This document shows positions 1 to 64,000 of a DNA stretch of 64,000 bases, piece after piece (within the stretch, counting starts at the first letter, position 1; each line of letters begins with the position of its first letter). This DNA comes from Neocallimastix sp. 'constans' (taxonomy: Eukaryota): positions 62,001 to 126,000 of the forward strand of contig JBODTK010000152.1 in assembly GCA_050613775.1 (NCBI GenBank), in the 5' to 3' direction. Below the pieces are notes generated by a model. It saw only the letters and a list, made by a program, of their open reading frames with translations. It had not been told where the DNA came from and did not search any database. A program made the translations under genes and the position numbers.

Positions 1-3000
1 AAAAATCTTCTCTGTTGGAAATTCTAAATTTTCATCATAGTTAATACCATCTGTTGAATTTTCAGTAGTATCATCATCAAATATTATAGTACTTGTGGAA
101 TATTCTATATTATCATCATATACCTGTTCATTTTCATATTCTTCTATGTATTCTTCCCTTTTTTTCTTTAAAGCAATATCTTCTATTTTTCCCATTCTTA
201 ATGGTGCAAATTTAGAACCTTTACTTTTATTATATGTTCCTTTATTTGATTCATATGCTTTATTTTTATTTCCATTATTATAATAACCCGATGTATTTTT
301 CGTTTTTTCAGCCATTACAAGATCATCAATTGGTTCTCTATTATTATTTCCTTTATTCTTATACATGTATAAATCATCAATTGGTTCTTTGTTAACAGTT
401 CCCTTACTTCTATTCATTGATAAATCATCAGTTGGTTCTTTAGTAGAACCATTACTATTTTTATGTATTGCTAAATCATCAATTATATCATTATTTGATG
501 ATCCATTACTATTTCTACTAATGCCTAATTCTCCTGAATTATTGTTTCTATTATTGTTATTATTATTCGTGCTTTTATTAATAGCTAATCCATTATTATA
601 ATAATTAGATTTCGAATTTGTACTACTTTTTCCCATTTTTAAAAGATTATTTCCGGATTTCACAGTTGTAAATCCTTTGTCTCTATACATAGCTAAATCA
701 TCAATTGGTTCTTTATTAGTATTTCCTTTATTTCTAAACATACCAAGATCATCAATTGGTTCTTTATTAGTATTTCCTTTATTTCTAAACATACCAAGAT
801 CATCAATTGGTTCTTTATTAGTATTTCCTTTATTTCTAAACATACCAAGTTCATCAATTGGTTCTTTATTGGTATTTCCTTTATTTCTAAACATAGCAAG
901 GTCATCAATTGGTTCTTTGTTAGTATTTCCTTTATTTCTAAACATGCCTAGATCATCGATTGGTTCTTTATTGGTGCTTCCTTTATTTCTAAACATTGCT
1001 AAATCATCAATTGGTTCCTTGTTGGTATTTCCTTTATTTCTAAACATGCCTAGATCATCAATTGGTTCTTTATTAGTACTTCCTTTATTTCTAAACATAC
1101 CAAGATCATCAATTGGTTCTTTGTTATTGTTTCCTTTATTTCTAAACATAGCTAAATCATCAATTGGCTCTTTGTTGGTATTTCCTTTATTTCTAAACAT
1201 ACCAAGATCATCAATTGGTTCTTTATTATTATTTCCTTTATTTTTAAACATAGCTAAATCATCAATTGGTTCTTTATTAGTATTTCCTTTATTTTTAAAC
1301 ATGGCTAAATCATCAATTGGTTCTTTATTATTATTTCCTTTATTTCTAAACATGCCTAGATCATCGATTGGTTCTTTATTAGTACTTCCTTTATTTCTAA
1401 ACATAGCTAAATCATCAATTGGCTCTTTGTTGGTATTTCCTTTATTTCTAAACATGCCTAGATCATCGATTGGTTCTTTATTAGTACTTCCTTTGTTTCT
1501 AAACATTGCTAAATCATCAATTGGTTCCTTGTTGGTATTTCCTTTATTTCTAAACATGCCTAGATCATCAATTGGTTCTTTATTGGTATTTCCTTTATTT
1601 TTAAACATAGCTAAATCATCAATTGGTTCTTTATTATTATTTCCTTTATTTCTAAACATGCCAAGATCATCAATTGGTTCTTTATTATTATTTCCTTTAT
1701 TTCTAAACATTGCTAAATCATCAATTGGTTCTTTATTGTTATTTCCCTTATTTCTATACATAGCTAAATCATCAATTGGTTCTTTATTAGTACTTCCTTT
1801 ATTTCTAAACATACCAAGATCATCAATTGGTTCTTTGTTATTGTTTCCTTTATTTCTAAACATAGCTAAATCATCAATTGGCTCTTTGCTGGTATTTCCT
1901 TTATTTCTAAACATACCAAGATCATCAATTGGTTCTTTATTATTATTTCCTTTATTTTTAAACATAGCTAAATCATCAATTGGTTCTTTATTAGTATTTC
2001 CTTTATTTTTAAACATGGCTAAATCATCAATTGGTTCTTTGTTAGTATTTCCTTTATTTCTAAACATACCAAGATCATCAATTGGTTCTTTATTATTATT
2101 TCCTTTATTTTTAAACATAGCTAAATCATCAATTGGTTCCTTGTTATCATTTCCTTTATTTTTAAACATAGCTAAATCATCAATTGGTTCTTTATTGTTA
2201 TTTCCCTTATTTCTAAACATAGCTAAATCATCAATTGGTTCTTTATTGTTATTTCCCTTATTTCTAAACATAGCTAAATCATCAATTGGTTCTTTATTGT
2301 TATTTCCCTTATTTCTAAACATGCCTAGATCATCAATTGGTTCTTTGTTATTGTTTCCTTTATTTTTAAACATAGCTAAATCATCAATTGGTTCTTTATT
2401 AGTATTTCCTTTATTTTTAAACATAGCTAAATCATCAATTGGTTCTTTATTATTATTTCCCTTATTTTTAAACATGCCAAGATCATCAATTGGTTCTTTA
2501 TTGTTATTTATCTTATTTCTAAACATAGCAAGATCATCAATTGGTTCTTTATTAGTATTTCCTTTATTTTTAAACATACCAAGATCATCAATTGGCTCTT
2601 TATTTGTATTTCCCTTATTTCTAAACATTGCTAAATCATCAATTGGCTCTTTATTATTATTTCCTTTATTTCTAAACATGCCTAGATCATCGATTGGTTC
2701 TTTATTAGTACTTCCTTTATTTCTAAACATAGCCAAATCATCAATTGGCTCTTTGTTGGTATTTCCTTTATTTCTAAACATACCAAGATCATCAATTGGT
2801 TCTTTATTATTATTTCCTTTATTTTTAAACATAGCTAAATCATCAATTGGTTCTTTATTATTATTTCCCTTATTTTTAAACATGCCAAGATCATCAATTG
2901 GTTCTTTATTGTTATTTCCCTTATTTCTAAACATAGCAAGATCATCAATTGGTTCTTTATTAGTATTTCCTTTATTTTTAAACATAGCTAAATCATCAAT

Positions 3001-6000
3001 TGGTTCCTTGTTGGTATTTCCTTTATTTCTAAACATACCAAGATCATCAATTGGTTCTTTATTGGTATTTCCTTTATTTCTAAACATAGCAAGGTCATCA
3101 ATTGGTTCTTTGTTAGTATTTCCTTTATTTCTAAACATGCCTAGATCATCGATTGGTTCTTTATTGGTGCTTCCTTTATTTCTAAACATTGCTAAATCAT
3201 CAATTGGTTCCTTGTTGGTATTTCCTTTATTTCTAAACATGCCTAGATCATCAATCGGTTCTTTGTTATTATTTCCCTTATTTCTAAACATAGCAAGGTC
3301 ATCAATTGGTTCTTTATTAGTATTTCCTTTATTTCTAAACATACCAAGATCATCAATTGGTTCCTTGTTAGTATTTCCTTTATTTCTAAACATAGCTAAA
3401 TCATCAATTGGTTCTTTATTATCATTACCTTTATTTTTAAACATAGCTAAATCATCAATTGGTTCTTTATTAGTATTTCCCTTATTTCTAAACATAGCTA
3501 AATCATCAATTGGTTCTTTATTGGTATTTCCTTTATTTCTAAACATGCCTAGATCATCAATTGGTTCTTTATTGGTATTTCCTTTATTTTTAAACATAGC
3601 TAAATCATCAATTGGTTCTTTATTGGTATTTCCCTTATTTCTAAACATAGCAAGGTCATCAATTGGTTCTTTATTGGTATTTCCATTATTTCTAAACATG
3701 CCTAGATCATCAATTGGTTCTTTATTGGTATTTCCTTTATTTTTAAACATAGCTAAATCATCAATTGGTTCTTTATTATTATTTCCCTTACTTCTAAACA
3801 TAGCAAGGTCATCAATTGGTTCTTTATTGGTATTTCCCTTATTTCTAAACATTGCTAAATCATCAATTGGTTCCTTGTTGGTATTTCCTTTATTTCTAAA
3901 CATACCAAGATCATCAATTGGTTCTTTATTGGTATTTCCTTTGTTTCTAAACATAGCAAGGTCATCAATTGGTTCCTTGTTATTATTTCCTTTATTTTTA
4001 AACATAGCTAAATCATCAATTGGTTCTTTATTATTATTTCCTTTGTTTCTAAACATACCAAGATCATCAATTGGTTCTTTATTAGTATTTCCTTTATTTC
4101 TAAACATGCCTAGATCATCAATTGGTTCTTTATTATTATTTCCCTTATTTCTAAACATAGCAAGGTCATCAATTGGTTCTTTGTTAGTATTTCCTTTATT
4201 TTTAAACATAGCTAAATCATCAATTGGTTCTTTGTTATCATTTCCTTTATTTTTAAACATTGCTAAATCATCAATTGGTTCTTTATTAGTATTTCCTTTA
4301 TTTCTAAACATGCCTAGATCATCAATTGGTTCTTTATTGGTATTTCCTTTGTTTCTAAACATAGCTAAATCATCAATTGGTTCTTTATTAGTATTTCCCT
4401 TATTTCTAAACATGCCTAGATCATCAATTGGTTCTTTATTGGTATTTCCTTTATTTTTAAACATAGCTAAATCATCAATTGGTTCTTTATTGGTATTTCC
4501 CTTATTTCTAAACATAGCAAGGTCATCAATTGGTTCTTTGTTAGTATTTCCTTTATTTTTAAACATGGCTAAATCATCAATTGGTTCTTTGTTATCATTT
4601 CCTTTATTTTTAAACATTGCTAAATCATCAATTGGTTCTTTATTATCATTTCCTTTATTTTTAAACATTGCTAAATCATCAATTGGTTCTTTATTAGTAT
4701 TTCCTTTATTTCTAAACATAGCAAGGTCATCAATTGGTTCTTTGTTAGTATTTCCCTTATTTCTAAACATAGCAAGGTCATCAATTGGTTCTTTATTAGT
4801 ATTTCCTTTATTTCTAAACATGCCTAGATCATCAATTGGTTCTTTATTAGTATTTCCTTTATTTCTAAACATGCCTAGATCATCAATCGGTTCTTTGTTA
4901 TTATTTCCCTTATTTCTAAACATAGCAAGGTCATCAATTGGTTCTTTATTAGTATTTCCTTTATTTCTAAACATACCAAGATCATCAATTGGTTCCTTGT
5001 TAGTATTTCCTTTATTTCTAAACATAGCTAAATCATCAATTGGTTCCTTGTTATTATTTCCTTTATTTTTAAACATAGCTAAATCATCAATTGGTTCTTT
5101 ATTAGTATTTCCTTTATTTTTAAACATTGCTAAATCATCAATTGGTTCTTTATTAGTATTTCCATTATTTCTAAACATACCAAGATCATCAATTGGTTCT
5201 TTATTTGTATTTACTTTATTTTTAATCATTGCAAGATCGTCAATTGGTTCTTTGTTATTATTTCCCTTATTTCTAAACATACCAAGATCATCAATTGGTT
5301 CTTTGTTATTGTTACCTTTATTTCTAAACATACCCAGATCATCAATTGGTTCCTTATTAGTATTTCCTTTATTTCTAATCATTGCGAGATCATCAATTGG
5401 TTCTTTATTTGTATTTACTTTATTTCTAATCATTGCTAAATCATCTATTGGTTCTTTATTTGTATAGTATGTATTTTGTCTATTATATCCCAAGTTATCA
5501 TTATTATAATCAATAATATCATTTTCTTTGGAATTTTTGCCTATTCCAAGATTACCACCGTTTTTACTATTCTTAGCCTTATAATTTTTCATAATATTTT
5601 TCATTCCCAAAGGAACATCACCGTAATCTCTTCTTTTCTTAAGTTTATTTTCTTTCTTCTTTTCTTCATTATTAACTTCGCATTTACCTTTTAAATGATT
5701 AGTTTTCTCAATATTATCAAGTGTTTCTTTTTTTTCTATTTTTCTTTTGTTCTTATGATTTATTTTATCTAATATTTTTTGAAGCATATTCACTTGCTTT
5801 TTGCATTTACTACTATTTATGTAAGATATTAAATAGTCTATTTGATTTTTATCAATCATATTTAAATATATATTAAGATAGTTATTATTATTATTATTAA
5901 AATAATTAGTTTTACATAGCATTAGGAAATCTAATACTATATTTCTACACTTTTGATCATAACAATTTGAATCTATTGTTTCTACTGAAAAATCAATTTT

Positions 6001-6450
6001 ATTATTCATTCCAAACTCTATATCCAATAAATTCTGAGAAAAAGGACATAATTGTCCAGAACTATCTAATTCACATTTTGATTTTAATAATACTTCTAAA
6101 TCTTTAGTTACATTACTTTCTACTTGACATAATTCTTTATATAAGTTAATGATATTTATGCATTTATTATATCCATTTAGACATAAATCATCTGCCGATA
6201 GATATTTTTTTATATTACATTCACTAAACAGATTGGCTGCCTCTTCACATGATTGCGGTGTTTGAAAGTTGCTTATTTTATTATCTTCAATGTTTCTTAA
6301 ATTATTATTATTATCAACAATTTCTCTACGAGATTCTAAATTTTCAGTATTATTCGTGCAGGATCCCTCATTTTTTAAGCACGGATTTGGATTAGAAAAT
6401 GATTTTGTAAATGCTAAAGATAATAAAAAGAAAATACAATGTATTTTCAT
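1..6450 (-). CDS. Giant secreted tandem-repeat protein (at least 2150 aa, C-terminus beyond the left edge): signal peptide, Cys-rich domain, KKRR, about 94 x 17-aa repeat, KKKR, acidic tail
   Basis: ATG at 6450 gives MKIHCIFFLLSLAFTKSFSNPNPC. I checked 1-700 and 5461-6450 codon by codon and found no stop, and the repeat translates NKEPIDDLAMFRNKGNT in the same frame. It is absent from the ORF track because no stop falls inside the window. Confidence 0.9.
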   Translation of the reverse strand, partial: MKIHCIFFLLSLAFTKSFSNPNPCLKNEGSCTNNTENLESRREIVDNNNNLRNIEDNKISNFQTPQSCEEAANLFSECNIKKYLSADDLCLNGYNKCINIINLYKELCQVESNVTKDLEVLLKSKCELDSSGQLCPFSQNLLDIEFGMNNKIDFSVETIDSNCYDQKCRNIVLDFLMLCKTNYFNNNNNNYLNIYLNMIDKNQIDYLISYINSSKCKKQVNMLQKILDKINHKNKRKIEKKETLDNIEKTNHLKGKCEVNNEEKKKENKLKKRRDYGDVPLGMKNIMKNYKAKNSKNGGNLGIGKNSKENDIIDYNNDNLGYNRQNTYYTNKEPIDDLAMIRNKVNTNKEPIDDLAMIRNKGNTNKEPIDDLGMFRNKGNNNKEPIDDLGMFRNKGNNNKEPIDDLAMIKNKVNTNKEPIDDLGMFRNNGNTNKEPIDDLAMFKNKGNTNKEPIDDLAMFKNKGNNNKEPIDDLAMFRNKGNTNKEPIDDLGMFRNKGNTNKEPIDDLAMFRNKGNNNKEPIDDLGMFRNKGNTNKEPIDDLGMFRNKGNTNKEPIDDLAMFRNKGNTNKEPIDDLAMFRNKGNTNKEPIDDLAMFKNKGNDNKEPIDDLAMFKNKGNDNKEPIDDLAMFKNKGNTNKEPIDDLAMFRNKGNTNKEPIDDLAMFKNKGNTNKEPIDDLGMFRNKGNTNKEPIDDLAMFRNKGNTNKEPIDDLGMFRNKGNTNKEPIDDLAMFKNKGNDNKEPIDDLAMFKNKGNTNKEPIDDLAMFRNKGNNNKEPIDDLGMFRNKGNTNKEPIDDLGMFRNKGNNNKEPIDDLAMFKNKGNNNKEPIDDLAMFRNKGNTNKEPIDDLGMFRNKGNTNKEPIDDLAMFRNKGNTNKEPIDDLAMFRSKGNNNKEPIDDLAMFKNKGNTNKEPIDDLGMFRNNGNTNKEPIDDLAMFRNKGNTNKEPIDDLAMFKNKGNTNKEPIDDLGMFRNKGNTNKEPIDDLAMFRNKGNTNKEPIDDLAMFKNKGNDNKEPIDDLAMFRNKGNTNKEPIDDLGMFRNKGNTNKEPIDDLAMFRNKGNNNKEPIDDLGMFRNKGNTNKEPIDDLAMFRNKGSTNKEPIDDLGMFRNKGNTNKEPIDDLAMFRNKGNTNKEPIDDLGMFRNKGNTNKEPIDDLAMFKNKGNTNKEPIDDLAMFRNKGNNNKEPIDDLGMFKNKGNNNKEPIDDLAMFKNKGNNNKEPIDDLGMFRNKGNTNKEPIDDLAMFRNKGSTNKEPIDDLGMFRNKGNNNKEPIDDLAMFRNKGNTNKEPIDDLGMFKNKGNTNKEPIDDLAMFRNKINNNKEPIDDLGMFKNKGNNNKEPIDDLAMFKNKGNTNKEPIDDLAMFKNKGNNNKEPIDDLGMFRNKGNNNKEPIDDLAMFRNKGNNNKEPIDDLAMFRNKGNNNKEPIDDLAMFKNKGNDNKEPIDDLAMFKNKGNNNKEPIDDLGMFRNKGNTNKEPIDDLAMFKNKGNTNKEPIDDLAMFKNKGNNNKEPIDDLGMFRNKGNTSKEPIDDLAMFRNKGNNNKEPIDDLGMFRNKGSTNKEPIDDLAMYRNKGNNNKEPIDDLAMFRNKGNNNKEPIDDLGMFRNKGNNNKEPIDDLAMFKNKGNTNKEPIDDLGMFRNKGNTNKEPIDDLAMFRNKGSTNKEPIDDLGMFRNKGNTNKEPIDDLAMFRNKGSTNKEPIDDLGMFRNKGNNNKEPIDDLAMFKNKGNTNKEPIDDLAMFKNKGNNNKEPIDDLGMFRNKGNTNKEPIDDLAMFRNKGNNNKEPIDDLGMFRNKGSTNKEPIDDLGMFRNKGNTNKEPIDDLAMFRNKGSTNKEPIDDLGMFRNKGNTNKEPIDDLAMFRNKGNTNKEPIDELGMFRNKGNTNKEPIDDLGMFRNKGNTNKEPIDDLGMFRNKGNTNKEPIDDLAMYRDKGFTTVKSGNNLLKMGKSSTNSKSNYYNNGLAINKSTNNNNNNRNNNSGELGISRNSNGSSNNDIIDDLAIHKNSNGSTKEPTDDLSMNRSKGTVNKEPIDDLYMYKNKGNNNREPIDDLVMAEKTKNTSGYYNNGNKNKAYESNKGTYNKSKGSKFAPLRMGKIEDIALKKKREEYIEEYENEQVYDDNIEYSTSTIIFDDDTTENSTDGINYDENLEFPTEKIF
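679..5463 (-). repeat. Coding minisatellite, 51-bp unit, about 94 copies
   Basis: Unit atcatcaattggttctttattagtatttcctttatttctaaacatagctaa recurs every 51 nt. More degenerate copies lie at about 310-490. Confidence 0.97.
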
Positions 6451-7097
6451 TTTTATATATATTACAATACTTTAATATATTTATTGAATTATTATCAATT
6501 TATATTTTAATAAAATTCTCCTTGTTGTATGAATTAGTATGCAAAATAATATATTATTAAAATATATTATAATATTAAATGAATATCTAATCTTAACAAA
6601 ATTCTATTCAAAAAATACTTGATAACAATATAGAAAATCTTTATGATATTAAATATTATTCATTATATATATACGAAAATAATAAAATGCTATTATTTAT
6701 ATTAATTCTAATTTTTATAATACATATTTAACCATTTTAAAAGAAAATAGTATCATTTAAAAAAAAAATAAAAGAAAATAAATTATAGATACATGATAAT
6801 AATTATTAAAGAACAGATAAAGATAAATAATAAATAAAAATAGAAAATTTCCTAAATATGTAAAAAATTTATGAATTAAACTTTCTAAAAATTTTAAATT
6901 TTAAAATTTTTGTTAATTTTTTTTTTCCATAATCAAATTTTTATATCCTAATTTAATATTAAATAACATTTATTTTACAATAAATAATTTTTAAACTTTC
7001 ATTTTTTTTAATTTTTTCTTTTTTTTCTATTTTATTTATTATTAAAATTATAATTATATATTTGAAAAATCTAAAATAGTGTATATCTTTTTTAAAT

Positions 7098-7332
7098 ATT
7101 ATTATTATTATTACTATTATTAGTATGATTATCATACTAATATTAATTTTAAAATTTATTACTATAATTAGTATTAATATTACTATTCTATTACTATTCT
7201 ATTACTATTACTATTACTATTGCTATTGCTATTACTATTATTACTATTACTATTACTATTGCTATTGCTATTACTATTATTACTATTACTATTACTATTG
7301 CTATTGCTATTACTATTATTACTATTATTATT
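7098..7332. repeat. TAT/TAC-type trinucleotide low-complexity tract
   Basis: Runs of attact/attatt/attgct; source of the spurious poly-Y and poly-L ORFs. Confidence 0.9.
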
Positions 7333-7366
7333 AATAGTAGTTATAGTAATAGTATTATATTTATTT

Positions 7367-7397
<31 letters not shown>

Positions 7398-7548
7398 TTT
7401 CTATCATTTAATAAATGAATAAGTTATCTTTAAAAAATACATTTAATTATAATATATATCAATATTTTTCACTTGATAAATTTGTAACCATACATTGCTG
7501 AACCGTACATAAGAAAAAAAAAAAGATGAATCGGATATGAAATATTCA

Positions 7549-7579
<31 letters not shown>

Positions 7580-7689
7580 TAAATAAATTATAAATTCTAA
7601 ATAACTTTACCTTTGGTAAATTATTTATTGATGTTTTTAATATATCTTACTAAAGTTTTATATCTAATTCAATTGTACTTTTTTAGACC

Positions 7690-7756
7690 AATAAAATAAA
7701 ATAAAATAAAATAAAATAAAATAAAATAAAATAAAATAAAATAAAATAAAATAAAA

Positions 7757-7855
<99 letters not shown>

Positions 7856-7856
7856 A
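7690..7856. repeat. (TAAAA)n then (TAAA)n microsatellite
   Basis: Directly visible in the sequence. Confidence 0.95.
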
Positions 7857-7998
7857 AAAGAAAAAAAAAAAACATAACTATATGGAAATATATTAACTGT
7901 AGATTGTTTAATATAATTTAAATTTGGAGTATTGTATTTTGTAATATGGCGTTATTTAAATAATACGTTATTTTTTGTTTTTGTAAAGTGGCGTACTA

Positions 7999-9021
7999 AC
8001 TTTTATATAAATAAATTAATGAAAACGTTAAATAAATAAATGAATAGATTATAAAAATTTTTTCTTTTCTGAAACTTTTATTTAAATATTTTATTTTTTA
8101 AAGAATATTTTATTTAAAGAAAATTTTAATTTAAATATTTTATTTTAAAAATATATAAATTTTTAATTTAAATCTTTGTATTAATACAAAGAACATTTTT
8201 TTTAAAAAAAAACTTTTTCTTTAAGAACATTTAAAGAATATTATTTTTATATATATTTTTAAAATTTATGAGATTTTCTTTTTTATTTTAAATATTTCGT
8301 AAATTTCAAGATTATTTTATTTTAAATATATATATATTGAAAATTTCAAAAATATTTTATTTTTTTTTTATAATGTATATATAAAATATAATATATATAT
8401 AATAAACTATAATTTGACATTGTTCATTAAATTATTATCTATTGATTTATTTATTAATTTATTTATTAATTTATTTATTAATTTATTTAAAATTTTGGAT
8501 TGTCACATTTTCTGAAATGCAACTTTCAGAAATATTTTTCATTCCACTCGAACTATTCTTTCTTAGAAGTCATCTTGAACAATGGTTTGACTATCTCTGA
8601 AAAGTTCATGATAAAATTCAGTTCCTAAATATGAAAGTTACTAATAGAAATACAGTAGTAATAAATTTAATAAAATAGTTGTTCATTAATACTAAATTGC
8701 AAAGTTTTTTTTTTTTAAAAAAAAAAAAAAATTAAAAATTAAAAATGTTTATACATCTTAAAAATATATAAAAAAAAATATTCTTTAAATATTCTTAAAA
8801 ATATATTTTTTAAAAATTCTTGAAAATTTATAAAAAATTATTCTTTTATTCTAAAAAAAAGTATTCTTTTTATTAATACAAAAAACAAAACTAAAAGTTG
8901 TATATAACTTTAAAATAAATATATAAATAAAATATTCTATAAAAATAAAATTTCTGAAAGTTTCATTTCGGAACGTGGCTATATATAAAATTAGCCTATT
9001 TAAAATCATTTATATAAAAGT
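7999..9021. mobile_element. Degenerate foldback/MITE-like element with long imperfect inverted arms
   Basis: acttttatataaat (7999) pairs with atttatataaaagt (9008-9021). Arms at about 8070-8265 and 8755-8965 are imperfect reverse complements. No coding capacity and no clear TSD. Confidence 0.5.
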
Positions 9022-9334
9022 GGCTTATATTATATTAAATAAGTAAACATTTCATAAATAATAAAGTTATATTTAATACTTAATTTCAAAGATAATAATA
9101 AAATAATATTTAATAATATTTATTTTATAGATATAAATTATATTTATATTTTTTGTTTATAATAATAATGTTCTTTTATTTTATTTGTTTTACTTTTTTC
9201 AATTTTTGATTTTTTAAATATATTTAATTTTCCATAATTTATTTATTTATTTATTTATTATTTATTTTCTATTTTATTTATTGCTTATTTATTTAATAAA
9301 AAGGTATGAAAAAAATTTTTTGATGTTTAAATGG

Positions 9335-9394
9335 GAGTGGTGCATTTCACCATGTTGCATTTCGCCAAATTGCCGTTCTCCAAATTGAAAATTA

Positions 9395-9442
<48 letters not shown>

Positions 9443-11336
9443 ATTTACATATAAATATAAATTTTTAAAGTAAATATTTAAATATTAAAGAAATTTTTCA
9501 TATATAAGTATCATAACAAATATCTGTTTAAATAAATAAATAATTGATAAATAATAAATAATACAATAAAAAATAATATAAACAGAATAATAATAATTAT
9601 AAAAGGATTGCCATTAATAATAATAATGTCGATTAAAATTATATATAATAGCTATTATTATTTACAAATATATATATATATATGTATTAATAAAAATAAT
9701 ATTTAACTACTTTAGAAAAACATAAAAAAGTTTTTCATATAGTATTTTATATTATAAATTAATAATAAATAATATATAATAAATAATAAATAAATAATAT
9801 GAACTGTAGCAATAATTACAGAAACATCAATAATAATATTTTTATTATAACAATGAAAATAATAATAGTTATTAAATATAAAAATAAATATAAAATTATA
9901 ATATAAAAATTTTTATACTTTATATATTAAAAAATATAATAATCTCATAAATAGAAATTATTTAAAAAATAAATGAATTAAAAAATAAGATTTGGATAAT
10001 TAATCATCATTTAAAATATATATAATTAAAAATATATATTGTTAAAATTAATCATTAAAATATTTAATTAGAAACTTTTATTAAAAAAAATGGAGATAAA
10101 TCAAGACATTGAAATAAGCAAAACTAATAGAGGAAAAAAAACAAATTATTTTAAACAGAAAATATAAGTTTAATCTTTCATCCAAAAGGAAAGACAATTC
10201 AAAAATATATATATATATATATATATATGTACTGAATATAAAACATTAAATAAATATCCATCTTTCATTATATTAAACAATGAGAATCAACTCTTAGAAT
10301 ATGATGACTCACATAATCATCTTGAAAATAAATTTGAAGCAGCTAAATCAATTGTAAAAAAATAAAATTAAAGATGAAATTTCAAATAGTTCAATTCCTT
10401 TTAATGTATATATAAAATTTATATATGATGATATTTCTCAAGGTATGGGTCTTATATGTCCTGGATATAATTCAATTGAATCCCAAGTAACAAGAAGAAG
10501 AAGAAAAACAGCTACCTCCTGATATAACAACATTTGATGAAATTCTCAATGAATCAAAATATTATAAAACAAAAAGGGATGAAAATTTTATGATATTCAA
10601 AAATAATGATTTAATTTTTTTTCAATCTCCATTCCAAGTAGAATTATTTTCTTAAAATACATTTATTTTTGTGGTTGGCACATTTTATATTGCACCTATA
10701 TTTAGTTATTAAGTATTCATAACTTGAACCTATGTTACATAATTAAATTGTTTTTACACTACTTCCTTTTCTATATTAAAAAATAAAAAGCAAACAAGTT
10801 ATGAAATATTATTTGAAGAAATAAAAAAAAATTCTTGTAAATATAATAATATTGAAATTCACCAAAAATATTTCATTGGGATTTTGAAAAAGCTATATCT
10901 AATGCTGCAGAAAAGGTTTCTATTAATTCAAATATTAAATATTGTATATAGTATTTTAAACGAGCATTAGAAATTCAAAAAATGAATTATGTGGTAATAA
11001 AGTTGGAATAATAAAAGATTTATATATTTATTATAAAAATATTTCTAAATATTATTAATAATTATTTTATTACTATTTTCAAAATATTAAAATAAATATT
11101 TATAATTAAATATATTTTTATAATTAAATATTATTAATAATTATTTTATTACTATTTTCAAGATATTAAAATAAACTTTATAATTAAATATTATAAATAA
11201 TTATTCTACTGCTATTTTTCAAAATATTAAAAAAATCTTTAATTAATTACTAGTTTTGAAAAAAAAATTTTTTTGAATTTTTATTTATTTATTCATTTAT
11301 TTATATCAATACACCACTTGGGGAAATGCAACACTC
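9335..11336 (+). mobile_element. Mutator-like (MULE) DNA transposon relic
   Basis: Terminal inverted repeats gagtggtgcatttcacca (9335) and tggggaaatgcaacactc (ends 11336) flank a transposase pseudogene. No TSD recognised. Confidence 0.7.
10090..11050 (+). pseudogene. MULE transposase pseudogene
   Basis: Frameshifted fragments: MEINQDIEISKTNRGK..CTEYKT..SHNH (FLYWCH/WRKY-like Zn finger), GTFYIAP (DGTF-type motif), DFEKAISNAAEKV and KYCI*YFKRAL (CxxH-type motif). Many stops. Confidence 0.8.
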
Positions 11337-11565
11337 TTCTTTTTAAATTTAAAAAAAAAAAACATATAACCCTTTTATATTTATTTCTGGTTTTATTTAT
11401 TTATATGTTTATAATTATTTATATGTGAAAAATATATTGAGGAATTTAGTAATTAGTTATAATTAGTGTTGTTGATAATTGAGCAATCGACAAAATAAAT
11501 AAATAAAACTTTTATAAATAATGAAAAAAATAATAATAAACAGAAGAAAAGTAAACAAAAAAAAA

Positions 11566-13610
11566 ATGTCTGATGTAATCATTCATAGTATGGACTACGT
11601 CCTGACAGAGACCAATTATAAAGATTAGTACGAAGATTTCAAATTAGAATTAGATGGGGTCGGACTTAGGGAATATGTGGAGAAAGATAACGAAGAGATT
11701 ATAAATGAAACTGTAAAAGAAAACACAAAAATAGATTACAATAACAAAATACAATAAATTTTATTTTATTAAAAAATTTTTTATTAAAATATATTTTATT
11801 AATATTTAATATTTATTTGTTAAAAATAACAATTACATCCAGAAAAAATGTGAAAAGTATCTTCTATTTATACTTTTCCTAAATACATTGATAATATATT
11901 ATTTTATTTAAATTACATATATTTTAATATAAAACTATCCTAATGAATTTTATTAAATAATAAATTTATAAACTATAACTAAATTTAGAAAAATATAATT
12001 ATTAATTAAACTAAATACTAAATAATTAAAATTAAGTACATTTATTATCTATTTATTATTTTAATATTATAAGTAAAGTCTTTATTTATTTTCGATTTAA
12101 AAACAATGTTAAAGGAGTCATGATTAAATTTTGAAACTTAATTTTCACAAAATAAATTATTAATTTATTTTGTTTTAAACTTTAATTAATTCATTTAAAT
12201 TATTTTACAACAATAATTTTCTCAGAATTAAAATTTATAAAAATTATTACATTAAAAATTTATCTTGTGGCTTAAAGAATATAATTCAAAAATTTAGTTC
12301 ATATGATTTATTTACTTTGTTTATTATTTTATAAATCAAAGAATAATTTACATTTTTGAATTACACAAGAAAAATTTTTAATTTAAAATGTGATTGGGAT
12401 AATCACATCTTTACAGAAACTACCGCCAAGTATACTGATAAACACACCGGACTCTCTGAAAAAGGGGAAGAGAAAATTAGGAAGCACAAGATGAACAACT
12501 CAAAGGTCATCAGTTTCACCAAAATGTCTGTGAATTCAAAAATCAAAGCGTTTATAAAGAGTAAAACAGAAGAAAAAAAAATCAGTTTATGCATTAATAA
12601 AGTTACTTGAGAAGAAATATAAGGAAGAAGAACTGAATGAAATCCCCAAACTCTATAGAAAAAAAAGAAAACTTAAACGCCAGTAATGAAAAAGAAGTTA
12701 TAAACTACATTGATGAATTTTTGGAAATCAGGAAAATTAAGTGAGCTAAATATAAAACTTAATAATAGAGAAAAGTTAACTTATTTATACAAAGGACTGC
12801 CCGAGAAACAAATAAACTTTTTAGAAATTAGATGCAGTATCTCTGACGACATAGATAAAATTTTAGAAGACATGAAAAAGCAAATCAGAAACCGTCAGAC
12901 ATACATTCATGAGGATGAAAAAGAAGTATAATTCATTTCCAGGAATGACAGCAGAAGTAAATTTAGTAAATTGAATACTAACTATAATAAACATGGTAAA
13001 AGTGAATACCATCACTCTAAACATTATAATAAAGAGCTTAGCAAAAAAAGATATAGTCAAAATAATAATTATTATAGAAATAGTAACGATAATTTCTGTA
13101 ATAATAGTTATAATAGGAAAAATTATTCAAATAAAAAATGTTACTTTATATGCAATAATGAAAATCATCTAGCTTTTAAATGCCCGTTTAACTCTAAAAA
13201 TCCGAATAACAAAATAAAAGTCATAGCTAAGAAATTTAGTCAATTAAATCTGAGAGAAGATGAACTAAATGATATTGAATTTTGCTATGATAATGATACA
13301 TCATCATCTGAAACTGAAACAAGAGAAATTAACTCAATAGAAGTTCAAAGTTTAGGAGAAGAAAGTGAAAATGAAGAAATTCCAGAAATCCCTCTTTATG
13401 AAACCAATAATTTAAGCCTCATCAACGGTCAATACACCCCAAAAAATGCTGGAAGAATAACCAAGAGTATCTCAAGAGTTGATAATATTATTGATAAAAT
13501 AATTCCGCCAATAATTAATAAAATTGTCACAAATGACGAAAACAAGGAAATAATTAAACAATATATTGAAACTAATTCGTGTAATTGCATAGGTGTTCCA
13601 TCATTGTTAT
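11566..13610 (+). pseudogene. Ty1/copia host element, part 1: degenerate gag with zinc knuckle
   Basis: MSDVIIHSMDYVLTETNYKD*YEDFKLELDGVGLREYV resembles a copia gag N-terminus; knuckle C..CNNENHLAFKC. Interrupted by a solo LTR (11712-12415) and by element A at 13611. Confidence 0.7.
11712..12415 (-). mobile_element. Solo LTR (related to the LTR of element C) inserted in copia gag
   Basis: TG...CA ends and TSD gaaac (11707-11711 / 12416-12420). The reverse strand begins tgtaaagat and shares cacaagataaatt with the C LTR. Confidence 0.85.
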
Positions 13611-13627
13611 TGTAACGAATCCTAAAG

Positions 13628-14600
13628 TGTAATAATCATACTAAGTTCTATTACTAAATATGATAATTAACTTCAACTTAATGACTAATTCATTAAGTTG
13701 AGAAATAAAATAAAAATAAAAATTTTACCTAAAAAAGAGTTTATTATAAAATTAATTATAATAACAACACAAAAAGTAAAAGAAGGAATATTTGGATAAA
13801 TTTGGTTTAAAAAATATGTTTTTGAATAAAATGTTTTATTAATTTATTAAAGTTTAAAATATAAAATTGCTATTATTATAACTATATTTTTATAATAATA
13901 ACTCTTGATTTCTTAAAGGGAAATCAAGAGCCTTATTTATATTTTTTTTATGGAAATAAGGTTAAATAAAAAGGGTTTTCTAATCTTAAAAAATATCTTA
14001 TCTAGAAAAAGATTAGAAGAAAAAACTAGATAAGTTTTTTGATCGATATTCTATTCATATCGATCATCGTATATATTAAGTAAAACCAAATATGTTATTT
14101 TATATTTGGATAAAACCTTAATATATCGATTTCCTAAATTTTAATTTAGATCATCAAATAAAAGGAAAAATCAATAATAACCGGAATGATCTAAATTATT
14201 CTATTTTTCTAAATATTATTTTTAAAATCTAATCTAAACTTATTAACATAAAACTATCTTTAAACTAGAATACAGAATTATAAAAAATACAGAAACTTAT
14301 TAATTGTTCTTTTAAATGTACAATGTAAAAAATAAATAAAACTAATGTTTACATTAACTTGATAATTAAATGAATAACTAAATAAAATTAATAATATTAA
14401 TAAGTGTACATATAATAATTATTTAAATAAATTTTCTAATATTATTTAAGTGTATGAATAATTACAATTATAATAAATTTGATAATAATATCTCAATGTA
14501 TGAATTAATTATAATTTAAATAAATTTATAATTGTTATCAATAATTATAAAGACTAAGAAATAATAATTATTTATTAGTAAATAATTATTATTTCTTACA
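13628..14600 (-). repeat. 3' LTR of element B
   Basis: tgtaataatc...atttcttaca. Shares motifs (aactcttgatttc..aaatcaagag; aaaagattagaagaaaaa) with solo LTRs I, K, N and O. Confidence 0.85.
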
Positions 14601-14609
14601 TTGCTCCAT

Positions 14610-17600
14610 TTATAATGATGGTTCTTCCAGTTCTTTATTTCTTTTTACGTAAGGCTCCAACTGTGAGATATGAAATACCGGATGGAGTCGTAAATTTTCC
14701 GGGAGTTCCAAACGGTAGTTCATTCTTTCCCTCTTTTCGATGATTTTAAACGGGCCTAAATATTGAGAGGATAATTTCTTAGCTGGTTCATTTATAAAAT
14801 AATGTCGTTTAAGATAAACTAAATCATTGACTTGAAAATTGGGGCCAGTAGATTTTCTTGTATCACCATATTTTTTAAAATCTTCTTTGGCTTTGCTTAA
14901 ATGTTGACGAAGAGCATCAAAATGAGCAGCCCAGTCTCTTGTAAGAACTGAAGCATTATCTTTAAGTAAAATAGGAGGAGAATCAATAACAGCATTAGGA
15001 TGAAAGCCATAGTTAGCAAAGGAAAGGAGAATGACCAATAGGCTTGTTCATCGAATTATTATAAGCAAATTCACAGAGGGGTAAGTAGAAGCACCATTCA
15101 CTTTGAGCAGAAGAACAGTAGCATCTAAGATATTGTTCAATGACTGCATTAGCTCTTTCCACTTGACCATTTGATTGCTGATGATGAGCTGTAGCAAGTC
15201 TTGGTTTAGCACGAACAGCGGAGCAAAGAGAAGTCCAAAATTCTGATGAAAACTGGGAACCATGATTGGATACGATGGTTTTTGGAAAACCATGATATTT
15301 AAAAACATTAAACAATAGGAGCTTGGCAGTAAGATCAGCAGAAGGGACGTCGGCACAAGGCACTAAATGAACCATTTTTGTTAAACGGTCAGACACCACC
15401 ATTATGCAAGTACAGTTTTGCGAAGTTGGCAGGTAGACAATAAAGTCGACCCCTATTACTTCCCAGGGTTTAGAAGGAATAGGAAGTGGTTGTAACTTAC
15501 CATAGGGTTTATGCCTGCGGATTTTACTTCGACAACAAACATCACACGATGCAACATAATTCTGTACGTCTTTCTTCATATTGGGCCACCAGTAGTACCT
15601 TTGAAGTTTTTCAAAAGTCCTATCTACCCCCTGATGCCCACTAGTTGGTGCGTCATGGAACGATTTTAATAGCCTAGCCTTTAACGCGGATGGGACAATA
15701 ATACGTTTTTGAAAGTGAAGTACACCTTCAATGTAACTGAACAAAGAACTTTTTAACTTTTTATCATGTTGTTTGATTTTTTTAAGAATTTCATTGCAGT
15801 ATTTATCAGCTTTTTGGGCTTCAATTAAACCGCTAATATTATCGCTAATTGTGTAACAGAAAGCTTTTTCACTAATAACTGACTGCGAAACAACCGGAAT
15901 ATCTTTTTTATAATCCGGCCTTCTTGAGAGTGCATCTGGTTTACCACCTTTAGCACCGGGTCTATAAGCTACCCTGAAATCAAACTTGGAAAGGAATAAG
16001 CTCCAACGAATTTGCCTTTGATTTAAGTGTTGGGGCTTCTTTAAATATAACAGATTTTTATGATCGGTCAGGACTTGCACAGGGAACTTGGCACCTTCTA
16101 GATGGTGCCTCCAGGTATCAAAAGCAGTAATAATTGCAAGGAGTTCCTTGTCATAAATAGTGTAATTTAACTCAGCTTTATTAAGGGACCTGAAGTGGAA
16201 AGCAACTGGATGAAGTAAATTATCCTTATCCCAAACCTGAGAAAGGACGCAGCCAATAGCAAAGTCACTAGCATCCGTTCCAACTATGAATTCTTTATCA
16301 TGGTCTGGGAATATTAAGACTTCATCAGTTTCAAAGGCACTCTTTAATTTATTAAATGCAGAATCAGCTTCATCGTTCCAAATAAACTGATTTTCTTTTT
16401 TGAGTAGCTTCTTTAATGGTTCCATGTTTTTTGCAAAGTTTTTAATAAATTTTCTGTAAAAATTGCACAAACCCAGGAAACTTTGAAGTTCCTTTAAATT
16501 CTTAGGGATTGGCCACTCCAAAACCGATCTTACCTTGTTTCTATCCATTCTTAATCCATTAATAGATACTACGAAGCCAAGAAAAGTGGTTTCTTTAACA
16601 TGAAACTCACACTTTTCCAATTTTGCATAAAGACCATTCTTAATTAAAAGAGAAAGCACTAATCTGACATGCTTAACGTGATCTTCTAAGTTCTTTGAGT
16701 AAATTATAATGTCATCTAAATAAACTTGAGCGCAAGTTCCAATGACTTCATCAAGAACGTCTTGAATAAAACGTTGGAAAACCGAAGGGGCATTACGAAG
16801 ACCAAATGGCATTACGAGATATTCATAATGACCAAGAGGAGTTCTAAATGCAGTTAAATATTCATTACCTTCTTTTACTCTGACTAGATTGTAAGCGGAT
16901 CTGAGATCTAGCCGAGTGAATATTGAAGCTCCTTTGAAAGACTCAATCAAATCACTGATTCTTGGGATAGGATAACTATTACGTATTGTAATAGCATTGA
17001 GTCTTCTGTAATCAACGACAAGCCTTAAAGTTCCATCATGCTTCATAACAAAAAGAATTGGAGCACCTGCGGGAGATTTAGATTTTCTTATAAATTTTTT
17101 CTTCAAGTTTTCTTTAATGTATTTCCTTAAAGCCTTTAATTCTTTAACGGTTAACGAGTAAATCGGGCCATAGTAGAGTTGTCCTCCAACAATAAGATCG
17201 ATAGAAATATCATACTTCCTGTGTGGAGGAAGTTTCTCAGCTTCTTTCTTTTCAAAAACAATTTTGAGATCAGAATAAAATTTTTTAATAATCGATTCAT
17301 TTCTTGATTTTTCTTTGTTGCCTTCAGTAGAAGTATCCATTGCAGCACAGACATCCTCGTAGAGTTCATCTTCAGAAATAGTAGTAGGAATTATGGAATC
17401 CAAAGTTTCTTTAGCAGTATAAGGGTCCTCATCCAGCATTGGAGCTGTAATATTAGGATTTTGAATAATAAATTTGTTTTTCCTTGATGAAGGACAATGA
17501 GATCTACAATGTTTTCCCAAAAAGTAGATTTTATTCCTTTTATAGTCAATGAAAGGATTGTGTTTTCGTAGCCAATCTCTACCCAAGATACCATTGACTC

Positions 17601-18717
17601 CTTCAAGTGATATATTTCCAATGCAAAATTCAAAATTCTCAGAGTGATCCAAAGTCTTCAATTTAAGTGGTTTAGTGGTTTGCTTAATGGTCATGCATTT
17701 GTCATTAGGCAACTGAATCTTAATTGGAGAAGAGAGACCAGAAGTAGGGATTTTATTAGCATTAACAAAATTCTTGCACAAGAAACTTCTGCCGGAACCA
17801 GAATCAATAAGAATGTTAGCTCTAAGGTTTTTATTATTACAGGAGATGAAGAATGTAGTTGTTACTGTTAATCTTCCCGAAGGAGTGTAATTAGCTGACA
17901 AGATTTCCTTATTTGGCTTGTTTTTTCTGAATTTAGATTTCTTAAAGCGGTTCTCCGTTTTTGTAAGTTCTTTTCTTTTTCTGTGGAAAGACTTACTAGC
18001 TTTACTCTTATTATCGGATTTATGACGAATGCAGCTTTCAAGATAGCATTTTTTGTCAATACCGATAATTGTATTGGTAGCTTCAAACAAGGTATCGGGT
18101 TTATTAAGTTTATCAAATTCTTCTCGAACCCGATCTACGAGACCCTTTCCAATGATATCGATTAGTACTTCGTCAGGCCATCCCAAACGTCTAGCTAACC
18201 TTCGGAACTCAATAGTGTATTCGGCAGCTTCACCAAGACGAAGCTGTTTTAATCTCCAAAGTTTGTCCATAATTACATACTTTTGTTTTTTCTCACTACC
18301 CGAATCAAAATTTTCCAAAAGAAGAGCTTTGAATTCATCAAATCTTAGGGATTTTAAAGTACCAAGTAAAGAGAGACCCCATCTTCTTGCCGTCCCTGCA
18401 AGCTTATTTATTACAAATGAATTTTTTGATTCGTCGTTTCTAAAGGAATCTGGGTGTTCCTTAAAGAAATCTTCGCTTTGAATGATGGTTTCGAGGACAG
18501 TTGGTTTACTTTTTCCCTCGTTTTCTTTAACTAATATTCCTCCTGGAGAAAAGAATGCAGGAATGAAATCAGTAATAGCTGTAATGAGTTTGGAAGCACT
18601 GCTGTTCTGGGTGATGTGATTTGTAGTGAGATTATTTGGGTTATTATTAATATGGAGATTATTTGGATTATCATCCTCTACAGTGAGATTATTTGAGATA
18701 TCACTATTGAATTCCAT
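14610..18717 (-). pseudogene. B gag-pol polyprotein (Gag, PR, RT, RNase H, IN) with one frameshift near 15020
   Basis: LIDSGS protease, YLDD RT, TDASD RNase H, HHCC and integrase core in ORF 15013-18717. The GPF tail is in ORF 14610-15038 and ends without a chromodomain. Confidence 0.92.
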
Positions 18718-19284
18718 CTTCCTAAATCTAAATATTAAATTGATAAAATAAATAATAAAATAAAGATAAGTGTAATATGTAATATATGATAAGTAAATAT
18801 AAATAATTATAACAGCAAAATTATTATAATTTCATAATTAAGCTTCTGAATTGATTATTAATATTTTAAGTTTTATTAAAAAAATTATTTTGCATGCTGC
18901 TGTTCACCAACCGGCTTGGTCGATGAGCTGAATGTAGATTTCAGTTCTGCCAGCGAGGGCCAGGATGCAAAAAATTTTATTAATAAGAGGCTCAAAACAA
19001 AATAAGCAAGACTTTCCTTAATTATTCAATTATAAAATTTTCTCTCTGAAATAATTATTAAATAACTTATTATTTTTAAAAATTATAATTTTCCATCATT
19101 AACTATATTTATCTAATAATTTATTTAATTTACTAACTATTTTATTTTATATTTTGTTTATTTATTTTTTATATCAATTCGTTGATACTCATAATTAATT
19201 TTTTTTTTCTTTTTTAAATTATTAATTTATTCAATTTATCTATTTACTAATTATTTCATTCATTTATTACTCTAAGGACTAGCC

Positions 19285-19430
19285 AAGGAAATCTACCAAC
19301 TCAAGAAATCAAGGAAATCAAGGAAATCAAGGAAATCAAGGAAATCAAGGATATCTACCAACTCAAGAAATCAAGGAAATCAAGGAAATCTACCAATTCA
19401 AGGAATCAAGGAAATCTACCGAATCAAGAA
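19285..19430 (+). repeat. Short tandem repeat (caaggaaat units), probably in the leader of element A
   Basis: Repeated caaggaaat / ctaccaactcaagaaat, similar in wording and orientation to the leader repeats of C. Confidence 0.75.
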
Positions 19431-20502
19431 GATTTATTATAAGGCGAAATAAAAATAAAATAAATTAAATTACAGATACTATTCTAAACAACATCTCGCA
19501 TTAAATAGTACTCTACTCTCCGAATAAATATTTATTTTAATTATAATTAATTTTAAATTTCTTACGTTATATATAAAGGCTTGCCTGGCTCCCAAAGCGA
19601 CGATAGTTGAGCATCGTTACCATAATACTTTGTCGTTCAGATTCTGTTGATAACTGGGGAAGATAATTTGTTGTACTTTTTCATGCTAACAAAAGTTAGA
19701 TACAAACAAAAATACAATTACATTACTTCCTGTAAAGATATTATTAATATCTTTAAATAATTTTAATTAAATTTAATCATAAATTTAAGTAAAATTAAAA
19801 TAAATTTATTTGAAATCACGTGTATAAAATTATTGAAAATATTTTTAACATAATTTCGATTTTTTTCCCAATCATACTAATAAATTAAAAATTTCTCTTG
19901 TGAAACTAGTATTTGAAAATCATTTCTTTTTATGTAATTTAATTTAAATAATAAGAGTTAAGGTTTTTCACAAGATAAATTAACAACATGAAACTATGCA
20001 ATTAGTCATGTTGAAACTTACGGCATTTTATGCTAAATTTATATCAAATAATTATGACAACTTTTATATTATTTTTAAATAGAAAATATATAATAAATTT
20101 ACTAATAATATTTAAATAATAAATAAATAATAAATGAACTCAATTAGAATTGATTATATTTATTTTAGTTATTAATTATAATTCTCTTTATTTAGTAATA
20201 GTTAATTATTTATTATTAGTTTAGGTTAGTACTGTTTTAAATAAATAGCTAGATAATATAATTCAATAGGAATTATATATTATAAATGCAATAAGATAAA
20301 AATATAAATAGTTATCAAATTTCATGTATTTTAATCGATGTAATTGTTATTAACGATTTCTTGTTAATAACACTTTAAAATAAATAAAGATTTTAATATT
20401 TAAAAAATTAATAAAACTTGTTCTTTAAAACTATTATTTTGTGTTTTAGTGTTATTATTGAAGTGTTGATTTATAATCTATTTTTTTTATCAAAACTTTA
20501 TA

Positions 20503-20513
20503 ATAACAATTAC
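20503..20513 (+). promoter_or_regulatory. Self-priming PBS of element C
   Basis: ataacaattac directly after the LTR is the exact complement of gtaattgttat (20340-20350), which lies about 30 nt downstream of TATAAATA (20303). Confidence 0.8.
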
Positions 20514-20714
20514 CTTTTAAACAAACAAAAATACGTTATAAATCAATAAAAAATATTTAAAACACGTGACTCTTTTGTGGCTTATTTGTGGCTTGAATCA
20601 AGATATTTTTACCAGATATTTTTACCAAGGATTTTTAGAAGCTACCCACTTTTGACACTACCGACTTTGGAATACTCACAATTTTAGATTATTGCTACCA
20701 GCTTTAGGATATCG

Positions 20715-21490
20715 CTACCAGTTTAAGGAAATATTCTACTCGATTTAGGCTAATTCTACCAGTTTAAGGAAATATTCAACTCGATTCAGGCTATTCTACC
20801 AGTTTAAGGAAATATTCTACTCGATTTAGGCTAATTCTACCAGTTTAAGGAAATATTCAACTCGATTCAGGCTATTCTACCAGTTTAAGGAAATATTCTA
20901 CTCGATTTAGGCTAATTCTACCAGTTTAAGGAAATATTCAACTCGATTCAGGCTATTCTACCAGTTTAAGGAAATATTCTACTCGATTTAGGCTAATTCT
21001 ACCAGTTTAAGGAAATATTCAACTCGATTCAGGCTATTCTACCAGTTTAAGGAAATATTCTACTCGATTTAGGCTAATTCTACCAGTTTAAGGAAATATT
21101 CAACTCGATTCAGGCTATTCTACCAGTTTAAGGAAATATTCTACTCGATTTAGGCTAATTCTACCAGTTTAAGGAAATATTCAACTCGATTCAGGCTATT
21201 CTACCAGTTTAAGGAAATATTCTACTCGATTTAGGCTAATTCTACCAGTTTAAGGAAATATTCAACTCGATTCAGGCTATTCTACCAGTTTAAGGAAATA
21301 TTCTACTCGATTTAGGCTAATTCTACCAGTTTAAGGAAATATTCAACTCGATTCAGGCTATTCTACCAGTTTAAGGAAATATTCTACTCGATTTAGGCTA
21401 ATTCTACCAGTTTAAGGAAATATTCAACTCGATTCAGGCTATTCTACCAGTTTAAGGAAATATTCTACTCGATTCAGGCTAATTCTACCA
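20715..21490 (+). repeat. Tandem array in the C leader: alternating 41/40-bp units, about 19 monomers, followed by a poly(A) of about 91 nt (21495-21585)
   Basis: ctaccagtttaaggaaatattctactcgatttaggctaatt alternates strictly with ctaccagtttaaggaaatattcaactcgattcaggctatt. Confidence 0.95.
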
Positions 21491-21587
<97 letters not shown>

Positions 21588-21920
21588 TTACCAGACTCAT
21601 ACCATACCATTTATCATATTGGGACACTTGTGCAAGACTTTTGAATAAAATTACCAGATTACGTGAGAAATCCATAATATTATTTGGAATTAAATTTTAA
21701 CCAGTAAGATACTATATTATAATATTCAGTTTACTCGACGGCACCACTACAATTGGAGAGAGCCAGTTCGACTTTACATACAATATTATAATAGAAATAT
21801 CTTTTTATTAGAACATCTATTTCAAATATCATTATTTAAAATATTCAAAAGTAAATAATAAGTTACAAATTGAACGAAGTTGAAGATTTAATTCAAAAAT
21901 TCGAAAACCTTGATTTAGAA

Positions 21921-24900
21921 ATGAACCAAGCAAATAATCAAGGCTTCTTAAGAAACACTCAGAAAACAGTAAATGATCCACCACTGTTTTCTGGTATCAA
22001 GAGGGAATTCGACGGGTTCCTAACCAGAGCCGAAATTGCTATGGAATCCAACCCACATGGAATTAATAATGACATCGCAAAAGTCAAATTCTTAATTTCT
22101 TATTTAATTGGAGAACCTTTAGACTGGGCTTCGTCTTTGAGACGCAACAATGACGAAATTTTGAATTCCTATGAAAATTTCATTAATGAACTTAGAGCTC
22201 GTTATGGTGAAGAAGAAGTTAATACTGTAATTGCTAATGGGAAACTTTGTTCAATCCGTCAACATAAGTTTGGCCGCGTTAACGATTACATTAATGAATT
22301 CAATAAAGTTGCAAGAAACTCAGACTTCAACGAGTCTGCAAAAATATACATGTTTATCAAAGGATTACATTATAAAATGAGAGAACATCTTGCCGTGGTC
22401 AATCCGAACCCAAACAATTTAAGAGCTTTGTTTACTGACGTTATTAGCATTGAGAGTTTAACCAAAAGACACAGTATTAATGAATTTTATTTTCATCAAT
22501 ACAATCACCGAAACAACGCTAGTTCCAGTACACAACTCACTAATAATGATCCCATGGAAGTTGACCTCTATCGAATCAAGAGAGGTCAAAGGAATACCAA
22601 CTATTTCCCATCCAACAAGAAATTGTACCAGGAGAATGTTAACTCTAAGGAAGAAGAAAGAAGAAAAGGTCTTTGCTACTATTGTAAGCAACCAGGGCAT
22701 CTTAAATTTAATTGCCCGAACAAGAAGAGGCCCGCTACAGTTAAAATGATCAACAAGAAAGAAAGAAATGATAATATTGCATCTACTAGCTTAAGAAGAA
22801 TCAGAAGAATCAACAGCCAAGAAGATATTTTGAAAGTCAGAAAAATTGTTGAAGAGCAAAACTCACTCTTGACCAAGAAAAGTAACATTATTGATTTTTA
22901 TATCAAAACAAACGATACAGAAGAAGTAAAGGCAAGAGTTTTGATTGATTCTGGATCAGATCTTAACTTTATTCACCCAGAATTTGCGAAGGCTTTTGGA
23001 ATCAAAACCCAACAAATTGAAGAACCATTCCGTGTTACTGGTCTTGGTTACGGAATATCAACAGTTAAAAAGGAAACGGAGAAGTGCATTTTACGTTTAA
23101 AAAATCACTTAGAAATCATTCAATTGTATGTACTCAGAATTCCTGATGTTGATATTATTTTAGGTCTACCTTGGATTGAGAAGCATTCGCCTTATAATTA
23201 CCACGACGCAAAGAAGATCTCCTTTGGCTCAGGATTTTGCGCTAGACACTGTAATAACGGTAAAAGAAAAAGAAAGAACAAGATCAAGAACAAGAAAAAG
23301 AACAAAGGAAAAGAATCTGCTACCGACTTGGAAGAAAATAAAATTATTGAAGACTCAAGAAAAAGAAAATCTTTCTTTGAATCCGATTCCGAATCTGATT
23401 CTGAAGAAGAAATTTCTATTCGTGGCCGCCGAACTCGTATTAGAACTTGTACTGAATTTATTAATAGTGATAGCGATAGTGATATTAATGATACTTTTAT
23501 GTTAGATAATTTTAGTGATAGCATTAGTGATAGCGATAATTTTAGTGATAGTGATGATATTATTGTTATGAATTGTGTTAGTAAAATTAGTAAAAATAGT
23601 TTAAAGATCTTAAAGAAAATTTGTGAATCAAGTAAATGTAAGAAATTAAATGTAATTGAAAAATGTAATAATGAAAATAATAATTTAAATAAAGATGATG
23701 AAAAGGTCGAAGTACCTGAAATCTATTTGATGTTTAAAGAAGTGTTTAATGAAAATAATTGTAATGTGTTACCTCCGCATCGTAATTATGATTGTGAGAT
23801 TAAATTAAAAGATAATTGTAGTTTATTTTATGGACCGTTGTATCCTTTAACTGAGACGGAGAGAGAAGAATTAAAGAAATATTTAGAAGAAAATTTAAAA
23901 AAGGGTTTTATTAGAAAATCTTCTTCTCCCGCTGGAGCACCTATTTTATTTGTTAGAAAAAAGGATGGTACATATAGATTAGTTATTGATTATAGAAAAT
24001 TAAATGAAATGACCATCCGTAACTCTTACCCTCTTCCTTTAATTAGTGAATTGTTGGATAGAGTTAAAGGTGCTAAATATTTTACTAAGTTAGATTTAAA
24101 ATCTGCCTATAACTTAGTAAGAATTAAAGAAGGTGACGAGTACAAAACTGCCTTTCGCACAAGATATGGGCACTTTGAATATCTCGTTATGCCTTTTGGG
24201 CTTAAGAATGCCCCTGCTACATTCCAACATTTTATAAATGATGTTCTCAGTGATTACTTAGATGATTTTGTAATCTCTTATATTGATGACATTTTAATTT
24301 ATTCTAATACTTTAGAAGAACATCATGTACATGTCAAGAAAGTTTTAAGAAAATTGTTAGAGAATCATTTAGTTGTTAAATTAGAAAAGTGTGAATTTGA
24401 TGTAACTGAAACTACTTTTCTTGGTTATGTTTTATCAAGAGATGGAATTGAAATGGATAAAGAAAAAGTTAAAGCAATTTTAGATTGGCCTGTTCCAACA
24501 AACGTTAAAGAAATTCAATCGTTTATTGGACTTTGTAATTATTACAGAATTTTTATTAAAGACTTTGCGAAAATTGCAAATCCTCTCCACAAATTAACTA
24601 GAAAAAATGTTCCTTTTAATTGGAGTTCTGAACAACAAAAAGCGTTTGATACTTTAAAAGAATTATTTACTACTGCTCCTATTTTGAAACATCCTGATAG
24701 CAACAAACAATTCATTGTTGAAACTGATGCTAGTAATTTTGCTGTTGGTGCAATTCTTTCTCAGGAATTTGATGGGCATTTGCATCCAATTGCTTTTATT
24801 TCTACTAGCTTAACTAAATCCCAAAGAAATTACCCTATCTATGACAAAGAACTTCTTGCTATTAAAGTTGCATTGGAAGGATGGAGACATTACTTAGAAG

Positions 24901-26690
24901 GAGCTCGCCATCAGTTTATTATTTATACTGATCATAAGAATTTAACTTTCCCTCGAAAACCTGAACTTCTTTCCCAACGCCAAATTCGTTGGTATGAATT
25001 CTTATCTAGATTTGATTTTAAACTAATTTACAGAGCTGGTAAAAAGTCAGGTAAACCAGATATTTTATCAAGACGTAGTGATCATTTATTTGCTAGTGTT
25101 CGTCCTATTTCATGCGTTATTAATTCATGTAGTTTTAAGAATGATTCTTTAATCTCCTCTATTCATGATTCTCTAGCTAATGATGAATTCTATTGCAAAA
25201 TAACTGAATTTCTTAAAAATGATAATTCAAAAGATCCCCCTTTTAGTAAAATCGATAAATTTTCTCTTGACAAAAATGGTTATTTACTTTTTGAAAATTT
25301 AATTTATGTTCCCAATAAAATTAGAATAAGAGTTTTAGAACTCCATCATGACTCTATTTCTGCTGGTCATTTTGGAATTAATAAAACTATTGAACTTATT
25401 TCTCGTAATTTCTGGTGGCCTAAATTACAAAAAGATGTTAAAATGTTTATTAAATCTTGTGAAATTTGTTCAAAATCCAAAATCCCAAGACATAAGCCAT
25501 ATGGTTTACTTTCTCCACTTTATACACCAAATAGAGCCTGGTCTGCTATCTCTATGGATTTTATTGTTGAACTTCCGAAATCCAAAGATATGACCACTAT
25601 AATGGTTGTTGTGGATCGCTTAACTAAAATGGCTCATTTTATACCATTTAGATGTCTTCCTACTGCTTCTATTGCTGCTGATTCTTTCATTGCTAATATT
25701 TTTAAACTTCATGGTTTCCCCGATTCTATTATTTCTGATCGTGGTTCTCAATTTACCTCTGATTTTTGGAATCGTCTTTGCTCTCTTTTAAATATTAAGC
25801 ATTCTTTTTCTACTGCTAATCACCCGCAGACTGATGGTCAAACGGAGAGGGTGAACTCGATATTGGAACAATATCTTCGTTGTTTCATTAACGAAAAACA
25901 AAATAATTGGTTTGATTTATTACCTTTTGCAGAATTTTCTTATAACAATACTTTACAACAATCAATAAATCAATCACCATTTTTTGCAAATTATGGATTT
26001 AATCCAAAGTTTAATCCTGAGATTCCTTCAAACGAGAATCCACATAGAGCTGAAAAAAGAATATTGAATATTAACGAAAACATAAAGTTTTTAAAAGAAA
26101 ATTTAGAACAAGCGAAAAAGACTTATAAAAAATATGCAGATTTAAAAAGAATAGATTCTCCTGATTTTAAAGTAGGAAATAAAGTTTATCTTTTAAAGGG
26201 TAATACAACAAAGAAAAATAAAAAATTATCTGATCAACTAATAGGACCCTTTGAAATCATTAGAAAAGTTAGTGATTTAGCGTATGAACTTAAACTTCCT
26301 AATAATATGCGCTGTCACCCTGTATTCCATGTTTCGCTCCTCGAACCTTACCATGAAAATGAATTCCCAAACAGAAGAAATACTCGTAGAAGAAATATTA
26401 ATCTTACTACGGATACAATTAATAGAAGTCCTGAAAGAATAATTAAAATGAAAACTTTTAACAATAAAAATCGTTACTTGATTAAATGGAAAGGATGCGA
26501 TTCTAATGAAAATACTTGGATCGATGAAGATCAAATTTTTGATAAACAATTAATACAAGAATACTATAGAAAAGAAAAGAAGAATAAATCTTCGAATATT
26601 AACAATGAATTTTGCCAACTACCTGAAGATTCGAACGAGTACTATGTTAGGCATAAATATCAACCTTTTGTGATCGATCTTCCTTCCTAA
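21921..26690 (+). CDS. C Gag-Pol polyprotein with C-terminal chromodomain
   Basis: CYYCKQPGHLKFNC knuckle, LIDSGS, YIDD, TDAS, HHCC integrase, GPF, YLIKWKG..ENTW chromodomain. First ATG at 21921; the ORF is open from TTG 21870. Confidence 0.95.
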   Translation: MNQANNQGFLRNTQKTVNDPPLFSGIKREFDGFLTRAEIAMESNPHGINNDIAKVKFLISYLIGEPLDWASSLRRNNDEILNSYENFINELRARYGEEEVNTVIANGKLCSIRQHKFGRVNDYINEFNKVARNSDFNESAKIYMFIKGLHYKMREHLAVVNPNPNNLRALFTDVISIESLTKRHSINEFYFHQYNHRNNASSSTQLTNNDPMEVDLYRIKRGQRNTNYFPSNKKLYQENVNSKEEERRKGLCYYCKQPGHLKFNCPNKKRPATVKMINKKERNDNIASTSLRRIRRINSQEDILKVRKIVEEQNSLLTKKSNIIDFYIKTNDTEEVKARVLIDSGSDLNFIHPEFAKAFGIKTQQIEEPFRVTGLGYGISTVKKETEKCILRLKNHLEIIQLYVLRIPDVDIILGLPWIEKHSPYNYHDAKKISFGSGFCARHCNNGKRKRKNKIKNKKKNKGKESATDLEENKIIEDSRKRKSFFESDSESDSEEEISIRGRRTRIRTCTEFINSDSDSDINDTFMLDNFSDSISDSDNFSDSDDIIVMNCVSKISKNSLKILKKICESSKCKKLNVIEKCNNENNNLNKDDEKVEVPEIYLMFKEVFNENNCNVLPPHRNYDCEIKLKDNCSLFYGPLYPLTETEREELKKYLEENLKKGFIRKSSSPAGAPILFVRKKDGTYRLVIDYRKLNEMTIRNSYPLPLISELLDRVKGAKYFTKLDLKSAYNLVRIKEGDEYKTAFRTRYGHFEYLVMPFGLKNAPATFQHFINDVLSDYLDDFVISYIDDILIYSNTLEEHHVHVKKVLRKLLENHLVVKLEKCEFDVTETTFLGYVLSRDGIEMDKEKVKAILDWPVPTNVKEIQSFIGLCNYYRIFIKDFAKIANPLHKLTRKNVPFNWSSEQQKAFDTLKELFTTAPILKHPDSNKQFIVETDASNFAVGAILSQEFDGHLHPIAFISTSLTKSQRNYPIYDKELLAIKVALEGWRHYLEGARHQFIIYTDHKNLTFPRKPELLSQRQIRWYEFLSRFDFKLIYRAGKKSGKPDILSRRSDHLFASVRPISCVINSCSFKNDSLISSIHDSLANDEFYCKITEFLKNDNSKDPPFSKIDKFSLDKNGYLLFENLIYVPNKIRIRVLELHHDSISAGHFGINKTIELISRNFWWPKLQKDVKMFIKSCEICSKSKIPRHKPYGLLSPLYTPNRAWSAISMDFIVELPKSKDMTTIMVVVDRLTKMAHFIPFRCLPTASIAADSFIANIFKLHGFPDSIISDRGSQFTSDFWNRLCSLLNIKHSFSTANHPQTDGQTERVNSILEQYLRCFINEKQNNWFDLLPFAEFSYNNTLQQSINQSPFFANYGFNPKFNPEIPSNENPHRAEKRILNINENIKFLKENLEQAKKTYKKYADLKRIDSPDFKVGNKVYLLKGNTTKKNKKLSDQLIGPFEIIRKVSDLAYELKLPNNMRCHPVFHVSLLEPYHENEFPNRRNTRRRNINLTTDTINRSPERIIKMKTFNNKNRYLIKWKGCDSNENTWIDEDQIFDKQLIQEYYRKEKKNKSSNINNEFCQLPEDSNEYYVRHKYQPFVIDLPS

Positions 26691-28179
26691 AGTTAATCTC
26701 GCAGGAGCTCGACTTAAAGGGCGAGATTGTAAAGATATTATTAATATCTTTAAATAATTTTAATTAAATTTAATCATAAATTTAAGTAAAATTAAAATAA
26801 ATTTATTTGAAATCACGTGTATAAAATTATTGAAAATATTTTTAACATAATTTCGATTTTTTTCCCAATCATACTAATAAATTAAAAATTTCTCTTGTGA
26901 AACTAGTATTTGAAAATCATTTCTTTTTATGTAATTTAATTTAAATAATAAGAGTTAAGGTTTTTCACAAGATAAATTAACAACATGAAACTATGCAATT
27001 AGTCATGTTGAAACTTACGGCATTTTATGCTAAATTTATATTAAATAATTATGACAACTTTTATATTATTTTTAAATAGAAAATATATAATAAATTTACT
27101 AATAATATTTAAATAATAAATAAATAATAAATGAACTCAATTAGAATTGATTATATTTATTTTAGTTATTAATTATAATTCTCTTTATTTAGTAATAGTT
27201 AATTATTTATTATTAGTTTAGGTTAGTACTGTTTTAAATAAATAGCTAGATAATATAATTCAATAGGAATTATATATTATAAATGCAATAAGATAAAAAT
27301 ATAAATAGTTATCAAATTTCATGTATTTTAATCGATGTAATTGTTATTAACGATTTCTTGTTAATAACACTTTAAAATAAATAAAGATTTTAATATTTAA
27401 AAAATTAATAAAACTTGTTCTTTAAAACTATTATTTTGTGTTTTAGTGTTATTATTGAAGTGTTGATTTATAATCTATTTTTTTTATCAAAACTTTATAC
27501 TTCCTTCTACCATTAATTGGTACTAACAATCGACTTAATCTGCGTTTATCGATAAAGAGCTAAAGAGACTTACCACGCAAGGCTTTAACAAATTATATAT
27601 TTCCTGGCTCAATACTATATGATTTGGTTTATAACAATTCAATAAGAAATAAAGATTAATCAAATAAAAATAAATATTTAATTACTCCTATATCTTCCAA
27701 AATAATTATATAATACTTTATTACTATAAAAAAAAAAAAAAAAAAAAAAAATCTTAATCACGGGATATATCAAAAAAAAAAAAAATCAACTCTGAAAATA
27801 TCCAATCTCAAATCACTCTCAAAATCAATCTGAAATTTTATATCAACTTAATGCAATAAATTTTAAATCTCAATAATCTTTTCTAAATTATTTCCAGCTC
27901 TCTATAACTATTAAATTACTATAATAATATATATACAAATCTACTATACCTAATTTAGTATATTATATAAATTTAAAATTTCAATATCAAACCTTATTTA
28001 GTTCTAAATAATTCCAGTGGGATCAATTATTACTATTTATATATTCAAATCCTCCTTAATCAAAAGTATATTATAATTCAATTCCTCTCTATTATACTGA
28101 AAAAATCGTTCTTAAATATATCTTATTCCAACTTATTCAATAATCAACTATAAAAGTAACAGTGAAGCTTATATTCAAA

Positions 28180-30474
28180 ATGGAAGAAAACAATTTTGCC
28201 AACGCAACCTATAAGGATGGTTTTGCCGGAGATAGACGCTACCTTAAGGGATTCTTAGCTAAAATGAATTTAATATTCATGATTCACCCTGATCGATTCA
28301 ATAATGATGAAACAAAAGTAATCTACGTTATTTCTAGGTTATATGGTAATGCTATGAATTGGGCAGCATCACTTATGGAGAATCAGGACTCTTGCTTGTT
28401 AAATTACGAAGCCTTCGTTGAAAGAATGAAATCTGTATATGGGAGTTATGACTCAACATTTGTTGCAAATCAGAAACTCAGAACTATAAGACAAAAACGG
28501 TTAGGCGACATTAGAAGCTATATACTCGAATTCAACTCTTATGCCGACGAGTCATCTTGGAACGAAGAAGCGAAAATGGACGCATTTCTTGTTGGTTTAA
28601 ATGATCAAATCGCTACAAGAATTCTGGAAATGTTCCCTGGTCCAAGATCTCTTACTGCTATGCAAACTATAGCTTCCAGAATAGATGGCCGTCTATCAGC
28701 CCATAGGCAATTTACAAATAATCAAAATCGATCAAACAATAACCTTAATAACAACAATTCTAATAAGAAAAGATGGAATTTTTATAAGAAAGGTTCGAAT
28801 TCTAAACATTATGGACCCCTATCCGACGAAGAGAAAGAAAGAAGAAAAAGAGAAAACCTCTGTTTATATTGTGGATCCTCAAATCATACTCTAGGCAATT
28901 GTCCACTCAAAAATAAGAAAAAATCACCCTCAAGCACTTCTCATATTACTAATCCTGAACCAAAGGCCAAAGAAAGACCAAGAATCTCAGATCAACAAAA
29001 TTTGAGTCTTCCTATATTTGAATTCACTCTCAATGTTTTAAAATCATCAGTCAAAACTAAGATTCTTCTAGATTCAGGTTCTCAACTTAATCTTATGGAT
29101 GTCTACTTTGCCAATGAAAATAACATTCCTTATTCATCCGAAACCATTCATCCTGAAGTAGGAGGAATTGGTGGTACTCAGAAATTTCTCGGGGAAACTT
29201 TGCCAATTTCGATCCGCTATAAAAATCACAATTGTAAAACTAAGTTTTATGTCGTCGATTTATCTTTTTATTGTGCTCTTCTTGGCGCTGAATGGCTCTC
29301 TACTCATAATCCAACAATAGATTTCTCTTCTAAAACACTTCATTTTAATTCAAAATATTGCATTAATAATTGTCTCGTTATTCCAAATACTTATACAACC
29401 TTCATTCCTTCATGCAATTTAATAAACGAAATTCCAAAAAATTCTGATAATTCGGACAGCCAAAAAACTGAAGAAATTAACAATTCAGAAGAAAAAATAT
29501 CTAATGAAATAATTAATAATACTAAGAACCAACACAAGGAACCCAACGAAGACAATAAAAATGTTATCTATCTTTTACCAACTAAATTATCCTCATTTAT
29601 GGATGTTTTTAGTGAAGTCGCTGCGAACATGCTACCCCCTCATCGACAATATGATTGTGAAATTAATTTGAAACCAAACACTAATTTATATTACTACCCA
29701 ATATATCCATTTCATCACCAAACAAATGGTTTAACGGATAGGGTGAACTCCGTTATCGAACAATACTTAAGATGCTATACAAATTTCAAAGGATCTAATT
29801 GGAATGACTTCCTTTACTTAGCAGAATTTAGCTATAATAACACCATTCAAGAATCCACTAATCATTCACCTTTCTTCGCTAATTATGGATTCAATCCCAG
29901 ACATTCTCTCGAAGTCCCCACAAATGTTGAAGTACCTAGAGCAGAAGAACTTGTTAAAAACCTTACAGAATTAACCAAGGAATTAAAAGAAAATATTAAA
30001 ATAGCAATTGAAAAACAAGAGAAATATGCCAATAAGCATCGTATGGAACCACCTGAATTCAAGAAAAATGACAAAGTTTGGATCAATAGTTCCCTAATTA
30101 TAAAGAATGGTAACAAAAAGCTTAAACCAAGAAAATTAGGACCTTTTAATATCCTAAGCAAAATATCTCCTGTTTCGTATAAACTTGACTTGCCAAAAAA
30201 TCTTAGGATTCATCCAATCATGCATGTCTCTGACCTTGAACCGTACTTTGAAGATAAGTTTGGAAGAAACCAAGAACCACCACCAATTATCATTAACAAC
30301 GAAGATGAGTACGAAGTTGAACAAATATTAGACAAACGAACTCATTATGGGAAAATCCAATACTTGATAAAATGGAAAGGATATCCGCTTTCAGAAGCTT
30401 CTTGGGAACCTGAGGAAAATCTTAATTGCCCCAAACTCTTAAAAAAATTCAATAAAATAATTAAAATAACTTAA
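28180..30474 (+). CDS. A: Gag-protease fused in frame to the integrase C-terminus and chromodomain (RT, RNase H and most of IN deleted)
   Basis: [14 protein letters not shown] and LLDSGS, then YYPIYP joined directly to [13 protein letters not shown] at about 29709; [24 protein letters not shown]. Confidence 0.88.
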
Positions 30475-30841
30475 ACTAGAAAATGAATCTCTAATAAACT
30501 TTAAATTTTATAGTATATTATATAATTATATGATTAAATTATATTCTTAAATTATTAATATTAAACTTATTATTGTTAAAACCTAATTTATCCTTTATAT
30601 TATTTTATCCTTTATATTTAAAATCTATAATAACTGTAAACTTTATTAATATCATGTAACAAAATTAGTTATTAAATATGTTATTTCATGTAATTACTTA
30701 TTAATATCATGTATTATTATTATTATTATTATTTCATACTATTAAGCACAAAAGAAATTCACACTTAAATATTTTATTTATTCATTGTAGTCTAGTTTAA
30801 CTTTAAGATTCGTCTGGTATCCGAATCCTGGAGGAGGACCA

Positions 30842-31371
30842 TGTAACGAATCCTAAAGTTAGTAAAATTGCTGCTGTAGTCTGGTGGTAATACACCATGA
30901 CAATGAAGCCGAACTTCTTAGGTTCGACTCACACCCTTTCCCAATCTAAATTATTTTTAGTTAATTAATTAAATTATTGTAGAAAGTTCTAGAGTTTCTT
31001 TGGTTAATATTATATAACTAAATGAAACTAGAAAGTTCTATTTTAATAATTATTTTATCATTTTTCTATAAGATTCATTTTCTAGAAAGAAAACTTAATT
31101 TTTCGAACTTTCGTTAATCTTAACTTTTTCCGAAACTGTTTTTCCGAAAAAGTATAAATAAGCGTGAATTTCTCAACAAAAAAATAATTTTTCTTCGTGC
31201 TTTTATTAACTAGTTAAAAGTAATTCGAAATATTACAATAACTAGTTAATAATAATAAAAAAAAATAATAATAATAAATTTTATATTTTAATAAAAAATA
31301 TTAATAAAACAAATTTTTTTAAGAAAACGAATTACTTATTAGTGTAGACCTATTGGGTGTAAACCGTTACA
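30842..31371 (+). repeat. 3' LTR of element A (530 bp; empty version of the landing site)
   Basis: tgtaacg...cgttaca inverted ends, preceded by the PPT and followed by the TSD. Confidence 0.92.
30870..30935 (+). promoter_or_regulatory. tRNA-gene-like Pol III internal promoter (A box + B box) inside the A LTR
   Basis: TAGTCTGGTGG (30877-30887) and GGTTCGACTC (30921-30930) at tRNA-like spacing. No acceptor stem. Confidence 0.7.
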
Positions 31372-32612
31372 GTTATTCACTATTGATTCTGGAGTATCAG
31401 TTCATGTTACAAATTCCATCGAATTCCTTAAAGATATAAGAGAATACAAAATAAATCTCATCCTTCCAAACAAAGCAAAAATTAGGATTACTAAAATAGG
31501 AACATTATCAGGATATATCAATAATAAACCTTTCGAAATAGAAGATGTATTAATTTCCAAGGAACTCAACAAGAATCTTATTTCGTATAGTATTTTAAGG
31601 AAAGCAGGTTATCCAAGATGCAATTAAAACCGCTAATTATATTTATAATATAACTCCAAGAAGTTCTACTGACTTTAAAATCCCTGATGAACTTTATTTC
31701 AAAAAATCGGTGAATATAGATAAATTAAGAGTCTTTGGTTGTAAAGCTTACTATTATATAGATATAATAGTAAGCTTTACATTAATTAAAAGAAAATAAA
31801 TTTCATTCAAACTCAAAACCAGGTATATTTCTAGGATATGATATAAATGCAAATGGTTATATTATTATGGATTATGAAACATTAAAAAATCACGTAGTTC
31901 GAGACGCTGTTTTTGAAGAAGAAATTCCAGGAAACTTCAATCTAATAAACAAAAAACCTTACGACGAAGAATATAATCTACCTTCCTTACATACTGAAGA
32001 TGATATAGATGATTATGAAGATATAAATATTGAAGATAAAGAAACATTTGATGATAATCCAAAGTCACATATATTTATTAATCCTATGTCATCTACTCAA
32101 CAAACTTACACCCATATAAATTATAATGAAGACCATAACTCCCACAACATCAATAATAAAAAAAGAAAATTAGAAAAAGCTAAAAATAATGATAAAACTA
32201 TGTCCATCACTAATACAACAGTTGAAAATATGAATAATACGAATAATAAATTAAACAATACAGATAACATAATGAATAACACCAATAATACATTTAACAA
32301 ACATGACATGTCGAATAATACTAACCACACGAAAAACTACACAAAAAATAATATTGATGATAAGAACAATAGAAAAGTTTTATTTGAGAATAATAATAAT
32401 TTTATTAAAGATTTAAATATTGATGAAGATAAACAAAAACATGAAAATACTATGATTGATGCTTATAATGAAGATAAAATTACTAATAGTAATTCTAATC
32501 AGGAATACATGAAGAATAATAGAAATGAAAATAACGATATAGATAAAATAAACAAAGCTGCGAACAAAAATATTCAATATTATAAAAATAAAATAAGAGA
32601 ATCAAATTATAA
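31372..32612 (+). pseudogene. Ty1/copia host element, part 2: protease, deleted integrase, SH3-like region, linker
   Basis: LFTIDSGVSVHVT resumes right after A's TSD; then LRVFGCKAY and GIFLGYDINANGYIIMD..VVRDAVFEE. Confidence 0.85.
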
Positions 32613-33227
32613 TGTCAAGAATTGACGATACTTGTACTGTGATTAAATTAATCCATTATTGGATTAATTAAATTTATAAAATTTAATGAAAAATTAATTA
32701 ATAGTTTTAACTTAATATTTAATTATATAAGTGAATCAATAGTAATTGTTTAAATAAATTTTAGTTTAGTTAATGAATAGTTAAATAAACAAATTAAAAA
32801 ATCATTTAGCAGAATTAAAAAATAATAATCTACTATATGCAATAAACTTTTAAATTTAATTTTACTTTTAATAACTTCTAAATTTAGTGAAATTGTTAGT
32901 ATAAAAAGAAGAAAACGAAAAAAATTGTTAAGCGATTAGCGTTAACAATTTTTGATAAAAAAACTTATAATCATTTTGATTATTCCCGATTTATAAAATC
33001 GTAGTTATATTTAATTATTTATGATAACTATTTATTTTAATAAAAAATAAATAAAATTAATTTTTTTAATTCCCTAAATTTCATTACTAAAAAATAAGTT
33101 TTAAGAAAATTTTAAACAAATATTAATTTTTCTTTAATTTTTGACATTGCTAACGCTTTTAGAGAAGATTTACCGAATTAAAAAAAAAAAAAAAAAAAAA
33201 AAAATCAAAACTATAAGAAAAATTATC

Positions 33228-36200
33228 ATGTCGGAAACACCAAAAGCTTCAACCAGCAAGGAAACAAAAAAGGTTGAAGAAACAAAAAAGATAGAAAAGA
33301 CTGAGACAACCCTTCAGACGTCTCAGTTCAACACTTTAAAGAAGATGATAGAGGGCTTAGCTTCTACCGTGGAAATCATGAATAAACATACTACCAAGGT
33401 AGACATGCAACTAACCTCCTTGGAAGAGAGGTTCAACACTTTTGGGAAAGCCGTCAAGGACAAATTCGACGAAGATACATCTAGGATTGACAAAGTCGAA
33501 AAACAGAGCATCGAGAGCATTGAGGATGCTAAAGAAAAAGTGGCTAATTACATTAATAGCCACATCCGACTAAACCAATCTCCTAAAACTCCCAGAGACG
33601 AAGACGGCGACGTAGTCATGAGGGATACTATAACTCCTCAACCGGAACCACCTTTTTACTTCCATGGAGAAGCCATAGAAGTAAACACTTTTATCGATAG
33701 ATGCAGAAGCCACTTCTATCGATACGCCAATAGATACCTTTACGATGAACAGGCAAAGGTATATTATGTTACAGACCGACTACGAGGAAGTGCTGCCTTA
33801 TGGTACCAAGCTACCCAGAAGGAAGGCCAAGAAAAACATCCTGACGTTGCAAAACTATTTGAAGAAATGAGGACTGATTTCCAATTAGAAGAAGACAAAG
33901 AACTCATGAAATCCAAGCTCCTAAAACTAAAACACGAATGGGGAAAGGTATATGACTTCTTGGCAGAATTTAATAGACTTACTAGAGCTATTGGTTTTAT
34001 GGAAGAACAAAGAAAAGGAATATTGAACTACCAAGTTAGGCCTTCCGTACAAAAAGAATTCATGAAATTGGAAGCCGATAACCCTACTAAAGTTTCTCTC
34101 AAGGACCTAACTCGTTGCTTGATCCGATGCGACATTGACCAGAAAAGGTACTACGATGAGAGGTTAGAGAAAAGATAACCGAGCCCTAGTCGCCGCTTTA
34201 TTAGGGATTTACAGTACCGAATATAGAGTCTTCATAAACGAGAGAGAAAGAGAAAACAACAATAAAAGAGAAAATGGAAAGAAGAAGCACAAGCAATTTT
34301 CTTCTTTCAAGGAAAAAGATAAGGAATATTCCTTAGGAAAAGGAAAAGCATATCAGAACGACAACCCTACGTCTGACCGAGGAAACTTCAGAAAACCAAG
34401 CAAAATCTTCTCAAGCAATAATAACCCTCTACCAACTACCATGTTAGTAAGCGAAGTCTCTAAGCTAACAAGAGAAGTACCAGAAAATTTTGTTGTTCTT
34501 AATGGAACCATCAACAATCCTAGGGATCCCACACGGTGTAAAGAACTCTTAATTTGTTTAGATCCTTGTTATAGTATAAATATTATCCCTCCAAAATTAG
34601 TTAAAGAATTAAAGATTAACGTAAAAGAAAAGTTCACTTCAGTCAAGGTAATCGGAAATGAGCCAACCTTACGAACTATAACCGACAAAGTAAGTATTAA
34701 CATCCCTGTGGTTAAAGGTTCGCATGACAAAATAGCTAAACCATTCACATTCACTACTTGTTTTAATATTACCGAACACTTTGAACACACTATACTCTTA
34801 GGACAAAATTTCCTAGAGAAGCATAAAATCTATACTAGTTATGATAACCATGGAAAAAGAACCACCAAGATAGTCAGTCAGGGAAGAGGCCGCCTAGACT
34901 ACCCTACGAAAGACAACACATGTTTGATAACCGTTAATATTAGAAACAGTACAAATTTTAAAGAACTGGTAACCACAAAAGGTTTACAAGAACTCTTAGT
35001 TAAACCAGCAAATAATGATTCAGTTGTAACTAGATACACGCAATCCTCCGGAAATCAGATAGGAGAAATTTCTGCCTGCGTGGATTATTCTGAACCAGAA
35101 CTACCAGAATCACAAGGATTACCCTCCGGAAACCCTATAAAAGAATTTTTGGCCACTGATAAAATCTCTAAGCCAGAAATAGAACGACGACACTACGGAA
35201 ATACCCTAGGCGCCGTTTCCGCCAGAGACAATCTTCCCAGATCACAACGGGCAAGACAACCCTACGGGAGAAGTTCAAGACATCGCTGTGTTCTTAATAT
35301 TACTGTTACTACTAAAGGACCAATGCCCCAAGAAGATTTAGAATTAACTACCGAAGAATTAGTAAAGAAATATTACTCTGCTTGGATTGAGGTATTTAAT
35401 GAAAAATTGGCAAATACTCTACCTAAGCATAGACCTAACGATTGTGCAATAGAATTGAAGGAAGGTGCCACTTTCTTTTATGGTCCTATATATCCTACGT
35501 CCAAGGAAGAGGATGAAGAAATTCAGAAATACCTCAAGGACAATTTGGCAAATGGATTTATAAGAAGATCCATCTCTCCTGCCGCACATCCAGTGCTATT
35601 CCAAAGAAAGAAGAATGGGGAGCTCAGCCTATGTATCGACTATAGGAAGTTAAACCAACAAACCCTACGGAACTCATACCCACTCCCTTTAATCACTGTT
35701 GTTTTCGAAGCTATGAGAGGCTCGAAAATTTTTAGCAAACTCGACCTAAAAAGTGCTTATAACCTCATCAGAATTCGTGAAGGTGACGAATTTAAAACCG
35801 CCTTCCGCACAAAATATGGTCACTATGAATACACTGTGATACATTTTGGTCTTACCAACGCCCCCGCTGTTTTTCAAGGATTCATTAATACTGTTCTCCG
35901 AGACGTAATCAATAAATACGTTCAGGTTTACTTAGATGATATAATCATCTATTCAAAATCTTTCGATGAGCATGTTAAACAGGTACAAACCGTCCTGCAA
36001 CTTCTCATCGATAACCAGTTGGTGGCCAAAATCTCTAAATGCGAATTCCACAAACAAGAAGTGGAATTTCTCGGCCATATTGTTAGTAGTGAGGGCATCA
36101 AGACTGATCCTCACAAGCTCGAAGCCATTACTTCTTGGCCCACTCCTACTAACATTAAAGAAGTTCAATCTTTTATTGGATTTTGCAATTATTACCGCCG

Positions 36201-38274
36201 TTTTATCAAAGACTTCTCTAAAATTGCCAGACCAATTCACCACCTTACCAAAAAAGATGTTGAATTCGTGCGGAACGACGACTGCCAGGCTGCTTTCCTC
36301 AAGTTAAAAGAACTTTTGGTTTCCGCCCCCGTTCTAGCTTATCCTAACTAAGACAAGCCTTTCATCGTGGAATGCGATGCGAGCAACTTTGCCATTGGTG
36401 GTGTACTTTCTCAATATGGCGAAGACGATTTACTACATCCAGTTTATTTCTATTCTAAAAGTCTTTCTAAAACTGAAATTAATTATTCTATTACCGAGAA
36501 AGAACTTTTAGCTATTAAGACAGCCTTCGTTGAATGGAAACACCTACTTCTAGGCAGCAAATTCCAAACCCAGGTTTATTCTGACCACCGTAATTTACTC
36601 TTTGCCAGTAAACCACAACTACTTACCCAACGCCAAGCTCGTTGGCAGGAATTCCTATCTGCTTTTGACTTTACCATCATCTACAGACCTGGTAAGTCGA
36701 ATGGTAAAACTGACCAACTTTCCCGTAGAGTTGACCACGAAGTACTAGCCAGCCAGAACTTGGATGAATGCCCTATCATTTCACCCGAAAAATTTCAAGG
36801 TTTCGACAACCCTTCGAACGATGCCTGTTTGATTACATTCCAGGAATCTTTTTTTGTTGACGACATTAAACAGCGTTATTTGCAAGATGCTCTGGCCCAA
36901 GAAATCTTAACCAAACTTGCAGCTAAGGATAAATCTTTCATGGACAACTGGTCCCTCGAGGATGGAATTATCTTAGAGAGGGAAGGGAAGGTATATGTTC
37001 CCCCTAACTTAAGAAAAACCATCATGAAACTTAATCATGATGACGAAACAGCTGGTCATCTAGGTATCAAGAGAACTTATGAATTAATACGCCGCTGGTA
37101 TACCTGGCCAAACTTGAAAAAAGACGTAACAGACTATGTACAATCCTGTGAAATTTGTGCCAAAATGAAGGATTCTCGACACAAACCTTATGGAAAAATG
37201 GTTAGACTACCCATACCAGAACTTCCAAGGCAACAGTTACAAATTGACTTCACTACAGCTTTACCTTCTAAACCAAAACTAAACGAAAACTCTACGGAAC
37301 GTTCCCACCGCGGATGCATTATGGTGGTTTGTGACGTCTTAACTAAGATGGTGCACCTGGTTGGATTTAATCACGTTCCAACCGCAGCTGAAACTGCCTC
37401 TGCATACCTCCAAAATATTTTTAAGTTACATGGATTACCACTAATTATTACTACTGACCGCGGAGTCCAATTTACCAGTAAGTTCTGGAAGAAAACAATG
37501 AAATTCTTAGGAGTAGACCACAGACTTGCTACTACTAACCACCACCATACTATTGGCCAGGTTGAACGAACCAATGCTTATGTGGAACAATACCTTCGTT
37601 GTTTTTTAGAAAATTTTGATAATGAGTCTTGGATCAAGTAGTTATACCTAGCTGAATTTTGTTACAATAATTCGATCCATGCTTCTACTGGCCAAGCTCC
37701 ATTCCTAGCCATATACAATTATCAGATGTACGCTAATCCTCAAATCGCCGACTTAGTACATTCACTTGGTGCAGCACCCCACATTGATAGTTTTGCCCAC
37801 AATCTGGCTAACCTAAAAAATATACTAGCTATCCAAAAAGAAAACTACTTAAATGCTAAGGATAAGAAACTTGCTAATCCTCCGGTCCAGTACCAACTTT
37901 GTGATCTAGTCTGGTTGAAAAAGCCTGTCAGCTTCAACCCACTCCAATTTTATAAATTACAAACGCGACGTTATGGTCCTTTTAAAATCACTGGAGTTTA
38001 CCCAGAACAAAATAATTTTCGCTTGGACCTTTCTAGCTCACCATTTCCGAATATGTACCCTATATTTCATGTTAGTGAATTAGAGCCTTACTATAAAAGA
38101 AGTCATAACCCCACGGAATTTTCTTCCACGTCCATGGACCGACCATCAGAAATAATTAGAATTCTTAGCTCAAGAAAGTATAAGGGAAACTACCAATACT
38201 TGGTTCTTAGAAGGAATAATTCCCAAGATTGGATCGATGCAGATATTATTGATAAGGACAAGTATTACGACCCG
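33228..38274 (+). pseudogene. F gag-pol with several in-frame stops; chromodomain-like tail cut by G
   Basis: Track ORFs 33141-34178, 34441-36351, 36367-37641 and 37726-38289; YLDD, CDAS, HHCC, GPF, YQYLV...W. Confidence 0.9.
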
Positions 38275-38754
38275 TGTAACAAATCTTAATGTTACTTAAG
38301 ATTGTTATAAGGTTTTTTACACAAAAGGTTCTCGACACTAAAGTAATTCAAAATATGTTTTATTAAAATAAGTTTTTTTATTAGTAAAAAATGTAAATTA
38401 TTATTTTATTAATTAATCATTGTAATATTTTAAATTACTTTAAAATTAATTAATAAAAGCACAAGTAAAAATATTTTATTATGAAATTTTACACCTATTT
38501 ATAGTTTTTCAGGAAAATTAATTATTTTAAGTTATCAGTTGTTATTAGTAATTATTAGAAATAAAAGAAAATTAAAGAAAATTAAAGAAAACAAGTTTTC
38601 TCTCTAGAAAATGAATCTTAGATAAAAAATGATAAAAAATATTAATAAAATAGATTTTTCTATTTTTATCGGTTCAATTGTTTAACCGATAAACACTAGT
38701 AATTTCTTTAATATTCTAGTTACAATAAATAAAAAGTTATTAAAATTTGGAAAG

Positions 38755-38820
38755 AGTTGGTGTCGAACCCTAAGGGTTCAGCCCGATGATTATGGTAACT
38801 TATCATTGAACCGTAGTTAC
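38755..38820 (-). promoter_or_regulatory. tRNA-gene-like Pol III module inside LTR G
   Basis: Minus strand GTAACTA CGGTTCAATGA TAAG...GGTTCGACACC (B box 38759-38769), colinear with the module in A. The A box is degenerate. Confidence 0.65.
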
Positions 38821-39768
38821 TAATTTACTAGTTATGTGTTACGGTACAATTAAATAAAGAAAAATTAAACTATTTAAAGAAAATATTAAAGTAAAAAATA
38901 TCATTAACAATTATAAATAAATAATAAAAAATTGAATATTAAAATATTAGTTATAGAATATTATAAAGTTAAATAAAAATAATTAGATGTATTAAAAAAT
39001 CATGTATTAATTATATTATTTAATATTGTAAAATTTTTATATAATATTTTAATAATTTAGAAAATTTAAGCTTATTATATTTTTATTACTATATTTTTAT
39101 TATTAAATTTTTATTATTAAATTTTTATTATTAATTTTTTTTTATTTTTATTTTTAATCCAATCAAATAAATATTTTATTAGTATAAAAAAGAACAAAGT
39201 AACACAATACTTTTGTTCTCTCCCTTTTTTTCTTACGACTTTATTATTATATTATTTTTTTAATATTTTCTAAAAGTTAAATAATAAATTAAATAGTTTA
39301 AAATAAATTAAAATTTATTAAATAGTTTTTTCTAAATTTAATGTTTTAAAAGTGTTTAATTAATAGTTTTTTTGTGTTTAGTGTATAATATTAAGATAAG
39401 TATAGTATAAAATTAGTTTAGTAATAGATTAGTTGTATTAAACATTTTATAGAAATAGTAATAGATTTAGAGAAATTGTTTAGTTTAGATTAGAATAGTT
39501 TAGATTAAGATATTAGTTTAAGTTATTTTAACTTAGTTTAGATTCTTTTAGATTAGGATAGTTTAGACTAAAATTAGAGTAGTTTATTAATTAATTTAGG
39601 TTTAGAATTAGAGAATAATATTTTAAATTTTTCCTTATTATTAGAATATATTATTTTATTAATAAAATCTTCAGATCTTGTACCATAAAATTTGGCGAGC
39701 TATGCAGGACCTGAAGAGATAAAATAATATGAAAATAATAATTTGAGAAAATTTTAATAATTAATAAG

Positions 39769-39813
<45 letters not shown>

Positions 39814-40542
39814 TTATTCTAAAATATTATTAATAGTAGTTATAAAAAATTAATAATTATTAAAAAAAAAAAAAAAAATTTGTTATTTTTACTTTTTTGA
39901 GAATATTAAAATCAAAAAGTATAATAATTCATATACAGTGTTTAAACCGGTTGAAAATTAATTAGTAAAGAATTAGGGTGATTCCAATTTTTTACTAATT
40001 AAGGTTTTTAGTCGATCTCGTGAGTGCGTGAATACGTCCCAAAGTAATAATTATACTCCCCACGGCACTTTCCGTAGTTTATCAACTATCCGAGTGTTGT
40101 CAGGGTTTTTGGACAAGATCGAGCACTGGAACAATAATGAACTTATATCACCGAAGGTATAAGGTTTTCTTTTTTAGAATTATTATATTAATATAAAATA
40201 AAGTCGCGTCAACAATAAATAAATCGAAATATTCAGCAAAAATTTTTTCAGTTTATTAGCAATTAAAATTTCAATTCAGTAACAGTTTAATTTTTCAATA
40301 TTTAGTTATTTCAAAATTTAGTTTAATTAAGATATAAATTTTTTTTTTTAATCATTCATCCATCCATCAACTTAATAAAAATATACAATTAAAAGAATAT
40401 ATTAATTCATCAATTTAATAAATAAAACAATTAATTATAATAAAAATAATAAAAAATAAATTTATATAAGACATTTATCTCCTCATTCATCCATCAATTC
40501 ATCAATTAAATATTAAAAGCATTAGATTTTTTTTTTATCAAA

Positions 40543-41538
40543 ATGAAAATTTTAGAATTGGAAAGGCTATTACCCAGACTTAACGAAAGCGCAAGGGATG
40601 TCGATTCATGGATCGATGAATTTTCAAGAATAATGGCACTGGCTGATATCACCAATCCAAGAAGCATTCTTACCTGGGCAATGGAGTGTGTAGAAGGAAA
40701 GTTGAGGGGCACTTTACAAGAACTACATACAATAGATGAGGAAGGTAATGAACATTTTCCATCAATGAGAGAAATAAAAGAAGCAATTGAAAATTCATTA
40801 GAAGTAACTCCACAAGAGAAATGTAAAAGACTACAACGAATGAAAATTCAAAGAGGAGAAAGCATAAAAAACTTTAATTGGAGATATAGGAAAATTTATA
40901 ACAGTCTACCAAAATTGTACCAAACATTTATAACAATAGAAGATTATGCTGATTCGATTATCTACCGTCCTTATGCTAGATCACAAGTAATAACACAACG
41001 ATGTATAGATCTTGAAGATGCTTTTGAAGAAGCAGAGTTAGCTGAAAGAGCTGAAGAAGGAGGAAATCTTAAAAATGAAACCGTGATGATGACAGTATTT
41101 AATTCTCAACCATTCTATTACCGAAGTAACACTCATCCATTTAAGCAATTCAATTCTCCAAGTTATAATTATAATTATAATGGAAGACAATTTTACATTA
41201 AGAAAACTCCTCGAAATTATACAAATTATAATGAAAATAGAGAATTTACAACTAATAATTTTAATACTAAATTCAATTCTAAAAATGAAATTATGCAAAG
41301 TAATAATTTGGAAAATACCACACAAAATATTAAAGATAGTAAAATAAGAAATAACTTGGTAAATAATGAAATCAAACAAGCCAGAAATACATTTAATTCT
41401 GAGAAATCCCACATTATTTGTTACCGTTGTGGACAACAAGGACACATTTATAAACTATGTCCTTATTCCTTTAAAGAATTTGCTAAACTAAGAAATCAAA
41501 ATAATACAATAAATTTAAACAATCATTTAAACTTCTAA
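40543..41538 (+). CDS. D Gag
   Basis: 331-aa ORF with CYRCGQQGHIYKLC knuckle; similar to E Gag. Confidence 0.9.
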   Translation: MKILELERLLPRLNESARDVDSWIDEFSRIMALADITNPRSILTWAMECVEGKLRGTLQELHTIDEEGNEHFPSMREIKEAIENSLEVTPQEKCKRLQRMKIQRGESIKNFNWRYRKIYNSLPKLYQTFITIEDYADSIIYRPYARSQVITQRCIDLEDAFEEAELAERAEEGGNLKNETVMMTVFNSQPFYYRSNTHPFKQFNSPSYNYNYNGRQFYIKKTPRNYTNYNENREFTTNNFNTKFNSKNEIMQSNNLENTTQNIKDSKIRNNLVNNEIKQARNTFNSEKSHIICYRCGQQGHIYKLCPYSFKEFAKLRNQNNTINLNNHLNF

Positions 41539-44500
41539 ACGGGAGAAGGGAAACTCCCAGTAATCAAACCAATGATGAAATAGTAGCTACTGCAGTTAGA
41601 AGAAAAGGAAAACAAGTTTTTGAAAAACCATATTCAAGAGATAAAAGAAAACAAAATGAAAATAAAGTAAATGATAATATTTCTAATTCTAATAATATCA
41701 TACAAGAAGATAATGAAGATATAGAAATTGAAACCAACGAAATAAATACAATATCTAACACTCCTATAAATGAAACCGAAAGACTTGAGGAGATTGATGT
41801 GTCAGTTATTGCGCAACCCTCAATCAACAAAGCTAAACGAAATTCAAAGAAACAAAAAGAAAAAGAAATATTAGAAAGCACTAAGAATCTCGAGGTTAGT
41901 TCTAATAAAGAATCTAGAGTTAAACTTCCAAGTGTAGAATTAGAAGAGAAGAAAGTTAAAACCAACAATCCCAATAAACAAATAACCATTATGGAAGGTC
42001 AATCAAAATATGATATTTGTAAAGACATAAGTACTAGGTTTGCTAATATTACATTACCTCAATTATTGGATGTTAGTCCTAAACTCCGTGCTGATATTGT
42101 AAAGGCCTTAAAATTAAAAACTACAGAAACAATTAAAGAGACTCCTGAAGAAGTTGTATTATCTGCTATACGTAGGGAAGATGTTGCTACAGTTGAATGT
42201 TTAATTAATGGAGTCCAAGGTATTGCATTTTTAGATACAGGCGCAAGCATTAATATTATTACTAGACAATTTTTAAACAAGTTAGGAGATGTAAAACCAA
42301 TTGGATTTGTTAAAAATAATATTGTTCAATTATTATCTAAAGAGAATGTTAATACTGAAATCTACTTGCTAAAAGTTCAACTTGGAGATTTAGCTATTCA
42401 TGATATATTCCGAGTTATAGATAATCACCAAAACCTATTTGATGTTTTAATTAGCTATAAAACACTTAAAGAAAATAATTTATTTATTAATCCTATTAAT
42501 AATAATTTGTGCATAATGAAAGAAAATAACAAATGGATGTGTGTCAAAAATCTTTGCAAAGAAGAGAAAGGAAATGTTATTAGTGATGATGAAGATGCTG
42601 AATCAATAATTATATATGATAAAACAAATTCTGATATTAATAATAATTCCTATCTTTATTGCTTTGTTAATGAAATTGATAATATTAATAACAACTTAAC
42701 AATAACTCAAAATAAAATAGAAGACTCTAAAACAATAACTAAAGAAGTAGATATCATTAATGAAAATGGTGTTTTTGAAAAAGATCAACTCCTGCAAAAT
42801 ATACTTAAAGGAATTCCAAAAAAGCTAAGAAATGAAGTAAAAAAGTTATTTGATGAATATAATACTATTCTTGCCACAAAAATTGATGAGTTAAAACCAA
42901 CTAAATTGTTACCTCATAGTATTCAACTCGAGCCTAACGCTAAACCGATTAAACAGAGATGTTATCGACTTTCTAAAGTTCAAGCATTAGCTCTTAAAAA
43001 GGAATTAGAAAAACTTATAAAAAATAAACTAATTGAACCATCACACTCCCCTTGGTCTTCTCCCGTTATTTTAGTGCCTAAGAAAAATAAACAGTGGAGA
43101 ATATGTATAGATTTTCGAAAACTAAACAATCTTACTATTAAAGATGCATATTCGTTACCGCTTATAGATGAAATTTTATTTTCTATCGGGAAAAAAGTTA
43201 AAGTTTTTACTACGATTGATTTATTTTCGGGATTTCATCAGATCCCTATGAAAAAAGAAGATATTCCTAAAACTAGCTTTGCTACAATGTATGGTAACTA
43301 TCAATTCTTAGTTATGCCCTTTGGTTTATGCAATGCCCCAGGTACTTTTCAAAGGGAAATGAATAGAATATTCTTTCCTCTTATTGGAGTATGCATGTTT
43401 GTTTATATCGATGATCTAGTTATATTTTCACCCTCCTTTGAACAACATATTATAGATATTAAGAAAGTGTTTGATATTATCAAAGAAAATGGATTAAAAA
43501 TTAACTTAGAAAAATGTCATTTTTTTAAAATAAAAGTCGAATTGTTAGGACATACTTTATCAATTAATGGTATTTCCCCTATTCAAGCTAAAGTTCAAGT
43601 CATATTAGAATGGATACCACCAAAAAATGTTACACAATTACAATCTTTCCTTGGTGCAGTGGGTTATTACCGTAAATTTATTCTTAACTTCGCTAATATA
43701 GCAAAACCATTATTTAAACTTGTTAAAAAAGGTGTAAAGTTTGTCTGGGGTAAAGAACAAGAAGAAAGCTTTAATTAGTTGAAACTAAAATTAGCATCTA
43801 CTCCTATTCTTGTTATGCCTGACTTCGAAAAACAATTTATAATCAGAACGGATGCCTCTTTCGATGGTATTGGAGGTGTTTTACTTCAGAAAGATGAGAA
43901 TGGTATTGAAAAGCCAATTCACTTCGTAAGTCGCTCTTTAAAACCGGCGGAAAAGAATTATTCAATAACTGATCTTGAAGGAACTGCCGCGACTTACTGC
44001 GTTCAAAAATTTAAATCTTATATTTCTGGAAATAAAAATGAAACTCTTTTATTCACCGATCATAAACCTTTAGTTGGACTTTTCAAAAATAAAGAAACTA
44101 ACAATTCTAGACAAACTCGATGGGTATTACTTCTATCAATGCTAAAAGTTAAAGTCTTATATGAACCTGGAAAGAAAAATGTCATCGCTGATGCACTTTC
44201 TAGATTATCAACAAAAGAAAATACAATATTAACAACTGTTACTGAAGAGATAAATGAAAATAATCCGTATAACTTACTTACAAAATTTAAAGATAAATTT
44301 ACAATAATTAATAACGAAGAATATTATAAAGACCATGGAAAACTTAGAAAAGTTATAAAAAATCAAAACGAAAAAATTGATTTAATACTAAAAGCTCACA
44401 AAGTTGGTCACGAAGGAGTATTTAAAACTTACAATAGACTTAAACGTGACTACTATTGGATCAACATGATACTTGACGTTAAATACATTGTCAGAACTTG

Positions 44501-45437
44501 TGATAGGTGTCAACACTTTAGATCGCAATCTTTTAATAACCAAACAGAAGATATTGCTACTCAACCTGGTTTACCATTTACGAAAGTTGGCTTGGATATA
44601 GTAGGTCCACTTCCTACTTCAAGAAAAGGAAATAAATATATAATAGTTTTAGTAGATTACTTAACAAAGTGGGTTGAAGCAGAACCAACCCAAAATATTG
44701 ATTCAGATGATGTAATAGAATTTTTATCCAAGATTTTTGCTCGATTCGGAATACCAGAAATATTAGTAACTGATAACGGTCCATAGTTCTGTTCTGATAA
44801 AACAAAAGCATTCTTAGACTTATATGGTGTTTATGTTAACTTCGTTGTTACTTATCATCCAGAATCTAATGGTCAAGTAGAAAATCGAAACAAAGAAATA
44901 GGCAAATACCTTAGATTACTTTGTAATAAAAATACATCAATATGGGATGAAATGCTACCTAGTGCTTTATGGGCCTTGCGTACTTGTAAAAATGAAACAA
45001 CTAAATTTTCAAGTTTTGAATTGTTATATGGCCGACGTGACCTTCAGTCGTTTGAATTACAATTAAACTTAGATAAAAAGGAAAATTATGAAAGTGATGA
45101 TGAATTTTTAATTAGAAGATTTACAAAACATTATAAATGGATCAAGGAAGCCATAAATAATATTCAAACAGCAAACAAAATCTGGGAAGATAGAAGAAAA
45201 CAAGTAAAAAGACTTAAAGCTAATTATAAACCAGGAGATCTAGTATTAATCAAATATATTAATAGAAGAAAACTTGATCCATACTTCTTAGGTCCTATGA
45301 AAATTGTTAAAAAACAATTCAATACTGTAACGTTATGTGATCCATTAACAAACGAAATTGCTGAAAGAAATGTCCACTTAAAGAATATTATACCTTATAG
45401 ACTATGCGAAATTGAGACTTCAAGGGACGAAGTCTGA
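41526..45437 (+). pseudogene. D pol (-1 frame) with two premature TAG stops (about 43778 and 44786)
   Basis: FLDTGAS, YIDD, TDAS, HHCC and integrase core. Three track ORFs lie in one frame separated by single stops. Confidence 0.9.
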
Positions 45438-46307
45438 ACTTAGGGGTGGCATCATGTTACGGTACAATTAAATAAAGAAAAATTAAACTATTTAAAGAAA
45501 ATATTAAAGTAAAAAATATCATTAACAATTATAAATAAATAATAAAAAATTGAATATTAAAATATTAGTTATAGAATATTATAAAGTTAAATAAAAATAA
45601 TTAGATGTATTAAAAAATCATGTATTAATTATATTATTTAATATTGTAAAATTTTTATATAATATTTTAATAATTTAGAGAATTTAAGCTTATTATATTT
45701 TTATTACTATATTTTTATTATTAAATTTTTATTATTAAATTTTTATTATTAATTTTTTTTATTTTTATTTTTAATCCAATCAAATAAATATTTTATTAGT
45801 ATAAAAAAGAACAAAGTAACACAATACTTTTGTTCTCTCCCTTTTTTTCTTACGACTTTATTATTATATTATTTTTTTAATATTTTCTAAAAGTTAAATA
45901 ATAAATTAAATAGTTTAAAATAAATTAAAATTTATTAAATAGTTTTTTCTAAATTTAATGTTTTAAAAGTGTTTAATTAATAGTTTTTTTGTGTTTAGTG
46001 TATAATATTAAGATAAGTATAGTATAAAATTAGTTTAGTAATAGATTAGTTGTATTAAACATTTTATAGAAATAGTAATAGATTTAGAGAAATTGTTTAG
46101 TTTAGATTAGAATAGTTTAGATTAAGATATTAGTTTAAGTTATTTTAACTTAGTTTAGATTCTTTTAGATTAGGATAGTTTAGACTAAAATTAGAGTAGT
46201 TTATTAATTAATTTAGGTTTAGAATTAGAGAATAATATTTTAAATTTTTCCTTATTATTAGAATATATTATTTTATTAATAAAATCTTCAGATCTTGTAC
46301 CATATGT

Positions 46308-46946
46308 TGATACGGAACTAACTAATAATTCGTATTATACTATTGGAAATTATAATTAAGTTTAATAACTTTATGTATTAAATATTTTAAACTATTTTTA
46401 TAATTCCAAAATTTTATTCTTAATTTAAAATAATTATATAAATTATCAAATTAAATTGATTAATGACTAATTATTAAAAAATTATTATTTAATTAAATTG
46501 ATTAATGACTAATTATTAAAAAATTATTATCTTATATTAATTAAATTGTTTTATTATTATATTTAATTATTATTAATATTAAATTGTTTCAAGAATTATA
46601 TTATCAAAAATATTACCAATAATTTTATTGTTAAATTTTTTAATTTTATCATTAATAATATTTGTCATTAAAGATAATATTAATTATATTAGTATTAATA
46701 TTTTTATTATTAAAATAACTCTTAAAAAATATTATTTAAAATCACATGTAATAATTATACTAATAAGAATTAAAATAATTTAAATTATTATAAAAATTCA
46801 TGTAGTAAAAAAGTATAAAAGAAAAAGAAAATACTTAATAAAAAATCAGGAGTTAAAAAAATAAAAAAAAACTGGAAATTGAAATTAAATTATTAACTAA
46901 TATATTATTTTCATTTTTTTTTGAAGTTTATTGTGTACCTGCACCA
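46308..46946. mobile_element. Solo LTR H1
   Basis: tgatacgg...gcacca; TSD atgt; near-identical to H2. Confidence 0.88.
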
Positions 46947-46949
46947 ATG

Positions 46950-47649
46950 TGTAATAATCTATTTATAATATACTAACTATAACTAGATTATTAATATTTT
47001 AAGATATAAAAATTTATACTTAACTTTATATAGAGTTTATTATAAACACTAAATATTGAAATAAACAAAAAGACTTTATTTTCTTTTAATTTATTATATA
47101 GCATTATATAATAATAACTCTAATTTCTTTAATCAAAGAAATTTGAGTTCTTTTATACTTTTTTATTTATAATTATTTTAATAGATGAAATTATTAAATA
47201 GATGTAATTATTAAATAAATAAAATAGATAAGATAAAGTTAACAAATCAAATAAAGGTATCTAATCTTAACAAATTGATATTCAGGAAAAGATTAGTAGA
47301 AAAACCTGAATAACTTCGATTAATATTCTAATATATTAATCATCGTATTAATTAATAAAAACCCAATCATAATAATATTGGGGAAAAAATTAATTAACCG
47401 ATTACTAAAATCTTATTAATTATCAACTAATTGAAATAATAAAATATAAATAATATTTTTAAGTAATTTTTTTTTTTTTTAAGTAATTAATACATTACAA
47501 CAAATTTGTTTACATTATTTTTCAATATATTAATTTGGATAAATTAATATATTTTTTACATGTTAATAAATATTGAAATATAAATGAAATATAAATTAAT
47601 TAAATAAGAAGATAGATTATTTTATAAGAAATAAATCTATATTCTTACA
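46950..47649 (-). mobile_element. Solo LTR I (B family)
   Basis: tgtaataatc...ttcttaca; right TSD ttatg; B-family motifs. Confidence 0.85.
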
Positions 47650-47652
47650 TTA

Positions 47653-48123
47653 TGGTACGGGACGCCCTGATAACTATGAAATAAGCAATAAATTTGAAAA
47701 TAAAGTTATAAGATTAAATATTTAAATTTTTAAAAAAATAAACAATTATAACCTTAAATTAGATAAAAAAGAATATAAAAAGATGTAAATAAGAAAATAA
47801 TTATAAGGAGAGAGAGATCAGAAAGAAAAGAAAGAAAAAAAAATATAAATAGGACAAAAATATAAAAAAATGTAGTGTAGAATGGAGATATAATAAGAAA
47901 TAAAAATATATAGTTAGTTAGATTATAATAAAAATGTAGTAATTAAAATAATGTATAATTAAGTAATATAATAAATAAAAAAAAAATATTAATAAAATAA
48001 TAAAAAAAAATATTTTAATAATAAATAAATAAAAGTTCTTAATTTATGTGTTTATTCAATTTAGAATAATTTATCTTAACTAGAGAAGTGTCAAAAAAGC
48101 CCAAGGTACAATAACACGAACCA
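47653..48123. mobile_element. Solo LTR J
   Basis: tggtacg...cgaacca inverted ends; right TSD gtta. Confidence 0.8.
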
Positions 48124-48129
48124 GTTATT

Positions 48130-49059
48130 TGTAAAGAATAATAATTAATTTTTATTAAAATAAAAAATAATTATTAATCTTTATTAAAATAAAAAATAAT
48201 TATTAATCTTTATTAAATAAAATAATAATTATTTAATAAAATTTATTAACTTTATTATAAAATATTTTTAATATAAAATTATTATTAATAATTTAAAATT
48301 AATATTGTAAAATTATTATTCTTTATCATTGTATTAATTAATAATATTAAAATAATTAAACATTAATATTTTTTATATTTGTTAAAATTCATTTGATAAT
48401 TATATGTTAAGTTTTAATTTAAATAATTGTTACATTAATATAATTTTAAACAAATCTAATATAAATTATAGAATTATAATTTAGAAATAATTATAAAATT
48501 ATATTAAAATCATAATGTAACAAATCAAATGAAAAAAGAATAATTAATATTTAAAAAATTAATTAAAATAAAACAATGTCATGTATAATTGACATTGTTT
48601 AAATAAAACAAATGTTAATTGAAGTTTTCCGATTGGAAAATATCGGTTTTTATTCAATTAACATATGATCAATTTTATTAATAATTGATCATTAAACTTT
48701 TTAGGTTTTTCTCCCAAATCTTTTCCTAAAAAGTTATTCATTAAGATTTGGAACTTTACTATAAATAATTCTTGATTTTCTTTATTTTGAAAATCAAGAG
48801 TTATTATTATAAGAATATAATTATAATAATAAACAAAATAAATTTTTAATTTTTTAAAAATAACAAAAATCTAAATAAAAATTATTTTTAATAAAAAATA
48901 TTTTAATAAAAATTTTATTTGAACTAATCTCTTATAATAAACTCCTACCCTATTTTAAGTTTCGTTAAGTATTTTCTTTTTTTTTAATTTCTCGATTAAT
49001 ATTAGTATTAATTGTAGAAAAGGGTTAAATTTAATTAAGTTTAAATTTAATTCTTTACA
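48130..49059 (+). mobile_element. Solo LTR K (B family)
   Basis: tgtaaagaat...attctttaca perfect inverted ends; TSD ttatt on both sides. Confidence 0.88.
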
Positions 49060-49096
49060 TTATTGGAACGTTACGTTCAGAAAAATATGAATTTCT

Positions 49097-49128
<32 letters not shown>

Positions 49129-49499
49129 TTTAAATTATTTAAATTTATATTTAATTAGTTTATATGAATAAGTAAATAAATAATGATATTTATTTAACAA
49201 ACAATTAAATTATTAAATTAAAGTATATTTTTAATTAAAAGTTAGTATTTTTATTTATGTAAATAATAAACTAAATAGTTAAATAATTTTAAATTACTAA
49301 TATTTCTAAATAATATGTATTTAAAATAAATATTTTTAATTATTTTTAATATGTATTTAAAATAGATATTGTTTATTATTTTTAAGGTATATTTAGTTAA
49401 AATATATTAATTCAATTTATATTAACAATTAAATTGTATAAAAATTATAAAATAAAAATTAGGAAAATAATCAAATAGTATAAAAAAATATTAAATTAA

Positions 49500-49536
<37 letters not shown>

Positions 49537-49791
49537 ATATAAATAGGAAATTTTACAAAAATAAATTTTTAGGAAAAAATAATAATATTAATAAAATAAA
49601 ATAAAAATAAATAAAATATTATAAAAATAATTAATATAGAGCATTACGTCCCAAATTTCTGGTGGAGAATCCGGGCGTATGCTCTATGAAATATTATATA
49701 CCATTATAAAAAAAAATTATATATATAACTTGTTATAAAATATTTATATAAAAAAAATATATATTGCTAAACATAAACTTAATAATACACT

Positions 49792-50784
49792 ATGTTGGAT
49801 GCTGCTAAAATCAAAAGAGAACTCCCACGCTTAGAAGATTATGGGAAAAATGTTCTCGAATGGGTGGATGATCTTAAGGAATACCTTCTTCTTTATGATA
49901 TTACAGAACCAAAGAAGGTATTCATTTGGGTACTTGCTGCCGTAGAAGATGATGTTAAAGACGCCGTTAAAGCATTAGCTATTCGGAGAAATGGAGAAGA
50001 ACGTTATCCCAAGTTCAGCGATATTCAAAAAGCGGTAGAAAGCTATCTAGAAATAACAGAGGGTGATAAATGGGCCATTTTACGAAACTTAATGATTGCA
50101 GAAGGTGAGTCATTAAAACAGTTTAACCACCGTTACAAAAAATTATATCACAATCTTAATCGGGACTACCAAAAGTTAATTACCGTTAAAGAATACAAGG
50201 ATTCCATTAGCTCTACTGTTTTTCCGTGTTCTCAAGTGTCTATTGCCAAGGTAGATACTTTACAGGAAGCATATGAAATTGCTGAGCTTGCGGAAACTAC
50301 CGAAAAAGAAATTCAAGAAAGAAATGAGGAATTACAACTAAAGAAGAAAAAGAGCTCAAGAAACACTACCATGGTTACGCAAAACAGAAGTTATATGACT
50401 AGCCACCCTATATACCAGAATTTCATAGAAAAGGAAGATAATTACCAATACAAGGATGAGTTAGGATATATAAAAACCCCTTTTGGTTACAATAGGAATA
50501 GTAATCGAAGATATCAACCAAGAAATTATTATTCTAAGCCAAATCCAATTTCAGATAGAAGATTTATGGGCAACCTGAGGACAGACAAGAAACAAATCTA
50601 TTTTAAAACTATTCCGAAAAGAGTAACATTTGATACTAACGATAAAGAAGCTAAAGATGAGCTTTCCAAGAAATCTAGTACTTTTAGGTGCTTTAGATGT
50701 AATCAACTTGGTCATAAGTCACCAGAATGTCCCTATACCTTCAAAGATCTAGCGGAAATGGAAGAAAAGGGACTTTTAAATTAG
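49792..50784 (+). CDS. E Gag
   Basis: 330 aa with CFRCNQLGHKSPEC knuckle. Confidence 0.92.
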   Translation: MLDAAKIKRELPRLEDYGKNVLEWVDDLKEYLLLYDITEPKKVFIWVLAAVEDDVKDAVKALAIRRNGEERYPKFSDIQKAVESYLEITEGDKWAILRNLMIAEGESLKQFNHRYKKLYHNLNRDYQKLITVKEYKDSISSTVFPCSQVSIAKVDTLQEAYEIAELAETTEKEIQERNEELQLKKKKSSRNTTMVTQNRSYMTSHPIYQNFIEKEDNYQYKDELGYIKTPFGYNRNSNRRYQPRNYYSKPNPISDRRFMGNLRTDKKQIYFKTIPKRVTFDTNDKEAKDELSKKSSTFRCFRCNQLGHKSPECPYTFKDLAEMEEKGLLN

Positions 50785-53700
50785 AGGATGGGAGAAGGAA
50801 AACTTCCAGTAAACAAACCAGCATACTTACAGCTAATCAAGAGCTGAATGACCAAGTCCATACTACAAATGCACATGCCGAAGTCGTTATTCCAGCAATA
50901 AAGAAGAACATCCCTAGAAACCAGAGAAATACTCCCTATGCTAAACCAAGGTCAATAAATAACTCTGATTTAAAAGAAAATCCAGTGCCTATATCAACCC
51001 CTGCTATGGTTTATAATTCACAACCACAACAACAAGAAAGAACTAAAAATACAAAAGTTAAGAAGAAGGAAAATGTCAACGCTATTACCAACCAACAAGG
51101 GAACTCCAACGACTTAGCCGAGAACAGGGAACCAGTAGATATGGAAATGAATCCAGGGGAGTCAGAACAAGTAACTAAAACTGCTAATACTTCTCGGTTA
51201 GATCAATTAGATTTGTCTTATTTAGCCGAGAAAAGAATAGAACCCGTTAAACGAAGTAATAAAGAGGAGAGGCTGAAAGAATTAAGAGAAGGTAGCCTGA
51301 ATGAAGATAAAGAACAAGACCTGGCTGAAAGGGTGACGAATCTAGAACGTCACATCCGCTTGATGGACGGGTTTGAAGAATATCTAATAGAGGACCTAGT
51401 GGATAAGGTAGCCGACACTGAAGTTGGTACCAAATTAGTCCATTTATTTGATCTCTTTCCAAAGTTTCGTTCGGCTTTCCAGAAGAAATTAAAGTTAAAG
51501 CCAAAAACAACATCAAAAACAATTACCAATGAAAGTGTGATCACTAATGCAGTAAATGTAATAAGTGAAAATAAAATCTCAAAAGTTTATGGGCAAATAG
51601 AAGGACAAAATGGCGAAATCTTTCTAGACTCTTGTGTTAGTATTAATATGGTTACTCGTGCTGCTTTGAAGAAGTATAAAATAAACAAAAAGCCAGTTGG
51701 AAACATCACCGAAATGATATTACAAGCATATATCAATACTACTATGTCTTCCGATATCTATGAACTAGAGATCTCTATAGGACCAGTAACTTTTAAAGAT
51801 TATTTCAGAGTTATTGAAAAGGACGATCTATTTGAATTATTAATTGGGGTAGATTCACTTAAGAAACATAAATTAATACTAAACTTTAATGATGATACGT
51901 TGTATACTACTGATAAAAATAATTTCCCAATAAGACTTGCATCAATTTATTACGATTTACGTTTAAATGCTGACGACGAAAATAATGAGACCTCAGAAGA
52001 AGTGGAAGAAGTAGATGCAAGTAAACCAGTAAATATAACCGTGTCCCTGATTACAGCAAATGAAGAGTCATTGGATAATAAGGAAACACGTGTTGAGAAA
52101 ATTATTAATTTAATCCCAAAAGTGGTTAAGGATCCAGTTACCAAGCTGTTCGAAGATTTTAAAGACATTTTGGCCATGAAAGCAGACGACTTGAAACCAA
52201 CCAAACTTCTACCACACAGGATCATACTCAAACCAGGAAGCAAGCCAGTCAAACGGCGAGCATACCGTTTATCGAAGATTCAGGCTCAAGCGTTAAAGAA
52301 AGAGTTAGAAAAATTGATAAACAATGGCCTGATAGAACCTTCCCACTCTCCTTGGTCCTCTCCAGTAGTATTAGTTTTAAAGAAAAATGGTCAATATAGA
52401 ATGTGCGTGGACTACCGGAGAGTTAACAGTTTAACAGAAAAGGATGCGTACGCTCTACCTCTCATTGACGATATCCTTAGTTACATTGGAAGGAATCAAG
52501 TTCTATCAACTATTGATCTATTTTCGGGTTACCACCAAGTGCCAATGTACCCGGAAGATCAAGAGATAACTTGTTTCACAACACTTTATGGAAATTATAA
52601 CTTTAAGGTCATGCCCTTTGGGTTGTGTAACGCTCCCGCAACCTTCCAAAGGGAGATGAATAGGATTTTTTTTAACTTAATTGGTAAGAGCGTTTTTGTT
52701 TACATTGACGACTTGGTTGTTTTCTCTCCTTCTTATGAACAGCATGTTAAGGATCTTAGCGAGGTTTTCACCATACTACAAGATAACGGATTGAAGTTGA
52801 ACTTGGAAAAATGCCATTTCTTTCAAGAAGAAGTGGAATTGTTAGGTCACGTCTTATCTACCAAAGGTATACAACCAATTCCTGAAAAGGTGAATGTTAT
52901 TTATAATTGGATCCCTCCAAAAGATGTATCTAAACTTCGTTCATTTCTAGGAGCAGTTGGGTATTATCGAAAGTTTATTAAGGACTTTGCCCAAATTGCC
53001 AGTCCACTTTTTCAGTTGTTAAAGAAAGATTCAAAATTTGAGTGGACTAAGGAATCCGACTTAGCTTTTAAGACTCTCAAAGAAAGATTAATACAGGCCC
53101 CTATACTAATACCACCGGATTTCAATAAACCATTCATTATAAGAAGCGATGCATCTCGTACTGGAATTGGAGGCGTCATCATACAAAAGGATGATAATGG
53201 AGTTGAGAAACCAATTCATTATGTTAGTAGAGCGCTGCGGAAGGCTGAAACTAACTATAGTGTTACCGATTTAGAGGGAACTGCAGCATTATACTGCATA
53301 AAGAAATTTAAATATTATATTTTAGGAAATAACTTAGTTACTTCATTGGTGACGGATCACAAACCCCTAGTTGGAATCTGCAATAATACGGAGCCCTCTA
53401 ATAACCTCCATTTAAAGTGGGTAACTACGTTAAGTGCTCTTCAGGTTAAGGTTCAATTTGAGGAGGGAAGGAAGAATGTTATTGCCGATGCTCTGTCCAG
53501 GATGGATACTATGAAAAAAATAGAAGAATTGGAGAAGAAAGGTAATGAAGTGGTACTCGTCTCGCAAAATATTGAAGATTTTATCAAGAGTAGAATCGTC
53601 GAAATAGAAGGAAAGAAATATTATAAACAAAACGGAAGACTTAGGAAAATAGTTGACAACGAAGAAGAAAAGTTAAAGTTGATTGAAGCTGCTCATGCCA

Positions 53701-54707
53701 TAGGTCACGAAGGTATTTATAAAACATACCATCGGTTGAAACCCAATTATTATTGGAAAGGAATGAATAGAGAAATCCAAACCTATATTAGATGCTGCCC
53801 AAAATGCCAAATGTATAAACGCCAAAAGCAAAATGAAAATGTAGAAAACTTACCAACCAAGCCGGGATACCCATTCTCCAGAGTCGGATTGGATCTTGTT
53901 GGACCGTTACCAAAGACAAGAGCTGGGAACAAATATATAATAGTCTTAGTGGACTATTTAACTAAATGGGTGGAAGCTGAACCATTAAAGGAAATTGGTT
54001 CAAATGATGTAATAAGATTTCTAAAAAAAGTATTTGCTCTTCATGGGGTTCCTGAGCTGTTGATTACAGATAATGGGCCACAGTTTTACTCAGATAAGAC
54101 CAAAGCTTTTTTGGATCTCCATGATGTTTACGTAAATTATGCAACTACGTACCACCCCTCGACCAATGGAGAAGTCGAAAACAGGAACAAGGAAGTTATT
54201 AAGTATTTAAAATTATTAGCCAACGAAGAAGATGATTGGGATGAGATTCTACCCAGTGCTTTGTGGGCCTTGAGGACATGCAAAAATGAAAGAACAAAGT
54301 TTAGTAGTTTCGAACTATTGTATGGACGCCAAGATCTACAACCATTGGAATTAACATTAAATAAGGAAAGTAGGAATAAATATGAAAAGGAAGAAGAATA
54401 TTGGCTCCAGAAATTCATACAACACCACAAGTGGATCAAGGAAGCAGTAGAAAATATCGAGACTGCAAATAAACTATGGAGTGACCGCCGTAAACAAATA
54501 AGAAGAATGCGTTCGTATTATAAACCAGGGGATCTAGTATTAGTCAAGGTTTTCAATAGAAGAAAGTTAGATCCATACTTTACCGGACCTTTAAAAATAA
54601 TAAAAAAGGAGTTCAACACCGTTACTGTCTGTGACCCGATATCTGGGGAAATTGCTGAAAGAAATATACACTTAAAGAACGTAATTCCCTATTTTTCTGA
54701 ATTATAA
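50775..54707 (+). CDS. E Pol (PR-RT-RH-IN), -1 frame, no chromodomain
   Basis: Open 1326-codon frame; FLDSCVS (atypical protease motif), YIDD, SDAS, HHCC, ITDNG..E. Confidence 0.92.
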   Translation, partial: FKLEDGRRKTSSKQTSILTANQELNDQVHTTNAHAEVVIPAIKKNIPRNQRNTPYAKPRSINNSDLKENPVPISTPAMVYNSQPQQQERTKNTKVKKKENVNAITNQQGNSNDLAENREPVDMEMNPGESEQVTKTANTSRLDQLDLSYLAEKRIEPVKRSNKEERLKELREGSLNEDKEQDLAERVTNLERHIRLMDGFEEYLIEDLVDKVADTEVGTKLVHLFDLFPKFRSAFQKKLKLKPKTTSKTITNESVITNAVNVISENKISKVYGQIEGQNGEIFLDSCVSINMVTRAALKKYKINKKPVGNITEMILQAYINTTMSSDIYELEISIGPVTFKDYFRVIEKDDLFELLIGVDSLKKHKLILNFNDDTLYTTDKNNFPIRLASIYYDLRLNADDENNETSEEVEEVDASKPVNITVSLITANEESLDNKETRVEKIINLIPKVVKDPVTKLFEDFKDILAMKADDLKPTKLLPHRIILKPGSKPVKRRAYRLSKIQAQALKKELEKLINNGLIEPSHSPWSSPVVLVLKKNGQYRMCVDYRRVNSLTEKDAYALPLIDDILSYIGRNQVLSTIDLFSGYHQVPMYPEDQEITCFTTLYGNYNFKVMPFGLCNAPATFQREMNRIFFNLIGKSVFVYIDDLVVFSPSYEQHVKDLSEVFTILQDNGLKLNLEKCHFFQEEVELLGHVLSTKGIQPIPEKVNVIYNWIPPKDVSKLRSFLGAVGYYRKFIKDFAQIASPLFQLLKKDSKFEWTKESDLAFKTLKERLIQAPILIPPDFNKPFIIRSDASRTGIGGVIIQKDDNGVEKPIHYVSRALRKAETNYSVTDLEGTAALYCIKKFKYYILGNNLVTSLVTDHKPLVGICNNTEPSNNLHLKWVTTLSALQVKVQFEEGRKNVIADALSRMDTMKKIEELEKKGNEVVLVSQNIEDFIKSRIVEIEGKKYYKQNGRLRKIVDNEEEKLKLIEAAHAIGHEGIYKTYHRLKPNYYWKGMNREIQTYIRCCPKCQMYKRQKQNENVENLPTKPGYPFSRVGLDLVGPLPKTRAGNKYIIVLVDYLTKWVEAEPLKEIGSNDVIRFLKKVFALHGVPELLITDNGPQFYSDKTKAFLDLHDVYVNYATTYHPSTNGEVENRNKEVIKYLKLLANEEDDWDEILPSALWALRTCKNERTKFSSFELLYGRQDLQPLELTLNKESRNKYEKEEEYWLQKFIQHHKWIKEAVENIETANKLWSDRRKQIRRMRSYYKPGDLVLVKVFNRRKLDPYFTGPLKIIKKEFNTVTVCDPISGEIAERNIHLKNVIPYFSEL

Positions 54708-54790
54708 CCAATTAAAGGACTTCAAGGGACGAAGTCTACTCTTAAGAGGGGACGTCTTGGAACGTTACGTTCAGAAAAATATGAATTTCT

Positions 54791-54863
<73 letters not shown>

Positions 54864-55226
54864 AAATTATTTAAATTTATATTTAATTAGTTTATATGAA
54901 TAAGTAAATAAATAATGATATTTATTTAACAAACAATTAAATTATTAAATTAAAGTATATTTTTAATTAAAAGTTAGTATTTTTATTTATGTAAATAATA
55001 AACTAAATAGTTAAATAATTTTAAATTACTAATATTTCTAAATAATATGTATTTAAAATAAATATTTTTAATTATTTTTAATATGTATTTAAAATAGATA
55101 TTGTTTATTATTTTTAAGGTATATTTAGTTAAAATATATTAATTCAATTTATATTAACAATTAAATTGTATAAAAATTATAAAATAAAAATTAGGAAAAT
55201 AATCAAATAGTATAAAAAAATATTAA

Positions 55227-55269
<43 letters not shown>

Positions 55270-55393
55270 ATATATAAATAGGAAATTTTACAAAAATAAA
55301 TTTTTAGGAAAAAATAATAATATTAATAAAATAAAATAAAAATAAATAAAATATTATAAAAATAATTAATATAGAGCATTACGTCCCAGTTAT

Positions 55394-56891
55394 TGATACG
55401 GGGTGTCACTAAATACCTTGTATTTCCTATTAAATACTCTTAATAATAATAAAATAAAATTATTATTAAATATTCTTATTAAAATCTTTTATTAATATCA
55501 AATATAATAAAAATTATTATTAAATATTCTTATAAATTTCTTTTATTAATATTAAATATAATAAAAATTATTATTAAATATTCTTATAAAATTCTTTTAT
55601 TAATATTAAATATAATAAAAATTATTATTAAATATTCTTATAAAAATCTTTTATTAATATTAAATATAATAAAAATTATTATTAAATATTCTTATTAAAA
55701 TCTTTTATTAATATCAAATATAATAAAAATTATTATTAAATATTCTTATAAAAATCTTTTATTAATATTAAATATAATAAAAATTATTAAATATTCTAAT
55801 AAAAATCTTTTATTAATATTAAATATAATAAAAATTATTATTAAATATTCTTATTAAAATCTATTATAATAAAAATTATTATTAAATATTCTTATAAAAT
55901 TCTTTTATTAATATCAAATATAACAAAAATTATTATTAAATATTCTAATTAAAATCTTTTATTAATATCAAATATAATAAAAATTATTATTAAATATTCT
56001 TATAAAATTCTTTTATTAATATCAAATATAATAAAAATTATTATTAAATATTCTTATTAAAATCTTTTATTAATATCAAATATAATAAAAATTATTATTA
56101 AATATTCTTATTAAAATCTTTTATTAATATCAAATATAATAAAAATTATTATTAAATATTCTAATAAAAATCTTTTATTAATATTAAATATAATAAAAAT
56201 TATTATTAAATATTCTTATTAAAAATTATATAATATTTAAATCATTATTAATTCTTATTTTTATATTAAGAATAATAAAAACCTATTTCAATAAATATTT
56301 GATATAAAATACAGAATTATAAGTTTCTGTATAATATTTTCTAAACCTTTGAAATAAACTAAAAATAAATCAAAAATCAAAAATAAATTAAATCTTTATT
56401 AAAAATAAAAATGAACTAAAATACAGAATTTCAATAATAAAAAAATGATCTAAAATACAGAAAATATCAATTCTGTATAATTCTCTCTCTGAAAAACAAT
56501 ATCAAGAAGAAGCTACCGCCCGGAATGCCCTTCGTGATACAATCTCCAAATTAATTTTTTATATTTTAATTTAATAAATGTTATTTTTTTTTTTTAAAAA
56601 ATAATTTAAAATAATAGTTAAAAATTAAAATAAAATAGTTATAATAGTTTTTTTTTTAAAGAATATATTAATAATAAATAAAATGTATTAAAATAAAAGT
56701 ATAAAAAGAAGAATAAATTTCTTTCTTTTTAATACTGGGAACAAATAATTTTAATTTTAAATTTAAATAAAGAATATTTTAAAATTTAATTTTTTTTTTT
56801 CTTGTTTCCAAACTTATTTTTATAGTTATGTGTTAATATTTATTTTTTTTTTGTTTTGAATATCTTAGTGTTTCAACCCCAGCCCGTATCA
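55394..56891. mobile_element. Solo LTR L (1.5 kb) containing a 54-bp tandem array (about 55450-56225)
   Basis: tgatacggg...cccgtatca perfect 9-bp inverted ends; TSD ttat. Confidence 0.82.
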
Positions 56892-56895
56892 TTAT

Positions 56896-57932
56896 TGATA
56901 AATAACAAAATTATTAAATTAAAATAAATAATAAAAAAACAAATTCTGTCTAACTTAACCCAAAAATTAATCCATTCTAAAAAAAAAAATTAAATCCATA
57001 TTTAAGAAAAATTAATTAAATAAAAATAATTAAAATAAAATAATAATAAATTAATTAATCATTAATAATTTTAATTAAAAACTAAAATAAATTAATAAAT
57101 AATATTTTTCTAAGACTACAAATAAACAAAATAATAAACATATTTAATAAATTATAAACAACAAATAAACAAACTTATAAACAACGCAAAATTAAAATTA
57201 AATAGTTAAATAATTTTTTAAGTTACTTTTATTTAAAATAATGATTATTTTATTTATTTTATAACTCAACTTTTATAAACAAATTGTAATTAAAATAACA
57301 TTTTAAAACTCATCTTTATCAACATTTTAATTGTAAATATTGTTTAATTTAATAATAAATTATTCTTTATTTCTCTTTTATTAATTTTATTATTTTTAAT
57401 GTAAATAGTTTAAAATCAAAGAAAAATATAAAAACATGTAAATATTTCTTATAAATTATTCTTTATTATTAATTAGTTAATAAATTATTATAAATATTTT
57501 ATTAGTTTTAATAATCAAAAAGTATGATTATTAATTATTTAATAAATTATTATAGATATTTTATTAGTTTTTAATAATCAATTTTTATGATTATTAATTA
57601 TTTTTGATAAATTATTATATATTTTATTAGTTATTAATAATCAATTTTATTATTAAAATTTAAAATAAATTAGTATAAGTAATAAATATTTCATTTTATT
57701 ATTTTATTAGTTTTAACAATTATTTTATTAATTTAAACAAAATTAATTATTAAATAAATAAAGATTAATATTAAAATAAAAATAAATTTTTTTAATAAAA
57801 CATTTTTGTGTTTAATAATAAAACATATTTATTTTTTTTAAATTTCTTAAATCAATTTTATTCAGTATTTATCCTTTTATTCACTTCTACAAAATTTAAT
57901 TTTTGTAGATTAAGAATATTAGGTATAAATCA
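56896..57932. mobile_element. Solo LTR M
   Basis: tgat...atca ends; TSD ttat on both sides. Confidence 0.75.
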
Positions 57933-57936
57933 TTAT

Positions 57937-58655
57937 TGATACGGAACTAACTAATAATTCGTATTATACTATTGGAAATTATAATTAAGTTTAATAACTT
58001 TATGTATTAAATATTTTAAACTATTTTTATAATTCCAAAATTTTATTCTTAATTTAAAATAATTATATAAATTATCAAATTAAATTGATTAATGACTAAT
58101 TATTAAAAAATCATTATTTAATTAAATTGATTAATGACTAATTATTAAAAAATTATTATTTAATTAAATTGATTAATGACTAATTATTAAAAAATCATTA
58201 TTTAATTAAATTGATTAATGACTAATTATTAAATAATTATTATCTTATATTAATTAAATTGTTTTATTATTATATTTAATTATTATTAATATTAAATTGT
58301 TTCAAGAATTATATTATCAAAAATATTACCAATAATTTTATTGTTAAATTTTTTAATTTTATCATTAATAATATTTGTCATTAAAGATAATATTAATTAT
58401 ATTAGTATTAATATTTTTATTATTAAAATAACTCTTAAAAAATATTATTTAAAATCACATGTAATAATTATACTAATAAGAATTAAAATAATTTAAATTA
58501 TTATAAAAATTCATGTAGTAAAAAAGTATAAAAGAAAAAGAAAATACTTAATAAAAAATCAGGAGTTAAAAAAATAAAAAAAACTGGAAATTGAAATTAA
58601 ATTATTAATATATTATTTTCATTTTTTTTTTGAAGTTTATTGTGTACCTGCACCA
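57937..58655. mobile_element. Solo LTR H2
   Basis: Same family as H1; TSD ttat on both sides. Confidence 0.88.
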
Positions 58656-58660
58656 TTATG

Positions 58661-59561
58661 TGTAAGAAATACAAATAAATTTATTAATAATTCATTTACA
58701 TTTCTTAGTTATTATAATTTATTTAATTTAATATTTATTTATTCATTTAATAATATAGTCATTTTATTTAACTTTATATTTATTTATTCATTTAATAATT
58801 ATAGTTATTTTATTTAATTTTATAATTATTTATTCACTTATATTTATATATTAGTTTAGAAAACAATATTAAGGTTTTTCCCAAGTTAATTGGTTTTACT
58901 TAATATTGATTCATCTAGAGTTTTTCCGCTAATCTTTTCTCTAGATGTAAAAAAGTTAAGGTTAGCAAAACTTTCAATAAATTATTTAATTTTATATTTT
59001 TTTTGGTTAATTATAATTTTTAATTTTAAATATACTACTTCCTATATAATAATGAATTTATACAAATTCATTAAGTAAAGGGAGCAATGTAAGAAACTTA
59101 GATAAATTTATTATAAAATTTATCTATCTTTCTCATTTAATGCATTAATTTAATACATTAAATTATTGTATTTATTTTAACCAATAATATTTAATTATTA
59201 ATTTATATATATCTGATTCTCTTGAGTTCTCTTCGAGAAATCAAGAGTTATTATTTTAGAATTTTTATAATAAATAATAATTCAAATAAAATAATTAATT
59301 AATAAAACAAAACCCTTTTAATAAAACATTTTTTATAAATATTTGTGTCTTTTATTCCTTTTGTGTTATTGTTTATTATAAACTTTCTATAATAAACTCT
59401 ATCTTATATTTAAGTTAAGTATAATTATTTATTTATATTATTTTATATTTATTTAATTATATTTAATTTTATTTTCTCAAATTAATGTTAATTAGTAATA
59501 ATTAATGTTAATTTGTAGTTAAGAAATTATTTATAATTAATTTTATAAGTAATTTCTTACA
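58661..59561 (+). mobile_element. Solo LTR N (B family, with an internal PPT-LTR junction)
   Basis: tgtaagaaat...atttcttaca; TSD ttatg on both sides. Confidence 0.82.
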
Positions 59562-59568
59562 TTATGTG

Positions 59569-60402
59569 TGTTAGAAATTGAAATAAAATTTCTTTTATAT
59601 CAATTTCTAATCTACAATTTTATATTAATAATATTATTATTAACTAAAATTGAGAAATTTAAATTTGTTTTATTAAAATAAATCGAGTTTATTATAAGAA
59701 AATTTAAATAAATTTAATTTTTTTTAAGATTAAAAAAGAATAAATTTGTTGTTATTAATTTATAAAATTTTATTGTTATTATTATTTTTCTTATAATAAT
59801 AACTCTTAATTTCTAAAAGAACTTAAGAGTCTCTATTTATACTTTTTCAAAATTTTAAATTAAATATTGTCTAATCTTAACAAATTTCTTATTTAGGAAA
59901 AGATTAGAAGAAAAACCTAAATAAGTTTCGATTAATATTCTAAACATATTAATCATCGGATCATTAAGTAAAACCGATACCAATCAGTATTCGGGAAAAC
60001 CTTAAAGATCGATTTTCTAATTATTTTTATAATAAATAATTTTAATTAAATGTCCAAAATAAATAATAAAAAAAAATTAAAAATTGAAAAAATTTGTCCA
60101 AATTTAGAAAAAATTTTTTGTTATGAAAAATTTTAAATAATTTTTGATTATGTCTAAACATTTAAATAACAATTATAACGAATAAATATTAACTAATATT
60201 AATAAAATTTTTAATTATTAAGTTTAACTAATAATTGGTTAACTACTCCTAATTTTTAAATAATTTTACATGTAATAGTTATAGTACATTGTTACAAAAT
60301 AAATAATGATAATGTAAAAATAATGTATTTCTAATTATTAAGTATTTAATACATAATAAGAAATAATAATTAAAATTTAAAAATTTATTATTATTTCTTA
60401 CA
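59569..60402 (-). mobile_element. Solo LTR O (B family)
   Basis: tgttagaaat...atttcttaca; TSD atgtg on both sides, which duplicates the TG of P. Confidence 0.85.
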
Positions 60403-60405
60403 ATG

Positions 60406-61371
60406 TGATAAAGAATGCCCAAATAATGTTCTTTTGGTTATGCATCTTAAATGATTCATTTAACCCTTAAACAAATTATTTGATTCTTTATTCTTTTGGA
60501 ACTTTCTATATTCTAATAAATTAATCTATATTCCTAATTAGTACAAATTAAATTATACTATTTAAAAAAGTATATTTAATATTAATTCCTTATCTATGCT
60601 ACCTTTATTATTCTTATCTATATTTTATTATTATTAAAATCCTTATCAATATTATATAGTTTATTTTATCAATTTTCTTTATAGTTTATCAAAATCTTAT
60701 CAATATTTCTTTTATTAATATTAAACTTATCAATATCAATTATTTCTTTGGAAAATTCCAAATTAAAAAATTGTATTAATGATTACTAATAAAAGATTAA
60801 ACATAAAAAGAAATAATTATATTATTATTATATGTTTTATTATAAATATTATATTATAAATTTGATGAAATGATTATAAATTTTATATTAATAATTTAAA
60901 TAATATTATTTTTCTAAACTTAGTAAAATTAAACTTTAGGATTAAATAAATATTACTAAACCACAGAATTAACTTCTGTAAAATAAAAAAATTTGTCTTT
61001 TAAAATATATAATTAAGTAGATTAGTAATAAATAATTAGTAATAGATTAATATATAAGTATTATTTATTATAAGTTAAAGAATAATTATATTAATAATAA
61101 AAAATTAATATAAAATGTTTAATAATTAATTTTTATTATACAAAGAAATGGCTTTACCATTTCTATTATTTTAAGAAAAAAAAAATATAAATAACAGTAA
61201 AAAAATTGTATTTTTTTATATTGTAATTTAATATTGTAATTTTTAAATAAAATTTTAATAAAGGATTTATAAAACAAAAATTTATTTTGTTTATTAATTT
61301 TCTTGTTTGTTTATTTTTTATTGTTTATATTAATACTTATTTTTATTTTTCCCTCTCTCCGAACCTTAACA
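60406..61371. mobile_element. Solo LTR P; oldest member of the stack
   Basis: tgataaag...ccttaaca; right TSD tatg, followed by the last 12 nt of G. Confidence 0.8.
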
Positions 61372-61701
61372 TATGAGTTTCGTTACAACCCGGTATTAGC
61401 CGGATATCAAAGGTTCGTTTACGATCAATTTTGTGCCACTGTTAACCATCCGGAGTAATGGTTCCTGGAGGAGGCAGTGTCAAGAACTGACGATATTTGT
61501 ACTGTGATTAAATTAATCCATTATTGGATTAATTAAATTTATAAAATTTAATGAAAAATTAATAATTTTAACTTAATATTTAATTATATAAGTGAATCAA
61601 TAGTAATTGTTTAAATAAATTTTAGTTTAGTTAATGAATAGTTGAATAAACAAATTAAAAAATCATTTAGCAGAATTAAAATATAATAATCTACTATATG
61701 C

Positions 61702-62470
61702 TGTAAAGATTTAATAAAATCTTTAAAAATTAATTATTACATAATTAATTAATGTAATAAAACTACATAAATTTATGATTTACGTATATGAAAATTAATT
61801 ATAAATTTATGTAAACTTTTCATAAAGGAAAAATTATTATTTAAATAATTTTGGATAATAACTTTAATCTAAATAATTTATTTAAGTTAGTTAATTTAGT
61901 TTAGTTTATTTAAAATAGTTATTCTATTTAACTTAGTTAATTTAGTTTAGTTAGTTTAAAATACTTTAAAATTAATTTCGGAATAGTTTTAAATAGTTAA
62001 AATTAATTTAAATAGTTTATAAAAATAGTTTTGAATTGTAAATATATAAACATTAGTATTAATAATATTTATATAATAAATATATAATAAATGAGTTGTT
62101 ATTGAATTTAATTATTATTGTAAATAAGTTGAAAGTTTATTGAATTAATTATTGTTTAGTTTAGTTAATTATTATTTAATAAAATTATTAATAAATATTT
62201 TGTTTATAAATAAATAGTAATATATGCAAATTAGATAGAAATAATATATATAATGTAATAATGAAAAAATATAAATACATGTAAATTTCTATAATTAAAT
62301 TGATGTATTAGTTATTGACTATATGATAGTTAATAACAAAAAAGCGATTTAATTTTTTTAATTAATAAAGATTATTTTATTTAAAAAGAACGAATTTTTA
62401 TTACGTGTTTTTTTTTATTTTGGTGTTAAAATTTGTTATTTGTAATCTGTTTCTGATAGAACGCTTTACA
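61702..62470 (+). mobile_element. Solo LTR (C-like) inserted in the 3' LTR of F
   Basis: tgtaaag...ctttaca; TSD tatgc (61697-61701 / 62471-62475). The empty site is visible in F's 5' LTR. Confidence 0.9.
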
Positions 62471-62786
62471 TATGCAATAAACTTTTAAATTTAATTTTAC
62501 TTTTAATAACTTCTAAATTTAGTGAAATTGTTAGTATAAAAAGAAGAAAACGAAAAAAATTGTTAAGCGATTAGCGTTAACAATTTTTGATAAAAAAACT
62601 TATAATCATTTTTATTTTTCCCGATTTATAAAATCGTAGTTGTATTTAATTATTTATGATAACTATTTATTTTAATAAAAAATAAATAAAATTAATTTTT
62701 TTAATTCCCTAAATTTCATTACTAAAAAATAAGTTTTAAGAAAAATTTAAACAAATATTAATTATTCTTTAATTTTTGACATATAA

Positions 62787-64000
62787 TATTTATAAATTAA
62801 TGAAAGGATTAAATGATGTAATCCAAAATAATAATTATATTAAAAAATTAATTAAAAATAACATACCTTTCAATATACATGAAGTAAACAAACAATATAA
62901 TAATAATAAATCCAATAATAACATTAAATTACTTTCCTATCAGAATAATCAAGATAATAATGATAAAATATTGAATAAATTTCAAAATAATCCTGATAAG
63001 TATGAACATCCAAATAATTCAAAGGTATATGATATAAGCCCAAATCATAATTCAAACATTAATCCTGTTAACAAAATTTCGTGTGAACTAAACAAAAAAA
63101 TTCCTGTAATTTTAATTGAAAACAATAATAATTCAAGTGAAAATCCTGAAAATCCTGAAATCCTGAATAATAAAGACCTAGATTTAAATAAAAATAATTC
63201 AAAAAATAAAAATGAAATTAAGTTGTTAGTAAAGAATAAAAAAAGTGAGGATTTAAATTTTAAAAAGAAAGAAGAAAATAATAAAACAAAAATTAAGATT
63301 TTAAAAAATAAAAAATATAAAATTACAAACGCTAAAAAAAAATTTTATTAATGAAAAATTTTCAATTATTGAAAAAAAATTAAATAAATTAAATAATTTT
63401 AATAAATTTAATTTTACCAAAAATAAAGTTATCCATAATAAGGATAAAAAATTTCATACAAAAAACTTTAATGAAAAATTTGATTAAAGCTAATACAAGC
63501 TGTAATAATAATGTCAATAATGATCAAAATAATGATCAAAAATTAATAATTAGAGTTAAAAGACCAGGTATGCCACTTGAAAACAATAAACATAAAGTTC
63601 AGAAAATGGAGAAAATATCCAACATCACAAATAATAATCCAAAAGACTATTATAAAGCTATTACTTGCGAAGAGAGTGAAGAATGGATTAAAGCTATATC
63701 TATCGAATTGCAAAATTTAAAAGAAAATAATACAATGACCATAGTATCAGAGCTACCAGAAGGAATTAAACCACTTAGTCCTAGATGGGTATTTACGAAG
63801 AAATATGATGGGAATAATAATTTAGAAAAATACAAAGCAAGAATAGTAGTAAAAGGATATAATCAAATTGAAGGAGTCGATTATGAATTAACTTTTTCTC
63901 CAACACTACCAGTAGAAAGTTTAAGATTAACAATAGCATTAGCTTCTTTATTTAATCGGAACATTCAACAATTAGATGTGAAAGACGCATATCTCAATGC
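62787..64000 (+). pseudogene. Ty1/copia host element, part 3: linker and start of reverse transcriptase (open from 63471 to the window edge)
   Basis: PKDYYKAI..WIKAISIELQNL..RWVFTKK..YKARIVVKGYNQIEGVDYELTFSP..QLDVKDAYLN is a copia RT. IN-before-RT order. Confidence 0.9.

Follow-up and report, generated by a model that had tools for sequence, protein, structure and literature searches.

The LTR retrotransposons most closely comparable to those described here are the terminal-repeat miniature elements of the Helenus (TRIMp3) type, the promoters of which were deduced from conservation alone and the autonomous partners of which are argued to require RNA polymerase II (Pol II) and are considered unlikely to share LTR sequence with TRIMp3 (Kojima, 2024; PMC10886601). 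The same source mentions that 'not a few' LTRs in Repbase hold tRNA-like pieces, and since only the TRIMs among them were followed up, coding LTR elements with such pieces may exist undescribed, perhaps in Repbase or in the Helenus supplements. Foamy virus LTRs are known to encode small RNAs that RNA polymerase III (Pol III) transcribes, the production of which depends on A and B boxes and on terminators (PMC3993851). Pol III promoters are also targets of integration. Elements of the DGLT-A group, like Ty3, integrate upstream of tRNA coding regions at a distance of about 15 bp, with ranges of 13–16 or 10–19 bp in some DGLT-A families (PMC5006619). Ty3 docks on TFIIIB 2–3 bp upstream of the transcription start (bioRxiv 10.1101/2021.07.27.453949); it needs TFIIIB, targets the tRNA relic ZOD1 and skips sites occupied by TFIIIC only (PMC5911963). 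Self-priming has been described for Tj1 (PMC4600332).

Here, we describe a family of coding chromoviruses with a tRNA-like module near the start of the LTR, one copy of which holds 12 other LTR elements stacked at a single site just upstream of the module. The observation is real and goes beyond chance, and the stack is an unusually strong indirect sign of function. The parts of this arrangement are known and their combination is new: in a literature search that covered few subscription journals, we found no coding LTR retrotransposon with a tRNA-like promoter, no tRNA-like LTR promoter serving as the target of other elements and no Pol III targeting in gut fungi. A module of this kind in a coding chromovirus is unexpected from what the Helenus paper sets out (PMC10886601).

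Genomic context and element A

The window, by which we mean the whole stretch of DNA analysed (64 kb), is strongly AT-rich and past 10 kb consists of a nest of LTR retrotransposons. The ground layer of the nest is a decayed copia-like element (12400–13610, 31372–32612 and 62782–64000) into which the elements A and T were inserted. Two repeat arrays are also present: a 1620-codon open frame at 605–5467 made up of about 96 copies of a 51 bp (17-codon) repeat, and an 81 bp tandem array with more than 99% identity at 20690–21496, in the 5′ leader of chromovirus B, with a long A run after it. The parts of element A are as follows.

13611–31371, plus strand: element A, flanked by the target duplication GTTAT
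13611–13627, plus strand: first 17 nt of the A 5′ LTR, cut at −12 relative to the module, the remainder being missing from the window
28144–30474, plus strand: reading frame of A, with gag and a protease-like part fused in frame to the integrase C-terminus, SH3 and chromodomain
30842–31371, plus strand: A 3′ LTR, uninterrupted, with the polypurine tract directly 5′ of it

The reading frame comprises 776 codons, and a Pfam Chromo match (E 3e-17) at the integrase C-terminus, together with SH3_Tf2-1, identifies A as a chromovirus (Ty3/gypsy). RT and RNase H were absent from the frame in a Pfam domain search and, since gag, SH3 and chromodomain are present without RT, A is an internally deleted copy. 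The frame stays open across the deletion of RT and RNase H. A 98% identical protein of 761 amino acids (P0001) occurs in another assembly, for which reason the A form is perhaps a spreading non-autonomous type and not a one-off deletion. Named members of the protein cluster related to A come from Piromyces sp. E2, and the sequencing runs containing A are feces metagenomes and runs from three coded organisms.

An inverted repeat surrounds the polypurine tract of A (30800–30858), in which about 14 nt upstream pair with nucleotides 4–17 of the LTR; a related metagenome locus, L001, seems to have a comparable pairing in other letters. The polypurine-tract motif itself is common to many families and reaches very high depth in sequencing runs.

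The tRNA-like module

The module and the Pol II promoter elements downstream of it occupy the following positions in the A 3′ LTR.

30870–30958, plus strand: tRNA-like module from +1 to the T5 run, with +1 lying 28 nt into the LTR
30877–30887 (+8 to +18), plus strand: degenerate A box (11-mer)
30910–30926, plus strand: 7 bp hairpin, the 3′ arm of which is the first half of the B box
30921–30930 (+52 to +61), plus strand: B box
30954–30958 (+85), plus strand: T5 run, a Pol III terminator predicted from sequence
31153–31206, plus strand: TATA box (31153) and putative R start (31197)

The first 75 nt of the module contain 48% GC, compared with 19% in the rest of the A LTR (17–19% across LTRs). 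The strict B-box word occurs exactly twice in the 64 kb, in A and in the solo LTR G, against an expectation of 0.17, and two occurrences were reached in one of 100 shuffles; the exact word was found in none of the 15 other LTRs scanned in the window, one of which has a word with a single mismatch. A run of four to six T residues follows directly after the module (+76 to +85) in all three family LTRs (A, G and L001), and no T4 lies inside it. As the TATA box and the putative R start lie about 230 and 270 nt, respectively, downstream of the B box, the sequence supports a location of the module in U3, upstream of the Pol II promoter.

In these respects the original prediction was accurate. It had placed the module 28 nt into the LTR, within U3, with the A box at +8 and the B box at +52, and had described a gap-free but diverged homologue in G, which indeed aligns without gaps on the minus strand. 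It had also stated that the B box lies in a hairpin in both A and G, and such a hairpin is present in L001 as well. Finally, it had held that the module is not a tRNA: both a tRNA and a tRNA pseudogene are rejected, given that ARAGORN made no call, that Rfam gave no tRNA match down to E 10 and that the predicted folds show no cloverleaf. ARAGORN found no tRNA gene anywhere in the window. A reading of the hairpin as a T arm was likewise discarded, the GGTTC of the B box pairing with an upstream GAAC in such a way that the B box forms the 3′ arm and not the loop.

Conservation across the family

The homologous module of G lies on the opposite strand, in an LTR split by the stack.

38275–61387, minus strand: whole span of solo LTR G, with the duplication ACCCG
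38275–38836, minus strand: G from nucleotide 13 onward, with the homologous module (+1 at 38820, B box at 38769–38760)
61372–61387, minus strand: first 16 nt of G, displaced 22.5 kb by the stack

The third family LTR comes from L001, a relative of A with an unbroken gag-pol-chromo ORF of 1396 amino acids and a homologous LTR. Across the alignment of A, G and L001, with pairwise identities of 71, 72 and 86%, the module is free of gaps and the spacing from A box to B box is fixed, while indels occur elsewhere in the LTR. The B box is invariant in nine of ten columns and in all six of its G/C positions, compared with 317 of 484 columns (65%) and 49 of 117 G/C positions for the LTR overall. The A box, with four of 11 columns invariant, falls below this background. 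Of the two boxes, the conservation of which the original prediction had proposed to compare with flanking U3, only the B box is more conserved than the LTR background. Judged by what we take to be the A-box consensus, L001 is near canonical and G, the copy with 12 insertions, deviates at both ends. The B-box block is shorter than three other invariant blocks of the LTR, one of 17 nt and two of 13 nt.

A 17-nt block at 31070–31086 is invariant in the A, G and L001 LTRs and is the longest such block in U3; its TTCTAGA core presumably resembles a heat-shock element.

In L001, the 10 nt that follow the LTR show complementarity to a conserved block lying 43 nt beyond the TATA box, which corresponds to the putative R start. 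This complementarity suggests that L001 is self-priming, as in Tj1, and places the R start near 31197. The module as a source of primer was rejected as unneeded, given the probable self-priming in L001.

A metagenome scan covering seven of 64 parts yielded at least 80 chromovirus loci, including at least two close relatives, one of which ends before the LTR. Among the 80 loci listed, 67 extended 300 nt or more beyond the chromodomain ORF, and a B box within 600 nt of the ORF was found in one of these 67, namely L001, the sole close relative there. It was absent downstream of all 66 distant chromovirus ORFs listed, the LTR starts of which are unmapped, with some LTRs possibly lying outside the stretch. 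These comparisons of sequence support a module specific to the A/G/L001 family. The family is multicopy in three DNA runs, and none of the variants in the 40 of 87 rows listed falls within 30877–30947; in the same runs a contig of 148 nt with deep coverage matches the module without a difference, and most family copies have T, not C, at 30871 and 30874. One RNA run contained only distant relatives of the family, with no read 99% alike, and is uninformative on a short RNA. Viral contigs gave no match for the A protein, the polypurine-tract pattern or the M protein, and no further family LTRs were found in genome contigs, where the single match, in a bacterial MAG, was taken as chance.

The pattern of conservation bears on what the module is. 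One possibility, which we regard as unlikely, is a tRNA or SINE head once captured by the LTR: it would still recruit Pol III factors, and attract inserters for that reason, but would be of no benefit to the chromovirus and persist by descent. Helenus and Cassandra are proposed to have arisen when a SINE inserted into an LTR (PMC10886601), and a relic of this type is compatible with an A box that is not above background, with the loss of all tRNA structure and with a module that exposes the LTR to disruption. It accounts poorly for a B box retained with all of its G/C when the LTRs have diverged by about 29% and the genome erodes G/C, and for the fixed spacing and the preserved T run. LTRs usually turn over fast, which also speaks against mere persistence.

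Less probable still is that selection acts on a short Pol III RNA, a two-hairpin U3 transcript as in foamy viruses, which would act on host silencing or on the RNA of the element itself. The complete unit of A box, B box and terminator is in agreement with such a product, as are the 3′ hairpin, with seven pairs in each of the three LTRs and 21 of 21 cells paired when G–U wobble is included, and the dependence of foamy virus LTR small RNAs on the same signals (PMC3993851). On the other hand, the covariation of the hairpin among the three sequences is not significant, being equally high in 315 of 500 shuffles, the folding z-scores of the module range from −0.7 to −2.4 and the 5′ hairpin differs between copies. 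Furthermore, with a length of about 7 bp the stems are short for Dicer-type processing.

The insertion stack in G

The stack and the insertion in the A 5′ LTR are composed as follows.

38837–61371: 12 LTR elements stacked at a single site in G (22.5 kb; two full length and ten solo LTRs)
38837–46302: I, full length
46308–46946: J1, solo LTR
46950–47649: K2, solo LTR
47653–48123: P, solo LTR
48130–49059: Q, solo LTR
49064–55388: M, full length
55394–56891: R, solo LTR
56896–57932: S, solo LTR
57937–58655: J2, solo LTR
58661–59561: K3, solo LTR
59569–60402: N1, solo LTR
60406–61371: N2, solo LTR
13628–14599, minus strand: LTR K1, inserted after nucleotide 17 of the A LTR, of element K, an element with a chromovirus-related RT and a tail without chromodomain

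The duplications in the stack were read by removing the elements one by one from the module side. Each of the 12 elements has a 4–5 bp duplication within −11 to −18 of +1 (38820), the target being the mimic and not a real tRNA gene, and once the stack is removed G starts at the same 28-nt offset as A. A 4–5 bp repeat arises by chance in 1.6% of random position-pair trials. An assembly artefact is unlikely because all 12 junctions follow the logic of nested duplications. On our reading, the duplications fix the order of insertion in four of the 11 neighbour pairs (J1 after K2, K2 after P, Q after M and N1 after N2), in all of which the younger element is nearer to the module; the other seven orders are not fixed by the duplications. 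The near-identical LTR pairs of I (1/848 mismatches) and M (0/586) do not order the stack. I, M and K point away from the module, and K-like solo LTRs are found in both orientations. Several LTRs in the stack, which have 4-bp duplications, are unusual in beginning with TGG or TGA and ending in CCA or TCA; the LTR of B ends in TA.

At the second site, K1 cuts the A 5′ LTR at −12. The outer junctions of K2, Q and K3 in G have the same offset, and the target sequence of K1 is a different one; the duplication of K1 is uncheckable, the rest of the A 5′ LTR having been lost. Two of the four family copies thus hold insertions, the A 3′ LTR and the L001 LTR being free of them, and 12 of the 13 insertions come from the single locus G. 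None of the five remaining insertions for which the duplications were verified (A, B, T, G and one within the T LTR) adjoins a B box.

No Pfam Chromo match was obtained in the I, M and K frames, the tails of which end, by eye, shortly past the integrase. The RT tree, which comprises 31 rows after nine candidates with too short an RT match had been dropped, was rooted at the midpoint and built without reference elements such as Ty3 or named fungal ones; in it, K groups with chromoviruses (100/98), whereas I and M belong to another, strongly supported clade that also contains Orpinomyces proteins (99/98). L001 and P0002/6/8/14 are placed together with B and T in a 100/98 clade, which identifies them as chromoviruses. 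A protein 80% identical to that of M is present in an Orpinomyces gene set; taken together with the Piromyces proteins related to A and with the feces metagenomes, this makes an anaerobic gut fungus the most likely host. Two distant lineages, with duplications of 4 and 5 bp, share one 8-bp window. The insertions lie in the range typical of Ty3 and DGLT-A, about 10–19 bp upstream of a tRNA-type +1, as measured on the mimic only.

It is improbable that the stack is unrelated to Pol III and results from a local preference for sequence or bendability (a TTAT-type target) or from nesting at the LTR ends of neighbours, as might be thought because all 12 duplications overlap the same few bases, because the GTTAT duplicated by A itself is part of the stack target sequence and because seven of 11 orders are not fixed and 12 of 13 events come from one locus, since, with both strands counted, the window contains 22 copies of GTTATG and 2862 of TTAT, two distant RT lineages duplicating 4 and 5 bp meet at the site, K1 has the same offset in a different sequence and this offset equals the Ty3/DGLT-A distance (PMC5006619).

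Discussion

The explanation that we favour, with a probability of roughly 0.6 for the whole, is that the module loads Pol III factors, serves as a landing pad for the 13 insertions by two lineages and is kept as a barrier or opener of chromatin. At the start of U3, the module would load TFIIIC and TFIIIB in the manner of a tRNA gene, and LTR elements of two other lineages would dock on that TFIIIB, giving rise to the 13 insertions at −11 to −18. Factor loading and, as the cause of the stack, targeting of Pol III starts are probable, given an insertion spacing that matches that of Ty3 and DGLT-A. That the module attracts other elements had been foreseen in the original prediction and agrees with the 12 insertions at −11 to −18 in G and the one at −12 in the A 5′ LTR. 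Its further proposal, a TFIIIC site kept as an insulator, is disfavoured in a TFIIIC-only form if the inserters act like Ty3, which skips sites of that kind (PMC5911963).

A Pol III RNA of 76–85 nt is predicted from the module. The genomic RNA would start from the Pol II TATA box downstream and be self-primed; Pol III cannot be the source of it because transcription would stop after about 80 nt. A Pol III promoter for the genomic RNA is accordingly at odds with the T run at +76 to +85 and with the separate TATA box downstream.

The reason for keeping the module is the least certain part of the explanation. Our best guess, which is tentative, is that it would act as a tDNA-type barrier or as a chromatin opener for the element's own Pol II promoter. 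Such a barrier or opener could benefit an element that its own chromodomain would direct to silent chromatin. Pol III-dependent barriers have reportedly been found in fission yeast. Insertions into 5′ or solo LTRs would cost the family little because the U3 of the progeny is copied from the 3′ LTR.

Several findings count against a reading based on Pol III, namely the A box below background, the alignment of three LTRs only, the dominance of one locus, the presence of the GTTAT of A within the stack target, the seven of 11 orders that are not fixed, the two of four copies free of insertions, the uncheckable duplication of K1 and the invariant blocks longer than that of the B box. Taken as a whole, the interpretation given in the original prediction is partly supported.

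Whereas the promoters of Helenus were deduced from conservation alone (PMC10886601), the stack represents a natural footprint, by which the LTR module is likely to be bound by TFIIIB in vivo. It also suggests that in anaerobic gut fungi two distant Ty3/gypsy lineages target Pol III starts. If true, this would help to explain the dense LTR nests of repeat-rich gut-fungal genomes. A broader view, which we put forward with some reserve, is that chromoviruses of a coding-competent family distribute working mimics of tRNA genes, which load TFIIIB, throughout gut-fungal genomes and use them as built-in barriers. The mimics would at the same time be a second, mobile set of targets absorbing tRNA-seeking retrotransposons from several lineages, one transposon thus building landing pads for others. 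Helenus-type TRIMs might also have had an LTR of the A/G type as their autonomous ancestor.

Comparison with known systems

Helenus is the closest precedent. Like the A/G family, it has A and B boxes of tRNA type within the LTR, where GGTTC is retained but a working tRNA is lacking, and like the elements of this locus it occurs in fungi and makes 5-bp target duplications (PMC10886601). It differs in several ways. Helenus elements are non-coding TRIMs of 311–1263 bp, whereas A has a frame of 776 codons and L001 one of 1396 amino acids; they have tRNA primer sites, whereas L001 is probably self-priming and the site of A itself is lost; and for them LTR-to-LTR transcription by Pol III is possible, whereas here a T4–T6 run at +76 to +85 in all three LTRs would, judging from the letters, end the transcript early (PMC10886601). 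Fungal Helenus elements are linked to Copia and occur in rusts and agarics (PMC10886601), while the chromovirus that carries the module here codes for proteins and has a Pol II TATA box. As judged from its sequence, the A/G family thus shares the A and B boxes with Helenus and is not a member of it, since the element codes, probably self-primes and is predicted to terminate early.

Cassandra, which the original prediction cited as a precedent, and the Ajax TRIMs resemble the A/G family in having an internal Pol III promoter in the LTR (PMC10886601). To this extent the precedent is apt, although the closer one, Helenus, had been missed. The promoter of Cassandra and Ajax is of type 1 and derived from 5S, the elements are non-coding and Pol III makes the RNA for transposition (PMC10886601); the promoter here would be of type 2, with a predicted stop after about 80 nt.

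The cassettes of foamy viruses are similar to the A/G LTR in belonging to coding-competent elements and in forming a short unit of A box, B box and terminator beside a Pol II promoter (PMC3993851). They contain long miRNA hairpins with demonstrated products (PMC3993851), in contrast to the short stems and tRNA-like spacing of the unit described here.

The inserting elements I, M and K, in turn, are comparable to Ty3, DGLT-A and Tj1 as Ty3/gypsy-type elements without a canonical chromodomain located about 10–19 bp upstream of a tRNA-type start (PMC5006619; PMC5911963; PMC4600332; bioRxiv 10.1101/2021.07.27.453949). Unlike in those systems, their target is a mobile mimic inside a retrotransposon, one copy of which has received 12 insertions from two lineages, probably through contact with TFIIIB.

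Follow-up and report, generated by a model that had tools for sequence, protein, structure and literature searches.

The 64,000-nt stretch of DNA analysed here (the window) carries a solo LTR, G, that holds a stack of twelve LTR-type inserts, comprising two full Ty3/Gypsy elements and ten LTR-sized units. The promoter-side part of G (nt 13-574; 38275..38836, minus strand) sits in the integrase end of element F, and its terminus (nt 1-12; 61376..61387, minus strand) has been pushed 22.5 kb away by the stack. All twelve inserts start with TG and end with CA, separated by 11 spacers of 3-7 nt each. Stepwise excision from the left yields an exact duplication for every insert (seven of 4 bp, five of 5 bp), each within G-LTR nt 11-18, at the target heptamer AGTTATG (G nt 19-13; 38830..38836, plus strand). 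Once all twelve are removed, the two parts rejoin as a 574-nt LTR (38275-38836 plus 61376-61387, minus strand) flanked by its own target-site duplication (TSD), ACCCG, at 38270-38274 and 61388-61392, and aligned colinearly with an uninterrupted LTR of the family (30842-31371). The first-pass annotation, which described 12 insertions stacked at one 8-bp spot whose removal restores G and its TSD, is borne out. Its statement that the spacers are all fragments of the heptamer holds for their length and not for their purity, since TATGT, GTTATT and TTATGTG are impure fragments arising because four inserts (H1, I, K and O) lie 1-2 nt within the terminal TG of the adjoining next element. A further AGTTATG at 56824 is internal to L and marks no junction.

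From left to right, the stack begins with the full Ty3/Gypsy element D (38837..46302, plus strand; TSD TATG), followed by the solo LTRs H1 (46308..46946; ATGT) and I (46950..47649, minus strand; TTATG), the LTR-sized unit J (47653..48123; GTTA), which has TG..CA termini and no internal region that we could see, and the solo LTR K (48130..49059, plus strand; TTATT). The second full Ty3/Gypsy element, E (49064..55388, plus strand; GTTAT), precedes the solo LTR L (55394..56891; TTAT), the LTR-sized unit M (56896..57932; TTAT), the solo LTR H2 (57937..58655; TTAT), the LTR unit N (58661..59561, plus strand; TTATG), the solo LTR O (59569..60402, minus strand; ATGTG) and the LTR-sized unit P (60406..61371; TATG). 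An assembly artefact joining AT-rich repeats might be suspected here, as the solo LTRs of the region have 10-17% GC with long homopolymers and the array is known from the assembly alone. This is extremely improbable, because mis-joins would not produce exact duplications of 4-5 bp twelve times over, independently and with different families, in such a way that taking out the inserts restores a colinear LTR with its own TSD. Moreover, the element in which G sits has two LTRs that fit as well.

The LTRs of D are identical at 847/848 positions, and the element has a tRNA-type primer-binding site (PBS), no chromodomain and two in-frame stops in pol (43776 and 44784). The LTRs of E are identical at 586/586 aligned nt apart from homopolymer gaps; it has an open 1329-aa pol frame, also without a chromodomain, and its best PDB match is Ty3 Gag-Pol (E 6e-109). 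Together with element C, described below, D and E show the Ty3/Gypsy pol order PR-RT-RH-IN by Pfam, and a Pfam chromodomain is absent from all three of these coding elements at the site type. In a quick RT tree that excluded stretches of less than 250 aa, the three fall in two lineages, a D/E clade and a C clade. The earlier claim of two full elements and of both orientations proved correct, with I and O reverse and K and N forward relative to the LTR of C. The LTRs had also been called unrelated to one another in several cases, which is too broad: patches matching at 67-81% connect I, K, N and O with one another or with the LTR of C, and H1 and H2 match at 632/633 aligned nt. L contains an internal 54-nt tandem repeat of 14.7 copies, and its termini resemble those of the D/E-clade element L013. 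N contains a look-alike of a polypurine tract (PPT) plus LTR start at 59080; a reading of N as two LTR halves gained no support, with an alignment score of 83 against a shuffle maximum of 85.

The placement of these inserts could reflect a short TTAT-like sequence preference, in which each duplication remakes the word and the stack grows without a promoter. Of the duplications, 8/12 contain TTAT or TTATG/GTTAT, and the TSD of element A, a relative of G, is also GTTAT. However, 1175 TTAT/ATAA sites within the inserts and 28 within G lack an insert while all twelve events used a single spot, two complete AGTTATG words, within D and L, are likewise empty, four duplications (TATG twice, ATGT and GTTA) contain no TTAT, another is ATGTG, and the site used in the A copy is TAAAG. 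We regard a simple sequence preference as highly improbable. The order of insertion is informative as well. In all 7/7 relations that the TSDs force, the younger element lies proximal to the promoter boxes of G described below, and in none distal; the determinant therefore lies towards the boxes rather than at the terminus of the LTR. A strictly proximal order is compatible with the TSDs, which admit about 10 million of 479 million orders, so that the full order is not fixed. These relations bear on whether elements simply docked end to end on the terminus of an earlier LTR, leaving only the first event, P, in need of a separate cause. Each insert does adjoin an LTR terminus, four overlap the TG of a neighbour, and 11-18 nt separate the site from the terminus of G itself. 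Yet the forced order is box-proximal throughout, the cut stays constant at nt 11-18 from the box side regardless of which LTR end lies beyond, and no tandem neighbour adjoins other LTR ends of the window (B, F, Q and the 3' end of A), which makes end docking very unlikely.

The box side of G contains tRNA-type promoter motifs, the likely cause of the stack, which the first-pass annotation did not mention. An A-box-like motif with two mismatches to the consensus (taken from PMC5391098) lies at LTR nt 36-46 (38803..38813, minus strand). A B box matching its consensus exactly lies at nt 80-90 (38759..38769, minus strand), 44 nt past the A-box start, and a T5 run at nt 114 (38731..38735, minus strand) is a candidate Pol III terminator. 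The same layout of A box, B box 44 nt on and T run is common to G, element A and two metagenome relatives, L001 and L006, the T run being T5-T6 at nt 113 in the latter three. The B box is exact, the A box has 1-2 mismatches and the spacing is 44 nt in all four copies; for L001 and L006 the conserved B box is a circular result, the pattern that retrieved them having required it, whereas the A box was absent from that pattern. In shuffles of G nt 1-160, a comparable box pair near the same place arose in 1/20000, and the window holds 2 box pairs against 0.12 in shuffled windows. At the five other insertion sites in the window (A, B, F, G and Q), no B-box-like motif occurs within 150 nt (0/5). Neither ARAGORN nor Rfam finds a tRNA in the LTR, and the motif corresponds to no Rfam family. 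Single-strand folding is weak (z -1.0 to -2.1), with three double-sided changes in 25 predicted pairs across the four sequences, and an RNA structure is not claimed on account of these values.

The distance between inserts and boxes fits that of a Pol III target. With a virtual +1 at G-LTR nt 29, which places the A box at +8 as in PMC5391098, the insert ends lie 14-18 nt upstream in 12/12 cases. According to the available text of PMC6101501, DGLT-A inserts 13-18 bp and Ty3 ~15 bp upstream, and the offset in G, as computed from this virtual start, matches both. The first-pass annotation had drawn an analogy to Ty3 and DGLT-A; the parallel is closer than it stated, as A and B boxes are present within the LTR, suitably distant from the insertion site. 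These features suggest that the A/G LTR probably bears a TE-borne Pol III promoter that decoys Pol III-targeting retrotransposons. TFIIIC would bind the LTR boxes and position TFIIIB, and integrases of at least two lineages (the D/E clade and the C clade) would dock on the resulting complex. The promoter, lying wholly to one side of the site, would survive every insertion; for that reason new elements would land between the boxes and older inserts, pushing the latter outward. LTR-LTR recombination would later reduce most inserts to solo LTRs.

Another host protein or chromatin feature on the U3 part of the A/G LTR could instead set the position, with integrases that do not read the A/B-like motifs. 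Other blocks within nt 19-100 equal the A box in conservation (15/33 invariant columns in nt 47-79 versus 4/11 in the A box, four copies), each of the four copies keeps a 7-bp hairpin over the B box, where one change is double-sided, and the A box of G is degenerate, the weakest of the four, though G holds twelve inserts. On the other hand, the insert-to-box distance equals that of Ty3 and DGLT-A while the TATA box of the LTR is ~330 nt off, and the site is common to two RT lineages, which fits a shared ancient host complex. We consider a different positioning feature unlikely.

A second family copy, element A, allows a comparison with G. Its intact 3' LTR (30842..31371, plus strand) shares ~70% identity with G and carries an A box at 30877-30887, a B box at 30921-30931 and a TATA box at nt 312; it contains no insertion, despite a better A box than that of G. 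Of the 5' LTR, the first 17 nt remain (13611..13627, plus strand; 17/17 identical to the start of the 3' LTR), after which it is broken and the remainder is missing. The break falls at the position homologous to the G target and was made by C, in the sequence TAAAG, unlike the G site. C (13628..18831, minus strand) abuts A at nt 17, with its 3' LTR at 13628-14600 and gag-pol to 18831; its 5' LTR is missing, and its target duplication is not checkable because its other end is deleted. C has an SH3 end without a chromodomain and an RT of the chromovirus lineage, to which the self-priming element Tj1 is also assigned. In sequence-specific element-into-element targeting of the Tx1/Dada type, the target sequence is conserved. 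Here, in contrast, conservation at the start of the LTR is lowest over nt 10-18, with 1/9 columns invariant in the four copies, and the G and A sites differ. Twelve events within 8 nt of G, the homologous break in A in a different sequence and the poor conservation of the target agree with the earlier proposal that G is a position-specific, mobile and reusable target. Its further idea of a trap or safe haven, taken as a function under selection, gains no such support.

A and G belong to a chromodomain-bearing Gypsy family, whose intact relative L001 encodes a 1396-aa gag-pol. The ORF of A (28144..30474, plus strand; a 776-aa frame) contains gag, a partial protease region, the integrase end and a chromodomain, the RT/RNase H core being deleted relative to L001; the chromodomain (PF00385) scores E 3e-17 in A and 2e-15 in L001. 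Directly behind its LTR, L001 has 10 nt that form the complement of a stretch within the LTR, ~40 nt past the TATA box, and A and G contain this stretch too; judged by this complementarity, the A/G PBS is of the self-priming type, pairing with the LTR itself. Another chromodomain element in the window, B (19731-27499), is not at an A/G-type target site.

A metagenome pattern search for A/G LTRs returned 11 loci, of which L001 and L006 are true relatives; the other nine are GC-rich, without similarity to the window, and were rejected. In both relatives the LTR starts are uninterrupted and each LTR is preceded by a PPT and followed by a PBS-like stretch, and because of these bounds they look like collapsed family assemblies that are uninformative on occupancy. 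A stricter LTR pattern gave no match in viral or genome contigs, and a DNA search of four MAGs gave short AT-rich matches only. Protein scans of the viral contigs returned no relative of A, E or L001, and two distant relatives with an alignment. The genome contigs gave 31 loci, nine of them D/E-clade elements, none showing a flank, and further searches added no LTR flanks of relatives. ARAGORN found no tRNA gene near D/E/C relatives in the 22 scanned of 33 loci or in 11 further contigs; the nine close relatives end inside LTRs or earlier. The stack is known here from a single instance.

Ty3 of S. cerevisiae, Tj1 of S. japonicus and DGLT-A of D. discoideum are Ty3/Gypsy elements that target Pol III start sites, as described in the portions available of PMC5911963, PMC6101501, PMC6673722 and PMC4600332. 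The stack resembles them in its elements' Ty3/Gypsy domain order, in its 4-5 bp duplications and in an insertion window only a few bases wide at a similar distance upstream of +1. It differs in that the target is a motif pair in another retrotransposon's LTR, not a host tRNA, 5S or U6 gene, and in that a single site has received twelve insertions, from two RT lineages, in what is likely a neocallimastigomycete host.

Pol III boxes in LTRs have a precedent. According to the accessible part of PMC10886601 (Kojima 2024), the LTRs of Helenus, Cassandra and Ajax (TRIMp3) have conserved A and B boxes without a functional tRNA fold, and occur as solo LTRs with 5-bp TSDs. The Helenus elements are non-coding, tRNA-primed TRIMs of 311-1263 bp whose autonomous partners are argued not to share the Helenus-type LTR sequence, and that part holds no report of insertions targeted to such LTRs. 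The A/G LTR is similar in carrying both boxes in 4/4 copies (the B box in two being required by the search). The A/G family differs in being coding, with gag-pol and a chromodomain in L001, rather than a TRIM under ~1.3 kb, and in having a TATA box, a self-priming-type PBS and no recognisable tRNA-derived sequence. In its gag-pol with SH3 and chromodomain, LTR-complementary PBS and 5-bp TSD, the family resembles Tf1/sushi-type chromoviruses as they appear in the available text of PMC4600332; we found no report in the literature of tRNA-type boxes at the U3 start of such elements.

A/B boxes can attract the non-LTR element TRE5-A, which inserts ~47 bp upstream, even where the body of a tRNA gene is lacking, and repeated TRE insertions next to tRNA genes build up TRE-TRE tandems whose members do not enter one another (PMC5391098). 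Both the attraction by boxes alone and the tandems of uninterrupted elements recall the stack, whereas the A/B loci in that study lie on the rDNA palindrome and those here on a mobile LTR. The parts are thus known separately from Ty3, Tj1, DGLT-A and Helenus; we found no description, in the literature searched, of Pol III-targeting inserts on TE-borne boxes, and the combination is apparently undescribed; PMC10085805 contained nothing that bears on it.

Beyond this locus, we tentatively propose, as a possibility somewhat short of an even chance, that a widespread autonomous gut-fungal chromovirus with a working LTR Pol III promoter scatters tRNA-gene-like sites in repeat-rich chromatin, which unrelated Pol III-targeting lineages would reuse via TFIIIC/TFIIIB, leaving ordered stacks from which the history of transposition could be read. 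It is a guess that the boxes benefit the A/G family itself, as a barrier or as a promoter; the landing pad may be a side effect. If a TE-borne decoy promoter is correct, the 'safe harbour' of tRNA-gene-targeting retrotransposons would itself be mobile, with one element setting the landing place of others, and chromodomain and Pol III factor targeting strategies would be linked within one genome. Pol III targeting would also reach a fungal phylum that diverged early and whose genomes are rich in repeats, a setting that its usual explanation by compact, gene-dense genomes fits poorly. Helenus- or Cassandra-type LTRs and SINEs would then be predicted to act as decoys wherever Pol III-targeting elements are active. 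The site-specific integrases could prove useful for fungi in which genetic engineering is difficult.

Twelve LTR-bounded units, each running TG...CA and separated by gaps of 3–7 nt, occupy positions 38837–61371 inside G, a minus-strand solo LTR (38275–38836 and 61376–61387). Stepwise removal from the left gives an exact duplication for all 12 inserts, of 4 bp for D, H1, J, L, M, H2 and P and of 5 bp for I, K, E, N and O, and every duplication falls within nt 11–18 of G. What remains is a 574-nt LTR with the target-site duplication (TSD) ACCCG, colinear with the intact 3′ LTR (30842–31371) of A, an element of the same family. The pile-up at one 8-bp spot described in the first-pass annotation is thereby confirmed. 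Its reading of the spacers as AGTTATG fragments holds for most of them, but four duplications take in the first 1–2 nt of the neighbouring element, which accounts for the spacers that deviate from it. I, K, N and O, found in both orientations, are all kin to the LTR of C, a minus-strand element at 13628–18831. J, M and P were named LTRs from their termini and duplications only. The L and H termini resemble the LTR of a D/E-clade element in the metagenome locus L013. A division of N into two LTR halves was not supported, as the halves align no better than shuffles; at 59080–59097, N contains a look-alike of a PPT plus LTR start that resembles C's PPT junction.

The LTR pairs of the two full Ty3/Gypsy elements, D and E, are identical at 847/848 nt and 586/586 aligned nt, and H1 matches H2 at 632/633 nt. 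By comparison, the LTRs of F, which holds G and must be older than it, differ by 10 mismatches in 531 nt, from which it follows that the stack is recent and built up fast. Exact duplications permit about 10 million of 479 million insertion orders, among them the full left-to-right order. They force seven pairwise relations, and in all seven the box-nearer element is the younger, which fits a position determinant on the side of the boxes described below rather than at G's terminus, since the first event pushed the terminus away. A box-side determinant would survive every insertion.

Sequence preference is very unlikely as the cause of this clustering. There are 1175 TTAT/ATAA sites in the inserts and 28 in G, and the full heptamer AGTTATG occurs twice inside inserts, both times without an insertion. 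Moreover, A's 5′ LTR matches its 3′ LTR at 17/17 nt before C's LTR takes over, at a site that reads TAAAG and lies outside the coordinates of the first-pass annotation; the remainder of this LTR and C's other LTR are absent from the window. Across four family copies, conservation within the first 100 LTR nt is lowest at nt 10–18 (1/9 columns). The proposal of a position-specific, mobile and reusable target is supported by 12 events in nt 11–18 and a second break in a different sequence.

In both G and A, a B-box consensus scan matches at LTR nt 80–90, and an A-box-like motif at nt 36 starts 44 nt before it, the A box of G being the weakest among the copies. GC content is 44–49% across nt 29–100 and 16–19% in the remaining LTR, and a T5–T6 run lies at nt 113–114 in all four copies. 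Only 1 of 20,000 shuffles of G nt 1–160 yielded such a box pair near that place. Among 11 metagenome loci that matched a search pattern, two are true relatives (L001 and L006, 80–84% identity to G) with the same A–B spacing and one mismatch in the A box; because the pattern included the B box and not the A box, only A-box conservation is independent. ARAGORN and Rfam detected no tRNA or Rfam family in the LTR unit, folding support is weak, and the unit is not a tRNA. The weak A box of G and the lack of an insert in A's 3′ LTR count against the boxes as determinant; the LTRs of L001 and L006 have no interruption either, but these two loci resemble collapsed assemblies. In L006, a truncated Gypsy pol in opposite orientation (796–3117) adjoins the PPT region ~50 nt ahead of the LTR of A/G type, through either an insertion or a mis-join. 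L001 (1–6833) and A agree almost exactly over the ~40 nt that lead into the LTR, PPT included, while their LTRs differ by about 30%.

With the A box at +8 of a tRNA (PMC5391098), the virtual +1, a tRNA-like start, falls at LTR nt 29, and the insert ends lie 14–18 nt upstream of it. This offset resembles those known upstream of tRNA genes for DGLT-A (13–18 bp) and Ty3 (~15 bp; PMC6101501), although here the start is a virtual one within an LTR. For Ty3, most insertions fall inside a 20-bp interval close to the start site, at about −13 (PMC6673722). Reviews cover how Ty3, Tj1 and DGLT-A target Pol III start sites (PMC5911963, PMC5006619, PMC7175516), and PMC5391098 describes TRE–TRE tandems as well as insertion at A/B boxes that stand alone. 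The tRNA-type boxes would fix insert position upstream of the virtual +1, and a transposon-borne putative Pol III promoter probably serves as a reusable insertion target. More tentatively, a chromovirus family could scatter mobile Pol III-type landing sites genome-wide for reuse by several retrotransposon lineages. Insertion at nt 17 would leave the TATA region intact in a 5′ LTR and would probably harm the element in a 3′ LTR, so the suggested trap may be no selected function but a side effect of boxes retained for another purpose. No tRNA gene was found in the window, nor beside relatives in the 22 loci scanned out of 33 and in 11 further contigs, which counts against Pol III targeting, though the nine close relatives end inside their LTRs or earlier. 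Helenus LTRs also carry tRNA-type boxes, but as described in PMC10886601, whose supplements may list autonomous cases, these are short non-coding TRIMs, whereas the A/G relative L001 encodes gag-pol. Full-text searches of the literature, exclusive of most subscription papers and Repbase, found no report of A/B boxes in the LTR of an autonomous chromovirus serving as a target, nor of Pol III targeting in Neocallimastigomycota.

The gag-pol of L001 is open over 1396 aa and includes an SH3 domain and a chromodomain; the PBS of L001 is complementary to its own LTR, as in self-priming elements (PMC4600332). The ORF of A derives from such a gag-pol by internal deletion (two blocks, 60% and 74% identity). 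More than 20 near-full-length relatives of the A/G family share 60–87% identity, and one of them carries a name, from Pecoramyces. A quick RT tree of 48 rows places D and E in a clade of 24 rows (SH-aLRT 99), and B (a chromodomain element, 19731–27499), C, F and L001 in a separate 8-row clade (SH-aLRT 100), where C groups with L084 and L092 as a distinct subgroup. C and D/E being in different clades, the site is used by at least two RT lineages. A chromodomain is present in A and B; Pfam called none in C, D or E, nor the similar-looking tail of F. No B-box-like motif lies within 150 nt of the other five insertion sites (A, B, F, G and solo LTR Q). E's pol has a named relative from Pecoramyces (Orpinomyces) at 79% identity, which makes an anaerobic gut fungus the most likely host.

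In D/E-clade elements, long gaps of ~5–8 nt separate the LTR from the PBS and the PPT from the LTR (39685–39691, 45447–45454, 49654–49659 and 54751–54757; also L013, L014, L018 and L019). Their tRNA-type PBS sequences differ among D, E and L013, and duplication length within the clade is 4 bp for D and 5 bp for E. By eye, a short GC-rich block is common to the 5′ leaders of C (18890–18970, minus strand) and L001 (near the gag-side end) and may be a leader feature with RNA or DNA structure in these Gypsy elements.

The window has a GC content of 24.5% and contains no N; from 15 kb on, its long frames mostly encode retrotransposon proteins. A broken Copia-like element forms the outermost layer of the nest, holding A (13611–31371, TSD GTTAT), which contains C and B, and F (32613–62782), which contains G at its integrase end and Q in its 3′ LTR. 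B's 5′ leader carries about ten copies of an 81-nt tandem repeat (20690–21496), followed by a ~90-nt poly(A). At 605–5467, a 51-nt unit repeated ~95 times in tandem is open on the plus strand as a frame of 1620 aa that has no Pfam match. One contig recorded under a prokaryotic MAG (L091, G003:C5) is 99.4% identical to the D internal region (39942–43954); several gut MAG records contain such retrotransposon contigs, which are likely fungal contamination.

Follow-up and report, generated by a model that had tools for sequence, protein, structure and literature searches.

In the window (the whole 64,000-nucleotide stretch of Neocallimastix sp. 'constans' DNA that was analyzed), 12 insertions of LTR retrotransposons, representing 11 LTR types, were found end to end at one spot, and all of them had entered on the upstream side of a tRNA-like A/B-box module, 14-18 bp from its +1 equivalent. 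The LTR that carries this module in its 5' end belongs to another retrotransposon family. This arrangement probably reflects Ty3-like targeting of Pol III start sites in Neocallimastigomycota, with a mobile LTR serving as the target. Counted outward from the module, the elements likely run from the most recent insertion to the oldest.

The host LTR and its tRNA-like module

The array was embedded in a nest of elements, and its host features were as follows.

32613..62781, plus strand: element C, the outer Ty3/gypsy element, with LTRs starting at 32613 and 61478, target-site duplication (TSD) TATAA
38275..38836, minus strand: main part of the host solo LTR X (LTR positions 13-574), within the 3' end of C's pol
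61376..61387, minus strand: first 12 bases of X, displaced 22.5 kb by the array
38760..38820, minus strand: tRNA-like module in X, with +1 equivalent at 38820, A-box-like sequence at 38813-38803 and B box at 38769-38760

Element C sits inside a Copia element and contains RT, RNase H, integrase and SH3 domains according to Pfam, and its LTR pair differed by 10 substitutions over 531 columns. The rebuilt empty site of the array was a 574-bp solo LTR (X), colinear, including its 5' end, with three intact homologues, namely the 3' LTR of element B, L001 and L002. X was flanked by the duplication ACCCG (38270-38274 and 61388-61392), and the empty X site restored the reading frame of C, which continued to a stop. 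The B box was found at LTR position 80 in 4/4 copies, of which L001 and L002 had been retrieved with a pattern that demanded the B box, and it also forms an arm of a short hairpin conserved in all four, which offers another possible reason for its conservation.

An A-like box and a B box were present at tRNA spacing, followed by a T run within about 25-35 bp, and a TATA-like motif was detected downstream in the X-family LTR. Both module copies in the window had an exact B box and an A box with 1-2 mismatches to the consensus (two in X). The B-box consensus matched three times in the window, two of these being the modules; the combined A+B pattern matched twice, both times at the modules, which is weak against shuffled sequence in that 9/100 shuffles also reached two. 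The module was rejected as a tRNA gene, as no tRNA match was returned by ARAGORN or Rfam and no cloverleaf with a paired acceptor stem was found in it; Rfam gave no other identity for it either. The sole match to the module pattern in the genome contigs (L003) was a GC-rich bacterial chance match and was dropped.

A second X-family copy, also cut, was revealed in element B.

13611..13627, plus strand: 17-bp stub of the B 5' LTR, X family, cut at +17
13628..18831, minus strand: element Q, gypsy, chromovirus-like clade, without chromodomain
30842..31371, plus strand: 3' LTR of B, not interrupted, second module copy at 30877-30930

The stub was identical to the beginning of B's 3' LTR, B was flanked by the duplication GTTAT, and the frame of the Copia host was continuous across the empty B site. 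The 3' LTR of Q (13628-14600) adjoins the stub, while the Q 5' LTR and the remainder of the B 5' LTR are missing, and no remnants of either were found between 14601 and 30841. Q cut the B 5' LTR at the target TAAAG, at a position equivalent to 15-16 bp, a value inferred from the far junction, the only one left. Upstream of the B 3' LTR, a PPT and a 776-aa gag/SH3/chromodomain ORF were identified (PF00385, E 3.2e-17), and L001 contained a 1409-aa gag-pol-chromodomain ORF (PF00385, E 2.2e-15) followed by the family LTR, with only the 3' LTR on the contig. As judged from sequence, the chromodomain at the integrase end assigns the host LTR family to the chromoviruses. Three of the five X-family LTR 5' ends seen (B 3', L001 and L002) carried no insertion.

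Structure of the insertion array

From left to right, the array consisted of the following elements.

38837..46302, plus strand: D, full-length gypsy element without chromodomain, LTRs of 849 bp, TSD TATG, pol with two in-frame stops
46308..46946, no strand assigned: H1, likely solo LTR, TSD ATGT
46950..47649, minus strand: I, Q-related solo LTR, TSD TTATG
47653..48123, no strand assigned: J, likely solo LTR, TSD GTTA
48130..49059, plus strand: K, Q-related solo LTR, TSD TTATT
49064..55388, plus strand: E, full-length non-chromodomain gypsy, gag and pol open, TSD GTTAT
55394..56891, no strand assigned: L, likely solo LTR, internal 54-bp tandem array, TSD TTAT
56896..57932, no strand assigned: M, likely solo LTR, TSD TTAT
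57937..58655, no strand assigned: H2, same family as H1 but inserted independently, TSD TTAT
58661..59561, plus strand: N, Q-related solo LTR, TSD TTATG
59569..60402, minus strand: O, Q-related solo LTR, TSD ATGTG
60406..61371, no strand assigned: P, likely solo LTR, TSD TATG, module-distal

All 12 elements were bounded by TG...CA and both orientations were represented. Their re-derived duplications agreed letter for letter with those of the original prediction, and the element bounds bore out its claim that H1 uses the T of I, I the TG of J, K the T of E, and O the TG of P. The CA of the left neighbour was part of 0/12 duplications. Peeling from the left, which had been predicted to regenerate the target at every step, closed with a 4- or 5-bp duplication in 12/12 steps; the left flank during peeling was ACTAGTTATG, varying by -2 to +2 bases, and the reconstructed empty site reads ACTAGTTATG followed by AGTTTCGTTACA.

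D, E and Q were classified as Ty3/gypsy elements by their TG...CA LTRs with TSD (one LTR left in Q) and the order PR-RT-RH-IN, and the chromodomain was absent from all three. The top PDB match of E pol was Ty3 Gag-Pol. Searches of the viral contig collection with E pol, with Q pol, with the start of the D LTR and with the module pattern detected no relatives. The 10 short array elements would be products of LTR-LTR recombination. H1 and H2 were ruled out as the LTR pair of a single element because each has its own TSD.

Position of the insertions

The original prediction held that position is set by distance from the module and not by target sequence, and this was supported. The array elements share one offset, and Q made its cut there too, in another target sequence. 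No fewer than two gypsy lineages were represented at this offset (the array, and Q in B's 5' LTR). Pure sequence targeting was rejected on account of the 590 + 593 TTAT copies within the array that carry no insertion. Five further insertions in the window were located at least 495 bp from any B box.

Order and age of the insertions

Among the 66 pairwise orders, 7 were forced by the footprints, all with the left element younger and none with the right element younger, and I and J were each module-proximal at the time of landing. Growth anchored on the right was rejected, because P cannot be removed first and right peeling fails at once. The predicted polarity therefore stood. The complete predicted series, with P oldest and D youngest, is likely but was not fixed by the footprints, since 8/12 elements could be youngest on this evidence. 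Ambiguity had been expected only among neighbours with the same duplication (L/M/H2); it proved far wider, with 9,979,200 of the 12! orders compatible with the footprints. It had also been claimed that J and E duplicate the g of actaGttat, present only beside the module. The duplication of this base was verified, and its uniqueness failed: the G recurs after any G-bearing TSD, so E is not forced to be older than J.

The predicted rise of divergence from D towards P was not observed, in a test of LTR pairs that has almost no power. LTR substitutions numbered 1 in D, 0 in E and 0-1 in H1/H2; module-proximal D combined its single substitution with two pol stops, and mid-array E combined none with open frames.

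Simulations, whose offsets and motifs were fitted to the observed array, gave left-peelable arrays in only 37/1500 and 29/2000 runs when junctions were random, so that the observed closure exceeds chance. The full pattern (left-peelable, at least four elements blocked) appeared in 1185/2000 anchored runs and 9/2000 random-junction runs.

In CRISPR arrays, leader-proximal spacer acquisition gives polarized growth beside a fixed anchor that is restored each time. The predicted analogy was retained for this geometry, as the array here shares polarized growth at a restored anchor, and was abandoned beyond it: the units insert themselves with variable 4-5 bp duplications, and neither a constant repeat, Cas1-Cas2 nor any sign of a spacer-like guide function was seen in the array, which was thus rejected as a CRISPR array.

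Discussion

The 12 insertions lie 14-18 bp upstream of the module likely because the element integrases are tethered to a Pol III initiation complex. TFIIIC/TFIIIB would bind the module and the integrases would dock on the complex, as in Ty3, with each newcomer landing between the module and the preceding insertion. As the A/B boxes are internal and the bases adjoining the module are rebuilt by each duplication, the target would outlast every insertion. More tentatively, the LTR of an autonomous chromovirus may have become, through its Pol III module, a mobile landing pad which traps tRNA-targeting elements newest-first while splitting its own LTR end. If so, every LTR of this kind would serve as a dated tape of active families, and possibly as a decoy drawing insertions away from real tRNA genes.

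An anchor other than Pol III, in which another protein on the GAACC-N3-GGTTC hairpin/palindrome or on the LTR end fixes the distance, would preserve the polarity. The hairpin kept in all four copies, the imperfect A box of X and the module's lack of a tRNA match are in its favour; the A-like and B boxes at tRNA spacing with the following T run, together with a distance equal to the Ty3/DGLT-A window in the accessible part of the literature, make it unlikely. Elements might instead have preferred a TTAT/TATG-like motif at element junctions, so that additions came in mixed order and the array is only partly chronological. Simulations of such a preference, fitted in the same way, were left-peelable in 786/1500 and 1192/2000 runs, and the 8/12 elements that could be removed first are compatible with it. 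Nevertheless, these simulations reproduced the full pattern in only 131/2000 runs against the anchored figure above, no duplication includes the left neighbour's CA, and Q sits at TAAAG at the same offset; one junction preference common to 11 families with two TSD sizes would also be required, and we regard this explanation as quite improbable. Since the array lies in a nest of repeats in which poly-A runs vary, it might be an assembly artefact or have arisen by tandem duplication or recombination. Such an origin is very improbable, as the 11 LTR types differ and each insertion has its own TSD, and the empty site and the host reading frame close exactly. Furthermore, at least half of the words making up the left 10 kb were present in 16/20 listed runs, which shows that the pieces exist and does not address their order.

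Targeting of the Pol III start site was compared with known systems, as described in the accessible parts of the papers cited. Ty3 of Saccharomyces cerevisiae inserts about 15 bp, and DGLT-A of dictyostelids 13-33 bp, upstream of the Pol III start (PMC5006619), and the Ty3 TSD lies within 20 bp of that start (PMC6673722). The elements here share with them the Ty3/gypsy pol order, a 4-5 bp TSD and an insertion point some 15 bp ahead of the +1 equivalent; all 12 array elements fell about 10-20 bp upstream of the A/B-box +1, as did Q at its inferred distance. DGLT-A is, like D, E and Q, without a chromodomain (PMC5006619). Differently, the host here belongs to Neocallimastigomycota, 11 LTR types of at least two lineages are involved with one site 12 deep, and the target is a motif inside the LTR of another retrotransposon rather than a tRNA gene.

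The stacking principle itself is already known. Gene-proximal tandem formation, in which a new copy enters between the tRNA gene and the older copy as in the proposed stack order, was shown by experiment for TRE5-A of Dictyostelium discoideum, which also uses A/B boxes without tRNA context as targets (PMC5391098). TRE5-A, however, is a non-LTR element inserting about 47 bp upstream, and the tandems in the accessible part of that paper are within the TRE family, with no deep multi-family LTR stack. A/B boxes in an LTR, found in the X family at motif level only, were likewise reported for Helenus/TRIMp3 (Kojima 2024, PMC10886601), also without a functional tRNA and with solo LTRs flanked by a 5-bp TSD. 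Helenus elements are short non-coding TRIMs (311-1263 bp), Copia-linked in fungi, whereas the X-family LTR ends a 1409-aa gag-pol-chromodomain ORF in L001, B retains its 776-aa ORF, and the TATA-like motif downstream sets the LTR further apart; X was thus not assigned to Helenus/TRIMp3. Helenus was not described as an insertion target in the accessible part of PMC10886601, and none of the gut-fungal genus names searched occurred in its main text or the one supplement examined.

In the accessible literature searched, which covers a minority of subscription papers, no tRNA-targeted LTR elements of Neocallimastigomycota were found, and no LTR-borne insertion target either. If our reading is right, Ty3-type Pol III targeting extends to anaerobic gut fungi, in at least two gypsy lineages there, and one retrotransposon can bear the target for others. 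The array would then record, in order, 11 families that were active too recently to be resolved by LTR clocks, and integrases specific to a portable A/B-box pad could help to engineer gut fungi that are hard to transform.

Tj1 of Schizosaccharomyces japonicus, too, is an LTR element, and its insertion sites lie immediately upstream of Pol III genes (PMC4600332). Its insertions have a single orientation, co-directional with the gene, whereas both orientations occur here and D, E and Q are divergent from the module.

Architecture of the array and of its host LTR

The window was composed of LTR retrotransposons nested in one another. At 38837-61371, twelve TG...CA elements (D, H1, I, J, K, E, L, M, H2, N, O and P from left to right, H1 and H2 being of the same family) were arranged in tandem with spacers of 3-7 bases. 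D and E were full-length gypsy elements and the remaining ten were short. Since I, K, N and O were homologous to the LTR of Q, a gypsy element elsewhere in the window, they were assigned as solo LTRs. For H1, H2, J, L, M and P, the same assignment relied solely on the ends and target site duplications (TSDs). D, E, K and N shared one orientation, and I and O had the opposite one.

The empty site of the array fell within X, a 574-bp solo LTR on the minus strand (38275-38836 and 61376-61387) with TSD ACCCG, at 13-16 bases from its 5' terminus, and the pol frame of the outer Ty3/gypsy element C continued across the empty site of X. The chromodomain element B ended with an X-homologous LTR (30842-31371), and a motif scan whose pattern required the B box detected two further family members in metagenome contigs, L001 (84% to X) and L002 (80%). 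In L001, whose 5' LTR lay beyond the contig, a PPT and a 1409-aa ORF (gag, RT, RNase H, integrase, chromodomain) preceded the LTR; thus the LTR family of X includes a coding chromovirus. The 5' ends of the family LTRs were interrupted at the array offset in two of five cases and intact in three.

The tRNA-like module and the insertion distance

A Pol III-like module was observed upstream of a TATA-like motif at positions 29-113 of the X-family LTRs (window 38820 downward; L001 1449-1522), with the following features in LTR coordinates:

36, A-box-like motif
80, GGTTCGA
104-113, T run

A tRNA was ruled out by tRNA and Rfam searches and a fold check. The A box of X had two mismatches to the consensus, the A+B pattern discriminated weakly from shuffled sequence, and the B box doubled as one arm of a conserved hairpin. 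The B-box consensus matched three times in the window, from which the chance of a B box landing in a 7-base window was calculated as about 2 in 10,000.

The +1 equivalent was set by assigning position 8 to the T of the A box, and the array element ends lay 14-18 bp upstream of it. Insertion upstream of the mature tRNA is placed at about 15 bp for Ty3 and 13-33 bp for DGLT-A (PMC5006619), and the Ty3 TSD within 20 bp (PMC6673722). At a second site, a 17-bp stub at 13611, confirmed by TSD GTTAT and a Copia host frame, represented the 5' LTR of B. It adjoined the LTR end of Q, 15-16 bp from +1, in a target sequence different from that of the array; as the near junction was deleted, insertion of Q at the array offset had to be inferred. 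The Q 5' LTR and most of the B 5' LTR were absent, and a PBS-like TGGT motif occurred on the minus strand at 19600-19625 without an adjoining Q LTR. Five other window insertions were at least 495 bp from any B box. A solo LTR at 61702-62470 (TSD TATGC) within the 3' LTR of C was distant from every B box.

Footprints and insertion order

Stepwise removal of elements from the left, each with one TSD copy, closed at all 12 steps with duplications of 4 or 5 bp, exactly those of the original prediction. The rebuilt start of X was colinear with all three homologues (B, L001 and L002), which independently confirmed this peeling. An exhaustive search over removal orders revealed that 9,979,200 of 479,001,600 orders were valid and that eight of the twelve elements could be removed first. 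Seven of 66 pairs were forced: D and H1 were younger than I and J, I than J, K than E, and O than P. All seven were left-younger and none right-younger, which ruled out growth from the right end and showed that I and J each adjoined the anchor on landing. The predicted polarity with younger elements on the left was therefore borne out for these pairs, while the full order from P (oldest) to D (youngest) depends on assuming the mechanism. The comparison with CRISPR holds for geometry and nothing beyond it.

Left-peelability by itself was compatible with a model in which elements insert at a motif at any junction (786/1500 and 1192/2000 runs in two simulation sets). The observed pattern, left-peelability together with four or more blocked elements, appeared in 1185/2000 runs with each new element anchored beside the module, 131/2000 with the motif at the junction and 9/2000 with random junctions, the offsets and motifs of the models being fitted to this very array.

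The LTR pair of D differed by one substitution and one indel, that of E by no substitution, poly-A changes aside; between H1 and H2 there were 0-1 substitutions in addition to indels. The pair of C carried 10 substitutions over 531 columns. The age gradient expected along the array was not visible in these differences, counts of 0 and 1 being too small to reveal one. Because H1 and H2 were near-identical, most of the stack probably formed fast. The pol of D had two in-frame stops and that of E was open. Part of the left 10 kb of the window was found in 20 sequencing runs.

Proposed mechanism

In the most likely scenario, TFIIIC is recruited by the internal boxes of the module and positions TFIIIB upstream. 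The incoming intasome would then dock at TFIIIB/TFIIIC and cleave the DNA at the start site, a route established for Ty3 (PMC5006619, PMC6673722). The next element would arrive at the same distance, displacing older ones outward, since the boxes stay intact and each duplication regenerates the bases nearest the module. Insertion jitter of up to 2 bases would explain why some duplications include bases of the right neighbour. Most copies would later collapse to solo LTRs. We infer the TFIIIC/TFIIIB binding, the integrase docking and the total order with fairly high confidence.

For TRE5-A, PMC5391098 shows gene-proximal tandem formation and A/B boxes outside a tRNA context serving as targets. 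tRNA-like LTRs are known from non-coding Helenus TRIMs (PMC10886601), and known targeting also includes Tj1 (PMC4600332) and is covered in a review (PMC5911963). In the literature searched, whose coverage was incomplete, neither Pol III-targeting LTR elements in gut fungi nor an LTR-borne target was reported. The array is real and well-formed, and is a variant of Pol III-targeted integration not described before in the literature searched. Speculatively, the Pol III-like module in a chromovirus LTR could be an insulator against heterochromatin, of which the same literature held no report.

Element lineages and other repeats

In a tree of 22 RT-RNase H cores, which contained no Ty3 or DGLT-A rows, D and E formed one clade (support 100/99), and Q grouped with C, the chromovirus R and L001 in a second (100/99). 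No chromodomain match was detected in D, E or Q by Pfam profile search. Despite their common clade, D had a 4-bp and E a 5-bp TSD; those of all four Q-related solos (I, K, N and O) were 5 bp. The pol of E shared 79% identity with a Pecoramyces protein, and a Neocallimastix protein was present in a cluster related to it, so the host is probably an anaerobic gut fungus (Neocallimastigomycota). In public databases, a D/E-clade polyprotein (P0053) is attributed to a bacterial MAG, probably through mis-binning of a fungal contig.

In N, an internal purine tract (59070-59100) was followed by a TGTAAGAAA motif resembling its own start and the PPT-LTR junction of Q, possibly a relic of LTR duplication. 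In L, about 15 units of 54 bp were repeated in tandem (55440-56226), and the element ended in perfect 9-bp terminal inverted repeats; L may be MITE-like instead of an LTR. At 673-5465, some 94 copies of a 51-bp unit (88% matches) formed a tandem array that was open for 1620 aa in one plus-strand frame without a Pfam match. R (19731-27499) looked intact, with 772-bp LTRs differing by one substitution, TSD CTTCC, and a 5' region carrying an 81-bp tandem array of 9.7 copies and a poly-A of 91 bases.
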